Assembly (NCBI GenBank): GCA_002269645.1
Contig: NIVC01000070.1
Coordinates: 62,001-126,000 of the forward strand
Reading direction: 5' to 3'
Length of the DNA stretch: 64,000 nt
Source of the DNA: Macrostomum lignano
Taxonomy: Eukaryota
Shown: in pieces, positions 1-64,000 of the stretch
Layout of the letters: each line of letters starts with the position of its first letter
Position numbering within the stretch: the stretch's first letter is position 1
Notes under the pieces: generated by a model
Told to the model about the DNA's origin: nothing
What the model saw: only the letters and a program-made list of their open reading frames with translations
Databases searched by the model: none
Made by a program: the position numbers and the translations under genes

Positions 1-75
1 GCCTTTCAACTCCTTGCTTGTCGACCGCTAAGAGACGAAATTTTCTCTGAAAAAAGGACACGGAAAAGAGGCACG

Positions 76-240
76 GTGACCCATCTGCTGACATTGTGAC
101 CCATCTGCTGACATTGTGACCCATCTGCTGACATTGTGACCCATCTGCTGACATTGTGACCCATCTGCTGACACAGTGACCCATCTGCTGACACTGTGAC
201 CCATTTGCTGACATTGTGACCCATCTGCTGACACAGTGAC
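76..240. repeat. 20-bp minisatellite (ccatctgctgacattgtgac)n, about 8 copies
   Basis: Direct tandem repeat; explains the repetitive ORFs 6..224 and 28..234. Confidence 0.95.
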
Positions 241-1006
241 TACAATCTATCTGATAGCACTGTAACTCGACTCATCTTGTGACAGTAAGCTCCCCAGAGC
301 ACTCTTAAATCAGACCATCACCTGTAGCTGACAGCGCACCGCATAACTCAAAAGCTGTCATCGCGTAAATAAAAAACTTTTTAACCGACGACGCGGTCAC
401 TCCTCGGCCAGGGCGCGGGAGCGAGCGCGAGCAGCCGAGGCGCTCTGGAACGGTGAATACAGGGATATGAATTCGACAATTCACAATCAAGATGCTCAGG
501 CGAAACATTCAAAAATCAATTACGAGTTGTCGCAACCAAAGAAGTCATAATCGATCAAGACACAACCCACTATGGCATTATCAATCACGAAGCCAAACGT
601 GAGAAGCCAAGACGAGACCCCTGGGCCAATTGTCGCACGCACAAGCTCCGGATGAATGTAGCCTTGCACGGGAATCGAACCCGGGTCGTGGTGCGAGCGT
701 TATATACATACACGAGTACCGGTATATCTCTTGGCTGCTCTGCACCCTAGACTGAGCTTTGGTTCCCCGACCCCAGCTACTCACAGCCGAGCTGGCAGTG
801 AGGTTGCTGCTGCTCTGCACCTAGACTGAGCTTTGGTTCCCCGACCCCAGCTACTCACAGCCGAGCTGGCAGTGAGGTTGCTGCTGCTCTGCACCTAGAC
901 TGAGCTTTGGTTCCCCGACCCCAGCTACTCACAGCCGAGCTGGCAGTGAGGTTGCTGCTGCTCTGCACCTAGACTGAGCTTTGGTTCCCCGACCCCAGCT
1001 ACTCAC

Positions 1007-11869
<10,863 letters not shown>

Positions 11870-12422
11870 TTTAGCTGAAATAAGTTTTGTTTCATAAATA
11901 ACATTTATTAATGGTTTGAAAATGTATATAAAGATCATTTAAAAGACTAACATGAAGATGTTGGACTTTAACTAGCTTCGAGACTCAATGCAATCAAGAG
12001 TATCTCTAAGTTCCTAACGTTGGAGATGTGAGCTACATGCCAAGGAAGGCTGACAATTATCAAGCTACCCTGTAAACAGAAAGTTTGTTCACTGTCTACC
12101 TTGGGCACATTGAACAACCGAGAATACCAAATATAAGATGACAGTCGACAGCTCTATTCCTGAGCAGGTACTCGCAAGTGGTTTCGAACGCAGGTACTCA
12201 CTCAGAGTTTACTGAGTACAGCGGCTCCGACATGATCAGACTGACCCTCATGGGCAAAAATCACACAACGAACCACGAACCTATTTTTGAGCAAGAGCCC
12301 TAAATTATTGTGCATAGCGTGCAAAATCGAACCCCCAGGTAGCTACTTCAGCGCGGGTTAGATGCTTTTCAACTGAGTTACTCAGAGCCTCGACATAGCA
12401 ACAACAATAAGCTCAAACTTAC

Positions 12423-12478
12423 CAACAGTCAAGTGGCGAGTGAAAGATTTCTAATTTAAAAAGTTCTATCGAAACGGA
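12423..12478 (-). other. Putative non-coding 5' exon of Mhc
   Basis: Strong donor TTG|gtaagt at 12422; polypyrimidine tract + AG acceptors at 12479 and 12494; the ATG exon has its own acceptor (tttcag|ctaaaATG). Confidence 0.4.
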
Positions 12479-12665
12479 CTAGAAAAGAATGCTCTAAAGA
12501 AAAAGAAAAAACTGAAGCTCCTTGCTCGTCTCTCTCAGTGTGTGCTTTGCGGGGGCAAAGTGTTCCTCGGGAAGCTGCCGCGGCTTTTTGTGGCCCCACC
12601 GACAAACATCCGGCATTGAATCAGCCAACCCTGATCCGGCGCAGCAGCCACCATTGGCAGCATGA

Positions 12666-12675
12666 CCAAATATGG
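12666..12675. promoter_or_regulatory. CArG box (CCAAATATGG), candidate SRF site upstream of Mhc
   Basis: Exact CC(A/T)6GG match about 0.8 kb upstream of the Mhc ATG; SRF control of muscle genes is established, function here is inferred. Confidence 0.4.
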
Positions 12676-13734
12676 TAATGGCTGGAAGGTGGAGTGAAAT
12701 CAGGCAAAGAGGGATCGCATCTTGGAGTGGCCAAAATTCGGGCCAGAGCTTCGGATTCATCGATTTTCTACCTCCACTCCGAAAACCTTCGACCAACATT
12801 TGAGGCGAAAGCTTGTTTTGCGAGCGGGTTGGGGAGGCAGCGGTGTGTGTGTTTTCGCTGAGGGCGGCCAGCGATGAACCAGCAGCGATAAGGCCTGGGG
12901 AAGCTGCTTGCTGCTGCTGGTAGTGGATGAAGGCAAAATCGATAATCCTTCGGGCACTCATTCTTCTATTTCCCTCCCATCAAAAAACCGCTGCTGCAGG
13001 CTTCGCCCGGCAGGGAAACGGAGCGCCTCCTTCGTGCAGCAGTCATAAACAAGGGAGAAAGGCGCACGAGAGGCCGACCGCGCAGTTTGCCTGCCACCCA
13101 CCCCCATTGCTCTTCGGGCTGATTCCGAAGCTAAAAAGGTGAAGGCCAGTCGGTGGTCCCGGCAGGCGGGCCCTCCCGCGCGGCCCGGTATGCCAACAAA
13201 ACCCTTTAATCTTTCCGAGCGCCCGCGCTGAGCCCCTCACCAACCGCCTATAATGTTTCCTCTCCTTCCCCTTGACATTTTCAAAGAAATGCCTTTCTGG
13301 CAGTTTGAAAGATTCCTCTTTCCTTCCCTAGCAGCCGGCAAGCCGCTACACACACAGCTACTGGGCCCCACTAATTGGATCCGGTTAGCACGGGCTTCCT
13401 CCATCATCCCTCTGACACTGTCGAGTGCCTTTTCTACAGTCGAATCTTGCCATCCCAGGCCTCTGCTGCCCCGCAACTTCAGCGGCAAAGCAGCATCACT
13501 AAGATATTTCTACGCTCAATGTTTTGATCCTAACTAGACTGAAGTCTGTCTGGGAAGTTTTCCTTTAAAGTAAAGTCTACGAGCTGTGATTTTTTTTATC
13601 GTTTTCAAGGGTTCAAATAAAAGTTGAGTCAAATTAAACCTAAAATGCAAGCCGTTTATTTGAATGGTGGTTCCATATCGAGGTGAACGCGTTTAGACTG
13701 GCAGTGACTGTAGAATAATCTAAAATTCACTGCA

Positions 13735-13880
13735 AGCTATTGTCACTGCAGGCTATTGTCACTGTAGGCTATTGTCACTGCAGACTGTTGTCACTGCAGA
13801 CTATTGTCACTGCAGACTATTGTCACTGCAGACTATTGTCACTGCAGGCTATTGTCACTGCAGACTTTTGTCACTGCAGA
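13735..13880. repeat. 16-bp minisatellite (ctattgtcactgcaga)n
   Basis: Direct tandem repeat. Confidence 0.93.
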
Positions 13881-14563
13881 CTAGTTTATGAAACTGGGAT
13901 TTCGGACGATTCTGCACAGACATTGCCAGTCTAATAGTGGCATTTGACAAAGGAACTGTTACATTTCGGACAATGGCAGCATCTCCCTTTTATATTGAAC
14001 CTAATTAATTATTAATCATGCTGTAACTTCTGAAATTACTGGTTATAAAATTCAATTTTTCAACTTCTTACTTGATATAACGAACTGATTGAACAAGTTC
14101 GTTTTTTTCAGTTTTGGATCAATCAAGCCGTGAACAGCGAATAGCCAGAGGTGATTGGTGAATCATCGTCCGAATGAATAAGTTAAGTAAGGTTACATAC
14201 ATATGGGTATAATTTTGCTTTCAATACTAGCGCCATCATTAGTTGATAACCAACGTTATTCGAATCCATAATCTGACAATTCAGTAAAGTGGTTGAAATT
14301 ATGGTCTGAATCGTATTCCCCAGTATGTAGGTTCCTCTGGACAGGTTGATGCCATAAATGTTAGGTCAATCCTCCTCATGACTCATCAGGATAGGTGATT
14401 ATGGGGAAGTGGTCAAATCTGGTTTCTGCCAAAGCAGAGACCCGCATAAAAGTTAATTGAAGGTCAACGCAAGATAAAAAATTGTAGTTAGTAATTTCGT
14501 TAACTTCAGATCAAACTTGCTCTGACTTCAATCTGCTTGGGCAAGCAGCAACAACGACCCAAG

Positions 14564-14863
14564 TCAGACACCGTCCGACTCCGGCTTGATCGAATTCAGC
14601 AGCTGCGCATTGCATTCGCGCATTCGTTGAGCCAGTTCGGCGAAGGTGCGCAGGTACTCCTGCCTCCTCTGCGGCACAGAGGCGATCAGCTCCGCCAGGG
14701 TCATCTGCATCCGCATTAGGCGCAACTTTCGACGCAACAGGCGCAGCGCAGCTTGTCTGCGATTGCGAATCAGCACGGCGCAGAAGAATTGCACAGCGAC
14801 GAGCATGAAGATCGTGGCGAATGTTGCCAAAGTTAACAGCAGTGGCAGCTGGTGGTCTTTCAT
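14564..14863 (-). CDS. Hypothetical 99-aa single-pass membrane protein
   Basis: GC-rich ORF in AT-rich flanks; hydrophobic LLLTLATFATIFMLVAVQFFCAVLI followed by basic RNRR and a helical tail. No family recognised. Confidence 0.4.
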   Translation of the reverse strand: MKDHQLPLLLTLATFATIFMLVAVQFFCAVLIRNRRQAALRLLRRKLRLMRMQMTLAELIASVPQRRQEYLRTFAELAQRMRECNAQLLNSIKPESDGV

Positions 14864-16399
14864 TCGCGATCCAGATTGGGCGTTTTAAAACAGTAATGTT
14901 ATATAGCATCCTTCAGGTCAAGTTGATCCTAGGCTTATTAAAATCGTTCTGACATAATAACAAACCTAAACTTATAGAGAATCGATTTGTCTATGTTAAA
15001 AAAAATCCCAAACAACTCAGCATTTAAAAGACTAAGGGAGGGACTTCTAAATATAGCCTTACAGATTTATATACAGATGCTATATACAGAAGTCCTTTAC
15101 AAAGGACCTTGAAGCCCCGACAAAGTAAGCCTGTCTCTTACTAAAATACAATTCACTCTGCCTGTTCGCCTTGTCTGTATTCCATTGTGATAAGACTTGC
15201 GGAAGTTATGAATAGCTCATCTCCGCTACCATAGACAACGGAATTCTAGCGCCAGTTTATCTCCGGCGGAGAAATTAATCTCCGCTCCCTATAATATAGT
15301 TCCATCACGGCTCACAGATAAAATCTAAGAACATACGAGTCAGCAGGTCAGCAGGTCGCAAACAGTGGATGATGTGGCCTGCCACTTTGAGTCGCCGACG
15401 GAGCAACAATGTCGCTTTGCCGACGCACAGCCATCAAGTGCCGCACTAGTGACTCGTTCATCGACAATCTTGAAGGCGGCGCGCCGCAGGTCAGTTTGCG
15501 CAGCGTCAACCTGCTTGACATGTTGCAGGACGGTCTCGACCATGCCCATGGCTTGAAACAACGCGACCCTCCCTGCGGTCAGGCACGACAGATGCCCTTG
15601 CACGACAGGAACCAGACCGACAAGCAAGACGAACTGCTGATATTGCGGAAGTTCCATTGCCTCTACGTCTGTTCCTACGCAACTACGTAATATGCATTCG
15701 GGAAGTTTAGCAAATCCCTTCGTGGCTGAATACTTCCAGAAACTAAACGAATCATTTTCAAGCATTTCAAGCATGAATGAATCATGGCTAATGTAGAAAC
15801 ATTTTATTGCAGAAAATATCGCTCATAAGTCGTAAAACACCCCCTCTCCCAGTGTTTTCTTCCTTTTACGAGTATTACGTCTGTGGGCTTTGCAACCACT
15901 GCCTAACCAGTTTGCCTTCTAGCTGACATCCCGGCAGAGAAGCAAACCCTCGGCAAAGCCGGTTGTTGCGGAGAAGGAAGAATGCTTTTGTCAGACCCAG
16001 TACAGCCTAAATAATCCTCTATCGCTCTATCGGGAAAGCCTATCTTCATTGCTACGCTAGAAAACGCGCAGTCATTCGTCAAAAATTGGTATTATCCGCA
16101 TTCTGCGCGCCTCGCTATCTGCTTTGCGTCCCCAACAGTCTCTACTAGGATCGCCAGCGCAATTCATTTAACTTTCCGCTTTCTCCTCTGTTGTTCAGCC
16201 TTCAACTGCGCAGTTTGATGGAACCAAAGCAGCTGTGGGCGAATCAGGAGAATTGCTGCAACTGTAGCAGAAATCGAGACCTTAAATTGTTTACGGTAGA
16301 GGGTTGGGGAATTTTCCGTCGGATAAAATAGTGCTTGTAGACCAGGTTGTCAAAGTACTCAGTGCAACTCTAACTGTGGCTCCAATAACAACCAAATTG

Positions 16400-16980
16400 C
16401 TGCTTCTGACACCACAGTGACGCTAAAAATTACGCTTTAAAAATGACCCAAAGCGGCTCTTCTGTCACTACAGTGACTCTTCTGACACCACAGTGACTCT
16501 TCTGACACCACAGTGGCTCTTCTGACACCACAGTGACTCTTCTGACACTACAGTGACTCTTCTGACACCAAAGTGACTCTTCTGACACCAAAGTGACTCT
16601 TCTGACACTACAGTGACTCTTCTGACACCATAGTGACTCTTTTATCACCATAGTGACTCTTCTGACACCATAGTGACTCTTTTATCACCATAGTGACTCT
16701 TCTGACACCAAAGTGACTCTTTTATCACCATAGTGACTCTTCTGACACCAAAGTGACTCTTTTATCACCACAGTGGCTCTTCTGAAACCAAAGTGACTCT
16801 TTTATCACCACAGTGGCTCTTCTGAAACCAAAGTGACTCTTTTATCACCATAGTGACTCTTCTGAAACCAAAGTGACTCTTTTATCACCATAGTGACTCT
16901 TCTGACACCAAAGTGACTCTTTTGACATCACAGTGACTCTTTTATCACCGCAGTGACTCTTCTGACACCACAGTGACGCC
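16400..16980. repeat. 20-bp minisatellite (gtgactcttctgacaccaca)n
   Basis: Direct tandem repeat with variants. Confidence 0.95.
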
Positions 16981-17859
16981 TAAAGTGACATTTCTCAGAG
17001 TGACATCACAGAGATTAAAAACGGAATTCGTGAAATTACGATTCAGAAAACAAAGTTCAAAACTGTTAACAGCTACAAAATATTGAGAGCAGTCAGAATC
17101 ATGAGCTTGTTAAGTTAAAAAACTAGTTTACTACTTATGAGCTATAAGCAGTAGTAATTGCAAGCCTAATTTTAAATAAGAATAAAATAGTACGTGTATG
17201 TTACTCTTCCCTGTTGATTTGGTTTATAAACTGTAGAAGAGCAGTCTACAGTAACTGCAGAGTATATCCTTATATTTCTCTTTAATGCTCTAGATCCGAT
17301 GTAAGCTATACTCCGCTCACTCTGCCTGGTACTTTTAGGTCTCCCTTAGCAACGGAAACAGTTGCGACAATAAAAAAGCGAGCATCCAGCTGCAGTTGAG
17401 CGGTCCCGCACTGGTAATTAATTATCTTCCCTCAGTTGCTAGACGACTTTAAAAATCACGTGAAAATCCTGCCCGACAAGGAATAAACAGTCTACTCCAC
17501 AGCGTACCTGGCTGTACAATTGTACTCTCAAACGATCCCTGTACACCGAAGTTCCCTTTTCTCTCCCTAGGCGTACAATCGTGCTCACTATGCTCAGTCA
17601 TTCATTCAGCCTCCTCCCGTGAGCAGCTTTTCTCTTCTAAATGGGTAGGCAAAAAGCAAAGCAGTAAACTCACTTTTTACCCCGTCAAACCCGGATGGTT
17701 TCTGAGAGTGAGGTTATTTTTAACGATGTTTTTGGCAAAAATTTATTGTTCGTGCGAGCCATATGAGTTTGAAGACTGACTAATCCAACAATACATGTAG
17801 CTTTTTACCCGCACTGCCGGTTTCCGTAGCTGTAAACCTACTTGTCTGGCTCGGACTCC

Positions 17860-18140
17860 CGCTCTAACCCCTGGTCGGGGGTTCGACTCCCGATCTTAAC
17901 TGAAACGATTTGTGTCCCTAAGCAAGACACTTAACTCTGCATTGCTTCAGTTCACCCAGCTATAAAATGGGTGCCAGCATTAGCTGTGGTGTAATTGAGG
18001 GTGTGTGTGGCGACCTCCCAGTCCTTGGACTGAACAGCCTTATGCAGCTTTCAGATGCGCTGTGCAATAGCTCTGGCTGAGCTGTCGGTTGCACATCTGC
18101 CCTGCATTAAGGCAGGTGTAATCAATTATTATATTATTAT
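17860..18140 (+). mobile_element. tRNA-derived CORE-type SINE (family A)
   Basis: B-box GGTTCGACTCC, CORE-like gtgtccctaagcaagacacttaactc...cacccagctataaaatggg, ATT-rich tail; homologous to the split copy at 34600-34801 plus 41089-41207. Confidence 0.75.
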
Positions 18141-18259
18141 TGTTGTTCTTGGCTCACTGGCGTCCCCATTGATTTTATGGTTGGGGCCGACAAAGCCAAG
18201 AATTCAACATGTACATGACTAAATTCCTACATTTCCACTGTTTTTTGAGAATCGTATTG

Positions 18260-18540
18260 TCAGCGCTCATTTTGGTGCCACAGGCACTCATTTTGGCGCC
18301 GCAAACACTCCTTTAGGGCGGCGCAGGCACTCTTGTTGGCGCCGCAGGCATTCCTTTTAGCGCCGCAGGCACTCCTTTTGGCGCCGCAGGCACTCATTTT
18401 GGCGCTGCAGGCACTCATTTTGGCACCGCAAGCATTCCTTTTAGAGCCGCAGTCACGCCTTTTGGCGCCACAGGCACTCATTTGGGCGCCACAGGCACTC
18501 ATTTGGGCGCCACAGGCACTCCTTTGGGCGCCAAATGTGC
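18260..18540 (-). repeat. 21-bp minisatellite (tgcctgcggcgccaaaatgag)n
   Basis: Same unit family as inside the TIR element at 56768-57328 and at about 54025-54060. Confidence 0.9.
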
Positions 18541-19799
18541 TATATTTTGGCGCTCTAAAGAAAAATGATTGATTACCACAATGAGTCACAAGGTGAGGTG
18601 GGTGGGACAAGGCATTGGCTCGTAATAATGTACTAATAATCATATTCGCAGGAGGATTTACGGGCACCCTGGCGCAAATACTTCGGTGACATCGTCTTAT
18701 AACTAGCGCTGAGGCCATTTCGCTGACTTCTGAGAACATATAAGAGCACCAATACTGAACGCAGTCATGCACTCATACACAGGCTTACACAGGGTGTACA
18801 GCGACCCTGATTTTCTAATAGGTCAGACATGCACATTCTGTGTACCCTGGGTGTTGTCCTTGAAAAATTGTTCTACGTAAAATTGTAAAATTGTAAATTT
18901 TGTTCTACGGAAGCATTTCTCGCCATTAAATCGTGTAGCCCATTGCTGCTATATCTGCATAAAATCTGCTGTCAGCTGGCTTAGCAAAAAATTAGGCTGT
19001 TTCTATATTTGGGTTCCTATAATTGTACAAGCAATTTGATTGAAGGCAACGCATTTGCATTTTTGTTAGCTAACTTGTCCACTATGTCTTCTGGATTGGA
19101 GTTGCCTGTCGGCTAAGATTTCTCATTCAAATCTCTTTCTTTCTGGAATACTGAAGATTTCCGTTGCAGCAAACTTTATCTTTAATTTTATTAGAAGTTG
19201 TTTTGTTCCAGTTTTCTGACATAAAAATGAATAAAACAGCCGTTAATTTGTCTCAATAGAAGTTTACCGCAGACTGCAGACTTCATCTGAACAAGTTTGC
19301 AAAGCGAAAAGCGTTATAAAACCGAACGCTCTCACAGAAAGTTGCCTCTCTGGGAAAGTATTTGACGCGTTTATTGTGGTGATAATTTACAAGCCAAGTT
19401 TCAGTAAAGGAAACTCACCGAGAGCAATGGGACAGTGGGACGCTCTCAAATAGCTTTGAGTTACTTGATGCTTTTTTCTACCATGCGTTATTTAGCTGAG
19501 CTGGACAAAAATAGCTTTATTGTTGTGTGAATTTGTACTGTTTGATTCAGCCCACAGTAAATACCTAAGCGAGAAAAACATTGAAAAAGAGCACAGCACA
19601 TTCATGTATGAAAATATGAAAGTAGAATATGTCAAATCAAATAAACTTTATGACATCAATATACTTCTCTGTAGGAGATGAGACGAGAAAATACATGTAT
19701 CAGCGTGCGAAATGATGTACAGTATCTGCTTTTTGTCTTCGATTCGTTAAGTAGAAGTTTATCCGGCAAGCAACATGAGCTCGTATTGCGATTTGCGAT

Positions 19800-20453
19800 T
19801 TATCTCAAAAGCCACATGCCGGAAAAAGAGATTCCAGTTAGCAGGGTTGGTGACATCACACCTGCAATTTGCAAGCAGCGCTTTAGTTACAGAACTCAGC
19901 GCTCAAGTCGCTGAGTAACCAATTCTACTTACTTAATCCGGGAACCGCTGTCGAGTTTTGGTTCGATAGACGAGCAGTTTCCAAATGGCAACGGGTTCCT
20001 GCATTTATTCAATCGATTTTTAAGACCAATTTTCTACTAAACAGAGGAAGTGCTACTGTTTCAGATATATTACCTGTATAACGGCCTGTACAGCTACAGG
20101 TAAAGTACGGATCGGTGTACGCCAGAGTGCAGGTGCCGCCATTCTGGCACACAGGCAGCTCAGTGATGCCCTTGTCAGGCTGCAGGGTGAAGCAGTAGTC
20201 TGCAGCTGATTCGCAGTACGGTGCAATGTAGGGCAGCGGGCAGAGGCAGGGTGGACTGTTTGTGAAGTTGTTGCAGGTGCCGCCGTTGTAGCAGGTGACT
20301 GTTGAGCAGTTCACAGCCTCAGTTTGAGCTGAAACGAGGTTGTTTAAAGACTGAAGTTCTTACAAGATTTCCTGCAAACCTTTATTGTTGACGATTTCTG
20401 GGACTCTGTCACTCACCTATTAGTGACAGTAGAATGCAAGCCATTGCCATCAT
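19800..20453 (-). CDS. EGF-EGF cluster gene g1: signal peptide, 2 EGF-like domains, short stalk, GPI-anchor-like C-terminus
   Basis: Exons 20453-20417 (MMAMACILLSLI), 20328-20074 (EGF-EGF), 19998-19933 (GTRC...VPGL), 19861-19800 (SVMSPTLLTGISFSGMWLLR*); all GT-AG, phase 1. Confidence 0.78.
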
Positions 20454-21368
20454 TGATGCTTCTCCGCGCAAAGAGTGACTCACGTATCCTTTACTGTGTA
20501 AACCGTACTTGTTGTCCTTCTCAGTGAATACTCGCACACTGAACCTTTTGTATTTGGAATTCTGCGATATTAGCAGCATCCTTCACGTAAAAGTAGGTAG
20601 CTAAGCAAGCGTTCTTTTAATTACTGCTATTGAATATTTCAAGATCCTTCTTTAGGATTCTGATTGAGAAGCACTGATTTATTTCCCAGCTTAGCTGTCT
20701 CCTTCTCTCTAGTGTACTTTCTTACCTTGACTTCTTCTTACCCTTATCAACTCTCTCACTGCACTTCAATGGTGCGTTCATTTGGTCATTCAGCCAACAC
20801 TTCATTTCACTTCGTCTCTTCTCTCCTCTCCCCACAGTGCACACTTCGCACTCAGTGCTTCTTTGATCCAAAACTTCCTTCTTTTCATGCTCACATTCGC
20901 CCCAATCTATCCCGGGAAACAACACCAGAGAATGAACATTGATACCTGAGTAGAGCTATTCTAGATCTACATAGAATTATGCAACATTTGAAATAATGTT
21001 TAATGCATGTAAATATTTCAGTTCTGTGACTATGCCTTGTATCCTGCACTTTCTGTCCAAAACAAGTAGCAACGAATGCAAAAAAGTGCTCGACTTAAAA
21101 TGAGAAACGCGATCCGTTTATTCAGTTGAATACAAGCGCAGAAAAACAACAAAATTAGTTTAGGTCTACAGTGTAAACAGACAAAAGCATTTTAGAGGCT
21201 TACTCATAACTTTATCTGACAAGTTGGCTAAAAAGGTCAGAAGATCATAATCAAATTTACCGCACAAATTTTGCACTATAAAATGCTGGATTTCGAATCC
21301 AGACCCAAATATGCAGTAGATAAGAACTTGAAAGTTTATTAATTTAGGTACATCTGTCTGAAACATTC

Positions 21369-22780
21369 TCAAGATACTTTAAAGGCTTTGGTACACCAAG
21401 CGATGCCGTCCACTTTGACAATCAGCCCATCAAACTTGTGGTAATTATCACAGCCGATGTCGATACTCTGAAATAGAGGGTTTGAATTCAAAACTGTTTC
21501 AATGTTAAGAGAATCGATGTTATCAATGGTTCGATCAGTTTTCTTAAATCTGTGGTATTTTTTAAATCCCAAAAGCAGAACACCTGCACTTTATGAGGAT
21601 ACAACCAATTAAACAGATCTTGATTACAAAACGCAAAAAATGCGAGATCGCTTCTCACCTTATAGCAGCAGCTGATTTCAAAACTGCCAATTCCAAATAG
21701 TAAATGCTAGTACAACCTGAGCAGCAGAACGAATGTCGCACCGATAGCCACTGTTTGCCGACACAAATCTGAGGAAGTTCAGGAGTGTTCGGAATTTCTT
21801 AATCGAGCTAACCAGTTTTAATTTGCACCAATAAATTTTTTCAACTCTATTCGTTTTAAGTCCACCTACACCCTGCAGCATTAACACGGTTAGATCAAGG
21901 CATTTTAAAAACCTTTTCTTTACGGCCTACATAAAGACTAAAAAGATTTTATTTCAAAATCATAAATAGTAATCCCACCGGTTGCAGTGTCGGCAGCATT
22001 TTCTAAGTCTAGTTCTGTCGTTGTTGGTAGTGCAGTCTCAGTTGTAGCAGTCGATGTCGGTGCCGTTATCCCAGCTGTAGCAGTTGATGTTGGTACTGAT
22101 GTCCCAGCTGTAGCAGTCGATGTCGGTGCCGTTGTCCCAGCTGTAGCAGTCGATGTCGGTGCTGATGTCCCAGCTGTAGCAGTCGATGTCTGTGCTGATG
22201 TCCCAGCTGTAGCAGTCGATGTCGGTGCTGATGTCGATTGACTCGAAGTAGTGTCATCAGAGGTTGTCACGGTTTCGTTGCAACGATTTCCTGAAAAATT
22301 CGTTCATAAAAAATTTGCATTAGAATGAAACATTTGCTAATATTTCAACCTAACTAATACAAACCTGTGTACTCAGGTGGGCAGGTGCAATTGAAATAGG
22401 GATCAGTATAGGTCAGAGTGCAGTTGCCGTCATTCAGGCACACAGGCAGCTCAGTGATGCCCTTGTCAGGCTGCAGGGTGAAGCAGTAGTCTGCAGCTGA
22501 TTCGCAGTACGGTGCGATGTAGGGCAGCGGGCAGAGGCAGGGTGGACTGTCTGTGAAGTTGTTGCAGGTGCCGCCGTTGTAGCAGGTGACTGTTGAGCAG
22601 TTCGCAGCTTGTGATGGCGCTGCGAATGAATTAGTAAGAAAATAGAGTCTTACAAATAAGGCTGAATGGTTGCATGAATAAATGTACTAATTAATAAAAT
22701 CGCAGCAGAATCTGAACATGCTTACCAGCTAAATATAGAAAAAGTAGACATACTTTAGTCCCATTGGAAACAGTGGACAT
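21369..22780 (-). CDS. EGF-EGF cluster gene g2: signal peptide, 2 EGF, Thr-rich stalk (33-bp repeats), TM, cytoplasmic tail with NPLF
   Basis: Exons 22780-22726, 22619-22365, 22290-21979, 21768-21717, 21588-21369. TM VAIGATFVLLLSAGVLLLGF followed by KKYHRFKK. The last two exons are less certain. Confidence 0.72.
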
Positions 22781-23223
22781 AACTGACTTGACTCGTATTG
22801 TCCAGAGAATAGCAATTGAAAACGCAGGAACTTTGTTATAACCAGAAAACACAAGCTATTTGGAATCGCTTAAAATGAAATCCGGATATCTATATGTACT
22901 GTTTTAGTGTACTGGTAGCTACACGATTTTTCATCTCTTTTGGTTATTGGCTACAGTCTGGTTTTGCGCGTTAATCCTGTATAAAACGGAAAGCATTCAA
23001 TGCGCATGTCTTACTGGCTTGAGTAGTAAATCAATACATAAAACAATAGAGATCAGATGCAATGAAAATAGAATGTCTTGCCGAATTTCGGATTTTTAGA
23101 AAATGGTAAAAAAAGCATCTAGCGCGTGTGCTTAGTAGCCAATTGGTGATACGAACGCAGATCATGTACTAGATCAAATCACGGGAGTCCATCGAGCAAG
23201 TTGCTATTAGAGCTTGAAGCAAA

Positions 23224-25073
<1,850 letters not shown>

Positions 25074-25464
25074 GCTTTACATGTACTACCAGTTTTTACC
25101 CTAGATATTTTTCATAAAGGAACAAACGTTGGTACGTCGTTATGTTTTGGCGGAATGGGTACGAAAAAATTGAAATAAAGCTCGTTAAATTCTCAACCAA
25201 CTCTACCTTACTTTCCTAATCTCGTTTACTATTTTTCTCTATTTCTTATATTGTGGCATCCTTCTTAAAAAATAGACGTTTTGTCAATAGACACTTCATC
25301 CTGAGTCACACTGTACGTGCCGTTCTAAAATTGTGCTTGATGCTGTCTATTATTACAGACTGCTCCATGAACTCTCTGCTGGCTCCGCATTGGATGAGCA
25401 ATAAACTAACAGGCTATTTTATCTTTTCTTTGCTGCGCAGCTGTACTTTAGCAGCGTTGATGCT

Positions 25465-25466
<2 letters not shown>

Positions 25467-25505
<39 letters not shown>
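25467..25505. repeat. (GA)n microsatellite
   Basis: Direct. Confidence 0.95.
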
Positions 25506-25507
<2 letters not shown>

Positions 25508-25849
25508 TAAGAAAAAGAATTGCAGGCATAGCAGGTACGCTCTAGTAAACAAGACCCGCTGTGCAGGGATCTGTCGAATCGACGTCCATTAGCCCGGAAA
25601 AGGCTCGACATCGAATCGACGGCAAACACACACTCCTCGAGTCGACGGCGATCGGCACAGCGGGGACACACTTGGTAGCATCGGACCAACGGGATTACAG
25701 AAAAAATAATGACTTAATTTTGGCTCAGTGTTTTTTGAAGACTCGAGTGTTTATGACATAATTGACAAGGGTAAGAAATCGTCAAGCCGTAAAAGAGGTC
25801 ACTGATCAGCTCACTGGAAAACTGGTCTGACGACCCCCCAACTACGACA

Positions 25850-26030
25850 CAGAGAGTGTACAGTGTACATGCCTGACGATTAGAAAGTCAGGACCGGTGT
25901 ACACCCTATGTGAGCTTGCGTGTGCATGAGTGCGTGCCTGCGTACAGTATTGGCGCGCTTGCATGTGCTCAAGAGTCAGCGGAATGGGCAGAATTGGCTC
26001 AGCGCTGCTTGTGGCAAGGGTGTCCTCAAT
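25850..26030 (+). mobile_element. Decayed 3' part of SINE family B
   Basis: Similar to 58480-58660 (tgtacatgcctgacgat...cggaatgggcag...cgctgcttgtgg). Confidence 0.55.
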
Positions 26031-26636
26031 CAGAATTTTAAGCAATGCAGACCTAGAACATGCACGCGTCATTGGGTCTCTTGGTTTCGATTAATTTCCA
26101 TCGATATTGTAGTCTGGTTAAGACTGGATTAAAATAACTGCTGTAGAAACTTACAAGAGTGATTCAAGTACAATACCTCAGATTTTTTAAGTTTTCATTT
26201 ATATACCGTATGCACATTTAAAATGGATAGGCTCGTGACTTTAACCATGCCTTGGAACCTCTTACCAAAATGATCTGTTCTTTACCAACTACTCAATGCT
26301 TGCATTTGCTTTAAAGAAAAGCAGTCTCGAGTCGCTTTTGAATGATATCTGTACGTTAAATTTGCTTTGTTTCTGAGACGTTTATTCTAAAGAAAATTCA
26401 GGTAAGAAATCAGTCCGAAGGGCTTTTTAGCGACAGTAAAATCAAAGTCAGAAAGAGGAGACCGTTTATTGATTTTGTCCACGGTCGACCCTGCCTCACG
26501 GGTTCGCCAAGCCAGACTGAGTACTCTGTGCAGTACTTCGATTGCATTACATTATTTTAAAAAAAACTCAAAATCCACATAAAGTCAATCGCGACAGAGT
26601 TTTACTGATTTTTCAGCTGAAGCAGCGCCAGCAGCA

Positions 26637-27645
26637 TCAGCACCCGCAGCCGCGTGACTTTGCGTTCTGTTCCCCTTCAGGGTCTGTAACCTTCTGTAAC
26701 AGTAAGAGGTGAGATGATGCTAGCTAATAAATGGAAGAAAAAGACAATCGCAAATTTTCATTCTCAAAACTCACCTCAGTTCTTCCGGCTGGGTAAATAT
26801 AGAGAAAAAAGCTGCCGATGATGATGAACAGGACAGGTGCGCACACACCAATCACTACCTTGCTGGTTGTAGTCAGGCCGCTGTCTTGAGGAGATTAGGA
26901 ATAAGGAGCATGACATGAGCTTTTCAACTTTAAAAAATTGAAAATGGCAATTTTTTTTATTTTATGGCACAATTGATTACCGCAATCGTAGAGGCAGTAG
27001 GTTGGATTCGTTGGATCGTTGGATTCTGCATTCCAAACTTTATCACTACATCTGGTGCCTTAGTAAGAGGTGAAAGAGTTTAAAGAAATTTTTAATGGAG
27101 ATTTTGTGCATTAACCGAATTTTGCAATAAGAAAATATTTAAAAAAGGTTTTACCAGTATAACCGGTAGGGCAGCTGCAGTTAAAGTACGGATCGGTGTA
27201 AGTCAGAGTGCAGTTGCCGTCATTCAGGCACACAGGCAGCTCATTGATGCCCTTGTCAGGTTGCAGGGTGAAGCAGTAGTCTGCAGCAGATCGGCAGTAC
27301 GGTGCGATGTAGGGCAGCGGGCAGAGACAGGGCGGGCTGTCTGTGTAGTTGTTGCAGGTGCCGCCGTTGTCGCAGGTGACAGTTGAGCAGTTCGCTGCCT
27401 GAGTTGGTGCTGCAAATTTTATCATCTTCATTTTTTGGCAAGCTTTTATCACACAGTAACTGTGAAAATTCAGTTAGTTGCAGCAATGCTTTTCTACGAA
27501 TGTGAAAGAAGTGAAATTCAAGAATTCGATTGTTTTATTCTGCAAAGAAGTATTATGAAGAAGCTGCTTGGCTTAACTTACCAATTGCAAAAGATGATAA
27601 AACATGCAGACTGCCGGCAATGCGAATTAACTGCAGTGCTGTCAT
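26637..27645 (-). CDS. EGF-EGF cluster gene g4: signal peptide, 2 EGF, short Cys-containing stalk, TM, short tail ending GCGC*
   Basis: Exons 27645-27582, 27409-27155, 27058-26981, 26884-26775 (TM VVIGVCAPVLFIIIGSFFLYIY), 26693-26637. Confidence 0.8.
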
Positions 27646-28339
27646 TTTCAATTCTTTGGAAAAGACGGCTTAAGCTCAGATAAAAATGGTGCGAATCCCT
27701 GTAATGTAATTTTATTCTTCTTGAACTACGAGTATGCAGTACGAGTACCTGCGAGCTTGTAGACTGTCGCACTTTCGCTCAACCCAAAATGAAACAGTTT
27801 TTCTGTGTGAGCAAGCTCTTTATGAGCATACCGTATATCTGAGCTGCAGACTGTTTTTTCTATGAATACAATTGCAAAAAGACGAAAAAAATGGACGAAT
27901 ATGCAGCAGGAATGTATAGCGATGCTTGCCGTATTAAAATGTACGCGAGTTACATTTTTTCTCGAGAACATCATTGTGCTCTTGCGAATTCATCTGCGTC
28001 TCCACGATTTTGCTTCGGAAACTTCTTTCTCTTTGATGCTCACTAAATTTCTCTGACCGCGAGACCCCCCCCCCCAACAAAAACTTAAAACCTTTTCAGC
28101 TCGAAAGTCACTGGCATGAATTTTACTGTTATGATACAGTCTAGAAAATTGATTTTGGCCATAAATGGACTCACCTTAGCAAATGTATATCTGGTATTTG
28201 CAAGTATGAGTATAATGCAGCGTGCTGGGGTGGAACTATCATTTTTTGTCTGTTGCAATGCGTACCAGAGCTTTTTCTTTGAAATCTACATCGGTTCGAA
28301 ACTTTACCTCGGTGGCAACTCTAAAAATTGCTTCTCTTC

Positions 28340-28670
28340 TCTATGGTAGTTGTGGAGCTCCTACCCAACCGCCAGAGGTCGGTGGTCGATACCCTACTGC
28401 TCTACAAAGCCAAGATGTTGACACTGACGGACCTGGATCTGCTTACATGATCGGCGATGAGCGAGATACTTTTGCGCCATTCCATCACCCCGCCGGCCTG
28501 GTCCGTTCAAAGTGACATTTTGTGCTTTCCAGTAATTCAAGCTGGCAGGGCACATCATCCGCGCTGAATTGTACTGCCCACATCCGGTGCGTAAGGTGCT
28601 GCTGCTGATTATGCAGGCACCCTACCGACGCCGACAGACTGGCGCCGGCGTCTTGAATTCGGTCGTAGCC
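28340..28670 (+). mobile_element. Degenerate 3' remnant of a non-LTR (RTE-like) retrotransposon
   Basis: One frame reads KLAGHIIRAELYCPHPVRKVLLL..Q.PYRR, typical of the C-terminus after the LINE RT domain; stops and frameshifts present. Confidence 0.5.
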
Positions 28671-29253
28671 TAGCCTAAAAGTCGTGACAATTCTGCTTCA
28701 GTATTTCTGAATACCTAAACTATCTGCGTATTTTTGTTGCTGTTTGCCTTCGGCATTTACTAGAAGTTCCGAAAAACGTTTACCTTAGCATCTTTATGAG
28801 ATTAAAGTAATCGTTTAGCTGGATACCATCTTTATCATTCAGCGTTTCTATGCTTGGAGCCACCATGGCACAAATTTCGGTACTACAGGTGACGCAGGGT
28901 TTCCTGGGGAGTCTTGAAAAAGTCCTTGATGTCGCGAACATACGAATGGGTAGTTTAATGAGCTAATTGGTTTCTATTAAGATTACTATTGTAGTGAGTT
29001 GCAAGTGTACATATATGCGCTAGTCGCTAGAGCTGAGTTAGGGGGGTTGCTTGTAATACACCAGGGTTTACAGATAAAGCAGAGAATATCATGGATAAAA
29101 TACCAAACTGTGTATTTATTTTATTTTATTTTATGAAGGCGAATATATGCATGGTAAATTATAGAAAAACAATCTAGACAAATTTTGAATAGGAAACATG
29201 TGTTGCTAGCGTATTGTAGCAGTCTTCACCACGTTGTCATCAAAAGTGGATTA

Positions 29254-32013
29254 CTAATAAAGTTGCGATGAGCTGCTCGGACTTCCATATACGTAGTGTG
29301 ACCATGGCATGTTCTCTTGAATCTGAAAGCAAAAAAAGAAAAAGGTTTAGTTCTTGAACCAAAAAGAGAAATATATATTTATAATATAAATTACCCTGGG
29401 CTGCCGTGGAGCCGTGGAACTATTCATTGACACAAAATTGTATATCGCAGCGATAAACAGGGTGACCGTCACCAACACTAACGGAAGAAAAACGCTGACA
29501 ATCATCAGCCCGATGTCCTCCCTCATGGTTGATGCTTTGATGCCTAGAGAAGTGTGAGTTTGGAATTATTATTCAGCGCTGAGCGTCATCTGAACTACTA
29601 GGGGGGACGATTGTCTCTCATGACAGTTTGACAACGTGACAAGTACAGTGTACCATAATAATACGTTATACTGCATCATTTAACCCATTAAAAATCCTAA
29701 ATGTCTTTTAATAATAGGCATAAATGCCAGCTAGATAGTTTGATACAGAACCCCCAGTTCTATCTAACCGATTTCAACAGGTAGGGAAAACTGTAGTAGC
29801 ATATAAAAATCCTTTCATTACCAAACGAATCGGCTGCAGGCAAGAAATGTCACGAAAATAAACTGGGTTTGATTTAGGCACTATTTCCCCTAACTTTATG
29901 CCAGTATCAGCATCATACATCTGTTGAAAGACTTACTTCTTGGTCTGGCCGTTGACATGACAACTTTTGAAGTAGGCGAATCACTTGTAGAACTAGTAAT
30001 TGTTGATTGAGTCGTCGCTTCTGACCACGACGATGTTGACTCAACTACCGGAGGCATTGACTCGGTGCTAACTGACGGCACCATGGTTGCTGTTGAAGTC
30101 GGAGGGGCTGTTGTTGAATCTTTAACTACTGTCGTTGAATGTGATGTAAGGTCTGTCAGTGGAACCGGTGTTGTATAAGAATTCGCGATTGATGCTGTCG
30201 ATGCCGCAGTCGCTGGGGAAAGAGTCGGCATTTCAGAACTCTCGCTTGTAGACGCAAGTGTTGAAGAAATCACTGGAGACGTCGAAACTGCTTGAACCGT
30301 TGAAGCGGTGCTATACACAGGTGACTCTACGGTGGTTGATTTTAATTGAGTCGGTATTGATGAAAAATCTGTGGCTGATTCTGTCGTTGCTGAAACAGTT
30401 GGCAGGGCAGTAGATGCAGACTGAGCAGGAGTTGCTAGAGCAGATGTAGTTGCATCAGGTGTTGTTGAAGCAGCTGTTGCATCAGTTGTTGCATCAGGTG
30501 TTGTTGAAGCTGCTGTTGCATCAGTTGTTGCATCAGGTGTTGTTGAAGCTGCTGTTGCATCAGTTGTTGCATCAGGTGTTGTTGAAGCTGCTGTTGCATC
30601 AGTTGTTGCATCAGGTGTTGTTGAAGCTGCTGTTGCATCAGTTGTTGCATCAGGTGTTGTTGAAGCTGCTGTTGCATCAGTTGTTGCATCAGGTGTTGTT
30701 GAAGCTGCTGTTGCATCAGTTGTTGCATCAGGTGTTGTTGAAGCTGCTGTTGCATCAGTTGTTGCATCAGGTGTTGTTGAAGCTGCTGTTGCATCAGTTG
30801 TTGCATCAGGTGTTGTTGAAGCTGCTGTTGCATCAGTTGTTGCATCAGGTGTTGTTGAAGCTGCTGTTGCATCAGTTGTTGCATCAGGTGTTGTTGCACC
30901 AGGTGTTGTTGCACCAGGTGTTGAAACATCAGGTGCTGTTGCACCAGGTGTTGAAACATCAGCTGCTGTTGCACCAGGTGTTAAAACATCAGGTGTTGTT
31001 GCACCAGGTGTTGAATCAGCAAGTGTTGTTGCACTAGGTGTTGAATCATCAGGTGTTGTTGTACCAGGCGTCAAAGCAAAAGTTGTCGCGAGATCAAGTG
31101 TTAGTGAAACAGGTGTTAGTGCATCAGGTGTTGATGGAGCAGTTGCTATTTCACCAGGTGTTGAATCATCAGATGTTGAGGCATCAGATGTTCCTAGAAA
31201 AGCTGTTGTTGCATCAGGTGTTGCTGCACCAGGTGTTTGATAATCAGATGTTGTTTCAGCAGGTGTTAAAATATCGCTCGTTGAGGCTTCTGTTGTTGCT
31301 GATAAAGATGATGATGTCTCATTAGCTGAGTCTCCAGCAGCTACAGTGCCCGTGTATGGGTTAGTCGCTGTTTCAGTGTTGATTGTTGTTTCAATTGTTG
31401 AATTATCAATTTCACAGCGCGGACCTGAAAACCGTAAATATGAAATTACGAGCCGTATATATTTTAATGCTTTGATTTCGAGTTCACGTACAGAGTATGA
31501 CCGAAACTCGTTTTGGTCATACTCAAAACTACATGAGCAGCTAAAGGTGTAATCCAGTGTACAAGTAAGATAGAAAAGCATATGTAATGTTTCTCGATAC
31601 AAAATATTTCAACCGAACCTGTGGACTCAGGTGGGCAGGTGCAATTGAAATAGGGATCAGTATAGGTCAGAGTGCAGTTGCCGTCATTCAGGCACACAGG
31701 CAGCTCAGTGATGTTCTTGTCAGGCTGCAGGGTGAAGCAGTAGTCTGCTGCTGATTCGCAGTAAGGTGCGATGTAGGGCAGCGGGCAGAGGCAGGGCGGG
31801 CTGTCTGTGAAGTTGTTGCAGGTGCCGCCGTTGAAGCAGGTGATTGCTGAGCAGTTGGCAGCTTGTGATGCTGCTGCAATCAGTTGAATAGGGTTTTACT
31901 TGTCTATTAAAGTGGAATGCCAAAAGAGTGATCAGAAAGTTTTTTCAAAAGGCCTCACTTGAGCAGAAAGTCAACATGACGGTCAGTGCTATGCAGAGTT
32001 TTGCCGCAGCCAT
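29254..32013 (-). CDS. EGF-EGF cluster gene g5: signal peptide, 2 EGF, about 500-aa mucin stalk, TM, short Tyr-containing tail
   Basis: Exons 32013-31959 (MAAAKLCIALTVMLTFCS), 31873-31619, 31424-29937 (mucin, about 11 x TTPDATTDATAAS), 29543-29395 (TM), 29322-29254 (...YVYGSPSSSSQLY*). Confidence 0.85.
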
Positions 32014-33895
32014 TGTTAATCTAGTATGAGCCTTCGCGCAGCAAAAATATAAGTAGCTGGCAAATAGCCAGGTCTTGCTTACATTCTCTTTTTGAGTAGG
32101 AAAATTGCATTGCACGAACTGCAGAAAATGGCTACTATTTTTGTATTCTTTAACGAGCGCATAGCCTAGTTGGCTGGCACAATGGCAGGTGCAGAGTTGA
32201 AATACCAGGATAAGAATCTCATAAGTAGGGCTGGGTGCACACATTCTCGCTTTTACTCGAGACACAAATCCGCAAGGCTAGGGCTCGGTCTGGGTTTTCA
32301 GTCGAACAGAATGCAGTACTTTGTACGCACGCATAGGTTTGCCAACTCAGCTACTAAAAAGATGCCGAACTCGTGAATAATAAGTAGACTCGTTGTGGCT
32401 GAGCATGGACAACAAACCTGAAGTTCGCTAAACTCCAGCAAAATACATTAGCGGGATCGGAAGTTTTCATTTTTTCGTACTACGAAGCTACGAGCTAACT
32501 TTCACTGTCTCACTGTCTGGACTTTCGACTAAATGAATAAAGCATGCGTGTTGTTACAATTTTGTCGAGAAAATGTTTGAAATATTATGATTAAACATTT
32601 GTGTTTTCTAAAAGGAGTTCGCAAGGATTCGATGTTTTGCAAAGCAACTAAAAGTACACTGAAGAGACAGCAGCAGTTGAATTTCGCGGGAACTTGTGCA
32701 CTTCGAGTGGGAAACATACCTGTTTTGTTTAGAATTCGGAGGTCCAGTGCTGATATACTGAGAATTAAGTCAAGTTTATGAATTAATTTTTAATCATTGA
32801 TGTAAAATCCTTTCCAAAGCACTCAAAACAAAGAAGTTCTTGAAAGAAGAAGCAAATAATTTCAAGCAATCTGGCAGGCATATTATTGCAACATGACCCT
32901 TTCATCTTCTTTGTAATCTTTGAATCGTTTTTCATTGTTTCTCGAGACTTCCTGCGAGCTGAGACTTGAATTTAACGCCATGATTAGTCTGTTCAGGACT
33001 TCTGTCACGAAAAATGCTTCATTTAGAGGTTAGATGAGGTGACAAAGACAGCAACAACAGAACGTGAAGGACAGCGACTACAAGGAATCAGCCACCTGGC
33101 ACGACGAATAGTATATTTTGCATCAGGTGTTAAAAGTTGTGAGAAATACAAGAAATACGAGAATACAACTTGAGCAGTTAAGCGAAATCGCTAATAAAGC
33201 ACAACTTGGGGGCTTAAAAGCCAAGCGCCGTGCAACAACCTCCTATAACGCCAACGTGACCCGGCACGAGGGATCTGTAGCCACACTTTTGAGCAGGTGC
33301 GCTGTCTCTTTGGAGAGTTCAAGACGTCATACCAACAACAGCTTTGATTCGATCACTATATTGGTGTCGAATCATATATCATGGAACATATACAGAGTCA
33401 TGATGTCATCGGTACATACTAGATTAATTATGAAACAAAAAGTCACGGTGTTAGATAAGTTACGGGTAACATTTATTGTTCTTCTACTAATTATAGTCAC
33501 ATGCAAGGACTACTAGACTATCTAGAACGAAGTGTTCCTAGTGGTCCTTGTATACATGTAGGGTAGCGATTAAAATAAATTGAATATATCACAGGAAATT
33601 TGTTATAATATGGAAAATTATTCAAAAAATGGAAAACTTTTTCATTAATTGGAATAAAAAATGAGTCAATTATTTACAAAGAGTTCAATGTGAAGCGATT
33701 TTCAACTAAAAAACTTCATATGTGACGTTCGGTCAAAAATAAAACCTAAAAAAAAGTACAGTAAATAAAAATTGTACTAAATTTTTACTTCTTTTAGTTC
33801 AGACCGGAGAGAAGAAGAAAGTGTACCGTTACAAGCAAGAATAACAACGTATGCAGGATGTAATCCATAAGACAATATGTAAGTAGTTGAATAAG

Positions 33896-36800
33896 TTAAA
33901 AGACATAGGGTATTTTCGCTCTCTTCTGGGGCATTGCGTAGACAACTTCCGCATCTGGCTGATTGTTTTTCTCGGACTCAGGTATTTTCGCTTTCTTCTG
34001 GACCACTGCGTAGACAGCTTCCGCATCTGGCGGATTGTTTTCCTCGGACACAGGAGTTCTGCCACCTGGGCTGCCACCAGCTTCCGTGTCACCGAGAGAT
34101 GTGCCATTGGTTGCTTGGCTGTTAAGTTCGACAGCTTTTGAGTTGTCATTCGGCTGATATTTATTTTCAGTTTCATCAATAATTTCGGTTCCTGTATTCG
34201 GACAGTGAGATTTTGCCGTTGAATCGGCAGTTTCATCCGTAACTGTTGTGCTACTTGGAGCTTCCGACTGCTTCTTGCAAATTGTTTTGCGCTTGCAAAC
34301 TACTACAATGATTACTATTATAAATACGCCTCCGACCGTGCCGCCAGCAGCTGCGACGCCTACAGTGACGGAAGCCTTGGAAAATCCAAGTGCTGAAATT
34401 ACAAAAAAACAGTAGCTATTATTTTTGCCACAATAGAAGATTTTTTTAATTTGAGTTTCATCGAGACACTTACTGTCGTCTTCTTTGTGTCTCTCGTTGC
34501 ATCGAAAGCCTAGAATATTAGTGAATACGGCTTGTAAAACTGATTGTGAAGTTTTAGAGTATCTAAACATATTAAAGCGCAATGCATGTTATACCTTAGT
34601 AATAATAATAATACTAATAATAGATTACACCTGCATTGATGGGCAGATGTGCAACCGACAGCTCAGCCGCAGCTATTGCGCGGCGCATCTGAAGGCTGCG
34701 TACGGCTGTTCAGTCCAAGGACTGGGGGGGGGGGGTCGGCACACAAACCCTCAATTACCCCCAGCTAATAATGCTGGTAACTATTTTGCAGCTGGGTGAA
34801 CCCCAAGACACCCGGATTGCGATGAAATTGGGAATATTGCAATAAAATTGAAATAATTGCCGTAATTGCAATTTTATTTCCCTAAAATTAGTTAAATTGC
34901 AATTCACTTGTGCAAGTCACTTGTAATTATTGCAATTCTACTAAATGCTTTACTCTCTACTTACAGTAGAATACTTAGAATATTAAATTGGACGAATTGC
35001 AATTTGATTGTGAACTTTAACTGTTTTATAATTTTGTGTTAGCGATAAAGGAAATGAGCCAATAACTACAGTTTGGTTAGCCATATTTTGTAAAGATTTG
35101 TTTTAGCATCATTTTAAGGAAAATGTTTATAGTTTGTTTAAGCGATGTATTAAGATTTGCTTTGAGCAAAAATGCTGCAAAATGTCCGCCATGTTTTCTA
35201 TAATCATAAGTTAGCCATACCTAGCCTGAAGTATAGGCTGTATAGCTCTCCATACTTGACTTGTTGTAATAGTTATGAACTCGTCATAATTATAATCAGC
35301 ATTAATTAAAAGGCTAAGCCTGTAAAAGCTAACCAAATAATTATTCTAATAATATTAATTTAGTGCTTTTAATTTCAGTTTCAGTAGCCTAGCCCCTATT
35401 TTATTGTAGGCCTAAGCCTAGTCTTGTGTTGTGCCTCTGTTGTGTGATATGATGACATTTACATTATAAGTATAATCTACATCATAGAGTTGGCCTATTA
35501 TATATAGACTATAGATTGGATAGAGAGGTGGCATGTAAGGCTGGCCCTATAAGATATTACCTGTAAATTTAATGTAACCTAGTTGGCTATGGTAGCAGGC
35601 TTGTGTTGTGTCTTTGTGTTCTGTTGTGTTTTCTTCTAAAAAAAACTAGCAAAGGCCTATTGCTTTGTGATAGTAGCCAAGTGGGTAGGGTAGGTCTAAA
35701 TTGACTTTATTGTATAATAATAATAATGCTGCAAAAAGTGCAAAAATATTCTTATTATTATTATTATTATTGGAATATTAGCAATTAGCTAATTTATTTA
35801 GACAATATGAGCAATTATTAATTGGAATATTGAGGAGCAGGCCTTGGCTATGTGAAGCCTAATATTTAAAAAAAGCAATTGCTTTTTATATTTATAACTA
35901 GCAATCTTTGCCCCCCGATGGGGGACATCTGGATAGAATCCTTGTTCTTTACAAATAACAAATAGACAGCGAAATAAAGCCTTCAGAAAAAACAACAGAC
36001 ATTCCCTCTTAAAAACAAAACATCCCAAGACAGCAAGCATCCTCAGACAATATTCAAGCATTGATCCCCAAATAGCAAGCATCCCCCAGACTGCAAGCAT
36101 CCCCCAGATAGCAAGCATCCCGCAGATAGCAAGCATCCCGCAGATAGCAAGTATCCCCCAGATAGCAAGCATTCCTCAGATAGCAAGCATCCCCCAGATC
36201 GCAAGTATCCCCAGATAGCAAGCATTCCCCCAGACCCCAGATAGCAAGCGTCCCCCAGATAGCAAGCATCCCGCAGATAGCAAGCATCCCCCAGATAGCA
36301 AGCATCCCCCCCAGATAGCAAGCATCCCCCAGATCGCAAGCATCCCCCAGACAGCAAGCAACCCCTGATAGCAAGCATAACCTGGATACAAAGAGACCTT
36401 ATAGATATCTAGCAACCCCCTCTCAGATAGCAAGTACTCTCCACCCCCAAGAGCAAGCATCCCCCTGATAGCAAGTATCCATCCTTAAATAGCAAGCATC
36501 CACCAGAGAACAAGTAGCAAGTGCAACAATTTCCTTAGCTTTATAATGGTTTCCATTTTGTTTGGCATGACACTTCTTTTATGTTTGAAATGGTGTCTCT
36601 TTTTTGTTTAAAAAAGTGGCTCTTTAATGTTTGACATGGTAGCTCTTTTGTGTTTGACATGATAGCTCTTTAATGTTTGACGTGGTGGCCCTTTTGTGTT
36701 TGACATGATAGCTCTTTAATGTTTGACATGGTGGCTCTTCTATGTTTGGCATGGTAGCTCTTTAATGTTGACATGGTGGCTCTTCTATGTTTGACATGGT

Positions 36801-39800
36801 AGCTCTTTAATGTTTGACATGGTGGCTCTTCTATGTTTGGCATGGTAGCTCTTTAATGTTTGACATGGTGGCTCTACTATGTTTGCCATGGCGGCCCTTT
36901 TACGTTTGAAATGGTGTCTCTGTTATGTTTGACATGGTGGCTTAGTTGTTTGACATGGTGGCTCTTCTATGTTTGACATGGTGGCTCTTCTATGTTTGAC
37001 ATGGCGGCCCTTTTACGTTTGACATGGTGGCTCTTTTATGCTCGACATGGTGGCTCTTTTTTGTTTGACATGGTGGCTCTTTTATGTTTGACATGATGGC
37101 TCTTTTATGTTTGACATGGTGGCTCCTTAATGTTGAACATAGTGGCTCTTTAATGTTCGACATGGTGGCTCTTTTATGCTTGACATGATGGCTCTTTTAT
37201 GTTTGACATGGTAGATCTTTTATGTTTGACATGGTGGCTCTTAAATGTTTGAAATGTTGTCTCTGTTATGTTCGACATGGTGGCTCTTGAATGTTTGACA
37301 TGGTGGCTCTTTAATGTTTGATATGGTGGCTCTTTTATGTTTGACATGGTGGCTCTTTTATGTTCGACATGGTGGCTCTTTAATGTTTGACATGGTGGCT
37401 CTTTAATGTTCAACATGGTGGCTCTTTTATGCTCGACATGGTGGCTCTTTTATGTTTGAAATGTTTTCTCTGTTATGTTCGACATGGTGGCTCCTTAATG
37501 TTGAACATAGTGGCTCTTTAATGTTCGACATGGTGGCTCTTTTATGTTTGACATGATGGCTCTTTTATGTTTGACATGGTAGATCTTTTATGTTTGACAT
37601 GGTGGCTCTTAAATGTTTGAAATGTTGTCTCTGTTATGTTCGACATGGTGGCTCTTGAATGTTTGACATGGTGGCTCTTTAATGTTTGATATGGTGGCTC
37701 TTTTATGTTCGACATGGTGGCTCTTTTATGTTCGACATGGTGGCTCTTTAATGTTTGACATGGTGGCTCTTTAATGTTCAACATGGTGGCTCTTTTATGC
37801 TCGACATGGTGGCTCTTTTATGTTTGAAATGTTTTCTCTGTTATGTTCGACATGGTGGCTCTTGAATGTTTGACATGGTGGCTCTTTAATGTTTGACATG
37901 GTGGCTCTTTTATGTTTGACATGGTGGCTCTTTTATGCTCGACATGGTGGCTCTTTTTTGTTTGACATGGTGGCTCTTAAATGTTTGACATGGTGGCTCT
38001 TTAATGTTCGACATGGTGGCTCTTTATTGTTTGACATGGTAGCTCTTTTATATTTTACTTGGTGGCTCTTTAATGTTTGACATGGTGGCTCTTCAATGTT
38101 CAACATGGTGGCTCTTTAATGTTCGACATGGTGGCTCTTTTATGTTTGACATGATGGCTCTTTTATGTTCGACATGGTGGCTCTGTTATGTTCGACATGG
38201 TGGCTCTTGAATGTTTGACATGGTGGCTCTTTAATGTTTGACATGGTGGCTCTTTTATGTTCGACATGGTGGCTCTTTTATGCTCGACATGGTGGCTCTT
38301 TAATGTTTGACATGGTGGCTCTTTTATGATTGACATGGTGGCTCTTTTATATTTTACTTGGTGGCTCTTTAATGTTTGACATGGTGGCTCTTCAATGTTC
38401 AACATGGTGGCTCTTTAATGTTCGACATGGTGGCTCTTTTATGTTTGACATGATGGCTCTTTTATGTTCGACATGGTGGCTCTGTTATGTTCGACATGGT
38501 GGCTCTTGAATGTTTGACATGGTGGCTCTTTAATGTTTGACATGGTGGCTCTTTTATGTTCAACATGGTGGCTCTTTTATGCTCGACATGGTGGCTCTTT
38601 AATGTTTGACATGGTGGCTCTTTTATGATTGACATGGTGGCTCTTTTATGTTTGAAATGGTGGCTCTTTTATGTTTGAAATGGTGGCTCTTTTATGTTTG
38701 AAATGGTGTCTCTTCTGTGTTCGACATGGTGGCACTTTTATGTTTGGCATGGTGGCTTTTTTATATTTGACATTGTTCTTCTTTTATGTTTAGCATTTTG
38801 TGTTTTAAAGTGTTTTAATAAAAAAATGTTTTTGCACTACTAAGATTCGAACCCAGGTCGCTACATTAGCAGTCCAGTCTGTTCGCATCTTGGCTATCTC
38901 TTTTCAATTGGAGAACATGAATTGTGGCCCTTATAATTCAATTCTTATAGCAAGTCAGTTAGAGTAAAAAGTTATGACATAATCAATTTCTCAGTCAGCC
39001 AGTATCAGTCTCAATTCAAGTTAGAAATATGGTTACGCATTTACATTCAAGTCTTGTGTGCATTTTTTCGACACTGTTTTCATCTTGTTGTGATGCAATC
39101 TTTATCACAATTGAAATTCAGTCAGTCAGTTTTTTCTTTCGCATTTTTACAATGCATTTCAGGTCGAAAGAGCTGCTTGACCTTTGCAAAAAAGCATGTT
39201 TTTCGAATATTTAATCCCTTTAAAATTGAGCAATTTCTTAGCCAAGATGCATGTACCGTCCCAGGAAAATTTCTGATCAAATGGTGCAAGTTTGAAGAAA
39301 ATCGGTTGAGCCATTTTTTCTGATATCTATCGCATAGCTAGTTAGTTACAGACATTTCATTTTTAGTATATAGGATTTGCTTTGCCTAATTGGCCTTTAA
39401 ATTTTACTCATAGCTTATAAACCCAAGTATAGTTATAGGTATAATATAGCCTAGCAAAGCTTTTCATTAGCTTAGCTTTCTTAACTTTAGTGTCCAAGAC
39501 TTATATTATGGCTATAATGGACTTGCCACCTAGGCTATCTTATCCAACTATTCTAAATGTCTTTTTATTCTATTATTATATTCTATTTAAATATTATTTA
39601 GGACTCTATTATTTAAAACCATAATATAGCCTAAATCATAATTTATTTAGTGTCTTTAGTAGGCATAATGCACCTTTTCATGATCAATTTTGATCAAAAT
39701 CCAATTCTAAAAAACTAGCAGAAATTCAATTTAGACAATTCAGACTAGGCCTAGCCGCCTAGGGCAATACTTGTGGAAAATCAATAAAACAAAATCTAGT

Positions 39801-42209
39801 TTAAAAAATTCTGCACCAAAGCAAGGTTTAGCCATAAATAAAATTGTCCAGTTGAATTTCTGCTAGTTTTTTAGAACTGGACTTTGATCAAAATTGAATG
39901 TAAAAAGGTATAATAACCAAATATTGTCTTATATAGTATATATTATAGTTTAAACTAAGAATTTTTATGCTGGTTACATGACCTTTACTAAGTAAGTTAG
40001 TCTAAAGATAAAAGTCCTTAGCCTATTTCTATATTTTAGTTTTGAGTTATAAAATTGGATTTTAACTATACTCAAATAAGAATCATTAAATTAAGTTTAA
40101 CTAATTACAAAGCCTAGTAGAGCCAAACTAGAAGTAAATTTGATCATTGGCCCCTAATCTATACTATAGAATAAGTCTAATGATAATGGTAAGTTATCTT
40201 GGTTATTGCATAAATTTTGTAATACTATTAGTAAATAGATCAGCCTAGACCTAGTTAGGAATTATATGCTTGATGACTTTAATATATAGCCAAGGGCAAA
40301 AGGTAATGTCATTGCTAAGTCATTTACTATGTAGCCTTATTTTAGAATGAGTTTTAAATAGGCATATGATTAATATGTTCTTTTCTTTTACCTATCTCTA
40401 ATAACAAAACTATTTTAATTTTTCCAGCTCAACAGACCAGCAAAGGAGCAGCAGCCCATCCAGGGTCCTAAGGAAGCAAGGAAGAACCAATGGCCCAATT
40501 TATTGCTACAAAAACAGACCAGCTCAACAGACTGATTTATTTATTGCTGCAAAAACGTATTTCCTCACCATAATCCTAAAATGCATTAGCTCTAATTAAT
40601 TCATTAAAATATAAATAGTATCTTGAGTCTTGCTAAAAATGTTGTCAATTTAATGTTTTGTTGAAGTGGTTGTTTGCAATTGGCATAAGTTGGTTTTGTT
40701 TTCTGAACTTGTTTGTTATTTTCTAATGGGCAAGTGTGTATTTATGTGTATGAGGGAATCAATTAACTGAGTACTCTACTCTCCTATGAAACAAAAATCA
40801 ATGCAGTATACTAATTGTATGTATTACTAGTAGTAGCAAGATAAAAAGCGAAATTATAATCAGAATTGCTTAAGCAAATTGTAATTTGATTGCCAATCCT
40901 CTTGTGCTAATTACAATTTAATTGTCACAATTGCAATCTAATTGTAATCTGCTTGTCGAGATTGCAATTTAATTATAATTTGCTTATCAAGATTGACAAT
41001 CAATTGCCAATTAATTTGCAATAATTGCCCAATTTTGCAAATTCAATTGTAATTAATGCGCAATTATCACTATTTTGGGCGTCTTGGGACTGAAGCAATG
41101 CAGAGTTAAGTGTTTTGCTCAAGGACACAAATTGTTCCAGTGGGATCGGGAATCGAACCCCCACCTTCAAGTTGAGTCCGACGCTCTAACCACTAGGCTA
41201 CAACCCCTAGGTATACCCTAGTGTATACCAACTTGTTTGATAAGATACACTAGCAGAATAGAACTTGTTATCCAGCGCAGTGCTTTTTATGTGCCAGTGG
41301 CCCGGCTCGATTCAAAATGCAGTCTAAGCTAATGCACTGATTTGGGACTAAATTGGAATCTCGACTTGGCTCTGCTCGTGCAATTAGCGCTCTTGAGGGC
41401 CAACACCCAAAGCACAGTGAAGCGTACATGCTTAACGATAAATAAAGTTAGAGCCACTGAACACTCGTGTGAGTGTTGCCTGTGCGTATGACTGCGTACG
41501 TATCCACGCGCTTGTGTGCCTGCTCAGGGGAATCGGTGGAATGGGCAGCAATGCCTCTGGCCGGTTGTGTGACAATGTCGCTTAAAGTGCGCCAGGGTGC
41601 ACACTCCGCTCTGCCTCTTAACTTATGACAAAACTATGCAAACATTTGGTCATGTACTGTTAAGGTACAGATCTGTAAGCTCAATTCACTCAGCCCACTA
41701 TACTAACTATCCATATATTCTAGTATACGTAGAAGAAGCAAATAGAAGCCTTTTTTTATCAAAGAGATCGGCTTGATTTTACCTTCGTAGCCATCAGGAC
41801 AGCTGCAGGAAAAGAACGGATCGGTGTATGTCATAGTGCAGTTGCCGCCATTCTTGCATACAGACAGCTTATTGATGCCCTTGTCAGGCTGCAGGGTGAA
41901 GCAGTAGTCTGCAGCTGATTCGCAGTACGGTGCGATGTAGGGCAGCACGCAGAGGCAGGGCGGGCTCTCTGTGTAGTTGTTGCAGGTGCCACCATTGTAG
42001 CAGGTAACTGCTGAGCAGTTAGCAGCTTCGACATTGTCTAAGATGCGTTAATTATGATAATATGTGGTTTTCAACATGATTAGTCAGAATATCTCGAATA
42101 ATCATTATTTTCTGATGTACAAAAAAATTAAAAATGCATTGAAAATTTGAATTTCTTCGTGATTCTTACCGAATGCAGTTAGGAGAGTGAAGAAAATGAG
42201 TAGCAACAT
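33896..42209 (-). CDS. EGF-EGF cluster gene g6: signal peptide, 2 EGF, very short stalk, TM, long tail with two Tyr motifs; 7.3-kb transposon-filled intron
   Basis: Exons 42209-42170 (MLLLIFFTLLTAF), 42037-41783, 34509-34474 (GFRCNERHKEDD), 34392-33896 (TM, KRK, tail with AVYAVVQK and VVYAMPQK). Confidence 0.78.
34600..34801 (-). mobile_element. 3' half of a family-A CORE SINE interrupted by the CMC-like element
   Basis: Reverse complement aligns with 17951-18135. Confidence 0.85.
36060..36500. repeat. 18-19-bp minisatellite (gatagcaagcatccccca)n
   Basis: Direct; internal to the CMC-like element. Confidence 0.93.
36615..38770. repeat. 23-bp minisatellite (ttatgtttgacatggtggctctt)n with higher-order duplications (about 368-bp and about 300-bp blocks)
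   Basis: Direct; ORFs 37174..37416 and 37542..37784 are near-identical at an offset of 368. Confidence 0.95.
38834..38896 (-). pseudogene. tRNA-like fragment or SINE head (A-box, GCT loop, B-box, downstream T-run)
   Basis: Minus strand TAGCCAAGATG...CTGGA CTGCTAA TGTAG...CTGGG TTCGAAT CTTAG; no acceptor stem, so not a functional tRNA. Confidence 0.45.
39671..39910. mobile_element. Older copy of the 224-bp MITE
   Basis: caccttttcatgatcaattttgatcaaaatccaattctaaaaaactagcag... with an inverted end; homologous to 42732-42955. Confidence 0.7.
41089..41207 (-). mobile_element. 5' half (tRNA head + CORE start) of the interrupted family-A SINE
   Basis: GGGGTTGTAGCCTAGTGG (A-box)...GGTTCGATTCC (B-box)...gtgtccttgagcaaaacacttaactctgcattgcttcagt. 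Confidence 0.85.
41290..41625 (+). mobile_element. SINE family B, diverged 5'-truncated copy
   Basis: Aligns to 58360-58670. Confidence 0.8.
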
Positions 42210-42731
42210 ATCCTGCGACAGTTTTGTAGAGTAAAGCATGGAATTTGGCCGCAGATGTTTTTCTCTGCACAAACTTCTCTTTTTCTACTGGCTTCTTTTT
42301 AACTGTGACTCATGTGACACAATGCGCATCTGTCTGCCTTTTAATACGCTTTGTGTGTTGTTATTGCCGCTAGGTACGAGTTTACCCTTATGTACATTTA
42401 CTTGGAATAAATGCAAGAAACTTTCATACTCTCTAACAAAACAACGAATTGTACAGTTTTTAATTTTATAACTTACGGAGGCAAACTGCTTTTGAATTTT
42501 AAATAGTACTCTCGAGTTTCTAAGCTACATCCCTGTTTCTAGAAAAGATCGTACATGATGCAATGTAAATAATGCTTTTGAGTAAATGATCAGAGACGTC
42601 AAGTTATGGTATAACCAATACGACAAGTACGAGCGTACTCGGCGGCGAATGCATTTTAGAAGTAATATAGTTATCAGCGCTGCAGCAGTTAGAGCGAGTG
42701 AGTCTTGGTTATATTACAGTTAGGGATGTTA

Positions 42732-42955
42732 CACCTTTTCACGTTCAATTTTGAACAAAGTCCAGTTCTAAAAAAACTAGCGGAAATTCAATTCAGACAA
42801 TTCAGACTGGGGACAATTTTGTCTATGGCTAAAACTCGCTTCCGTAGCAGAATGTTTTGAACTGGGTTTTGTTGCCCCAGTCTGAATTGTCTGAATTGAA
42901 TTTCCGCTAGTTTTTTTAGAACTGGACTTTGTTCAAAATTGAACGTGAAAAGGTG
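42732..42955. mobile_element. MITE, 224 bp, about 80-bp TIRs, TA TSD
   Basis: TA|CACCTTTTCACGTTCAATTTTGAACAAAGTCCAG...CTGGACTTTGTTCAAAATTGAACGTGAAAAGGTG|TA. Confidence 0.9.
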
Positions 42956-43840
42956 TATTATTAATAGACTCGTGATGCGCGAGGGAAGTTTCTAGAATGT
43001 TACTATATTTGGCATACGGGGAGAGCGTAGAATTTTCCAGAACAATGTTAGTATACATTAAAAATGGCTACTACTGTGTGTAACACGTTTTTCTGAAATC
43101 TAAAACAGATTTGATGGCTTCGCCACCAAGCTGTGAGCACAGCTGACGAAACTATGGGTCCATCCGCAAGCGAGGGAGGCTTCCGTTGCCTCTCAGGGCG
43201 TCGTGGGTTGTCCGACCCGTAGGGCGGTGGCTGTGGAAATTCTCCCCCGTATACCGGCTTGGAGCTGCCGGCTGGGGTTTCGGGTGCACCGCAGTCGACG
43301 GCATGTCGGCTTGCTGAGTTAACAGCGCTCCCGGTTTGATGTCCTCCACCAATGCATGGCGTGGTTGAAGCCGGTCATAGTGCCACCCCACCGGGTTGGA
43401 CCGCTTTGTTTTTTATTGTCACCATACATACCCATATGTAACGAATAAATCCAAAGATTTCCACTCTCATAAAACAACTTAATTGTACGCGAGAAAACAG
43501 CCATTGATTTTCTATCTTACGGAGGCAGACTGCTTTTGAATCTTTGGTACGCTTAGGTAGAAGATCGTGTATGCTGCCGTCTAAAGCAGGGCAGGGTAGA
43601 CCTAAAAAACGGCTGCAAATAATATACCTTTTTGCGATCTAGTTTGCCAAAACTGCAATCAATTTTGCCCGCGGAAAATTATCACTTATAATTTTGCTGT
43701 CTAGGCCAAGTCTGCTGAGTCATGACCAGAGTTTCAGCCACAGACAACTCTTTGAAAACTGCAATCAATTTTGCCAAAACTGCGACCTAGTTTGCCCATG
43801 GCAAGCCAAGAAGAATTTTTATTGAGAATCAATTCGGAAG

Positions 43841-46800
43841 TGTGGTGCGCAGCCTATGCGTGTACAATGCCCTTTCTCTTGCTCTCCAGCCAACGTGCTC
43901 AGTACCCCAATGTATTGCGTAACTCATAGCTGCACGTCGGCAGCTGCGTGAATATATATCGCAAATATACGGCTCTTAGAGGCCAAGATTCTTACCCGCC
44001 AAACGGACTACGAGCACTACAATGGCGTCGCAGCTAAACTTACCAAGCCCAGCGCGCTTGGACCTGCGAACAGACCCCAACACGGCCCAGACTAAATGGA
44101 AAAAGGGGTACGCACAATTTGAACTTTTCGCTGTGGCTGCAAACATCGAAGACAAAAAGCGGCTTCGCCAGCTTCTGCTGTATACAGCCGGAGAGGACTT
44201 GCAGTCGATTGCGGCCGGTCTCGGCGACAAAGAGGCAGCAGGCAAAGACGTCGAAACACTTGTAGCCGCGCTTAACGACCACTTCGACAGCAAGCGGAAT
44301 CTCCCGTTCACCCGCTATCATTTCAGGTTGTGCACGCAGCGGTCCGGCGAGCCCATCGACGAATGGCTCCAGCGCCTCAAAGATGCTGCCGACTGCTGCG
44401 GCTTCGAGGGCCTCAGAGACTCCCTGATCCGTGACCAGGTGATCGCCGGCTGCAGTTCAGAGCAGCTTCGCCGCAAGCTGCTAGCGATCAACAATGTCGA
44501 CCTGGAGCAGGCGCTTCGGGTGGCCAGAGCCATGGAGACAGCAGAGACTCAGGCAAGCCTCATGGAATCTAACGAGGCGGCGGTACAGCGACTTCGGCTT
44601 CGAGACACTGGTGCAGCGGCCTCATCAGCAGAGCGCCCAATCAAGGGACCAGCCAAGCAGCAGCCAGGCAAGCAGACCACGTGCATCAGATGCGGAGTCC
44701 CGGGCCACCGCACATGCAACGCAGCCAGAGGCAAGACGTGCGAGCGCTGCGGAAAGCGAAATCACTTGGCGAGGGCCTGCCTCTCCCGGCCGTTGGAAGC
44801 CGTCCGCGCCCTGCAGGCCGACAGCGACAGCTCAGAGCCTGAGGACAGCATCTTCTGTCTGACCGTGGCGGCCACCGGGACGGCTACAGCGGGCGCCCGC
44901 ACAACAGTGCTCGTCGACTCAACGCAGCTGGAAGTCCTGGTCGACAGCGGGGCCGACTGCAATATCTTGACAGAGAAAGCCTGGCGGAAACTTCCGCGAC
45001 CCCCGCCGCTGCAGACAGCTCGCACAAAGGTATTCGCCTTCCGCTCTTCAGAACCGCTCAGCATCCTGGGAGCCTGCAGCCTGCAGGTGACAACCGGCCA
45101 AGATAGCCAGGAGGTTCGCTTCATCGTCGTCCCCGGCGACGGCGTCAACATCCTGGGACGGGAGGCATCAACCTCACTCCGCCTTCTGAGCTTGGGGCCT
45201 CAGGTTTGCGCGATCGCAGCAGCCGAGACGGAGAACGCAGAGACCCTGGCGCTGGCCAAGCGATTTCCGGAGCTCTTCAAAGGCCTCGGAAAGGTCAAGG
45301 GTGTTTCGGTTCAGATTGGTATCAAGCCTGACGCCAGGCCCGTCTGCCATCCGCCCTCTCGGGTACCAGTGCATCTCAGAGAGGCGCTGGACCGCGAGCT
45401 GGACGAGCAAGAGCGCCTGCAGATCATCCAGCCAGTAGAAGGCCCCACGCCATGGGTCAGTCGCATCGTCGTGGTACCGAAAGAAGACGGGAAGACCGTG
45501 AGGATCACCCAGGATTTGCGAGACGTTAACAAGGCGGCCCTGAGGCAACGACACCAAATCCCGACTTTTGAAGAAGCTACCAGCGACATGACGGGGTCGA
45601 CAATCTTCACCAAGCTCGACATCTTCAAGGCGTTTCATCAAATTGAGATCAGTGAGGACAGCCGCAAGTACTTCGTCTTCTCAACGCCCAGAGGGATGCG
45701 TCAGCTGACACGCCTGAGCATGGGATTCGCCTCCGCCTCGGAGATCCTGCAGCGCGTCATGCAGCAAGTGCTGGAAGGCCTCGCTGGTGTCAAGTGGATC
45801 CACGACGACATCATCATCCACAGTCAGGGCCCTGAAGTTCACCAGGAACACGTGGCAGCCTGCCTGACCAGACTGCGTGACAATGGCATCACCCTGAATG
45901 CCAGTAAGTGCCGCTGGGGCATCGGCAAGGCCAAGTTCATAACTATGACGCTCTCCAAGTTCGGCATTCAGCCATCAGAAGAGAAAATCGCAGAGCTGCA
46001 AGCATTCAAGGATCCACAGTCTGCCAAGGAAGTCCGGTCGTTTCTCGGCCTGGCCAATCACCTCGAGAAGTTCATGCCGCACCTGGCCGACAAAGCGGAG
46101 CCGCTGAGGCGACTAACACGGAAAGGCCAGGAATTCTTCTGGGACCGCGAGCAGCAGCAGTCCTTCCAGGCCGTCAAGGACTGCATCTCTGAGGGCTGCA
46201 CGCTGGCCTTCTTCGACAAGCGGCTGCCGACCGAGCTGGTGGTCGATGCGTCACCCGTCGGCGTCGGTGCCATTCTGCAGCAGCGGCACCCAAGCGGGCA
46301 GACGCGGCCGGTGGCCTACGCGAGCCGCACGCTCAGTGACGTCGAACGGCGCTACAGCCAGATCGAGCGCGAGGCCCTGGGCGTCAAGTTCGGCTGCTTG
46401 AAGTTCGCGTTTTACCTGGAGGGCTGCCCGGACTTTGATATCTACACCGACCACAAGCCGCTGCTCGGGATCTACAGAGCAGACTCAAGGCCGCCGCCCC
46501 GGCTCGAGCGTATCATGCTGCAGACCCAGCACTTCACGTTCACACTGCACTACCGCAAAGGCGAGGACAACCCGGCAGACCCGCTGAGCCGCAATCCGCT
46601 GACAAGCGCATCGTCACACAAAGACGAGGCTGAGGACACCAGACTGTGCAACGCCGTTGTCCAAGCGGCCACCACAAAGGGCCTGACCGTCGACAGGATC
46701 CGGGCTGCGACCGAGAGAGACCCAGCTCTGGTAGTCGTCATGCGCGCCTTGGAAACAGGAAACTGGAGCTGCGGCGCGGCGAGCCCGGCGCACAGTTTTC

Positions 46801-48348
46801 GGTCCCTCAAAGACGAACTGAGCGTTCACGCAGGCCTTCTGCTCCGGGGAAACAGAATCGTGATCCCGGCAGAGCTTCAGCAGCTTACGATCGGTTTAGC
46901 GCACCAGGGCCACCTCGGACAGAAGAAGACGTGCGACCGACGACCGTCTGGTGGCCCGGCATGTCCAAGCAGGTCGAGGCGGTCGTCACTAACTGCCTCC
47001 CGTGTCAAGCGGCCCGGACCGACGGCGCCGTGAAACACCCGCCGATGCAGCCGACGCCGCTTCCGTCGGGGGCCTGGCAATCGCTCAGCGTCGACGTGTG
47101 CGGACCATTCCCAACGGGCGAGAACGTAGTTGTCTTGGTGGACTACTTCAGCCGCTACCCGGACCTCTACGTGGTGCGCAGCCTCACCAGCGCCAGCGTC
47201 ATCAAATGCGTCATTGCCTCATTCAGCCGCTTCGGTGTGCCGCAGCAGATCACTACGGACAACGCCACCTACTTCACGAGCGAAGAATTCAACGTGTTTC
47301 TGGACGGCCTCAGGGTTCGACAGCGCATGGGCACCCCACTCTACCCGGCGGCGAAAGGCGAGGTGGAGCGCTTCAACCGCAGCCTCAACAAGGCCATCAA
47401 CGCCGCCACGGCCGAAGGCAACGACTGGCGGCGGGCGATCCACGAGTGGCTGCTCGGATACCGCAACTCTGTGCACCGAGGCACCGACCGCACGCCCAAC
47501 GACCTCATGTTCAACCGAGAGACCGGCGACATCCTGCCATCTGGCCTGACAAAGCAAACCGGCAGCTCTGGACGGCAGCTGCAGCTCCACGACCGCTGCT
47601 ACAAGCAGGCGATGCGCAAGGCGGCCGACACGCGGCGTTCGGCTGCGCCACACGGCATCCTGGCAGGCGCCCGCGTGCTGCTCAGAAACCGCGGCAAGGC
47701 CAAGCTGCGCTGTCCGTTCGACCCGCGGCCTTGGCTTGTCAAGGCAGTCAGCGGCGGCGCCCTGACTCTGCAACGCGGCACGGCAGTCATTCGGCGGCAT
47801 GTGACCGAGACGAAGCCGCTTTGTGAGTGCCCCTGGGACCTTGACGAGCTGGACGGCGATCAGCGGCCGGGGGCGCCTGTGACAGAGGCAAATTCGGCCA
47901 ACGACGGTCCGATTGCGCAGAGGCCTCATCCCAGGACAGCAAAGCAGCCCGTCTGCTACAAGCAGTGACTTGATTCGAACTGAGCCGGAACGCTGTCAAA
48001 GATCGGCATGCTTTAATTGTTTAAGTATTTAATCGTTCGAAATCAAAAAAATTTGAGACTGTTTTACTAATTAATTTTTTAATCCTTCACGTTGTTTCTT
48101 GTCCAATTGTCGCAATGAAATTTTAAACCCTCTCGTATTGGACTTTTCTTTTGCTTTGGGGGAGAGATGTGGTGCGCAGCCTATGCGTGTACAATGCCCT
48201 TTCTCTTGCTCTCCAGCCAACGTGCTCAGTACCCCAATGTATTGCGTAACTCATAGCTGCACGTCGGCAGCTGCGTGAATATATATCGCAAATATACGGC
48301 TCTTAGAGGCCAAGATTCTTACCCGCCAAGCGGACTACGAGCACTACA
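43841..48348 (+). mobile_element. Ty3/Gypsy LTR retrotransposon, Mag-like, near full length
   Basis: 181-bp LTRs TG...CA at 43841-44021 and 48168-48348 (1 mismatch), PBS-like TGGCG at 44023, PPT GGGGGAGAGA at 48158-48167, 5-bp TSD GGAAG/GGGAG (1 mismatch). Confidence 0.96.
44022..47968 (+). CDS. Gag-Pol polyprotein (twin CCHC, protease DSGA, RT, RNase H, integrase) with one frameshift near 46935
   Basis: ORF 44022..47033 gives Gag-PR-RT-RH and the start of the integrase HHCC; the integrase continues in the 46646..47968 frame (VWWPGM, C..C, D-D-E core: VDVCGP, TDNA, EVERFN). Confidence 0.92.
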
Positions 48349-49419
48349 GGGAGTGTGACGAAATAAACTGTAACAGTGAACAATAAACAGCGAGTTTATA
48401 ATGGTGGACGTAGGCACACATGCTCTCAATCATAGCATTGTTAAGGGACCTCCGCTTGGCACCTCCGCGAGGCAGAGGCTCCATACGACCGGTTGCGTTG
48501 AATTGTCCAACTATGTAAGTCACGGTTCTTCGTGAGATGCCCAACAGCCTACCGAAATCTTGCCAGTCCTCTCCACCCTGATATGCTTGAATCAATCGCT
48601 GCCGGTCCTTCGCTGAAATCCTGTTATAAGGTCCACGGTGGGCCATTCTTTGATCTTGCTATGTATGTCTGTGGTGTTTTCTTTGCTATGGGCAAACTAG
48701 GTCGCAGTTTTGGCAAAATTGATTGCAGTTTTCAAAGAGTTGTCTGTGGCTGAAACTCTGGTCATGACTGAGCAGACTTAAGTAGCAAAGACAGCAAAAT
48801 TATAAGTGATATTTTTCCGCGGGCAAAATTGATTGCAGTTTTGGCAAACTAGATCGCAAAAAGGTATGTACCGTAACTGCATGCAGTAGCTTTTAAAGGA
48901 ATTTTATTAAAATGGAGGCTAAAATCAAAATAAATTACTAAAAAGAATAGATTTTTATCACAAAACACGATACAATTTTTAATTTTTGGAAAATTAATTA
49001 TCCGAGTGCTCAATATCGCAGATAGAAACTCTGCATTTGTTAATCATATATTGGATGATTCCTAAAAATTAAATATAAGTTTTCGCAGGAGGACTCTACC
49101 AATCCACCAACCTGCCTTGGTGGATTTTTGTGCACAAGCCCAAAATGATTGCGCCCGCACACGCGGAATCGAACCAGGGGTCGTGGCGCTGAGCTCTTCT
49201 GTGCCCCACCCCCGTTACCGCTCGACGAATTCTCATCTTCTGAAAAATATTTTCCAAAACACTCGATTTATGGTTCTACAGAGTTATGAATAAATGCAGC
49301 TAAACCCGTGCCGGAAGATTCAAGACTTTACGTTGCATTACAACAAATGTTTTTTTGTTTAAATTGGTCAGCATGCACCATTAGTAATGAAGTGCAAGAT
49401 TTGTTCCATTCAGTAGGGC

Positions 49420-50045
49420 GTGTTAGGGGTTGCCATTTCCTTTGATAAGTTGTCATTTCATTTGATGAGGGGTTGCCATTTCCTTTGATGATTTGTCATT
49501 TCATTTGAGGGTTTGTCATTTCATTTGAGGGGTTGTCATTTCATTTGAGGGGTTGTCATTTCCTTTGAGGGGTTGTCATTTCCTTTGATGATTTGTCATT
49601 TCATTTGAGGGGTTGTCATTTCATTTGAGGGGTTGTCATTTCATTTGAGGGGTTGTCATTTCATTTGAGGGGTTGTCATTTCATTTGAGGGGTTGTCATT
49701 TCATTTGAGGGGTTGTCATTTCATTTGAGGGGTTGTCATTTCCTTTGATGATTTGTCATTTCATTTGAGGGGTTGTCATTTCATTTGAGGGGTTGTCATT
49801 TCCTTTGATGAGTAGTCATTTCATTTGAGGGGTTATCATTTCATTTGAGGGGTTGTCATTTCATTTGAGGGGTTTTCATTTCATTTGAGGGGTTGTCATT
49901 TCATTTGAGGGGTTTTCATTTCATTTGAGGGGTTTTCATTTCATTTGAGGGGTTTTCATTTCATTTGAGGGGTTGTCATTTTATTTGAGGGGTTGTCATT
50001 TCATCTGAGGGGTTGTCATTTCATTTGAGGGGTTGTCATTTCATT
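49420..50045. repeat. 20-bp minisatellite (tcatttgaggggttgtcatt)n
   Basis: Direct. Confidence 0.95.
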
Positions 50046-50054
50046 ATCTCTCAA

Positions 50055-50195
50055 AGGGCGCCCCTGTCTCTTGGGTGGGCGCCCCTGTCTCTTAGGTTGG
50101 CATCGCCGTCTCTTAGGTGGGCGCCCCTGTCTCTTGGGTGGGCGCCCCTGTCTCTTAGGTGGGCGCCCCTGTCTCAGGTGGGCGCCCCTGTCTCT
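50055..50195. repeat. 21-bp minisatellite (gcgcccctgtctcttaggtgg)n, probably inside a decayed hAT-like non-autonomous element ending near 50326-50345
   Basis: Direct repeat; followed by a poly-C...gcatacgccac end resembling the 56768 element and a tggcaaccct hAT-like end. Confidence 0.75.
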
Positions 50196-51093
50196 TAAGG
50201 GGTTTCGTCGGGTTTGGCTGCCTCTTTTGTTAATTTTTGGAGGAGCGCAACGTTCTCTGGGAGCGGTATTTTTGTCGGATGATCGCGGGACCACTGCCCC
50301 CCCCCCTGGCCCTTTGCATACGCCACAAGAAGAGTGGCAACCCTTAAAATACAGTACAGGTGGATTAGACTAATTTTTTGCCAAAAGCATTGCATCAAGT
50401 AGGATTTTGCCCCAAAAAATTCTAAAAAGAATTCTTTTTTAGAAGCTGTAAGTTTGTTTGAATTTGCTTGCTTGCCAGTCTAGAGTAGTACTTTTCCAAA
50501 GCCAAATTTGATAAGCTTGTGAAAGACAAAACGGCATGCTGGCTTTAAATGATCCTCGGAAATTGCCATAACAGGTTTTCATACTATTAAATTGATCAAA
50601 TAACATCATACTGAAGTATTAACTCTTAGTGTGTTTTCCTACATTCCGAGTAGAATGAATACAGCAAATCAAGGCACCACATTTTCAATTAGTTCCTTTT
50701 CCGGCACAAAACATGGCAGTAAATTAATACAACTTTCTGCAGCCAACCGTGAAGCTCGGTGCATACGAGCTAATTAATTTAGCTTTTTGTTGCACGAGCT
50801 CGCAGAGTTCCTGCAAAACAAAACTAGCTATCTATTCAATATAATGTATAATCTAAATCGAACCTGGAATCGTCAAAAGCTACACTTGCATTCAATAAGT
50901 GCCGCTACCCAGCTTTTTGACGTTACTATTTAACACTTTCATTTGCAAATTTAGTGAACAAAAGAAATATGCTGCTGCAAAAAGTTGTCAATGGATTTAT
51001 ACAAATGCCATGACAGGTTGAGGCGTTTCCTAATTATCAAAATTGTTGCATAAATTCAGCAACTCAGCATAGCGTTCCATTAGTTTACAAAGT

Positions 51094-52735
51094 TCAGATT
51101 GCATGAGAATTGAAGTCTGATTCGCAGCCCTCCTCCCAGACGTATCTGGTCCTGTCGCCGCTTCGAGAGGTCTGAAATCATTTGAGAATTGTATTTTACT
51201 TAGCAAATATTGTATAAATATAACCTCTCAAATATTCTCTTGGAGACTTTTTGGGATCAAATCAGTATTTTTAAAAAATCATTTGAAACTCATATCGTTA
51301 CGTATACTATATGATGTGAATATTTAAACAAACTCTATTTATTTTGGCCTGATGAATATGCGCAGACATTGTCAAGACATCACAACAAAAGTTTAAACTG
51401 AAATATGTTGATAATAGAATGCGCTAGTTTCTATTTCGCATAAATATTTCTCAATAAAAGCTTCAAAAAAGTCAGAAAAAACAACCATTTTTTTCGAAAT
51501 TCTGCAAAGCGATGCGGTAGAAGTGTTAAAAATCGGATGAAGCTGCGCAATTTTTTCTCCATTTGTCTCTTTTTAGCCTAAAAGTCTGGCAAAATGACTG
51601 CATTGCAGCATGCAAGCTATGCGAGAATTACCACACAGGAAATAACATTCTATTGTAGAACTCATTCCAGCCTCTTTCAGGCTCATAATAACAAGTACAA
51701 GCAAGGTTTTTTACCTTCTGGCGATTGCGACAACGAGCAGCAAAAACGATGGCAGCCGCTATGGCAGCAATTATCACCACGGCGATTGGGACTCCAACAC
51801 TGACGGATATGAGTAACACAACTCCCATCGTTTCATGCCAACCGGATGTAGTCAGGTCTGCAGAATATTTAATTGAATGTCACTTAAAAGTGCAGTTAAA
51901 TCTGCCTAATATTTTTTCATGAACAAGCAATGATCTTTATCAACTCACTTGCAACGCTAGTGCTGACTACTTCGGTAGATTTTGTTTCGGTTGAAAAGTT
52001 CGGGCTTGTTCCGCCGTCAGATGGTAGCGTAGTAGCTTCCGGTATTGGTTCCGCATGCTCGCAACGTAGCCCTGAATTTCGGAGATTTCTTACATTAACC
52101 TAAACAATTTGACTGAAATCATGCTAATTAATTGATTACCATAAAAGCCAGGTAAGCAAGAGCAGTTAAAATATGGGTCAGCGTAAGTCAGCGTGCAGTT
52201 GCCGTCATTCAGGCACACAGGCAGCTCAGTGATGCCCTTGTCAGGCTGCAGGGTGAAGCAGTAGTCTGCGGCAACACGGCAATATGGTGCAATGTAGGGC
52301 AGCGGACAGAGGCAGGGCGGGCTGTCTGTGAAGTTGTTGCAGGTGCCACCGTTGTAGCAAACTGCGGAGCTGCATGTCGCCCGTTTCTGTCTTGAAAGTG
52401 CGCTGAACTCGTCTGCAGCTACTGAGGAAGCTGAAATACAGAGTTCAGAGTAGGACTAGGGCTTAGATAGATGTTTTGCGCACAGCAATTGACATGTATA
52501 CAATTATTGCGTGCATCTTAGCCAAGATATAGTGCCCTTCTACAACGTACATTTCCCTTTATAAGTGTGTTTTTTCGACTTTCCTTTAGCAAGAACCTCA
52601 GGCCTTTGAAATCCTTTCAGGGTACCAAAGTCACTGAGCTCTGTGTGTACGAGCCTATGTCAGTAAATACGCTCGTAACGTAATATACTTACCGACAATA
52701 AATAAGGATAGAATCAGAAGCTGATATGAGTACAT
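51094..52735 (-). CDS. EGF-EGF cluster gene g7: signal peptide, short pro-segment ending RQKR, 2 EGF, stalk, TM; tail exons uncertain
   Basis: Exons 52735-52693 (MYSYQLLILSLFIV), 52430-52140, 52071-51949, 51857-51715 (TM). The tail is either 51649-51617 (NVISCVVILA*) or 51649-51632 + 51171-51094. Confidence 0.75.
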
Positions 52736-54567
52736 TGGTGAGTAAATTTAAAGTTAGTTCAATTACGAGTAGTTATTCGACTAACTAGTTAGCAGGAATT
52801 CAGTGATGAAGAGCACAGGAACCAGGCGTTCATTAATGTAAAGGGCATGCTATTTACGAACGCATATCCCGTCTGTCTACTGCATGATAAATTTGATTGG
52901 CCCTTAGTCTGACTTCCTAACATGCAGATTTGCACTTGAACGCTTGCAGTTACTCTGCGCTTGTGCGCCCAGAAGTTGGCTTAGCTTATTATAGCTAGTT
53001 GATCAAAAATAGCCTTGCATAAGTTACGAGCTACTAAAGTTGCACACGGTCTCACAGACAATTTCTTAATTATTCATGCCCGTTGACGATTGCAAGCATT
53101 ATGCTGATGCGACTGTAAGGAAATCGGATAGAGTTTATTAATTAATATGCTGGTACTTAGTAGGCATTGCGCACTGAGTCAATGTACAGTAGTGTCCATT
53201 CAGAGTAGATTTAAAATTTTAGAATCCTGAGGAGATTCAGGGTAAGGAGCACTAGAAACTCACGTTAAGGACGACGTAATTTGTCACTTACGAATCGTGT
53301 AAATGCTTTTGAAACTGAAATTTTGCTTTGAAATGCATTAGCCTGTTTATATAGTGTAAGATTTGGCAGTCAAAATGTGCGTAAAAAGTGCGTATCCGCG
53401 CACTTTTAGGTCGTTAGATTGACTATCAAAGGCGTCCTCGGAAGCCACTCGAAGGAAGTCCTCGAAAAATATAAAAGCAAAAAATCTTCCTTTTTTGCTT
53501 TTATAGCTTGTATTTTCCTGTACTGCACAAATAAACCTGCTGTACAGAGGACCGTCGTATCCACTCGATACTCGCAAACACTCGCGTCCGCCTTCCACTT
53601 CCCTGTGGGTGTGGTGTTTACATTTTTATCAAAGAATCAAGAGACACGAACAATATACGTTGATAAGAATAGTAACAATACCATTTGGATGGAATATGAT
53701 CATAACAAAATTGAAGCCAATAAAGAGTTGTTACATGTACTTTACTATTAAAGTTCTATCAGCATGAGTTGCTTCGAACTACGGCCAGAGTATCTAGAGA
53801 CAGCTAGCCTGGTATAAAGTACCAATCTGTACTCAAAATTAGTGTTGGCAATCGAGAATGATCGATAAAATTATCATCTCAACGTCTCTCAATCGTTTCA
53901 TTGATCGCCACACTGGGGGGGGGGCAGCCCAGTATAATTTGTGGGGGAGGGGACATGACCCCCAAAGCTTTGTCCCCCACCCTACCTTATGACCCGTTAT
54001 GGAAATTTCAATAATTTTGCCTCAGGGCGCTAAAATGAGTGTCTGCGGCGCTAAAGTGAGTGTTAACAACACCGATTTCAAAAATAGTTTATTGGCTTTG
54101 TCTTCCCACCATAAAATCTATGGCGACGCCCCTGATCGTCAATCAGAGGAAGTGTACGGTAGAGAATGCATGATAGACCATAAGGTGGCACTGGGGTGGC
54201 TCTGGGTGACGAATATGATTTATGGGACATGCCAAGGGCCACGGCAGATACAACGGGAGTTAAGAAAACGCGATGGGTAGGAGTTGGAGTGCAATGCCCG
54301 GCTCACCTGATATTGAGGGGGAGGGCCAAAGATTGTACCCGGGCACAACAATACCTTTTGACTGACAATATGACAGGAGTAGGAGGCCAGAGTATTGAGT
54401 GATAGATTTCTCTGATCTGAGACCCGATAGCCAAAGTGTTTTAATACCGAACCGGTCATAAAACAATTATCTATTTTCCAAATCGATCCCTACAAATCCC
54501 TGGCCGCCTGGTGAGTCTTCAATGCATTGCTTTTACCTATGTACATGCGGCTGCAATACTTCAAATT

Positions 54568-55688
54568 TGACTGACTTGAGTGACTGACTGACTGACTGAC
54601 TGACTGACTGACTGACTGACTGACTGACTGACTGACTGACTGACTCACTCACTGACTGACTGATTGACTGACTGACTTGAGTGACTGACTGACTGACTGA
54701 CTGACTGACTGACTGACTGACTGACTGACTGACTGACTGACTGACTGACTGACTGACTGACTGACTCACTCACTGACTGACTGACTGACTCACTGACTGA
54801 CTGACTGACTGACTGACTGACTGACTGACTTGAGTGAGTGTGTGACTGACTGACTGACTGACTGACTGACTGACTGACTGACTGACTGACTGACTTGAGT
54901 GAGTGGGTGACTGACTGACTGACTGACTGACTGACTGACTGACTGACTGACTGACTGACTGACTGACTGACTGACTGACTGACTGACTGACTGACTGACT
55001 GACTGACTTGAGTGAGTGGGTGACTGACTGACTGACTGACTGACTGACTGACTGACTGACTGACTGACTGACTGACTGACTGACTGACTGACTGACTGAC
55101 TGACTGACTGACTGACTGACTGACTGACTGACTGACTGACTGACTGACTGACTGACTGACTGACTCACTCACTGACTGACTGATTGACTGACTGACTTGA
55201 GTGACTGACTGAGTGACTGACTGACTGACTGACTGACTGACTGACTGACTGACTGACTGACTGACTGACTGACTGACTCACTCACTGACTGACTGACTGA
55301 CTCACTGACTGACTGACTGACTGACTGACTGACTGACTGACTTGAGTGAGTGTGTGACTGACTGACTGACTGACTGACTGACTGACTGACTGACTGACTG
55401 ACTGACTTGAGTGAGTGGGTGACTGACTGACTGACTGACTGACTGACTGACTGACTGACTGACTGACTGACTGACTGACTGACTGACTGACTGACTGACT
55501 GACTGACTGACTGACTGACTTGAGTGAGTGGGTGACTGACTGACTGACTGACTGACTGACTGACTGACTGACTGACTGACTGACTGACTGACTGACTGAC
55601 TGACTGACTGACTGACTGACTGACTGACTGACTGACTGACTGACTGACTGACTGACTGACTGACTGACTGACTGACTGGCTGACTGAC
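54568..55688. repeat. (GACT)n microsatellite, about 1.1 kb, with internally duplicated blocks
   Basis: Direct. Confidence 0.99.
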
Positions 55689-56319
55689 GCCGCTAGACGA
55701 GCGCTGAAGAAGAAGAAGAAGAAGAATAGAACTATCATATACAAGTATTCAGCGCATTTACAAGGAAATTATTTAAAAATGTATTAACTTAATCGGAGAT
55801 TTCAGTTTACAAACGAAGAAATTGCTGCTAAAGCTCACAAGCCATGGAAAACAAAATTAAAACAGAAAGCTAATACAGTAGAGATGCAATACAAAGATAT
55901 ATTGAAAGTAAGTGAGCTCGCATATTTTGAGTCTTTAGTTTCAGACATTAGGGTATGAAGTTTTACTTGACTAGCTTTATTGTTAAAGGATATCCTTGTT
56001 TTGTAAAGCAAAGCCGAGAAATCAGACATATAAGTTTTATAAAGTTAAGATAAGCATTTATACGGGCCGTAGAATAGGAATTCTGTCAATCAAATCAATG
56101 TTATTGCTCAACGGGGGCTGTAAAATTTTGATTTTGAGTGAATGTGAACTATGAGCAGTAAAAGCAAAAACCATTTGCATCTAATTTTTCAGTTAGCTCG
56201 TAGCATATTATTTTTCACACCAACTGGAAAGGCAACTTTTGAGGCCAGTCTGCACAATAGGGTGGAGGTACGCCTGCCTCTGCTCAAGGCGTGGGATGCA
56301 TTGGCTTCCTTCTCTACTC

Positions 56320-56679
56320 TTTTTTATTAGAGGCAGGGGGGTTGTGTGCACCCTGGCGCACTTTAAGCGACATAGGCACACAACCGGCGAGAGGCATTAC
56401 TGCCCATTCTGCCGACTCCCCTGAGCAGGCATACAAGCGCGCGGATACGTACGCAGGCACACACTCACACAGGAGTGTACAGCGGCCCTAACTTTATTTT
56501 ATCGTTAGGCATGTACACTTCACTGCGCCTTGGGGGTTGGCTCTCAAGGCCGTTAATTGCACGAGCAGAGCCAAGCCGAGATTCCAATTCAGCCCCAAAT
56601 TAATGTGACTGCACTTGGAATCGAGCCTGGGTCTCTGGCACACCAGAGCAGCTGCGCTACCGCTGGGCTACGGCCCCCC
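56320..56679 (-). mobile_element. tRNA-derived SINE family B, full-length young copy
   Basis: A-box TAGCCCAGCGG, B-box GGCTCGATTCC, AATAAA/A tail, 14-bp TSD ttccttctctactc (56306-56319 and 56680-56693). Confidence 0.9.
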
Positions 56680-56767
56680 TTCCTTCTCTACTCAGAAGCC
56701 TTCCGTCGCTACTCTCGATCTAGTTTTTTCTCTGAGCGCATCGGTCATGCCACTTTAGCTCTCGGCC

Positions 56768-57328
56768 CAGTGGCGTAGCCAGGGGGGGGGCGGGGGGGGG
56801 GGGGCGCGGCCCTCCCCCCCCAATCGCTTGCGTGGTGGGGTTGGGCGCGGCGGGTACCAAAAACCATGAGGCAAATGAGAGCCTGCGGCGCTAAAATGAG
56901 TGCCTGCGGTGCTAAAATGAGTGCCTGTGGCGCTAAAATGAGTACCTGCGGCGCTAAAATGAGTGCCTGCGGTGCCAAAATGAGTGCCTGTGGCGCTAAA
57001 ATGAGTACCTGCGGCGCTAAAATGAGTGCCTGCGGTGCCAAAATGAGTGCGTGCGGCGCTAAAGTGAGTGCCTTCGGCGCTAAAATGAGTGCCTGTGGCG
57101 CTAAAATGAGTGCCTGCGGCGCTAAAATGAGTGCCTATGGCTTTAAAATGAGTGCCTATGGCTTTAAAATGAGTGCCTGCGGTGCCAAAATGAGTGCGTG
57201 CGGCGCTAAAGTGAGTGCCTTCGGCGCTAAAATGAGTGCCTGCGGCGCCAAAAGTGGCAATGGCATGAGGCATGGCCAGCCAGGCCAACCCGCCCCCCCC
57301 CCAATTGAAATTCCTGGCTACGCCACTG
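56768..57328. mobile_element. Non-autonomous TIR element (hAT-like termini) carrying a 21-bp minisatellite
   Basis: Perfect 16-bp TIR CAGTGGCGTAGCCAGG; internal (tgcctgcggcgctaaaatgag)n; no clean 8-bp TSD. Confidence 0.75.
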
Positions 57329-57399
57329 GCTCTAGCTAACAGCACCAAGCACATCTTCTGGCCAACATCATCTGCAACTGAGAACTTACTTATACGACT

Positions 57400-59820
57400 A
57401 GCTAAATGCTCTGCTTGACCAGCTGGCCTCCCAGGGTCTCATCGTTGTCACCGACGACTAATACCAACGAACTAATTCTCACGAACTGATTGCGGCAATT
57501 ACCTGCCTTTGCCAACGCCTCAGTGTTTTACCAACTTTTCATGACCCAAATGCCTCGACTGGATTCTCTGCCGAATATCGCAGAGAGTTCGTCTCCGGGC
57601 CATTCGTATCATCACCCTGAAATGCATCCCATCCAACTACATTATCATGTGCTTTAGACTAGACATATTTGCTTCTATCGTTTCAGAAAGCCGGAAAGTC
57701 CCCTGCCCCACTTGGGTGCACTTAACAACTCTGAAATCAGATCGAAATTCCTGCAACAACTTAAGGACTCAGAACTCCGTATTGACAGCAGCTACGACAG
57801 TTTCTCTGCAACAGTCACTTCGCTTCGCTCTAAAGACAACCGCAGCAATTTGGTGCACACTGAAACTCTCACCCGGACACTCTCTCTCACATAACTTGGA
57901 TAATCCACATAACTCATTCTCGGATAACCCTCGGATAACTCACATAACCCGGACACTCTCTTACTCTCTCTCGCTGTAGTTGCCCGGAGGGCGCTGCAAA
58001 CTGCCCACCATCCATGCTGCTGAGCTGTCTACTCAAAAAGCTGTGACGAAGATCTATGAGGCTGCTACTGACAACTGCCGTCATGCTGCGGCCTGGCGCG
58101 CTATCAACCGCTTCACTGGACGGCGAGCCACGCCGAATGCTATCATCAACGCTGATTCGATCGAGCACCGCCTACAGCTGATTGTGGGCCACTTCCATCT
58201 TGTGCTCAGCTCCCAGCGATGCTGTTTGCAATGCCAAAGCTGCCTGCCCATCCGACTTCATTTGCGCTCCGATCTCCATCGATAAAGTCTCTAAAGTCCT
58301 AAGGACCATGCGGACTGATGGGGGCCGTAGCCCAGCGGTCTAGCGCAGGCTCTTCTGGTGTGCCAGAGACCCAGGCTCGATTCCAAGTGCAGTCACATTA
58401 ATTTGGGGCTGAATTGGAATCTCGGCTTGGCTCTGCTCGTGCAATTAACGGCCTTGAGAGCCAACCCTCCAAGGCGCAGTGAAGTGTACATGCCTAACGA
58501 TAATATAAAGTTAGGGCCGCTGTACACTCCTGTGTGAGTGTGTGCCTGCGTACGTATCCGCGCGCTTGTATGCCTGCTCAGGGGAGTCGGCGGAATGGGC
58601 AGTAATGCCTCTCGCCGGTTGTGTGCCTATGTCGCTTAAAGTGCACCAGGGTGCACACAGCCCTCCTGCCTCTAATAAATAGTAATAATGCGGACTGATG
58701 TAGCAGCGTGAATCGATGACATCCCGCCGCGTGTCCTGAAGATGCTCGAGATGCTGCCTGTCATTACCGGAATCCTACTGCTACTAGCGGAGTCGGGACT
58801 CAACTGATACTAGAGAACATTTAAGAGCATATAGGCCATTCCCAAGAAGAGCAACTCCAGCGGCATCGAAAACTTGCGTGGCATACCTGGCCAAAGTCCT
58901 CAATACCATTCTTCGAAATCGCATTCAGCCCATTATCAACCAGAGGTTCGCAACATCTAGAGTGGCTTCAGACCTAAACGGTCAACAGCAGAACAAGTCG
59001 CTGCGATTCGGTTCATCATTGACACCTGCGAGACTCGCCTAAAGGCGATGTCAATTGTCTTTGTAAATTTCTGCGAAGCTTTCGACTCCGTCAGCCCGGC
59101 GGCCATTGCGTGGCTCCTGCAGCAGCACGGAGTTCCTCAGCTGCTGATTCAGGTGGTTATGGACATCTACAACTCGTCAAAGACTTTTGTCTAGACTTTC
59201 CACAACCCTACAGAGCTGAATTTGCCACCACCTCCGGGGTCTTGCGAGACGACGTCTTATTCTCCTTTGTATTGGTCATCCGGATCGACTACATGTACGT
59301 CATGCGGATGGATCTGTGAGACGAAGACGGCTATGAAGTGGTGCCTCGCTGCAGCTCCCGCTTTCACTGTGACAAGTTGACCTGCTTCGCCTACGCCGAC
59401 AACCTGGCGCTTACCTGTTGCAGCCCCGAAGCTGCGCAAAGAGCGGTGAGCCAGCTGGCTGACGAGGGGAAGCGCGTGGTTCTCTACATCAACTACGGCA
59501 AGACAGGGTGCTGCATCTTGGCATTTTCAACCCTTTTCACTGCTTTTTCTATCGAACGGCAGCACCAAAGCCCCATGCAACCAGTTCAAGTGTCTGGGCG
59601 TCCTGATCACTGACCCGGATGCCATTGTCAACAACCGCAAGCAGCTGGCGTGGTAGGCCTCCCACCTTTTTCGCTCCATTTTCAACTACCGGCTCGCCAC
59701 CGACAGTTTGAAGGTTGCACTATTCCGCTCGGCAGTTGAGACGGTGCTGACCTACGGGCTGGAAGCTATTCCCATGACTGCCAGTCGTGAGGCGAGCTTG
59801 AAGGCCTGCCATCGCAACAT
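57400..59820 (+). mobile_element. Degenerate non-LTR retrotransposon (RTE-like RT) interrupted by a SINE
   Basis: Broken frames give RT motifs: SGFRPKRSTAEQV, FVNF..AFDSV, TSGVL.DVL, FAYADNLAL, LFRSAVETVLTYG; many stops and frameshifts. Confidence 0.85.
58321..58687 (+). mobile_element. tRNA-derived SINE family B, full-length young copy inserted in the LINE remnant
   Basis: Near-identical to the reverse complement of 56320-56679; 13-bp TSD atgcggactgatg (58308-58320 and 58688-58700). Confidence 0.92.
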
Positions 59821-61230
59821 TGCAAGCATCATACTTCATATCGCCTAAATTCATTACGTCTAAACTAAAAAATGCTGTCTCCCCTCACATTACCCAAATT
59901 TTAAATCGCCTAAATTTTACAACACCAAAACCTCTGAACGCTCCTTTCACATGCACTTTTAAGCGTTGGGAAAATGGAAAATTGGGAAGGAGCTAGTGTG
60001 CAAATATTTTACACGTTGTGAAGTTTAGGTCTTATATAGGTCTTATGAAAGCATCTCTTTCAAATAAGCAAAAAATACAGAAGACGACAGGCATTCTTTA
60101 CTGTTTCCAAAAAGACACTTCTCTTTGTCATTCTTTCTTGATTTGTTATGTTGAACAGGAAATTTCTGTATCTTTTGAGTAAACATTAAAATGTTCTTGA
60201 AGCTATTTCCACTTTAATTTTCGGAACACTCAAACAAATAACGGAGTAAATAGGACGCAATAATAAATAAAAAGCACGGCAAACAAGAATAAAATTAGCA
60301 ACAAACAGTTTGTTTCTCTATAGCTGCATGTACTTAATATATACTTTTAGTTGTTGGTAGTGAAATTTCACGTAAGTTAATAAAGAAAACACCAAAGCCT
60401 CAAAACATTTAAAGCAACTTCAAATTAAATAAAAAGTCCAGTAACCTGTGAGAAAGATAAAATTCTGAATATCTAAAAATTATAAAATATTTCACGCAGG
60501 AATTTACACAGAATTGATTATATAGAGAATACAAAAATAAAGTTTGAAAACTGACAATATATACGAGTATAATACCGGGCGATGACCTTAAAATTAAGGA
60601 TAATAATATTGTTACGAATTGCTATGAAAGAGTGGGAGAAGGATTTAAGGGCAGAAAAAAAACTGGTTAAAACTATATTTTCTACTCAATAGTAAAAAAT
60701 TCTGGATAACTATCAAAAATTTGATGAGAATTTTAAGCAGGAGTTTTTACACAGAATCGATCATATATAGCTAGTGAATACAAAACGTAAACCTGACGAC
60801 TTATAACTGGAGGATGACTTTATAATTTTTATAAAAGGGTGGGAGGTCTGGAGGATGTAAGAACACACAAAAATGAAAACAATTTTTTACTCTAGAGTAT
60901 TAGTGACGCGGACGCCTCAATCATCTGTTGAAGCTAGTCTTTTCAAGTTTCCAAGCGGATGAGTAAGATTCAAATGTTTCAATATTACGAGTAGCTATAG
61001 GCGCTATAGAATTCTACTGAGAAACTAGCTAAATTAAGTGTTCCCTTAACTTGGTCGAAAACTTTAAGCTGTAGCTCCGATGGCAGAATATTTATTTCTA
61101 TCCAACAAACAGATAAAATTAACTGCCGTTTTGAAGCACCGTAATTCTTGCAAACCTTGCAGACTAAAAGTAAAAAACGTATCCGTGCTTTAGTTTAAAC
61201 AGTCCAAACAACCCCAGTGATGCATATTAC

Positions 61231-62659
61231 TTAAGACGCAGCAAATCTACTGCGCTGTGCTCCTTGCGGCTTCATGCCAATATAGTCGTAGTCGTCCTCG
61301 TCGGGATTATTCTGTGCAGCGCTGTCGGCTTCTAGATAGCAGTCATCTTCATTCTGGAAAAATGATAATTACGATTTTCAGAGCGCCGTTGTCAACTAAA
61401 TCCAATCGAGATACAACAAGTAGGAAATATATTTTTGATAGTTACATCTCCTGCTGCCGTTGTCGGTGCATATGGACCAACGCAGCCCTTCAATTGAAAA
61501 AAACATATTCAAAATAATTACTCGTAAGTTAACATCAAGAAACTTTTATTCACAAAATTGTAAGGGAGAAAGTGCATAGCTCTCTAATCACTGTAAATTT
61601 TTTACCTCAGTATAGTAGTTTGTTTGAGTTGTGGGTTGCTTCAGATTCTGGCGATACTGAAATGATCAATTTATCAGTAATGGAAAAAAGGTAAAAAAAA
61701 TGATTTTACCACCAAGCTCGAAAAACCAATTTATAATGCGCAAATAAAACCTTGTAGATGACAGTTCCAACTATTGCAACAGAAACTGCAATTACAGCCG
61801 AGGGAACACCGATTGCTAAGGCGAGAATATAAATCGGAAGAGATTCTTTCGGTTCTGAAAAAAAATATAAATGAATCAATTTGTGTGATTTTGTAAAGAA
61901 ATTTACTTACTGCCCTGTTAACAAATAGCTCGTATATGTAGCACGTATCAAATAATTAATACCCGATGTACGAGCTAAAAGCGTGGATCTAGGCAAACGT
62001 TCAAATATTTTCATTTCTATCAAGTTTGTCTGAAATGATCGCCTACCTGTTTGTGAAAGTTTGCCAGTTGTTGTCGACTCCGGAGCAAAGCTGGTATCTG
62101 ATACGATTTTTGTAGTTGCTGGCGAACTTGGGCTGCTGACAACAGCGCGTGCTGTGCTTGATGAAGTCTGTTTCGAGCTGGTTGTGGCCGGTTCTGCGGA
62201 TATTTCAATAGCATTAGTTACATGACGATTGAGTAGTACATCGTAGCACTTACTATATCTCAGAGAAAGAACATTAAGCAAAGCATTTTAACGCACCAAC
62301 ACTATCACCAACGCTGTACTGCAACCGAAAACCAAGTCCGTTCGTATTATTTCCTGCAACATTTCCAGTTATAAAAACTACTGTCAAGATGTTCGACAAA
62401 GTCACAAACTTTTTCGGCCATGTGGAGGCGCCACCTCGAATTGTGACTAATGTGATGTCGTCTGACCCTTTGTAAAAAGCAATAGAGTCATAGTTGGACG
62501 TCAAGTTCAAGTAGATCAAGTTGGCTGAGATTTGAATTCCAGGTTTACCGACAAACTGCCATTTGCATGACACTCCGCTTATGTAAGGCAATGCACCTGC
62601 ATCTTGGTGGCTGCTGATCTCACCGCTTCCACCAGTTATCAGCTTGTATTTTTCGCAAA
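61231..62659 (-). CDS. CUB-domain type I membrane protein (CUB, S/T stalk, TM, Tyr-rich acidic tail); 5' exons not resolved
   Basis: Exons 62659-62297 (CUB: C..ITGGSGEISS...PY.....CKWQF...YDSI.FY.G...LTVVF.T.....GF.LQY), 62193-62047, 61854-61751 (TM), 61656-61606, 61487-61446, 61353-61231 (...DEDDYDYIGMKP...*); phases consistent. Confidence 0.85.
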
Positions 62660-64000
62660 CTGAAGTAAATTTACAAAGCATGTCATCTTTGAACTGAACA
62701 GTACAATCTCTATGGTAAATGTTTGTACAGTATTTTCCCGCTTTCGTCTATGCGAACTGCACACTGACTATGCAAATGCGGGGTGATCGGGGTCGGGGTA
62801 CTGGACTGCCCAGAGCTTGCCGAGTGGGATAGGTGTGAGAGCCGTGACCCCGGAGGCGTAAATACATTCCGACGCGGAAGTGAGTGGGCTGGCACGGACA
62901 CTCGTACAGCCCTACGACAAGAAGATTTAGCGTCAATTAATAGTACTCTGCAAAATTGCACGTTGTTTGACCGTTCGACAGAAACCATTAACGGAATTGT
63001 ACACTTTTTATTATCAAAGAGTAAACTTCCTTTCTGCAAAGAACAGATAAATGTTTACTACTGCTAAATATTTCAAATACACTTGTAATGCCTTGATTAA
63101 TCGAGAACACAAGGACTACAAGGGAGGTGCGGATGATGAGATAGCGAGCAGGTAGCCACTCAGTAGCATCAGAGAGGTGGACACAGGTGTGAAGGCGTGT
63201 ACAGACACTTTGCATGCCCGAGTGAAGACTGCGACGGGAGAAAATAATTTAGGAGATAGAAAAAATAAATGTAGAGTATAACGCTTTGAATTACCGGTAG
63301 GGGTTATTCGCTGAGCTCATGATTTCGCTGATTTCGTTTCGCTTCGATATTTCTGTTAAATATTTAACTTTAGGGACAAACAAGCACGCAAAAGGTTAGA
63401 GTGGTAAAGAGAGCGGTTATGGCGAGAGCACGGCTACGGCCGGGCGCGCACATATATGCTGCCCCAGTTGGAATGAGAGCATGGAGCTGGGTGGGGCTAG
63501 GGCACGCAGAGAAAGAAGGAAGAATCAGGTGCCTTCGCGGCTTGTGATTTGATTGGACGAGCCCAAACGAGAGAAAAACCGAAAGGGGACAGCCAATGAA
63601 AATACAACGAGAGAACTAAAATGAAAACAACAATTGCAGCTTTAAGATGATGGACAGACCAGAATGACCAAGCGGCAGTGAGAGAAGCGGCAGGCACAGC
63701 TTACAACACACGTTCATGTACGAGTGTAAGTACGCTCGTACGTTTAAATATGCTCGTAGACACATTTTAGCAGATCCCAATGTACACAAAACTCACAGGT
63801 ATCTGAAGCTTCGTATTTCATCTTGATTCCGAGTGATCGACTACTACTGTGCGGAATGTATAGACGCACGGTTAAGACGTTTTCTGTCGTTATGAAATCC
63901 CGCGTTGTGTCCGAGAAGCTGCTCGATAAGGTGGCCAGAACTGTTGAACCATAGGCTCCGTCATACAGAGTGACGCTTTCATAGCGGGAAGTAATGTTAA

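What the first reader, a model, noticed from the sequence alone, without database searches (positions are those of the whole stretch)
20146..31713. Mosaic, exon-restricted sequence identity suggests gene conversion of the EGF exon
Seen: g1 and g2 differ at only 2 of about 167 nt over 20146-20312 but diverge at the exon 3' end. There g2 instead shares an identical 89-nt tract with g5 (22371-22459 vs 31625-31713). g3 and g4 share a different 3' end (gggcagctgcagttaaagtacggatcggtgtaagtcagag). Flanking introns and other exons show little similarity, and the EGF exon is visibly more GC-rich than the genes' other exons. Identity at synonymous sites next to unalignable flanks is hard to explain by purifying selection alone. 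Inference: ongoing ectopic conversion keeps the head homogeneous.
Basis: partly seen in the sequence, partly recalled or inferred. Interest (0 to 1): 0.7.

Follow-up and report, generated by a model that had tools for sequence, protein, structure and literature searches.

The report
Gene conversion homogenises flatworm EGF exon
A tandem family of small EGF-mucin membrane-protein genes in the flatworm Macrostomum lignano shares only one alignable exon, and patches of that exon have been copied between the genes (gene conversion); this is a clear new example of a well-known process.

Summary
g1/g2 differ at 2 of 167 nt, g2/g5 share an exact 89-nt tract, and g3/g4 share a 40-mer. Similarity stops within a few bases of the splice sites. 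The window (M. lignano Mlig_3_7, contig NIVC01000070.1) holds seven minus-strand genes, not five. Each has a signal-peptide exon, a phase 1-1 EGF exon, a Ser/Thr stalk, a TM segment (identified in four genes here, and in models for others) and a tail.

Recombination among the exon copies is significant: PHI P=0.0002, MaxChi g1/g2 P=0.0005, and head and tail trees conflict at 92-99% bootstrap. g1/g2 dS is about 0-0.04 in the head and about 2 in the tail.

Two further copies of the cluster in the same assembly, probably the other subgenomes, have collinear and alignable introns. Their EGF exons nevertheless carry patches that match other paralogues. One motif sits in g3 in two clusters and in g6 in the third. 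One g4 copy is a g4/g5/g1 mosaic. g4 A-B shows 9/252 exon differences against 0/394 in the adjoining intron.

GC3 is 0.70 in this exon against mostly 0.16-0.54 in the other exons, but GC bias in recent events is not shown. Exon-restricted concerted evolution is well known, so this is a new member of a known kind. Validation against raw reads is still needed.

The parts
20074..20328 (-). g1 EGF exon (255 nt, phase 1-1; EGF1 plus the first five Cys of EGF2)
   Evidence: Acceptor ...TTTCAG| and donor |GTAATA read; translation; Pfam EGF hits
20146..20312 (-). Conversion patch in g1: 167 nt, 2 differences from g2 22437-22603, bounded by mismatches at 20145 and 20313
   Evidence: MaxChi P=0.0005; triplet P=0.0002. 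g1-locus proteins P0003/P0004 from elsewhere in M. lignano carry a g3-type head instead
20417..20453 (-). g1 signal-peptide exon (MMAMACILLSLI, phase-1 donor GTGAGT)
   Evidence: the same exon is present in cluster C
19928..19998 (-). g1 exon 3, starting G-T-R-C (sixth Cys of EGF2)
   Evidence: 22/22 aa match to P0004 read in another frame
21707..22780 (-). g2 whole gene (227-aa model P0007): SP exon 22726-22780, EGF exon 22365-22619, stalk exon from 22290
   Evidence: the NCBI gene call at L001 10001-11074 maps to window 22780-21707
22371..22459 (-). 89-nt tract identical to g5 31625-31713
   Evidence: Sawyer-type global P=0.017
24485..24742 (-). g3 EGF exon (model P0009; SP exon 25001-25073, exon 3 from 24374, TM exon about 23487-23810)
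27155..27409 (-). g4 EGF exon (SP exon 27582-27645, exon 3 from 27058, TM exon 26727-26894)
   Evidence: the NCBI 187-aa gene at L001 5136-6144 maps to window 27645-26637
31619..31873 (-). g5 EGF exon (SP exon 31959-32013; 1.5-kb Thr/Ser/Pro/Ala-rich stalk exon 31424 to about 29896; TM exon about 29350-29565)
41783..42037 (-). g6 EGF exon (SP exon 42170-42239; exons 3-4 far downstream at 34510-33899 behind a 7.3-kb intron)
52140..52430 (-). g7 EGF exon (291 nt, 12 extra 5' codons; SP exon 52693-52735; exon 3 from 52071; TM exon 51631-51879)
   Evidence: P0010
24499..24538 (-). 40-mer shared exactly with g4 27169-27208 (the g3/g4 tail type)

Best explanation
The window carries a tandem cluster of seven old paralogous genes from Macrostomum lignano. 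They encode small type-I membrane proteins: signal peptide, two EGF-like domains, a Ser/Thr-rich stalk of very variable length, a TM helix and a short tail. The genes arose by whole-gene duplication long ago. Their introns and other exons are now unalignable, and the 3' third of the EGF exon is saturated at synonymous sites between types. The EGF exon of about 255 nt is the only remaining island of homology. Repeated short-tract non-allelic (ectopic) gene conversion between the copies keeps its centre nearly identical and produces mosaics. Tracts run from tens of nt up to about 170-250 nt. Conversion needs homology on both sides, so tracts lie inside the exon. The exon edges (the 17-nt leader and the last ~70 nt) therefore escape more often and stay gene-specific. 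Shown here: the mosaic structure, statistical recombination, tree incongruence, and differences between subgenome copies that match paralogue states. Inferred: the DNA-repair mechanism (SDSA-type repair templated by a neighbouring paralogue), the g2-to-g1 direction, and a contribution of GC-biased repair to the high GC3.
For: (1) Mosaic: g1/g2 have 2 differences in nt 1-166 and 23 in nt 167-237, with dS about 0-0.04 vs about 2.0. g2/g5 have 9 then 1. (2) Tests: PHI P=0.0002 for all copies; 0.005 without g1; 0.024 without g1 and g2; 0.015 at third codon positions only. MaxChi g1/g2 P=0.0005, Rmin=8, triplet P=0.0002, g2/g5 run global P=0.017. (3) Head and tail NJ trees conflict at 92-99% bootstrap. 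(4) Paralogous intron flanks score like shuffled sequence. Orthologous introns in clusters B (L002) and C (L003) are 86-100% identical. The paralogues therefore far predate the subgenome split, which is about 2% SNP divergence genome-wide (PMC10733133). (5) Since that split, CCTTACTGCTCAGCTGCT sits in g3 of clusters A and C but in g6 of B, and CCGTACTGCGAATCAGCT sits in g6 of A but in g3 of B. C_g4 has g4 ends plus a g5-type AAGAAC and a g1-type CAGAATGGCGGCACC. g4 A-B has 9/252 exon differences vs 0/394 in the upstream intron (Fisher P=0.0002). B_g6 is nearest to g3, not to A_g6. At 42 of 78 ortholog-difference sites both states exist in paralogues, against 19% expected (P=4e-12). (6) Between g6 orthologues the EGF exon is the most diverged coding part, about 81% aa against 94-96% for the SP and exons 3-4. 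(7) All genes share intron positions and phases, and EGF2's sixth Cys lies in the next exon. This points to whole-gene duplication, not exon insertion. (8) GC3 gradient: 0.70-0.85 in the head, 0.54-0.62 in the tail, mostly 0.16-0.54 in other exons. (9) Precedent: concerted evolution restricted to coding sequence, with undetectable non-coding homology, in yeast WGD pairs (PMC3924837). Mean NAGC tract of about 250 bp and GC bias in humans (10.1101/135152).
Against: No raw reads were examined, so mis-polishing of near-identical exons cannot be excluded. This applies especially to the g1 patch, which is seen only in this assembly. Mlig_3_7 has many chimeric scaffolds, although S/L chimerism cannot create paralogue mosaics inside a 250-nt exon. 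Within the head alone there are too few informative sites to detect recombination (PHI P=0.2). Purifying selection on the protein, and possibly on synonymous sites, may therefore contribute to the invariant core. Recent derived changes show no significant GC bias. Donor and recipient, and the non-reciprocity of transfer, are not established.
Confidence: 0.85

Rival explanations
1. Purifying selection alone, including selection on synonymous sites (codon usage, splicing enhancers or an RNA element), keeps the head of the exon conserved. The paralogues evolve independently.
For: 51 of 79 codons encode an invariant amino acid in all seven copies. In codons 21-55, 20 of 28 invariant-aa degenerate codons are nucleotide-identical in all seven. 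PHI within the head alone is not significant. Selection certainly acts on the Cys scaffold.
Against: Selection cannot produce supported tree conflict between head and tail. It cannot place multi-base motifs in different genes in different subgenomes. It cannot make an exon more diverged than its adjoining intron between orthologues (g4 A-B 9/252 vs 0/394; g6 13.1% vs about 11%). PHI is significant at third positions alone (P=0.015).
Confidence: 0.05
2. Assembly or polishing artefact: reads from near-identical exons were mis-assigned during consensus calling or short-read polishing, which created false 'converted' patches.
For: M. lignano is a neopolyploid and Mlig_3_7 is known to be error-prone and partly chimeric (PMC10733133). 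The g1 g2-type head is seen only in this contig. B_g3 has a 1-nt deletion that could be a consensus error.
Against: The g2 and g3 exons are identical in two separately assembled contigs (A and C). UniProt M. lignano proteins match two L002/L003 exon variants exactly at protein level: P0002 equals the C_g4 mosaic over the 77 aa from STVTC onward, and P0005 equals B_g4's EGF2 part. I believe these proteins derive from the earlier ML2 assembly (own knowledge, not checked here). Patches have sharp borders, sit next to unique intron sequence that long reads would span, and are many and different.
Confidence: 0.07
3. Recent exon shuffling: a mobile phase 1-1 EGF exon was recently inserted into unrelated genes, so only the exon is similar.
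For: The exon is symmetric phase 1-1, the classic shuffling class. Family members exist with other N-terminal parts, such as CUB in P0014.
Against: All seven genes have the same architecture and the same intron positions. EGF2 is split so that its sixth Cys (G-x-R-C) is in the next exon of every gene. The tail of the exon is saturated between types, with dS up to about 2. Shuffling does not explain internal mosaics or differences between subgenomes.
Confidence: 0.03

Closest known systems
Concerted evolution restricted to coding sequence in old duplicates (yeast WGD pairs, as reviewed by Fawcett & Innan 2011, PMC3924837)
   Same: Paralogues whose non-coding DNA has lost all detectable homology while the coding sequence stays similar through recurrent conversion. 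Purifying selection preserves the homology that conversion needs.
   Different: Here the island is a single exon of about 255 nt in a seven-gene tandem array of an animal. Only the centre of that exon is homogenised, and the rest of each coding sequence has diverged beyond alignment.
Non-allelic gene conversion in human/primate duplicates (Harpak et al. 2017, bioRxiv 10.1101/135152)
   Same: Short tracts (mean about 250 bp in that study), elevated GC in converted regions, and a rate that falls as divergence grows until sequences 'escape'. The divergent tail and leader here look like escaped segments.
   Different: The human cases were mapped in introns of young duplicates. Here the introns escaped long ago. 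GC bias of individual events is not demonstrated here.
Exon-focused patchwork conversion in MHC class I/II and similar receptor families (own knowledge, not tested here)
   Same: Short patches exchanged among tandem paralogues create mosaic alleles within one domain-encoding exon.
   Different: No evidence here for diversifying selection or an immune role. The net effect in the head is homogenisation rather than maintained polymorphism.
Notch-type EGF repeats and small EGF-mucin-TM proteins
   Same: Six-Cys EGF fold signature. The best PDB sequence matches are Notch1 EGF repeats (E 5e-6). Pfam EGF (PF00008) scores above its gathering threshold in the full-length models P0007 and P0009. EGF1 has the O-fucose consensus C2-x4-T-C3.
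   Different: The module with its conserved inter-EGF linker was recognised only in proteins identical or near-identical to M. lignano sequences. The origin of most library hits is unknown, and so is the function.

Membership tests
Interlocus (non-allelic) gene conversion / concerted evolution | Mosaic tracts of near-identity between paralogues, flanked by divergent sequence | tested here: met
   g1/g2: 2/167 then 23/71. g2/g5: 89-nt identity. Triplet P=0.0002
Interlocus (non-allelic) gene conversion / concerted evolution | Statistically supported recombination signal and incongruent segment trees | tested here: met
   PHI P=0.0002; MaxChi P=0.0005; head vs tail bootstrap 92-99% for conflicting splits
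Interlocus (non-allelic) gene conversion / concerted evolution | Orthology, as defined by flanks, violated inside the converted segment | tested here: met
   B_g6 is nearest to g3. C_g4 and B_g3 are nearest to each other. Motif swap between g3 and g6 across clusters. Introns collinear at 86-100%
Interlocus (non-allelic) gene conversion / concerted evolution | Non-reciprocal transfer (donor unchanged) and known direction | tested here: inconclusive
   g2-to-g1 is favoured because g2's head type is shared with its sister g5 and g1-locus proteins elsewhere have another head. No outgroup is available to polarise it.
GC-biased gene conversion | Excess of W>S over S>W among converted sites | tested here: inconclusive
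   Putative converted sites: W>S 11, S>W 8. Point changes: 2 vs 5. The GC3 gradient of 0.70-0.85 / 0.54-0.62 / 0.16-0.54 is only suggestive
EGF-like domain (Pfam PF00008 / PF07974) | Six-cysteine pattern and a Pfam score above the gathering threshold | tested here: met
   P0009 25.5 bits and P0007 22.1 bits against a cut-off of 21.5. The exon alone scores below the cut-off because EGF2's sixth Cys is in the next exon
Exon shuffling of a mobile phase 1-1 module | The same exon inserted into otherwise unrelated gene contexts | tested here: not met
   All seven genes share architecture, intron phases and the split of EGF2 across intron 2
Assembly collapse / polishing artefact | Mosaic not supported by spanning raw reads | not testable with these tools
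   No read data available. Partial counter-evidence from UniProt proteins that I believe come from the ML2 assembly, and from identical exons in separate contigs

The most novel reading that the evidence does not exclude
Conversion here may be more than a homogenising by-product. It could act as a combinatorial shuffler of a handful of variable surface residues on a fixed EGF scaffold (F/Y, D/N/A/V/E, ES/SA/RS/RV, G/N, T/S/N, L/Q/K, D/G/N, N/T). That would generate receptor or adhesion-protein diversity across three subgenomes, in the manner of MHC or antigen-variation families, in a flatworm surface-protein family of unknown function.
Probability: 0.1. Interest if true: 0.6.

Novelty: new member of a known kind. 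Interest (0 to 1): 0.4.

Why it matters
The case is unusually clean. A single short exon remains the only homology island in a seven-gene tandem array. Three recently separated subgenome copies in one inbred line act as a built-in time marker, because they differ by only about 2% genome-wide. This allows conversion events to be counted: at least five or six patches in 16 exons since the duplication. Tract lengths and edge effects can be measured, and GC bias can be tested in a spiralian, a group for which I found no such report in a two-term full-text search. It is also a practical warning for annotation and orthology calling in M. lignano, where EGF-exon trees will mislead. It does not reveal a new mechanism.

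Tried and rejected
(1) The look-up of encoding contigs for P0003, a g1-locus protein with a different head: not on record, so no DNA for the g1 equivalent. Cluster C's g1 EGF exon lies beyond an insertion of more than 7 kb, outside the fetched flank. (2) The look-up of P0007 only returned the window's own contig. (3) PHI within the head only: too few informative sites, P=0.2. (4) MaxChi for g2/g5 alone (P=0.087) and g3/g4 alone (P=0.18) is not significant. Those pairs are similar along the whole exon, so their similarity is itself the signal only when set against the unalignable introns. (5) dS for 'other exons' could not be computed, because SP, stalk and TM exons are unalignable between paralogues apart from the G-x-R-C start of exon 3. 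(6) The GC-bias test on polarised changes is not significant. (7) A full-text search for 'Macrostomum lignano' plus 'gene conversion' listed seven papers (eight held both terms); by title and abstract none concerns this family or gene conversion in M. lignano. (8) Exon-shuffling and selection-only readings were rejected for the reasons given under rivals. (9) The weak PDB match to the mussel adhesive Pvfp-5 (E 0.0016) was not pursued. It is a generic EGF-pair resemblance.
Full report
OBSERVATION. Window 20146-20312 and 22437-22603 differ at 2 of 167 positions (20225 and 20260). 22371-22459 is identical to 31625-31713, an 89-nt run bounded by a mismatch on each side. The quoted 40-mer occurs exactly at 24499 and 27169. 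A blastn of the exon against the window finds seven copies, not five. The extra ones are at about 41.8 kb and 52.2 kb. All align without gaps.

WHAT THE SEQUENCE IS. The exon reads on the minus strand. It is a symmetric phase 1-1 exon of 255 nt (258 in g3, 291 in g7). It encodes EGF1 and the first five cysteines of EGF2. Each copy has its own short hydrophobic signal-peptide exon 85-300 nt upstream, ending in phase 1 with a GT donor. The next exon always begins G-x-R-C, which supplies the sixth Cys of EGF2. It continues into a Ser/Thr/Pro/Ala-rich stalk that ranges from a few residues to about 500 (g5). A TM-helix exon and a short tail follow; I located the TM exon in g3, g4, g5 and g7.

These models were later confirmed by full-length proteins in the representative library. 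P0007 is g2 exactly, P0009 is g3 exactly, P0010 is close to g7, and P0011 is a g6 homeologue. Gene calls in NCBI assembly GCA_002269645.1 also agree. L001 is 100% identical to window 11707-32780, so the window comes from Macrostomum lignano Mlig_3_7, contig NIVC01000070.1. Pfam recognises only generic EGF domains, and the best PDB sequence matches are Notch1 EGF repeats. Function is unknown.

EXON-RESTRICTED SIMILARITY. Self-blastn shows that the EGF exon is the only DNA shared by all seven loci. For 300-nt intron flanks on either side, local alignment scores equal those of shuffled sequence (z about 0) in nearly all 21 pairs. Similarity ends within 3-4 nt of the splice sites. The shared intron positions and phases, and the split of EGF2 across intron 2, show that the genes arose by whole-gene duplication and not by insertion of a mobile exon.

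MOSAIC AND STATISTICS. Over 237 aligned nt there are 84 variable and 33 informative sites.

- g1/g2: 2 differences in nt 1-166 and 23 in nt 167-237. dS is about 0-0.04 in the first part and about 2.0 in the second.
- g2/g5: 9 differences, then 1.
- g3/g4: 15 differences spread evenly.

Adding the 17-nt leader shows that g2 is g5-like at both ends and g1-like only in the centre. This is an internal patch (triplet permutation P=0.0002). PHI gives P=0.0002. It stays significant without g1 (0.005), without g2 (0.003), without g1 and g2 (0.024), and at third codon positions alone (0.015). More than one event is therefore needed. MaxChi for g1/g2 gives P=0.0005 with a breakpoint at alignment position 167. 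Rmin is 8, and the g2/g5 run of 38 concordant variable sites has global P=0.017. NJ trees conflict: in the head (g1,g2) has 92% support; in the tail (g2,g5) has 99% and (g1,g3,g4,g6) has 95%.

INDEPENDENT COPIES OF THE CLUSTER. Looking up P0011 and P0009 returned two other contigs of the same assembly: L002 (NIVC01002128.1, 'B') and L003 (NIVC01001196.1, 'C'). Both are collinear with the window ('A') through genes, introns and intergenic DNA at 86-98% identity. According to Zadesenets et al. 2023, Mlig_3_7 contains three homeologous subgenomes (S, L1, L2) differing by about 1.9-2.4% in SNPs, and 36% of assembly length lies in chimeric scaffolds (PMC10733133). A, B and C are most simply these three copies.

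Orthologous introns align easily. Paralogous introns are unalignable because the paralogues are far older than the subgenome split, not because introns evolve unusually fast here. Against that background the EGF exons behave anomalously:

- g4 A-B: 0/394 differences in the upstream intron, 9/252 in the exon (Fisher P=0.0002), 10/399 downstream.
- g6 A-B: 13.1% in the exon against about 11% in the introns. At protein level the EGF exon is about 81% identical, while the signal peptide (22/23) and exons 3-4 (about 94%) are much closer.
- The motif CCTTACTGCTCAGCTGCT (Ser-Ala) is in g3 in A and C but in g6 in B. CCGTACTGCGAATCAGCT (Glu-Ser) is in g6 in A but in g3 in B.
- C_g4 has a g4 leader and tail but carries a g5-type AAGAAC and a g1-type CAGAATGGCGGCACC.
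- B_g5 differs from A_g5 and C_g5 at four sites, all changed to states common in other paralogues.
- B_g6's nearest exon is g3 (22 differences), not A_g6 (31). C_g4 and B_g3 are each other's nearest (12).

At 42 of 78 sites where orthologues differ, both states already exist in non-orthologous paralogues. The expectation for random point mutation is 19% (binomial P=4e-12). The test is conservative, because overwritten unique states count as 'novel'.

UniProt M. lignano fragments match these variants at protein level. I believe these fragments come from the older ML2 assembly, though I did not check this. P0002 equals the C_g4 mosaic over the 77 aa from STVTC onward. P0005 equals B_g4's EGF2 part. 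P0003 and P0004 are anchored to the g1 locus by 20/20 and 22/22 aa matches to unique downstream sequence (19862-19803 and 19997-19932). They carry a g1 tail but a g3-type head, whereas window g1 has a g2-type head. Since g2's head type is shared with its sister g5, g2-to-g1 is the more parsimonious direction for the window's 167-nt patch. This is an inference.

MECHANISM. The best-supported reading is recurrent short-tract non-allelic gene conversion among tandem paralogues, and possibly also between homeologous clusters. It is confined to the only homology island left. Tracts must be embedded in homology, so the exon centre is converted most often and the edges least often. That fits the observed gradient. 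In codons 21-55, 20 of 28 invariant-amino-acid degenerate codons are nucleotide-identical in all seven copies, against 3 of 10 in the tail. Between-type dS in the tail runs from 0.4 to above 2. Purifying selection on the EGF scaffold keeps the island similar enough for conversion to continue, which is the situation Fawcett & Innan describe for yeast WGD pairs (PMC3924837). The tract size (a 167-nt patch, plus shorter patches of 13-90 nt) is in line with the few-hundred-bp means reported elsewhere (10.1101/135152).

GC. The exon has GC 0.56 and GC3 0.70. The same genes' SP, stalk and TM exons have GC3 mostly between 0.16 and 0.54, and the introns have GC 0.34-0.47. Within the exon, GC3 falls from 0.70-0.85 in the head to 0.54-0.62 in the tail. 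This fits GC-biased conversion. However, changes polarised by the three subgenomes are not significantly biased (W>S 11 vs S>W 8), so gBGC remains a hypothesis.

RIVALS. Selection alone cannot give supported tree conflict, motif swaps between genes in different subgenomes, or exons more diverged than their adjoining introns. Exon shuffling is contradicted by the shared architecture and by the saturated tail. Assembly or polishing artefact is the one serious rival, because no reads could be examined. Three things count against it: the g2 and g3 exons are identical in separately assembled contigs A and C; two of the L002/L003 exon variants match UniProt proteins that I believe come from a separate assembly; and the patches are numerous, sharp-edged and adjacent to unique sequence.

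NOVELTY AND VERDICT. Exon- or coding-restricted concerted evolution by ectopic conversion is textbook, so this is a new member of a known kind. Its appeal is as a tidy natural experiment: a seven-gene array present in three subgenomes, a single short homology island, and visible edge effects. It sits in a spiralian model where I found no paper on gene conversion. It is also a caution for orthology inference in this family. Interest 0.4. Confidence that conversion is the main cause of the pattern: about 0.85.

Noticed in passing
window 43841-48348 (+): Ty3/gypsy-type LTR retrotransposon between g6 and g7. It has 181-nt LTRs that are 99.4% identical (43841-44021 and 48168-48348), a PR-RT-RNaseH ORF at 44022-47033 and an integrase ORF at 46646-47968, with GC 0.59-0.65. 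It is flanked by an inverted repeat at 43624-43804 / 48683-48867, so it may be nested in another repeat. It looks like a recent insertion.
   Followed up: partly
window 33899-41783: Intron 2 of g6 is about 7.3 kb in the window but only about 0.5 kb in cluster B (L002). It holds a 23-mer x96 array (36575-38791) and an 18-mer array (36066-36378). g6's exons 3-4 (34510-33899) remain open and are about 94% identical to P0011.
   Followed up: partly
L002 about 20825: The g3 EGF exon of cluster B has a 1-nt deletion near its 3' end that shifts the frame. This is either a pseudogene or a consensus error.
   Followed up: no
L003 14817 onward (= window 20354): In cluster C, g1's signal-peptide exon and the start of intron 1 are present. 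Collinearity then stops 26 nt before the EGF exon, and more than 7 kb of DNA unrelated to the window follows. This is probably an insertion.
   Followed up: partly
window 20354-34801 vs L002 and L003: Relationships among the three cluster copies change along the cluster. A is close to C around g2-g3 (0-1% divergence). A is close to B upstream of g4 and g5 (0-0.2%). A equals C in the g5 exon and downstream. This suggests homeologous exchange or recombination, or chimeric scaffolding of subgenomes.
   Followed up: no
window 41271-41618; 56323-56678; 58320-58679: A repeat of about 350 nt lies just downstream of g6's EGF exon. It recurs twice near 56-58 kb as an inverted pair that is 97% identical. 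It may be the termini of a transposable element.
   Followed up: no
window 3309-4747; 24001-24296; 54568-55688; 18266-18532 and 56873-57253: Very long microsatellites: (ATAG)~360, (ACAG)74 inside g3's intron, and (TGAC)~278. A 21-mer array is also present at two sites in opposite orientation.
   Followed up: no
EGF exon products, e.g. window 22365-22619 (-); g7 52140-52430 (-): EGF1 carries the O-fucosylation consensus C2-x4-T-C3 (CYNGGTC) and several N-x-S/T sites. g7 has a dibasic RQKR just before EGF1. There is a weak full-length PDB match to the mussel adhesive protein Pvfp-5 (7qab, E 0.0016).
   Followed up: no
proteins P0014, P0015, P0018 (not in window): The same two-EGF module occurs in other architectures. 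P0014 has CUB plus a Ser/Thr repeat region plus the module plus TM. P0018 is a 731-aa protein with additional EGF repeats. The family is therefore larger than this cluster.
   Followed up: no

What the first reader, a model, noticed from the sequence alone, without database searches (positions are those of the whole stretch)
19800..52735. Tandem cluster of seven EGF-EGF surface proteins with a shared head and unrelated anchors and tails
Seen: seven co-oriented genes with one exon plan (signal exon, phase-1 exon of 255-291 nt encoding two EGF-like domains, stalk exon beginning GxRC, anchor, tail). The EGF pair is nearly constant ([13 protein letters not shown]...[15 protein letters not shown]...). 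Signal peptides, stalks (12-496 aa), anchors (GPI-like or TM) and tails cannot be aligned by eye. EGF2 has an unusual 14-residue insert between C1 and C2. Inference: a lineage-specific family that presents one ligand-binding or ligand module with different reach, anchoring and intracellular output, like paired-receptor or adhesion clusters but with the variability reversed (constant head, variable tail). I do not recognise it as a described family.
Basis: partly seen in the sequence, partly recalled or inferred. Interest (0 to 1): 0.82.

Follow-up and report, generated by a model that had tools for sequence, protein, structure and literature searches.

The report
Flatworm EGF-pair surface protein gene cluster
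Seven neighbouring genes of the flatworm Macrostomum lignano encode small surface proteins with nearly the same two-EGF "head" on unrelated stalks, anchors and tails; the genes are real and found only in this species so far, but they are already in GenBank as unnamed models and their function is unknown.

Summary
Observation confirmed. The window is Macrostomum lignano assembly Mlig_3_7, contig NIVC01000070.1:62001-126000. On the minus strand, 19800-52735, lie seven co-oriented genes with one plan:
- a signal exon (phase 0 to 1);
- one 255-291 nt phase 1-1 exon encoding two EGF-like domains;
- a stalk exon starting G-x-R-C, which supplies the last cysteine of EGF2;
- a transmembrane (TM) helix or a C-terminal hydrophobic anchor;
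- tails that cannot be aligned.

My spliced models of E2, E4 and E6 are identical to the RNA-seq-derived GenBank proteins PAA91826, PAA91827 and PAA91829.

Paralogue DNA similarity ends within 14 nt of the EGF exon borders. For that exon dS is 0.08-0.55 and dN/dS about 0.27. Variable sites form a mosaic (PHI-type test, p=2e-4), and genes at the same position in two other assembly copies disagree. Together this indicates purifying selection plus gene conversion limited to that exon.

The head exon shares its intron positions and phases with exon 2 of a large multi-EGF membrane protein (Mlig002106), which is its likely source.

Every strong relative looked up, among 1.84 billion representative proteins, is from M. 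lignano. No paper found mentions these genes.

Function was not tested. The most likely reading is surface glycoproteins that show one binding head at different heights and anchorings. An EGFR-ligand role is a minority possibility. Interest is moderate.

The parts
19800..20453 (-). Gene E1, 139 aa: signal, EGF pair, 22-aa stalk exon, C-terminal hydrophobic (GPI-like) tail
   Evidence: Exons 20453-20417, 20328-20074, 19998-19933, 19861-19800, all GT-AG. It is not in the GenBank annotation. The older UniProt fragments A0A1I8GV65 and A0A1I8JHD1 match its exons at 87-100%. This is the least supported of the seven models.
21707..22780 (-). Gene E2, 227 aa: signal, EGF pair, Thr/Ala/Ser-rich stalk with 33-bp repeats, GPI-like tail DLCRQTVAIGATFVLLLRLY
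   Evidence: Exons 22780-22726, 22619-22365, 22290-21979, 21768-21707. The model is identical to PAA91826.1 (Mlig012253.g2), and the GenBank gene range is the same. The stalk repeat array was found.
23224..25073 (-). Gene E3, 221 aa: signal, EGF pair, short stalk, TM, Ser-rich acidic tail
   Evidence: Exons 25073-25001, 24742-24485, 24374-24333, 23674-23535, 23376-23224. It is not annotated on this contig. PAA70917.1 (Mlig012253.g1), the transcript-derived model on assembly copy C, has the same joins and matches the window exons at 98-100%.
26637..27645 (-). Gene E4, 187 aa: signal, EGF pair, Cys-containing stalk, TM, 27-aa tail ending CGC
   Evidence: Exons 27645-27582, 27409-27155, 27058-26981, 26884-26775, 26693-26637. 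The model is identical to PAA91827.1 (Mlig004709.g2), and the GenBank gene range is the same.
29254..32013 (-). Gene E5, 671 aa: signal, EGF pair, about 500-aa mucin-like stalk (39-bp repeats), TM, 41-aa tail
   Evidence: Exons 32013-31959, 31873-31619, 31424-29937, 29543-29395, 29322-29254. The GenBank gene spans 32118-29254 and gives 706 aa. That equals my 671 aa plus 35 codons read from a CAG acceptor at 32119. My exact 706-aa string was not found in the collection. The copy-B orthologue is annotated at 670 aa.
33896..42239 (-). Gene E6, 285 aa: signal, EGF pair, 12-aa stalk exon, TM, 132-aa tail with a duplicated Tyr motif; intron 2 is 7.3 kb
   Evidence: Exons 42239-42170, 42037-41783, 34509-34474, 34392-33896. 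The model is identical to PAA91829.1 (Mlig032151.g2). In assembly copy B the whole gene spans only 1.8 kb.
51094..52735 (-). Gene E7, 225 aa: signal, 17-aa pre-head ending RQKR, EGF pair, stalk, TM, 34-aa tail
   Evidence: Exons 52735-52693, 52430-52140, 52071-51949, 51857-51715, 51171-51094. It is not in GenBank. The older UniProt models A0A1I8G2J7 and A0A1I8G8U7 show the same EGF-stalk-TM-tail joins but lack the N-terminus.
20074..20328 (-). EGF-pair exon of E1 (255 nt, phase 1-1)
   Evidence: Against E2 it has only 2 differences in the first 165 nt of the 237-nt core but 23 in the last 70, a mosaic pattern.
22365..22619 (-). EGF-pair exon of E2 (255 nt)
   Evidence: It is 96% identical to the E5 exon (dS 0.08), yet the flanks do not align.
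24485..24742 (-). EGF-pair exon of E3 (258 nt)
   Evidence: The acceptor AAAG|GT is the one used in PAA70917.1.
27155..27409 (-). EGF-pair exon of E4 (255 nt)
   Evidence: Its positional orthologue in copy C differs at 16 of 237 sites and is slightly closer to E3 (15 differences).
31619..31873 (-). EGF-pair exon of E5 (255 nt)
41783..42037 (-). EGF-pair exon of E6 (255 nt), the most divergent head in the window
   Evidence: Identity to the copy-B orthologue is 86.7%. The signal, stalk and TM/tail exons of the same gene are 95.7-100% identical.
52140..52430 (-). EGF-pair exon of E7 (291 nt), with the pre-head motif ALSRQKRATC
   Evidence: The motif and the exon borders match exon 2 of Mlig002106 (ALSRVRRATTC).

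Best explanation
This is a tandem array of seven separately expressed genes of a family so far found only in Macrostomum. The products are small secreted-pathway membrane glycoproteins.

Architecture of each protein:
- a signal peptide;
- an N-terminal head of two non-calcium-binding EGF-like domains encoded by one phase 1-1 exon (the last cysteine of EGF2 comes from the next exon);
- a stalk of 16 to about 500 residues, mucin-like in E2 and E5;
- a single TM helix (E3-E7) or a C-terminal hydrophobic, GPI-like peptide (E1, E2);
- a short cytoplasmic tail that cannot be aligned between paralogues.

Shown:
- The gene structures, and transcript support for E2, E4 and E6.
- The head exon is homologous at exon level to exon 2 of a large multi-EGF membrane protein of the same species with a laminin-G-like region (Mlig002106). 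It has the same phases, the same split three residues before C6, and, in E7, the same R-x-K/R-R motif just before EGF1.
- Only the head exon stays similar between paralogues.

Inferred:
- The family arose by duplication of that head exon into a minimal signal/stalk/anchor gene, followed by tandem duplication.
- The head is kept uniform by purifying selection (dN/dS about 0.27) together with gene conversion that starts and ends inside the only stretch still similar enough to pair.
- Everything else drifts, or is remodelled by repeat expansion and insertions.

Inferred function: the proteins display one common binding module on the cell surface at different distances, with different anchoring, shedding and cytoplasmic output. 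That module probably recognises the same partner as the head of the large multi-EGF proteins. The partner is unknown.
For: Gene models:
- All exon borders are GT-AG with consistent phases.
- E2, E4 and E6 are identical to PAA91826.1, PAA91827.1 and PAA91829.1.
- The GenBank annotation of Mlig_3_7 comes from a genome-guided RNA-seq assembly that uses trans-splicing and poly(A) evidence (PMC5730564).
- The window is 100% identical to that contig.

Head:
- Pfam EGF (PF00008) scores above its cut-off for EGF2.
- Both domains show the six-cysteine spacing.

Concerted evolution:
- Paralogue blastn hits cover only the EGF exon, ending within 14 nt of its borders.
- dS is 0.08-0.55 within the cluster, against about 1.0 to the distant subfamily member P0156.
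- Variable sites form a mosaic.
- PHI-type permutation test: observed 0.23 against 0.40 in permutations, p=2e-4; 209 of 528 site pairs are incompatible.
- Positional orthologues in copies B and C differ at 0-8 of 237 sites. The exceptions are E6 (31 differences; the copy-B exon is nearest to E3) and copy-C E4 (15-16 differences from the E4 exons of copies A and B; 15 from E3).
- Between the two E6 copies the EGF exon is 86.7% identical, while the other coding exons are 96-100%.

Origin:
- Mlig002106 exon 2 is 282 nt and phase 1-1. It encodes ...ALSRVRRATTC, the EGF pair, and ...GFEG; exon 3 starts G|VRC.
- The profile hit to this protein has E=7e-23.

Restriction to this species: every strong or full-length hit that I looked up is M. 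lignano, and the non-Macrostomum hits looked up are generic multi-EGF proteins.

Anchors and stalks: hydropathy and Ser/Thr/Pro content and tandem repeats.
Against: - No expression, localisation or binding data could be found.
- E1, E3 and E7 are not in the GenBank annotation of this contig. E1 has only fragmentary older models, and its EGF exon was not found in the part of copy C examined.
- GPI anchoring of E1 and E2 is unverified; their terminal hydrophobic stretches are weak.
- The AlphaFold2 model of the head was poor (pLDDT 48), so the fold rests on sequence pattern alone.
- Around the 5' half of E6, introns are also about 11% diverged between copies A and B. Part of the E6 discordance could therefore be an old haplotype rather than conversion.
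- Other Macrostomum species and most flatworm genomes could not be searched at DNA level. 'Macrostomum-restricted' means 'not seen elsewhere in the protein libraries'.
Confidence: 0.6

Rival explanations
1. The proteins are membrane-tethered EGFR (ErbB) ligand precursors. The membrane-proximal EGF2 would be the receptor-binding growth-factor module, released or presented like TGF-alpha, Spitz, neuregulin or planarian Smed-egf-1 to -5. On this reading the cluster is a Macrostomum-specific ligand expansion.
For: - From C2 onward, EGF2 has ligand-type spacing (x5, x10, x1, x8). Its motifs CLNDGxC and GYxGxRC resemble human EGF CLHDGVC and GYIGERC (sequence; the human sequence is from memory).
- With an EGF2-only profile, the single-domain PDB hits Spitz (E=1.7e-4, 24.4 bits) and heregulin/NRG1 (E=2.2e-4, 24 bits) score above the best single Notch repeat (20.3 bits).
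- The architecture signal / EGF / short stalk / TM / tail fits E3, E4, E6 and E7.
- Barberan et al. 2016 (PMC4914847) report 8 EGFRs but only 2 EGF ligands in M. lignano. Their screen required 'only one EGF motif', which would have excluded this family.
Against: - The C1-C2 loop is 14 residues, not about 7.
- The position five residues after C6, where human EGF has a binding-critical Leu47, is variable (A, T, S, W, S, K, P in E1-E7).
- An extra, equally conserved EGF1 carries an O-fucose-type site, which is typical of Notch-like repeats.
- The best single-domain match is a mussel foot protein, not a growth factor.
- The head is shared with large multi-EGF proteins that have a laminin-G-like region and do not look like ligand precursors.
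- Some members have 100-500-aa mucin stalks or GPI-like tails.
Confidence: 0.15
2. The proteins are structural or protective surface-coat (glycocalyx) or adhesive proteins. The Tyr-rich, heavily glycosylated EGF pair would be a stable cap with no specific partner, and the mucin stalks would do the work.
For: - The best single-domain PDB match, and one of the two best full-length matches, is Perna viridis foot protein 5, a two-EGF adhesive protein. The EGF2 domain hit is E=5e-8, 35.7 bits, with no gaps. The whole pair gives E=5.6e-6.
- The heads carry 2-5 N-x-S/T sequons.
- The E2 and E5 stalks are 52-56% Ser/Thr/Pro with tandem repeats.
Against: - A passive cap would not need 54 invariant positions out of 92 or dN/dS of 0.27.
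- Most members have short, non-mucin stalks.
- The tails are long enough to carry sorting or signalling motifs (E6).
- The known M. lignano adhesive proteins are large and unrelated (general knowledge; PMC6410801 was listed but not read).
Confidence: 0.15
3. The proteins are decoys or modulators of the large multi-EGF/laminin-G-like (Notch/Delta-like) membrane proteins. The small proteins would compete for, or co-present, the partner of the shared head, as DLK1 or DOS-motif proteins modulate Notch.
For: - The head is homologous at exon level to that of Mlig002106.
- EGF1 has an invariant C2-x4-T-C3 motif (the O-fucose consensus). EGF2 has C5-xxG[YF]TGxxC6 (the O-GlcNAc consensus) in 5 of 7 genes. 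The motifs are read; the consensus rules are from general knowledge.
- The PDB profile search lists POFUT1 and POGLUT1 substrate EGFs and DLK1 among its hits.
Against: - There is no hit to a DSL domain, and none to the Delta/Jagged EGF domain in the small proteins.
- The large relatives themselves are uncharacterised, and their heads lack the O-fucose Thr.
- There are no functional data.
Confidence: 0.1
4. Annotation artefact: the EGF exons belong to one long multi-EGF gene, or are alternative exons, or several copies are dead.
For: - An older database model (P0006) reads the E3 EGF exon straight into the E2 EGF exon.
- About 7% of assembled M. lignano transcripts are multi-gene precursor mRNAs, later resolved by trans-splicing.
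- E1, E3 and E7 are missing from the GenBank annotation.
Against: - RNA-seq-derived models give separate proteins for E2, E4, E5 and E6.
- Every gene has its own ATG/signal exon, anchor and stop codon.
- All seven reading frames are intact, with canonical splice sites and dN/dS well below 1.
- The orthologues of E3 and E4-E6 are annotated as separate genes in copies B and C.
Confidence: 0.04

Closest known systems
M. lignano large multi-EGF membrane proteins with a laminin-G-like region (e.g. PAA59849.1 Mlig002106.g5; PAA90322.1 Mlig031842.g2; auto-named 'Delta-like protein' in UniProt)
   Same: - They carry the same N-terminal EGF pair with a long C1-C2 loop in EGF2. Mlig002106 also shares ...PPCICPLPYIPPYC and ...YCSQLQPD....
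- In Mlig002106 the pair lies in one phase 1-1 exon, the next exon starts G-x-R-C, and an R-x-K/R-R site sits just before EGF1, as in E7.
   Different: - They have 700-1300 residues, with many further EGF repeats and, in PAA90322.1, a sub-threshold laminin G Pfam hit. The cluster genes keep only the head.
- They are themselves uncharacterised.
Membrane-anchored EGFR ligands (TGF-alpha, Spitz, neuregulin; planarian Smed-egf-1 to -5, PMC4914847)
   Same: - They share the layout signal / EGF / juxtamembrane stalk / TM / short tail.
- EGF2 has the same C2-C6 spacing and the GYxGxRC motif.
- Spitz and NRG1 are significant single-domain hits (E about 2e-4).
   Different: - This family has two EGF domains, not one.
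- Its C1-C2 loop is 14 residues.
- It has no conserved Leu after C6.
- Some members have mucin stalks or GPI-like ends.
- Receptor binding is untested.
Paired immune receptor clusters (KIR, LILR, SIRP; from general knowledge)
   Same: They are tandem clusters whose members have near-identical ectodomains but different TM segments and cytoplasmic tails, with ectodomain similarity maintained by gene conversion.
   Different: - Those heads are Ig domains, not EGF.
- No ITIM and no charged TM residue is seen here. The E6 motifs EAVYAVV and EVVYAMP do not fit the ITIM consensus.
- There is no evidence of activating/inhibitory pairing.
Perna viridis foot protein 5 (PDB 7qab)
   Same: It is a small protein made of two tandem EGF-like domains. 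Its EGF2 aligns without gaps from C2 to C6, with a Tyr-rich 10-residue C3-C4 loop.
   Different: - It is a secreted adhesive from a mollusc, with no stalk or anchor.
- It lacks the long C1-C2 loop.
- The similarity is at domain level, not orthology.
Head-on-mucin-stalk type I proteins (thrombomodulin/CD93/endosialin; fractalkine; from general knowledge)
   Same: A globular N-terminal binding head sits on an O-glycosylated Ser/Thr/Pro-rich stalk, followed by a TM helix and a short tail. This matches E2, E5 and E7.
   Different: Their heads are a C-type lectin domain plus EGFs, or a chemokine domain. There is no sequence relationship.
Plasmodium MSP1-19 / MSP8 / MSP10 (double EGF, GPI-anchored; from general knowledge)
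   Same: They have two tandem EGF-like domains next to a GPI anchor, as proposed for E1 and E2.
   Different: They come from an unrelated lineage and did not appear in any search here. In those proteins the EGF pair is membrane-proximal and C-terminal.

Membership tests
EGF-like domain superfamily (Pfam PF00008 / PF07974) | Six cysteines with EGF spacing in each module | tested here: met
   EGF1 is C-x4/5-C-x5-C-x8-C-x-C-x8-C. EGF2 is C-x14-C-x5-C-x10-C-x-C-x8-C. All twelve Cys are invariant in the seven genes.
EGF-like domain superfamily (Pfam PF00008 / PF07974) | Profile score above Pfam's gathering cut-off | tested here: met
   For EGF2, PF00008 scores 22.1-25.5 bits against a cut-off of 21.5 in E2, E3, E4, E6, E7 and the consensus. 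E1 scores 21.2, just below. E5 gives no hit at E<=0.01. EGF1 gives only sub-threshold hEGF hits.
EGF-like domain superfamily (Pfam PF00008 / PF07974) | EGF fold with 1-3, 2-4, 5-6 disulfides | tested here: inconclusive
   The AlphaFold2 model built on the 7-sequence alignment has mean pLDDT 48 and pTM 0.31, which is not usable.
Calcium-binding EGF (cbEGF) | D/N-x-D/N-E/Q-x-C start and a hit to the EGF_CA profile | tested here: not met
   The modules start AAN-C and AADY-C. No EGF_CA hit appeared in any Pfam scan.
EGFR/ErbB ligand family | A single EGF motif in the precursor (the criterion of PMC4914847) | tested here: not met
   There are two EGF modules per protein.
EGFR/ErbB ligand family | Spacing C-x7-C-x4-5-C-x10-13-C-x-C-x8-C | tested here: not met
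   EGF2 fits from C2 onward (x5, x10, x1, x8), but C1-C2 is 14 residues.
EGFR/ErbB ligand family | Conserved Gly and Arg before C6 (G-Y-x-G-x-R-C) | tested here: met
   The final Gly and the R-C are invariant across the seven genes. The earlier G-Y/F is kept in four of them (GY in E3, E4, E6; GF in E7). The motif is also common in non-ligand EGFs.
EGFR/ErbB ligand family | Conserved hydrophobic residue five positions after C6 (Leu47 of human EGF) | tested here: not met
   The residues are A, T, S, W, S, K, P in E1-E7.
EGFR/ErbB ligand family | Binds and activates an EGFR | not testable with these tools
   This needs binding and ERK assays, or at least complex modelling with the eight M. lignano EGFR ectodomains.
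DSL/DOS Notch ligands (Delta, Serrate, DLK1) | DSL domain, or Delta/Jagged-type first EGFs | tested here: not met
   No DSL hit appeared. PF21700 (EGF_DL_JAG) is absent from the small proteins and is sub-threshold (19.2 bits against 27) in Mlig002106.
GPI-anchored proteins (E1, E2 only) | C-terminal hydrophobic signal preceded by small omega-site residues, with no cytoplasmic tail | tested here: inconclusive
   The hydrophobic stretch is at the extreme C-terminus, with 0-1 residues after it. It is weak (19-residue Kyte-Doolittle mean 1.2-1.3). No GPI predictor was available.
Mucin-stalk type I membrane proteins | Ser/Thr/Pro-rich tandem-repeat stalk between head and TM | tested here: met
   The E2 stalk is 56% S/T/P with a 33-bp repeat (6 copies). 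The E5 stalk is 52% S/T/P with a 39-bp repeat (12.5 copies). E7 is 40% and E3 62%, both short. E4 and E6 are not mucin-like.
Paired receptors | ITIM in one partner, and a charged TM residue in the other | tested here: not met
   No charged residue lies in any TM core. The E6 Tyr motifs do not match [SIVL]-x-Y-x-x-[IVL].

The most novel reading that the evidence does not exclude
The cluster, together with the paralogues elsewhere in the genome, is a Macrostomum-specific expansion of membrane-tethered EGFR ligands. An earlier survey would have missed them because it required a single EGF motif. On this reading, these genes supply the 'missing' ligands for the eight EGFRs of M. lignano. Different stalks, anchors and tails would set the range, shedding and reverse signalling of one receptor-binding head.
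Probability: 0.13. Interest if true: 0.65.

Novelty: new variant of a known kind. Interest (0 to 1): 0.4.

Why it matters
If the reading holds, three things follow.

1. It is a clean natural example of a single exon kept uniform across a gene cluster by conversion and selection while the rest of each gene diverges beyond recognition. This bears on how modular surface proteins evolve and on how paralogue trees can mislead.

2. It shows a large adhesion or signalling protein giving rise to a family of minimal 'head-only' proteins.

3. M. lignano is a transgenic, RNAi-amenable model for regeneration. A single dsRNA against the shared exon (79-96% identical between genes) could knock down the whole family. 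That makes function, including the possible link to its oversized EGFR repertoire, directly testable.

The limits are also clear. The gene models already exist in GenBank, the domain type is ordinary, and lineage-specific EGF-protein clusters are common in invertebrates.

Tried and rejected
1. Structure. AlphaFold2 on the seven-sequence head alignment gave pLDDT 48. I therefore ran no fold search.

I used exact cluster look-up instead.

3. Expression. The gene IDs Mlig012253, Mlig004709, Mlig032151, Mlig017144, Mlig022199, Mlig032612 and Mlig012473 were searched in full text and in the held supplements of four M. lignano papers. There were no hits, and one of the four papers has no supplements held.

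4. Possible EGF2 relic in E5 intron 2. The peptide TCTLDYTFSCSCSFEY at 31566-31519 gave tblastn E-values of 0.026-0.94. I rejected it because DNA local alignments to all seven exons score no better than shuffled controls.

5. 'One long gene.' Rejected; see the rival explanations.

6. Calcium-binding EGF and DSL/DOS membership. Tested and not met.

7. Whole-gene recent duplication as the cause of low dS. Rejected. E2 and E5 have dS 0.08 in the exon, yet no alignable intron or other exon apart from a shared 12-mer just after the donor.

8. The first word-indexed protein search found only five fragmentary UniRef models. The exhaustive HMMER search was needed to find the full-length models.

Full report
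**Identity of the window.** A protein search with the EGF pair returned only Macrostomum lignano entries. An exact look-up of one family protein placed it on GenBank assembly GCA_002269645.1 (Mlig_3_7), contig NIVC01000070.1. The fetched locus is 100% identical to window 11707-32780 in reverse orientation, so window position = record position - 62000. Around the cluster lie:
- a myosin heavy chain gene (1-11869, minus strand);
- a Ty3/gypsy-type retrotransposon;
- a CUB-domain exon at 62.3-62.7 kb.

**Checking the observation.** Six-frame searches find exactly seven copies of the EGF-pair reading frame, all on the minus strand.
- A DNA alignment shows a sharply bounded conserved block. It is preceded by AG and followed by GT, and the flanks do not align.
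- Downstream of every block an exon begins, after AG, with G-x-R-C. This supplies the sixth cysteine of EGF2.
- Upstream of every block there is a short ATG exon with a hydrophobic core and a phase-1 GT donor.
- I assembled all seven coding sequences. Every junction is GT-AG and every frame closes on a stop codon. The proteins are 139, 227, 221, 187, 671, 285 and 225 aa.
- EGF exons are 255 nt (five genes), 258 nt and 291 nt. Stalk exons are 36-1488 nt. The outer limits are 19800 and 52735.

- An exhaustive HMMER search of 1.84 billion representative proteins recovered full-length family models.
- My E2 model is identical to PAA91826.1, E4 to PAA91827.1 and E6 to PAA91829.1. The E6 match includes its 7.3-kb intron.
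- The GenBank gene for E5 has the same end. Its length (706 aa) equals my 671 aa plus 35 codons read from a CAG acceptor at 32119. A start at an acceptor would fit a trans-spliced 5' end, but I did not test this.
- The GenBank annotation of this assembly was derived from a genome-guided RNA-seq assembly (StringTie, TACO and the TBONE pipeline, using trans-splicing and poly(A) evidence). Transcripts overlapping repeats were removed (PMC5730564). The three exact matches therefore count as transcript support. The repeat filter could also explain why E1, E3 and E7 are absent.
- E3 has an identical-structure, transcript-derived model on another assembly copy (PAA70917.1; 98-100% identity over all exons).
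- E7 has older partial models with the same downstream joins.
- E1 has only fragments.
- One older database model wrongly reads from the E3 EGF exon into the E2 EGF exon (P0006). This shows how the 'one long gene' reading can arise, but the RNA-based models contradict it.

**What the proteins look like.**
- Both head modules have canonical six-cysteine EGF spacing. EGF2 has a 14-residue C1-C2 loop.
- Pfam EGF passes its cut-off for EGF2 in most members. No other domain is found in any member.
- Neither module has the calcium-binding consensus.
- By inspection, EGF1 carries an invariant C2-x4-T-C3 motif (the O-fucose consensus), five of seven EGF2 modules carry C5-xxG[YF]TGxxC6 (the O-GlcNAc consensus), and each head has 2-5 N-x-S/T sequons, several of the form N-C-S/T. 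The consensus rules are from general knowledge.
- E3-E7 have strong TM segments. E1 and E2 end in a weak hydrophobic peptide with nothing after it.
- The E2 and E5 stalks are mucin-like tandem repeats.
- Tails are 27-132 residues and do not align with each other.

**Why the head is constant.**
- Between paralogues, blastn finds only the EGF exon. The alignments end within 14 nt of its borders.
- Synonymous divergence in the exon is low. The mean dS is 0.37, with 0.08 for E2/E5 and 0.13 for E3/E4. Mean dN is 0.10, so dN/dS is about 0.27. Against a distant subfamily member 110-130 kb further along the same contig, dS is about 1.0.
- A whole-gene duplication recent enough to give dS 0.08 would leave introns about 92% identical, and they are not. 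So the exon itself has moved or been converted.
- The variable sites form a mosaic. For example, within the 237-nt core, E1 matches E2 over the first 165 nt with only two differences and then departs.
- A PHI-type permutation test is significant: observed 0.23 against 0.40 in permutations, p=2e-4.

**Evidence from other copies of the cluster.** The assembly holds two further copies (L003 = copy B; L004 = copy C).
- Genes at the same position in different copies differ at 0-8 of 237 sites in the EGF exon.
- E6 is an exception, with 31 differences. The copy-B exon is closest to E3.
- Copy-C E4 is another, with 15-16 differences from the E4 exons of copies A and B and 15 from E3.
- Between the two E6 copies the EGF exon is 86.7% identical, while the signal, stalk and TM/tail exons are 95.7-100%.
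- I read this as purifying selection on the protein plus gene conversion confined to the only segment still similar enough to pair.
- One caveat applies. The 5' half of E6 sits in a block that is generally more diverged between copies A and B, with introns about 88-89% identical.

**Where the head came from.**
- Below the family proper, the profile search hits large M. lignano proteins (700-1300 aa) that start with the same EGF pair and continue with many more EGF repeats. The complete models (P0018, P0080) also have a laminin-G-like region and a TM segment.
- I fetched the gene of one of them, PAA59849.1 (Mlig002106.g5). Its exon 2 is a 282-nt phase 1-1 exon encoding ...ALSRVRRATTC, EGF1, EGF2 and ...GFEG. 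Exon 3 begins G|VRC.
- That is the same exon architecture as in the cluster. E7 even keeps the pre-head motif ALSRQKRATC.
- The R-x-K/R-R motif is a furin-type site by general knowledge. In both protein classes the mature N-terminus would then lie just before EGF1.
- The cluster genes are best seen as 'head-only' derivatives of such a gene.

**Function.** Nothing here measures it.
- With the whole-pair profile, PDB hits are led by Notch EGF repeats and by a two-EGF mussel foot protein.
- With an EGF2-only profile, the best single domain is the mussel protein (35.7 bits). Next come Spitz and neuregulin (24 bits, E about 2e-4), and then single Notch repeats (about 20 bits).
- An EGFR-ligand role therefore cannot be excluded. 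It is made more intriguing by the report of 8 EGFRs but only 2 ligands in this species, from a screen that required a single EGF motif (PMC4914847).
- Several features argue against it: the long C1-C2 loop, the variable position corresponding to Leu47 of human EGF, the conserved extra EGF1, the mucin or GPI-like members, and the shared ancestry with large multi-EGF proteins.
- My preferred reading is a set of surface glycoproteins that present one binding head at different heights, anchorings and cytoplasmic couplings. Its partner is unknown.

**Novelty and verdict.**
- The genes are already deposited as hypothetical or 'EGF-like domain-containing' proteins. I found no publication on them.
- The domain type and the type I/GPI architecture are ordinary.
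- The distinctive points are the restriction to Macrostomum, the exon-limited concerted evolution and the derivation from a large protein's head exon.
- I rate it a new variant of a known kind, of moderate interest.
The functional interpretation is plausible but unproven, and the comparison with paired receptors was the wrong way round.

Noticed in passing
window 43624-48867: An LTR retrotransposon (Ty3/gypsy-type gag-protease-RT-RNaseH-integrase ORFs at 44022-47968, GC about 60%) has 181-nt LTRs that are 99% identical (43841-44021 and 48168-48348). It sits inside an element with roughly 180-250-nt terminal inverted repeats (43624-43804 / 48683-48867, 98-99% complementary) and a transposase-like HTH ORF (48344-48646). 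The whole insertion lies between E7 and E6 and is absent from assembly copy B.
   Followed up: partly
window 34801-41388 (E6 intron 2): About 6.6 kb present here is absent from copy B, where only 64 bp separate the blocks that flank this stretch here. It includes a 23-bp satellite of about 96 copies (36575-38791) and an 18-bp array (36066-36378). The gene model still splices across it.
   Followed up: partly
window 26637-26693 (E4 last exon): The last exon is open in two frames. After the TM exon it reads KVTDPEGEQNAKSRGCGC*. From an internal acceptor at 26668, joined in phase 1, it reads ERKVTRLRVLMLLALLQLKNQ*. That second reading is a GPI-like tail identical to the C-terminus of the older UniProt model A0A1I8G253. 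TM and GPI isoforms may therefore both exist.
   Followed up: partly
window 33909-34054 (E6 tail): A 72-bp tandem duplication gives two copies of a motif: NNPPDAEAVYAVVQKKAKIPES and NNQPDAEVVYAMPQKRAKIPYVF. Each copy has an acidic stretch followed by Tyr. The motifs look YxxPhi- or YxxP-like and are not ITIMs.
   Followed up: no
window 52380-52430 (E7): Only E7 keeps a 17-residue pre-head segment ending in RQKR (furin-type) just before EGF1. The same feature occurs in the large multi-EGF relatives (RVRR, RQRR, RARR).
   Followed up: partly
window 18266-18532 and 56873-57253: Arrays of the same 21-bp unit (CTCATTTTGGCGCCGCAGGCA and its reverse complement) lie in inverted orientation on either side of the cluster. 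Similar arrays occur in the other assembly copies.
   Followed up: no
window 61907-62681: A CUB-domain exon and a following Ser/Thr-rich exon (minus strand) lie 9.5 kb upstream of E7. They are about 80% identical to the N-terminus of the older model A0A1I8G2J2, which fuses CUB, mucin, an EGF pair of a divergent subfamily and a TM segment. Whether the CUB gene here is ever joined to E7 is unknown.
   Followed up: no
L002 (NIVC01000070.1:232120-254245): A divergent family member (PAA91831.1, head CKANTCKNGGTC...) lies 110-130 kb beyond the window on the same contig, next to a multi-CUB gene. dS to the cluster heads is about 1.0.
   Followed up: partly
L004 versus window 20354 and below: Collinearity of assembly copy C with the window ends just upstream of the E1 EGF exon, and no E1-type EGF exon was found in the fetched part of copy C. 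E1 may be missing or displaced there.
   Followed up: no
window 1-11869: A striated-muscle-type myosin heavy chain gene lies on the minus strand (GenBank model 1954 aa, running off the window). Long microsatellites lie nearby: (ATAG)n at 3309-4747, and elsewhere (TGAC)n at 54568-55688.
   Followed up: no
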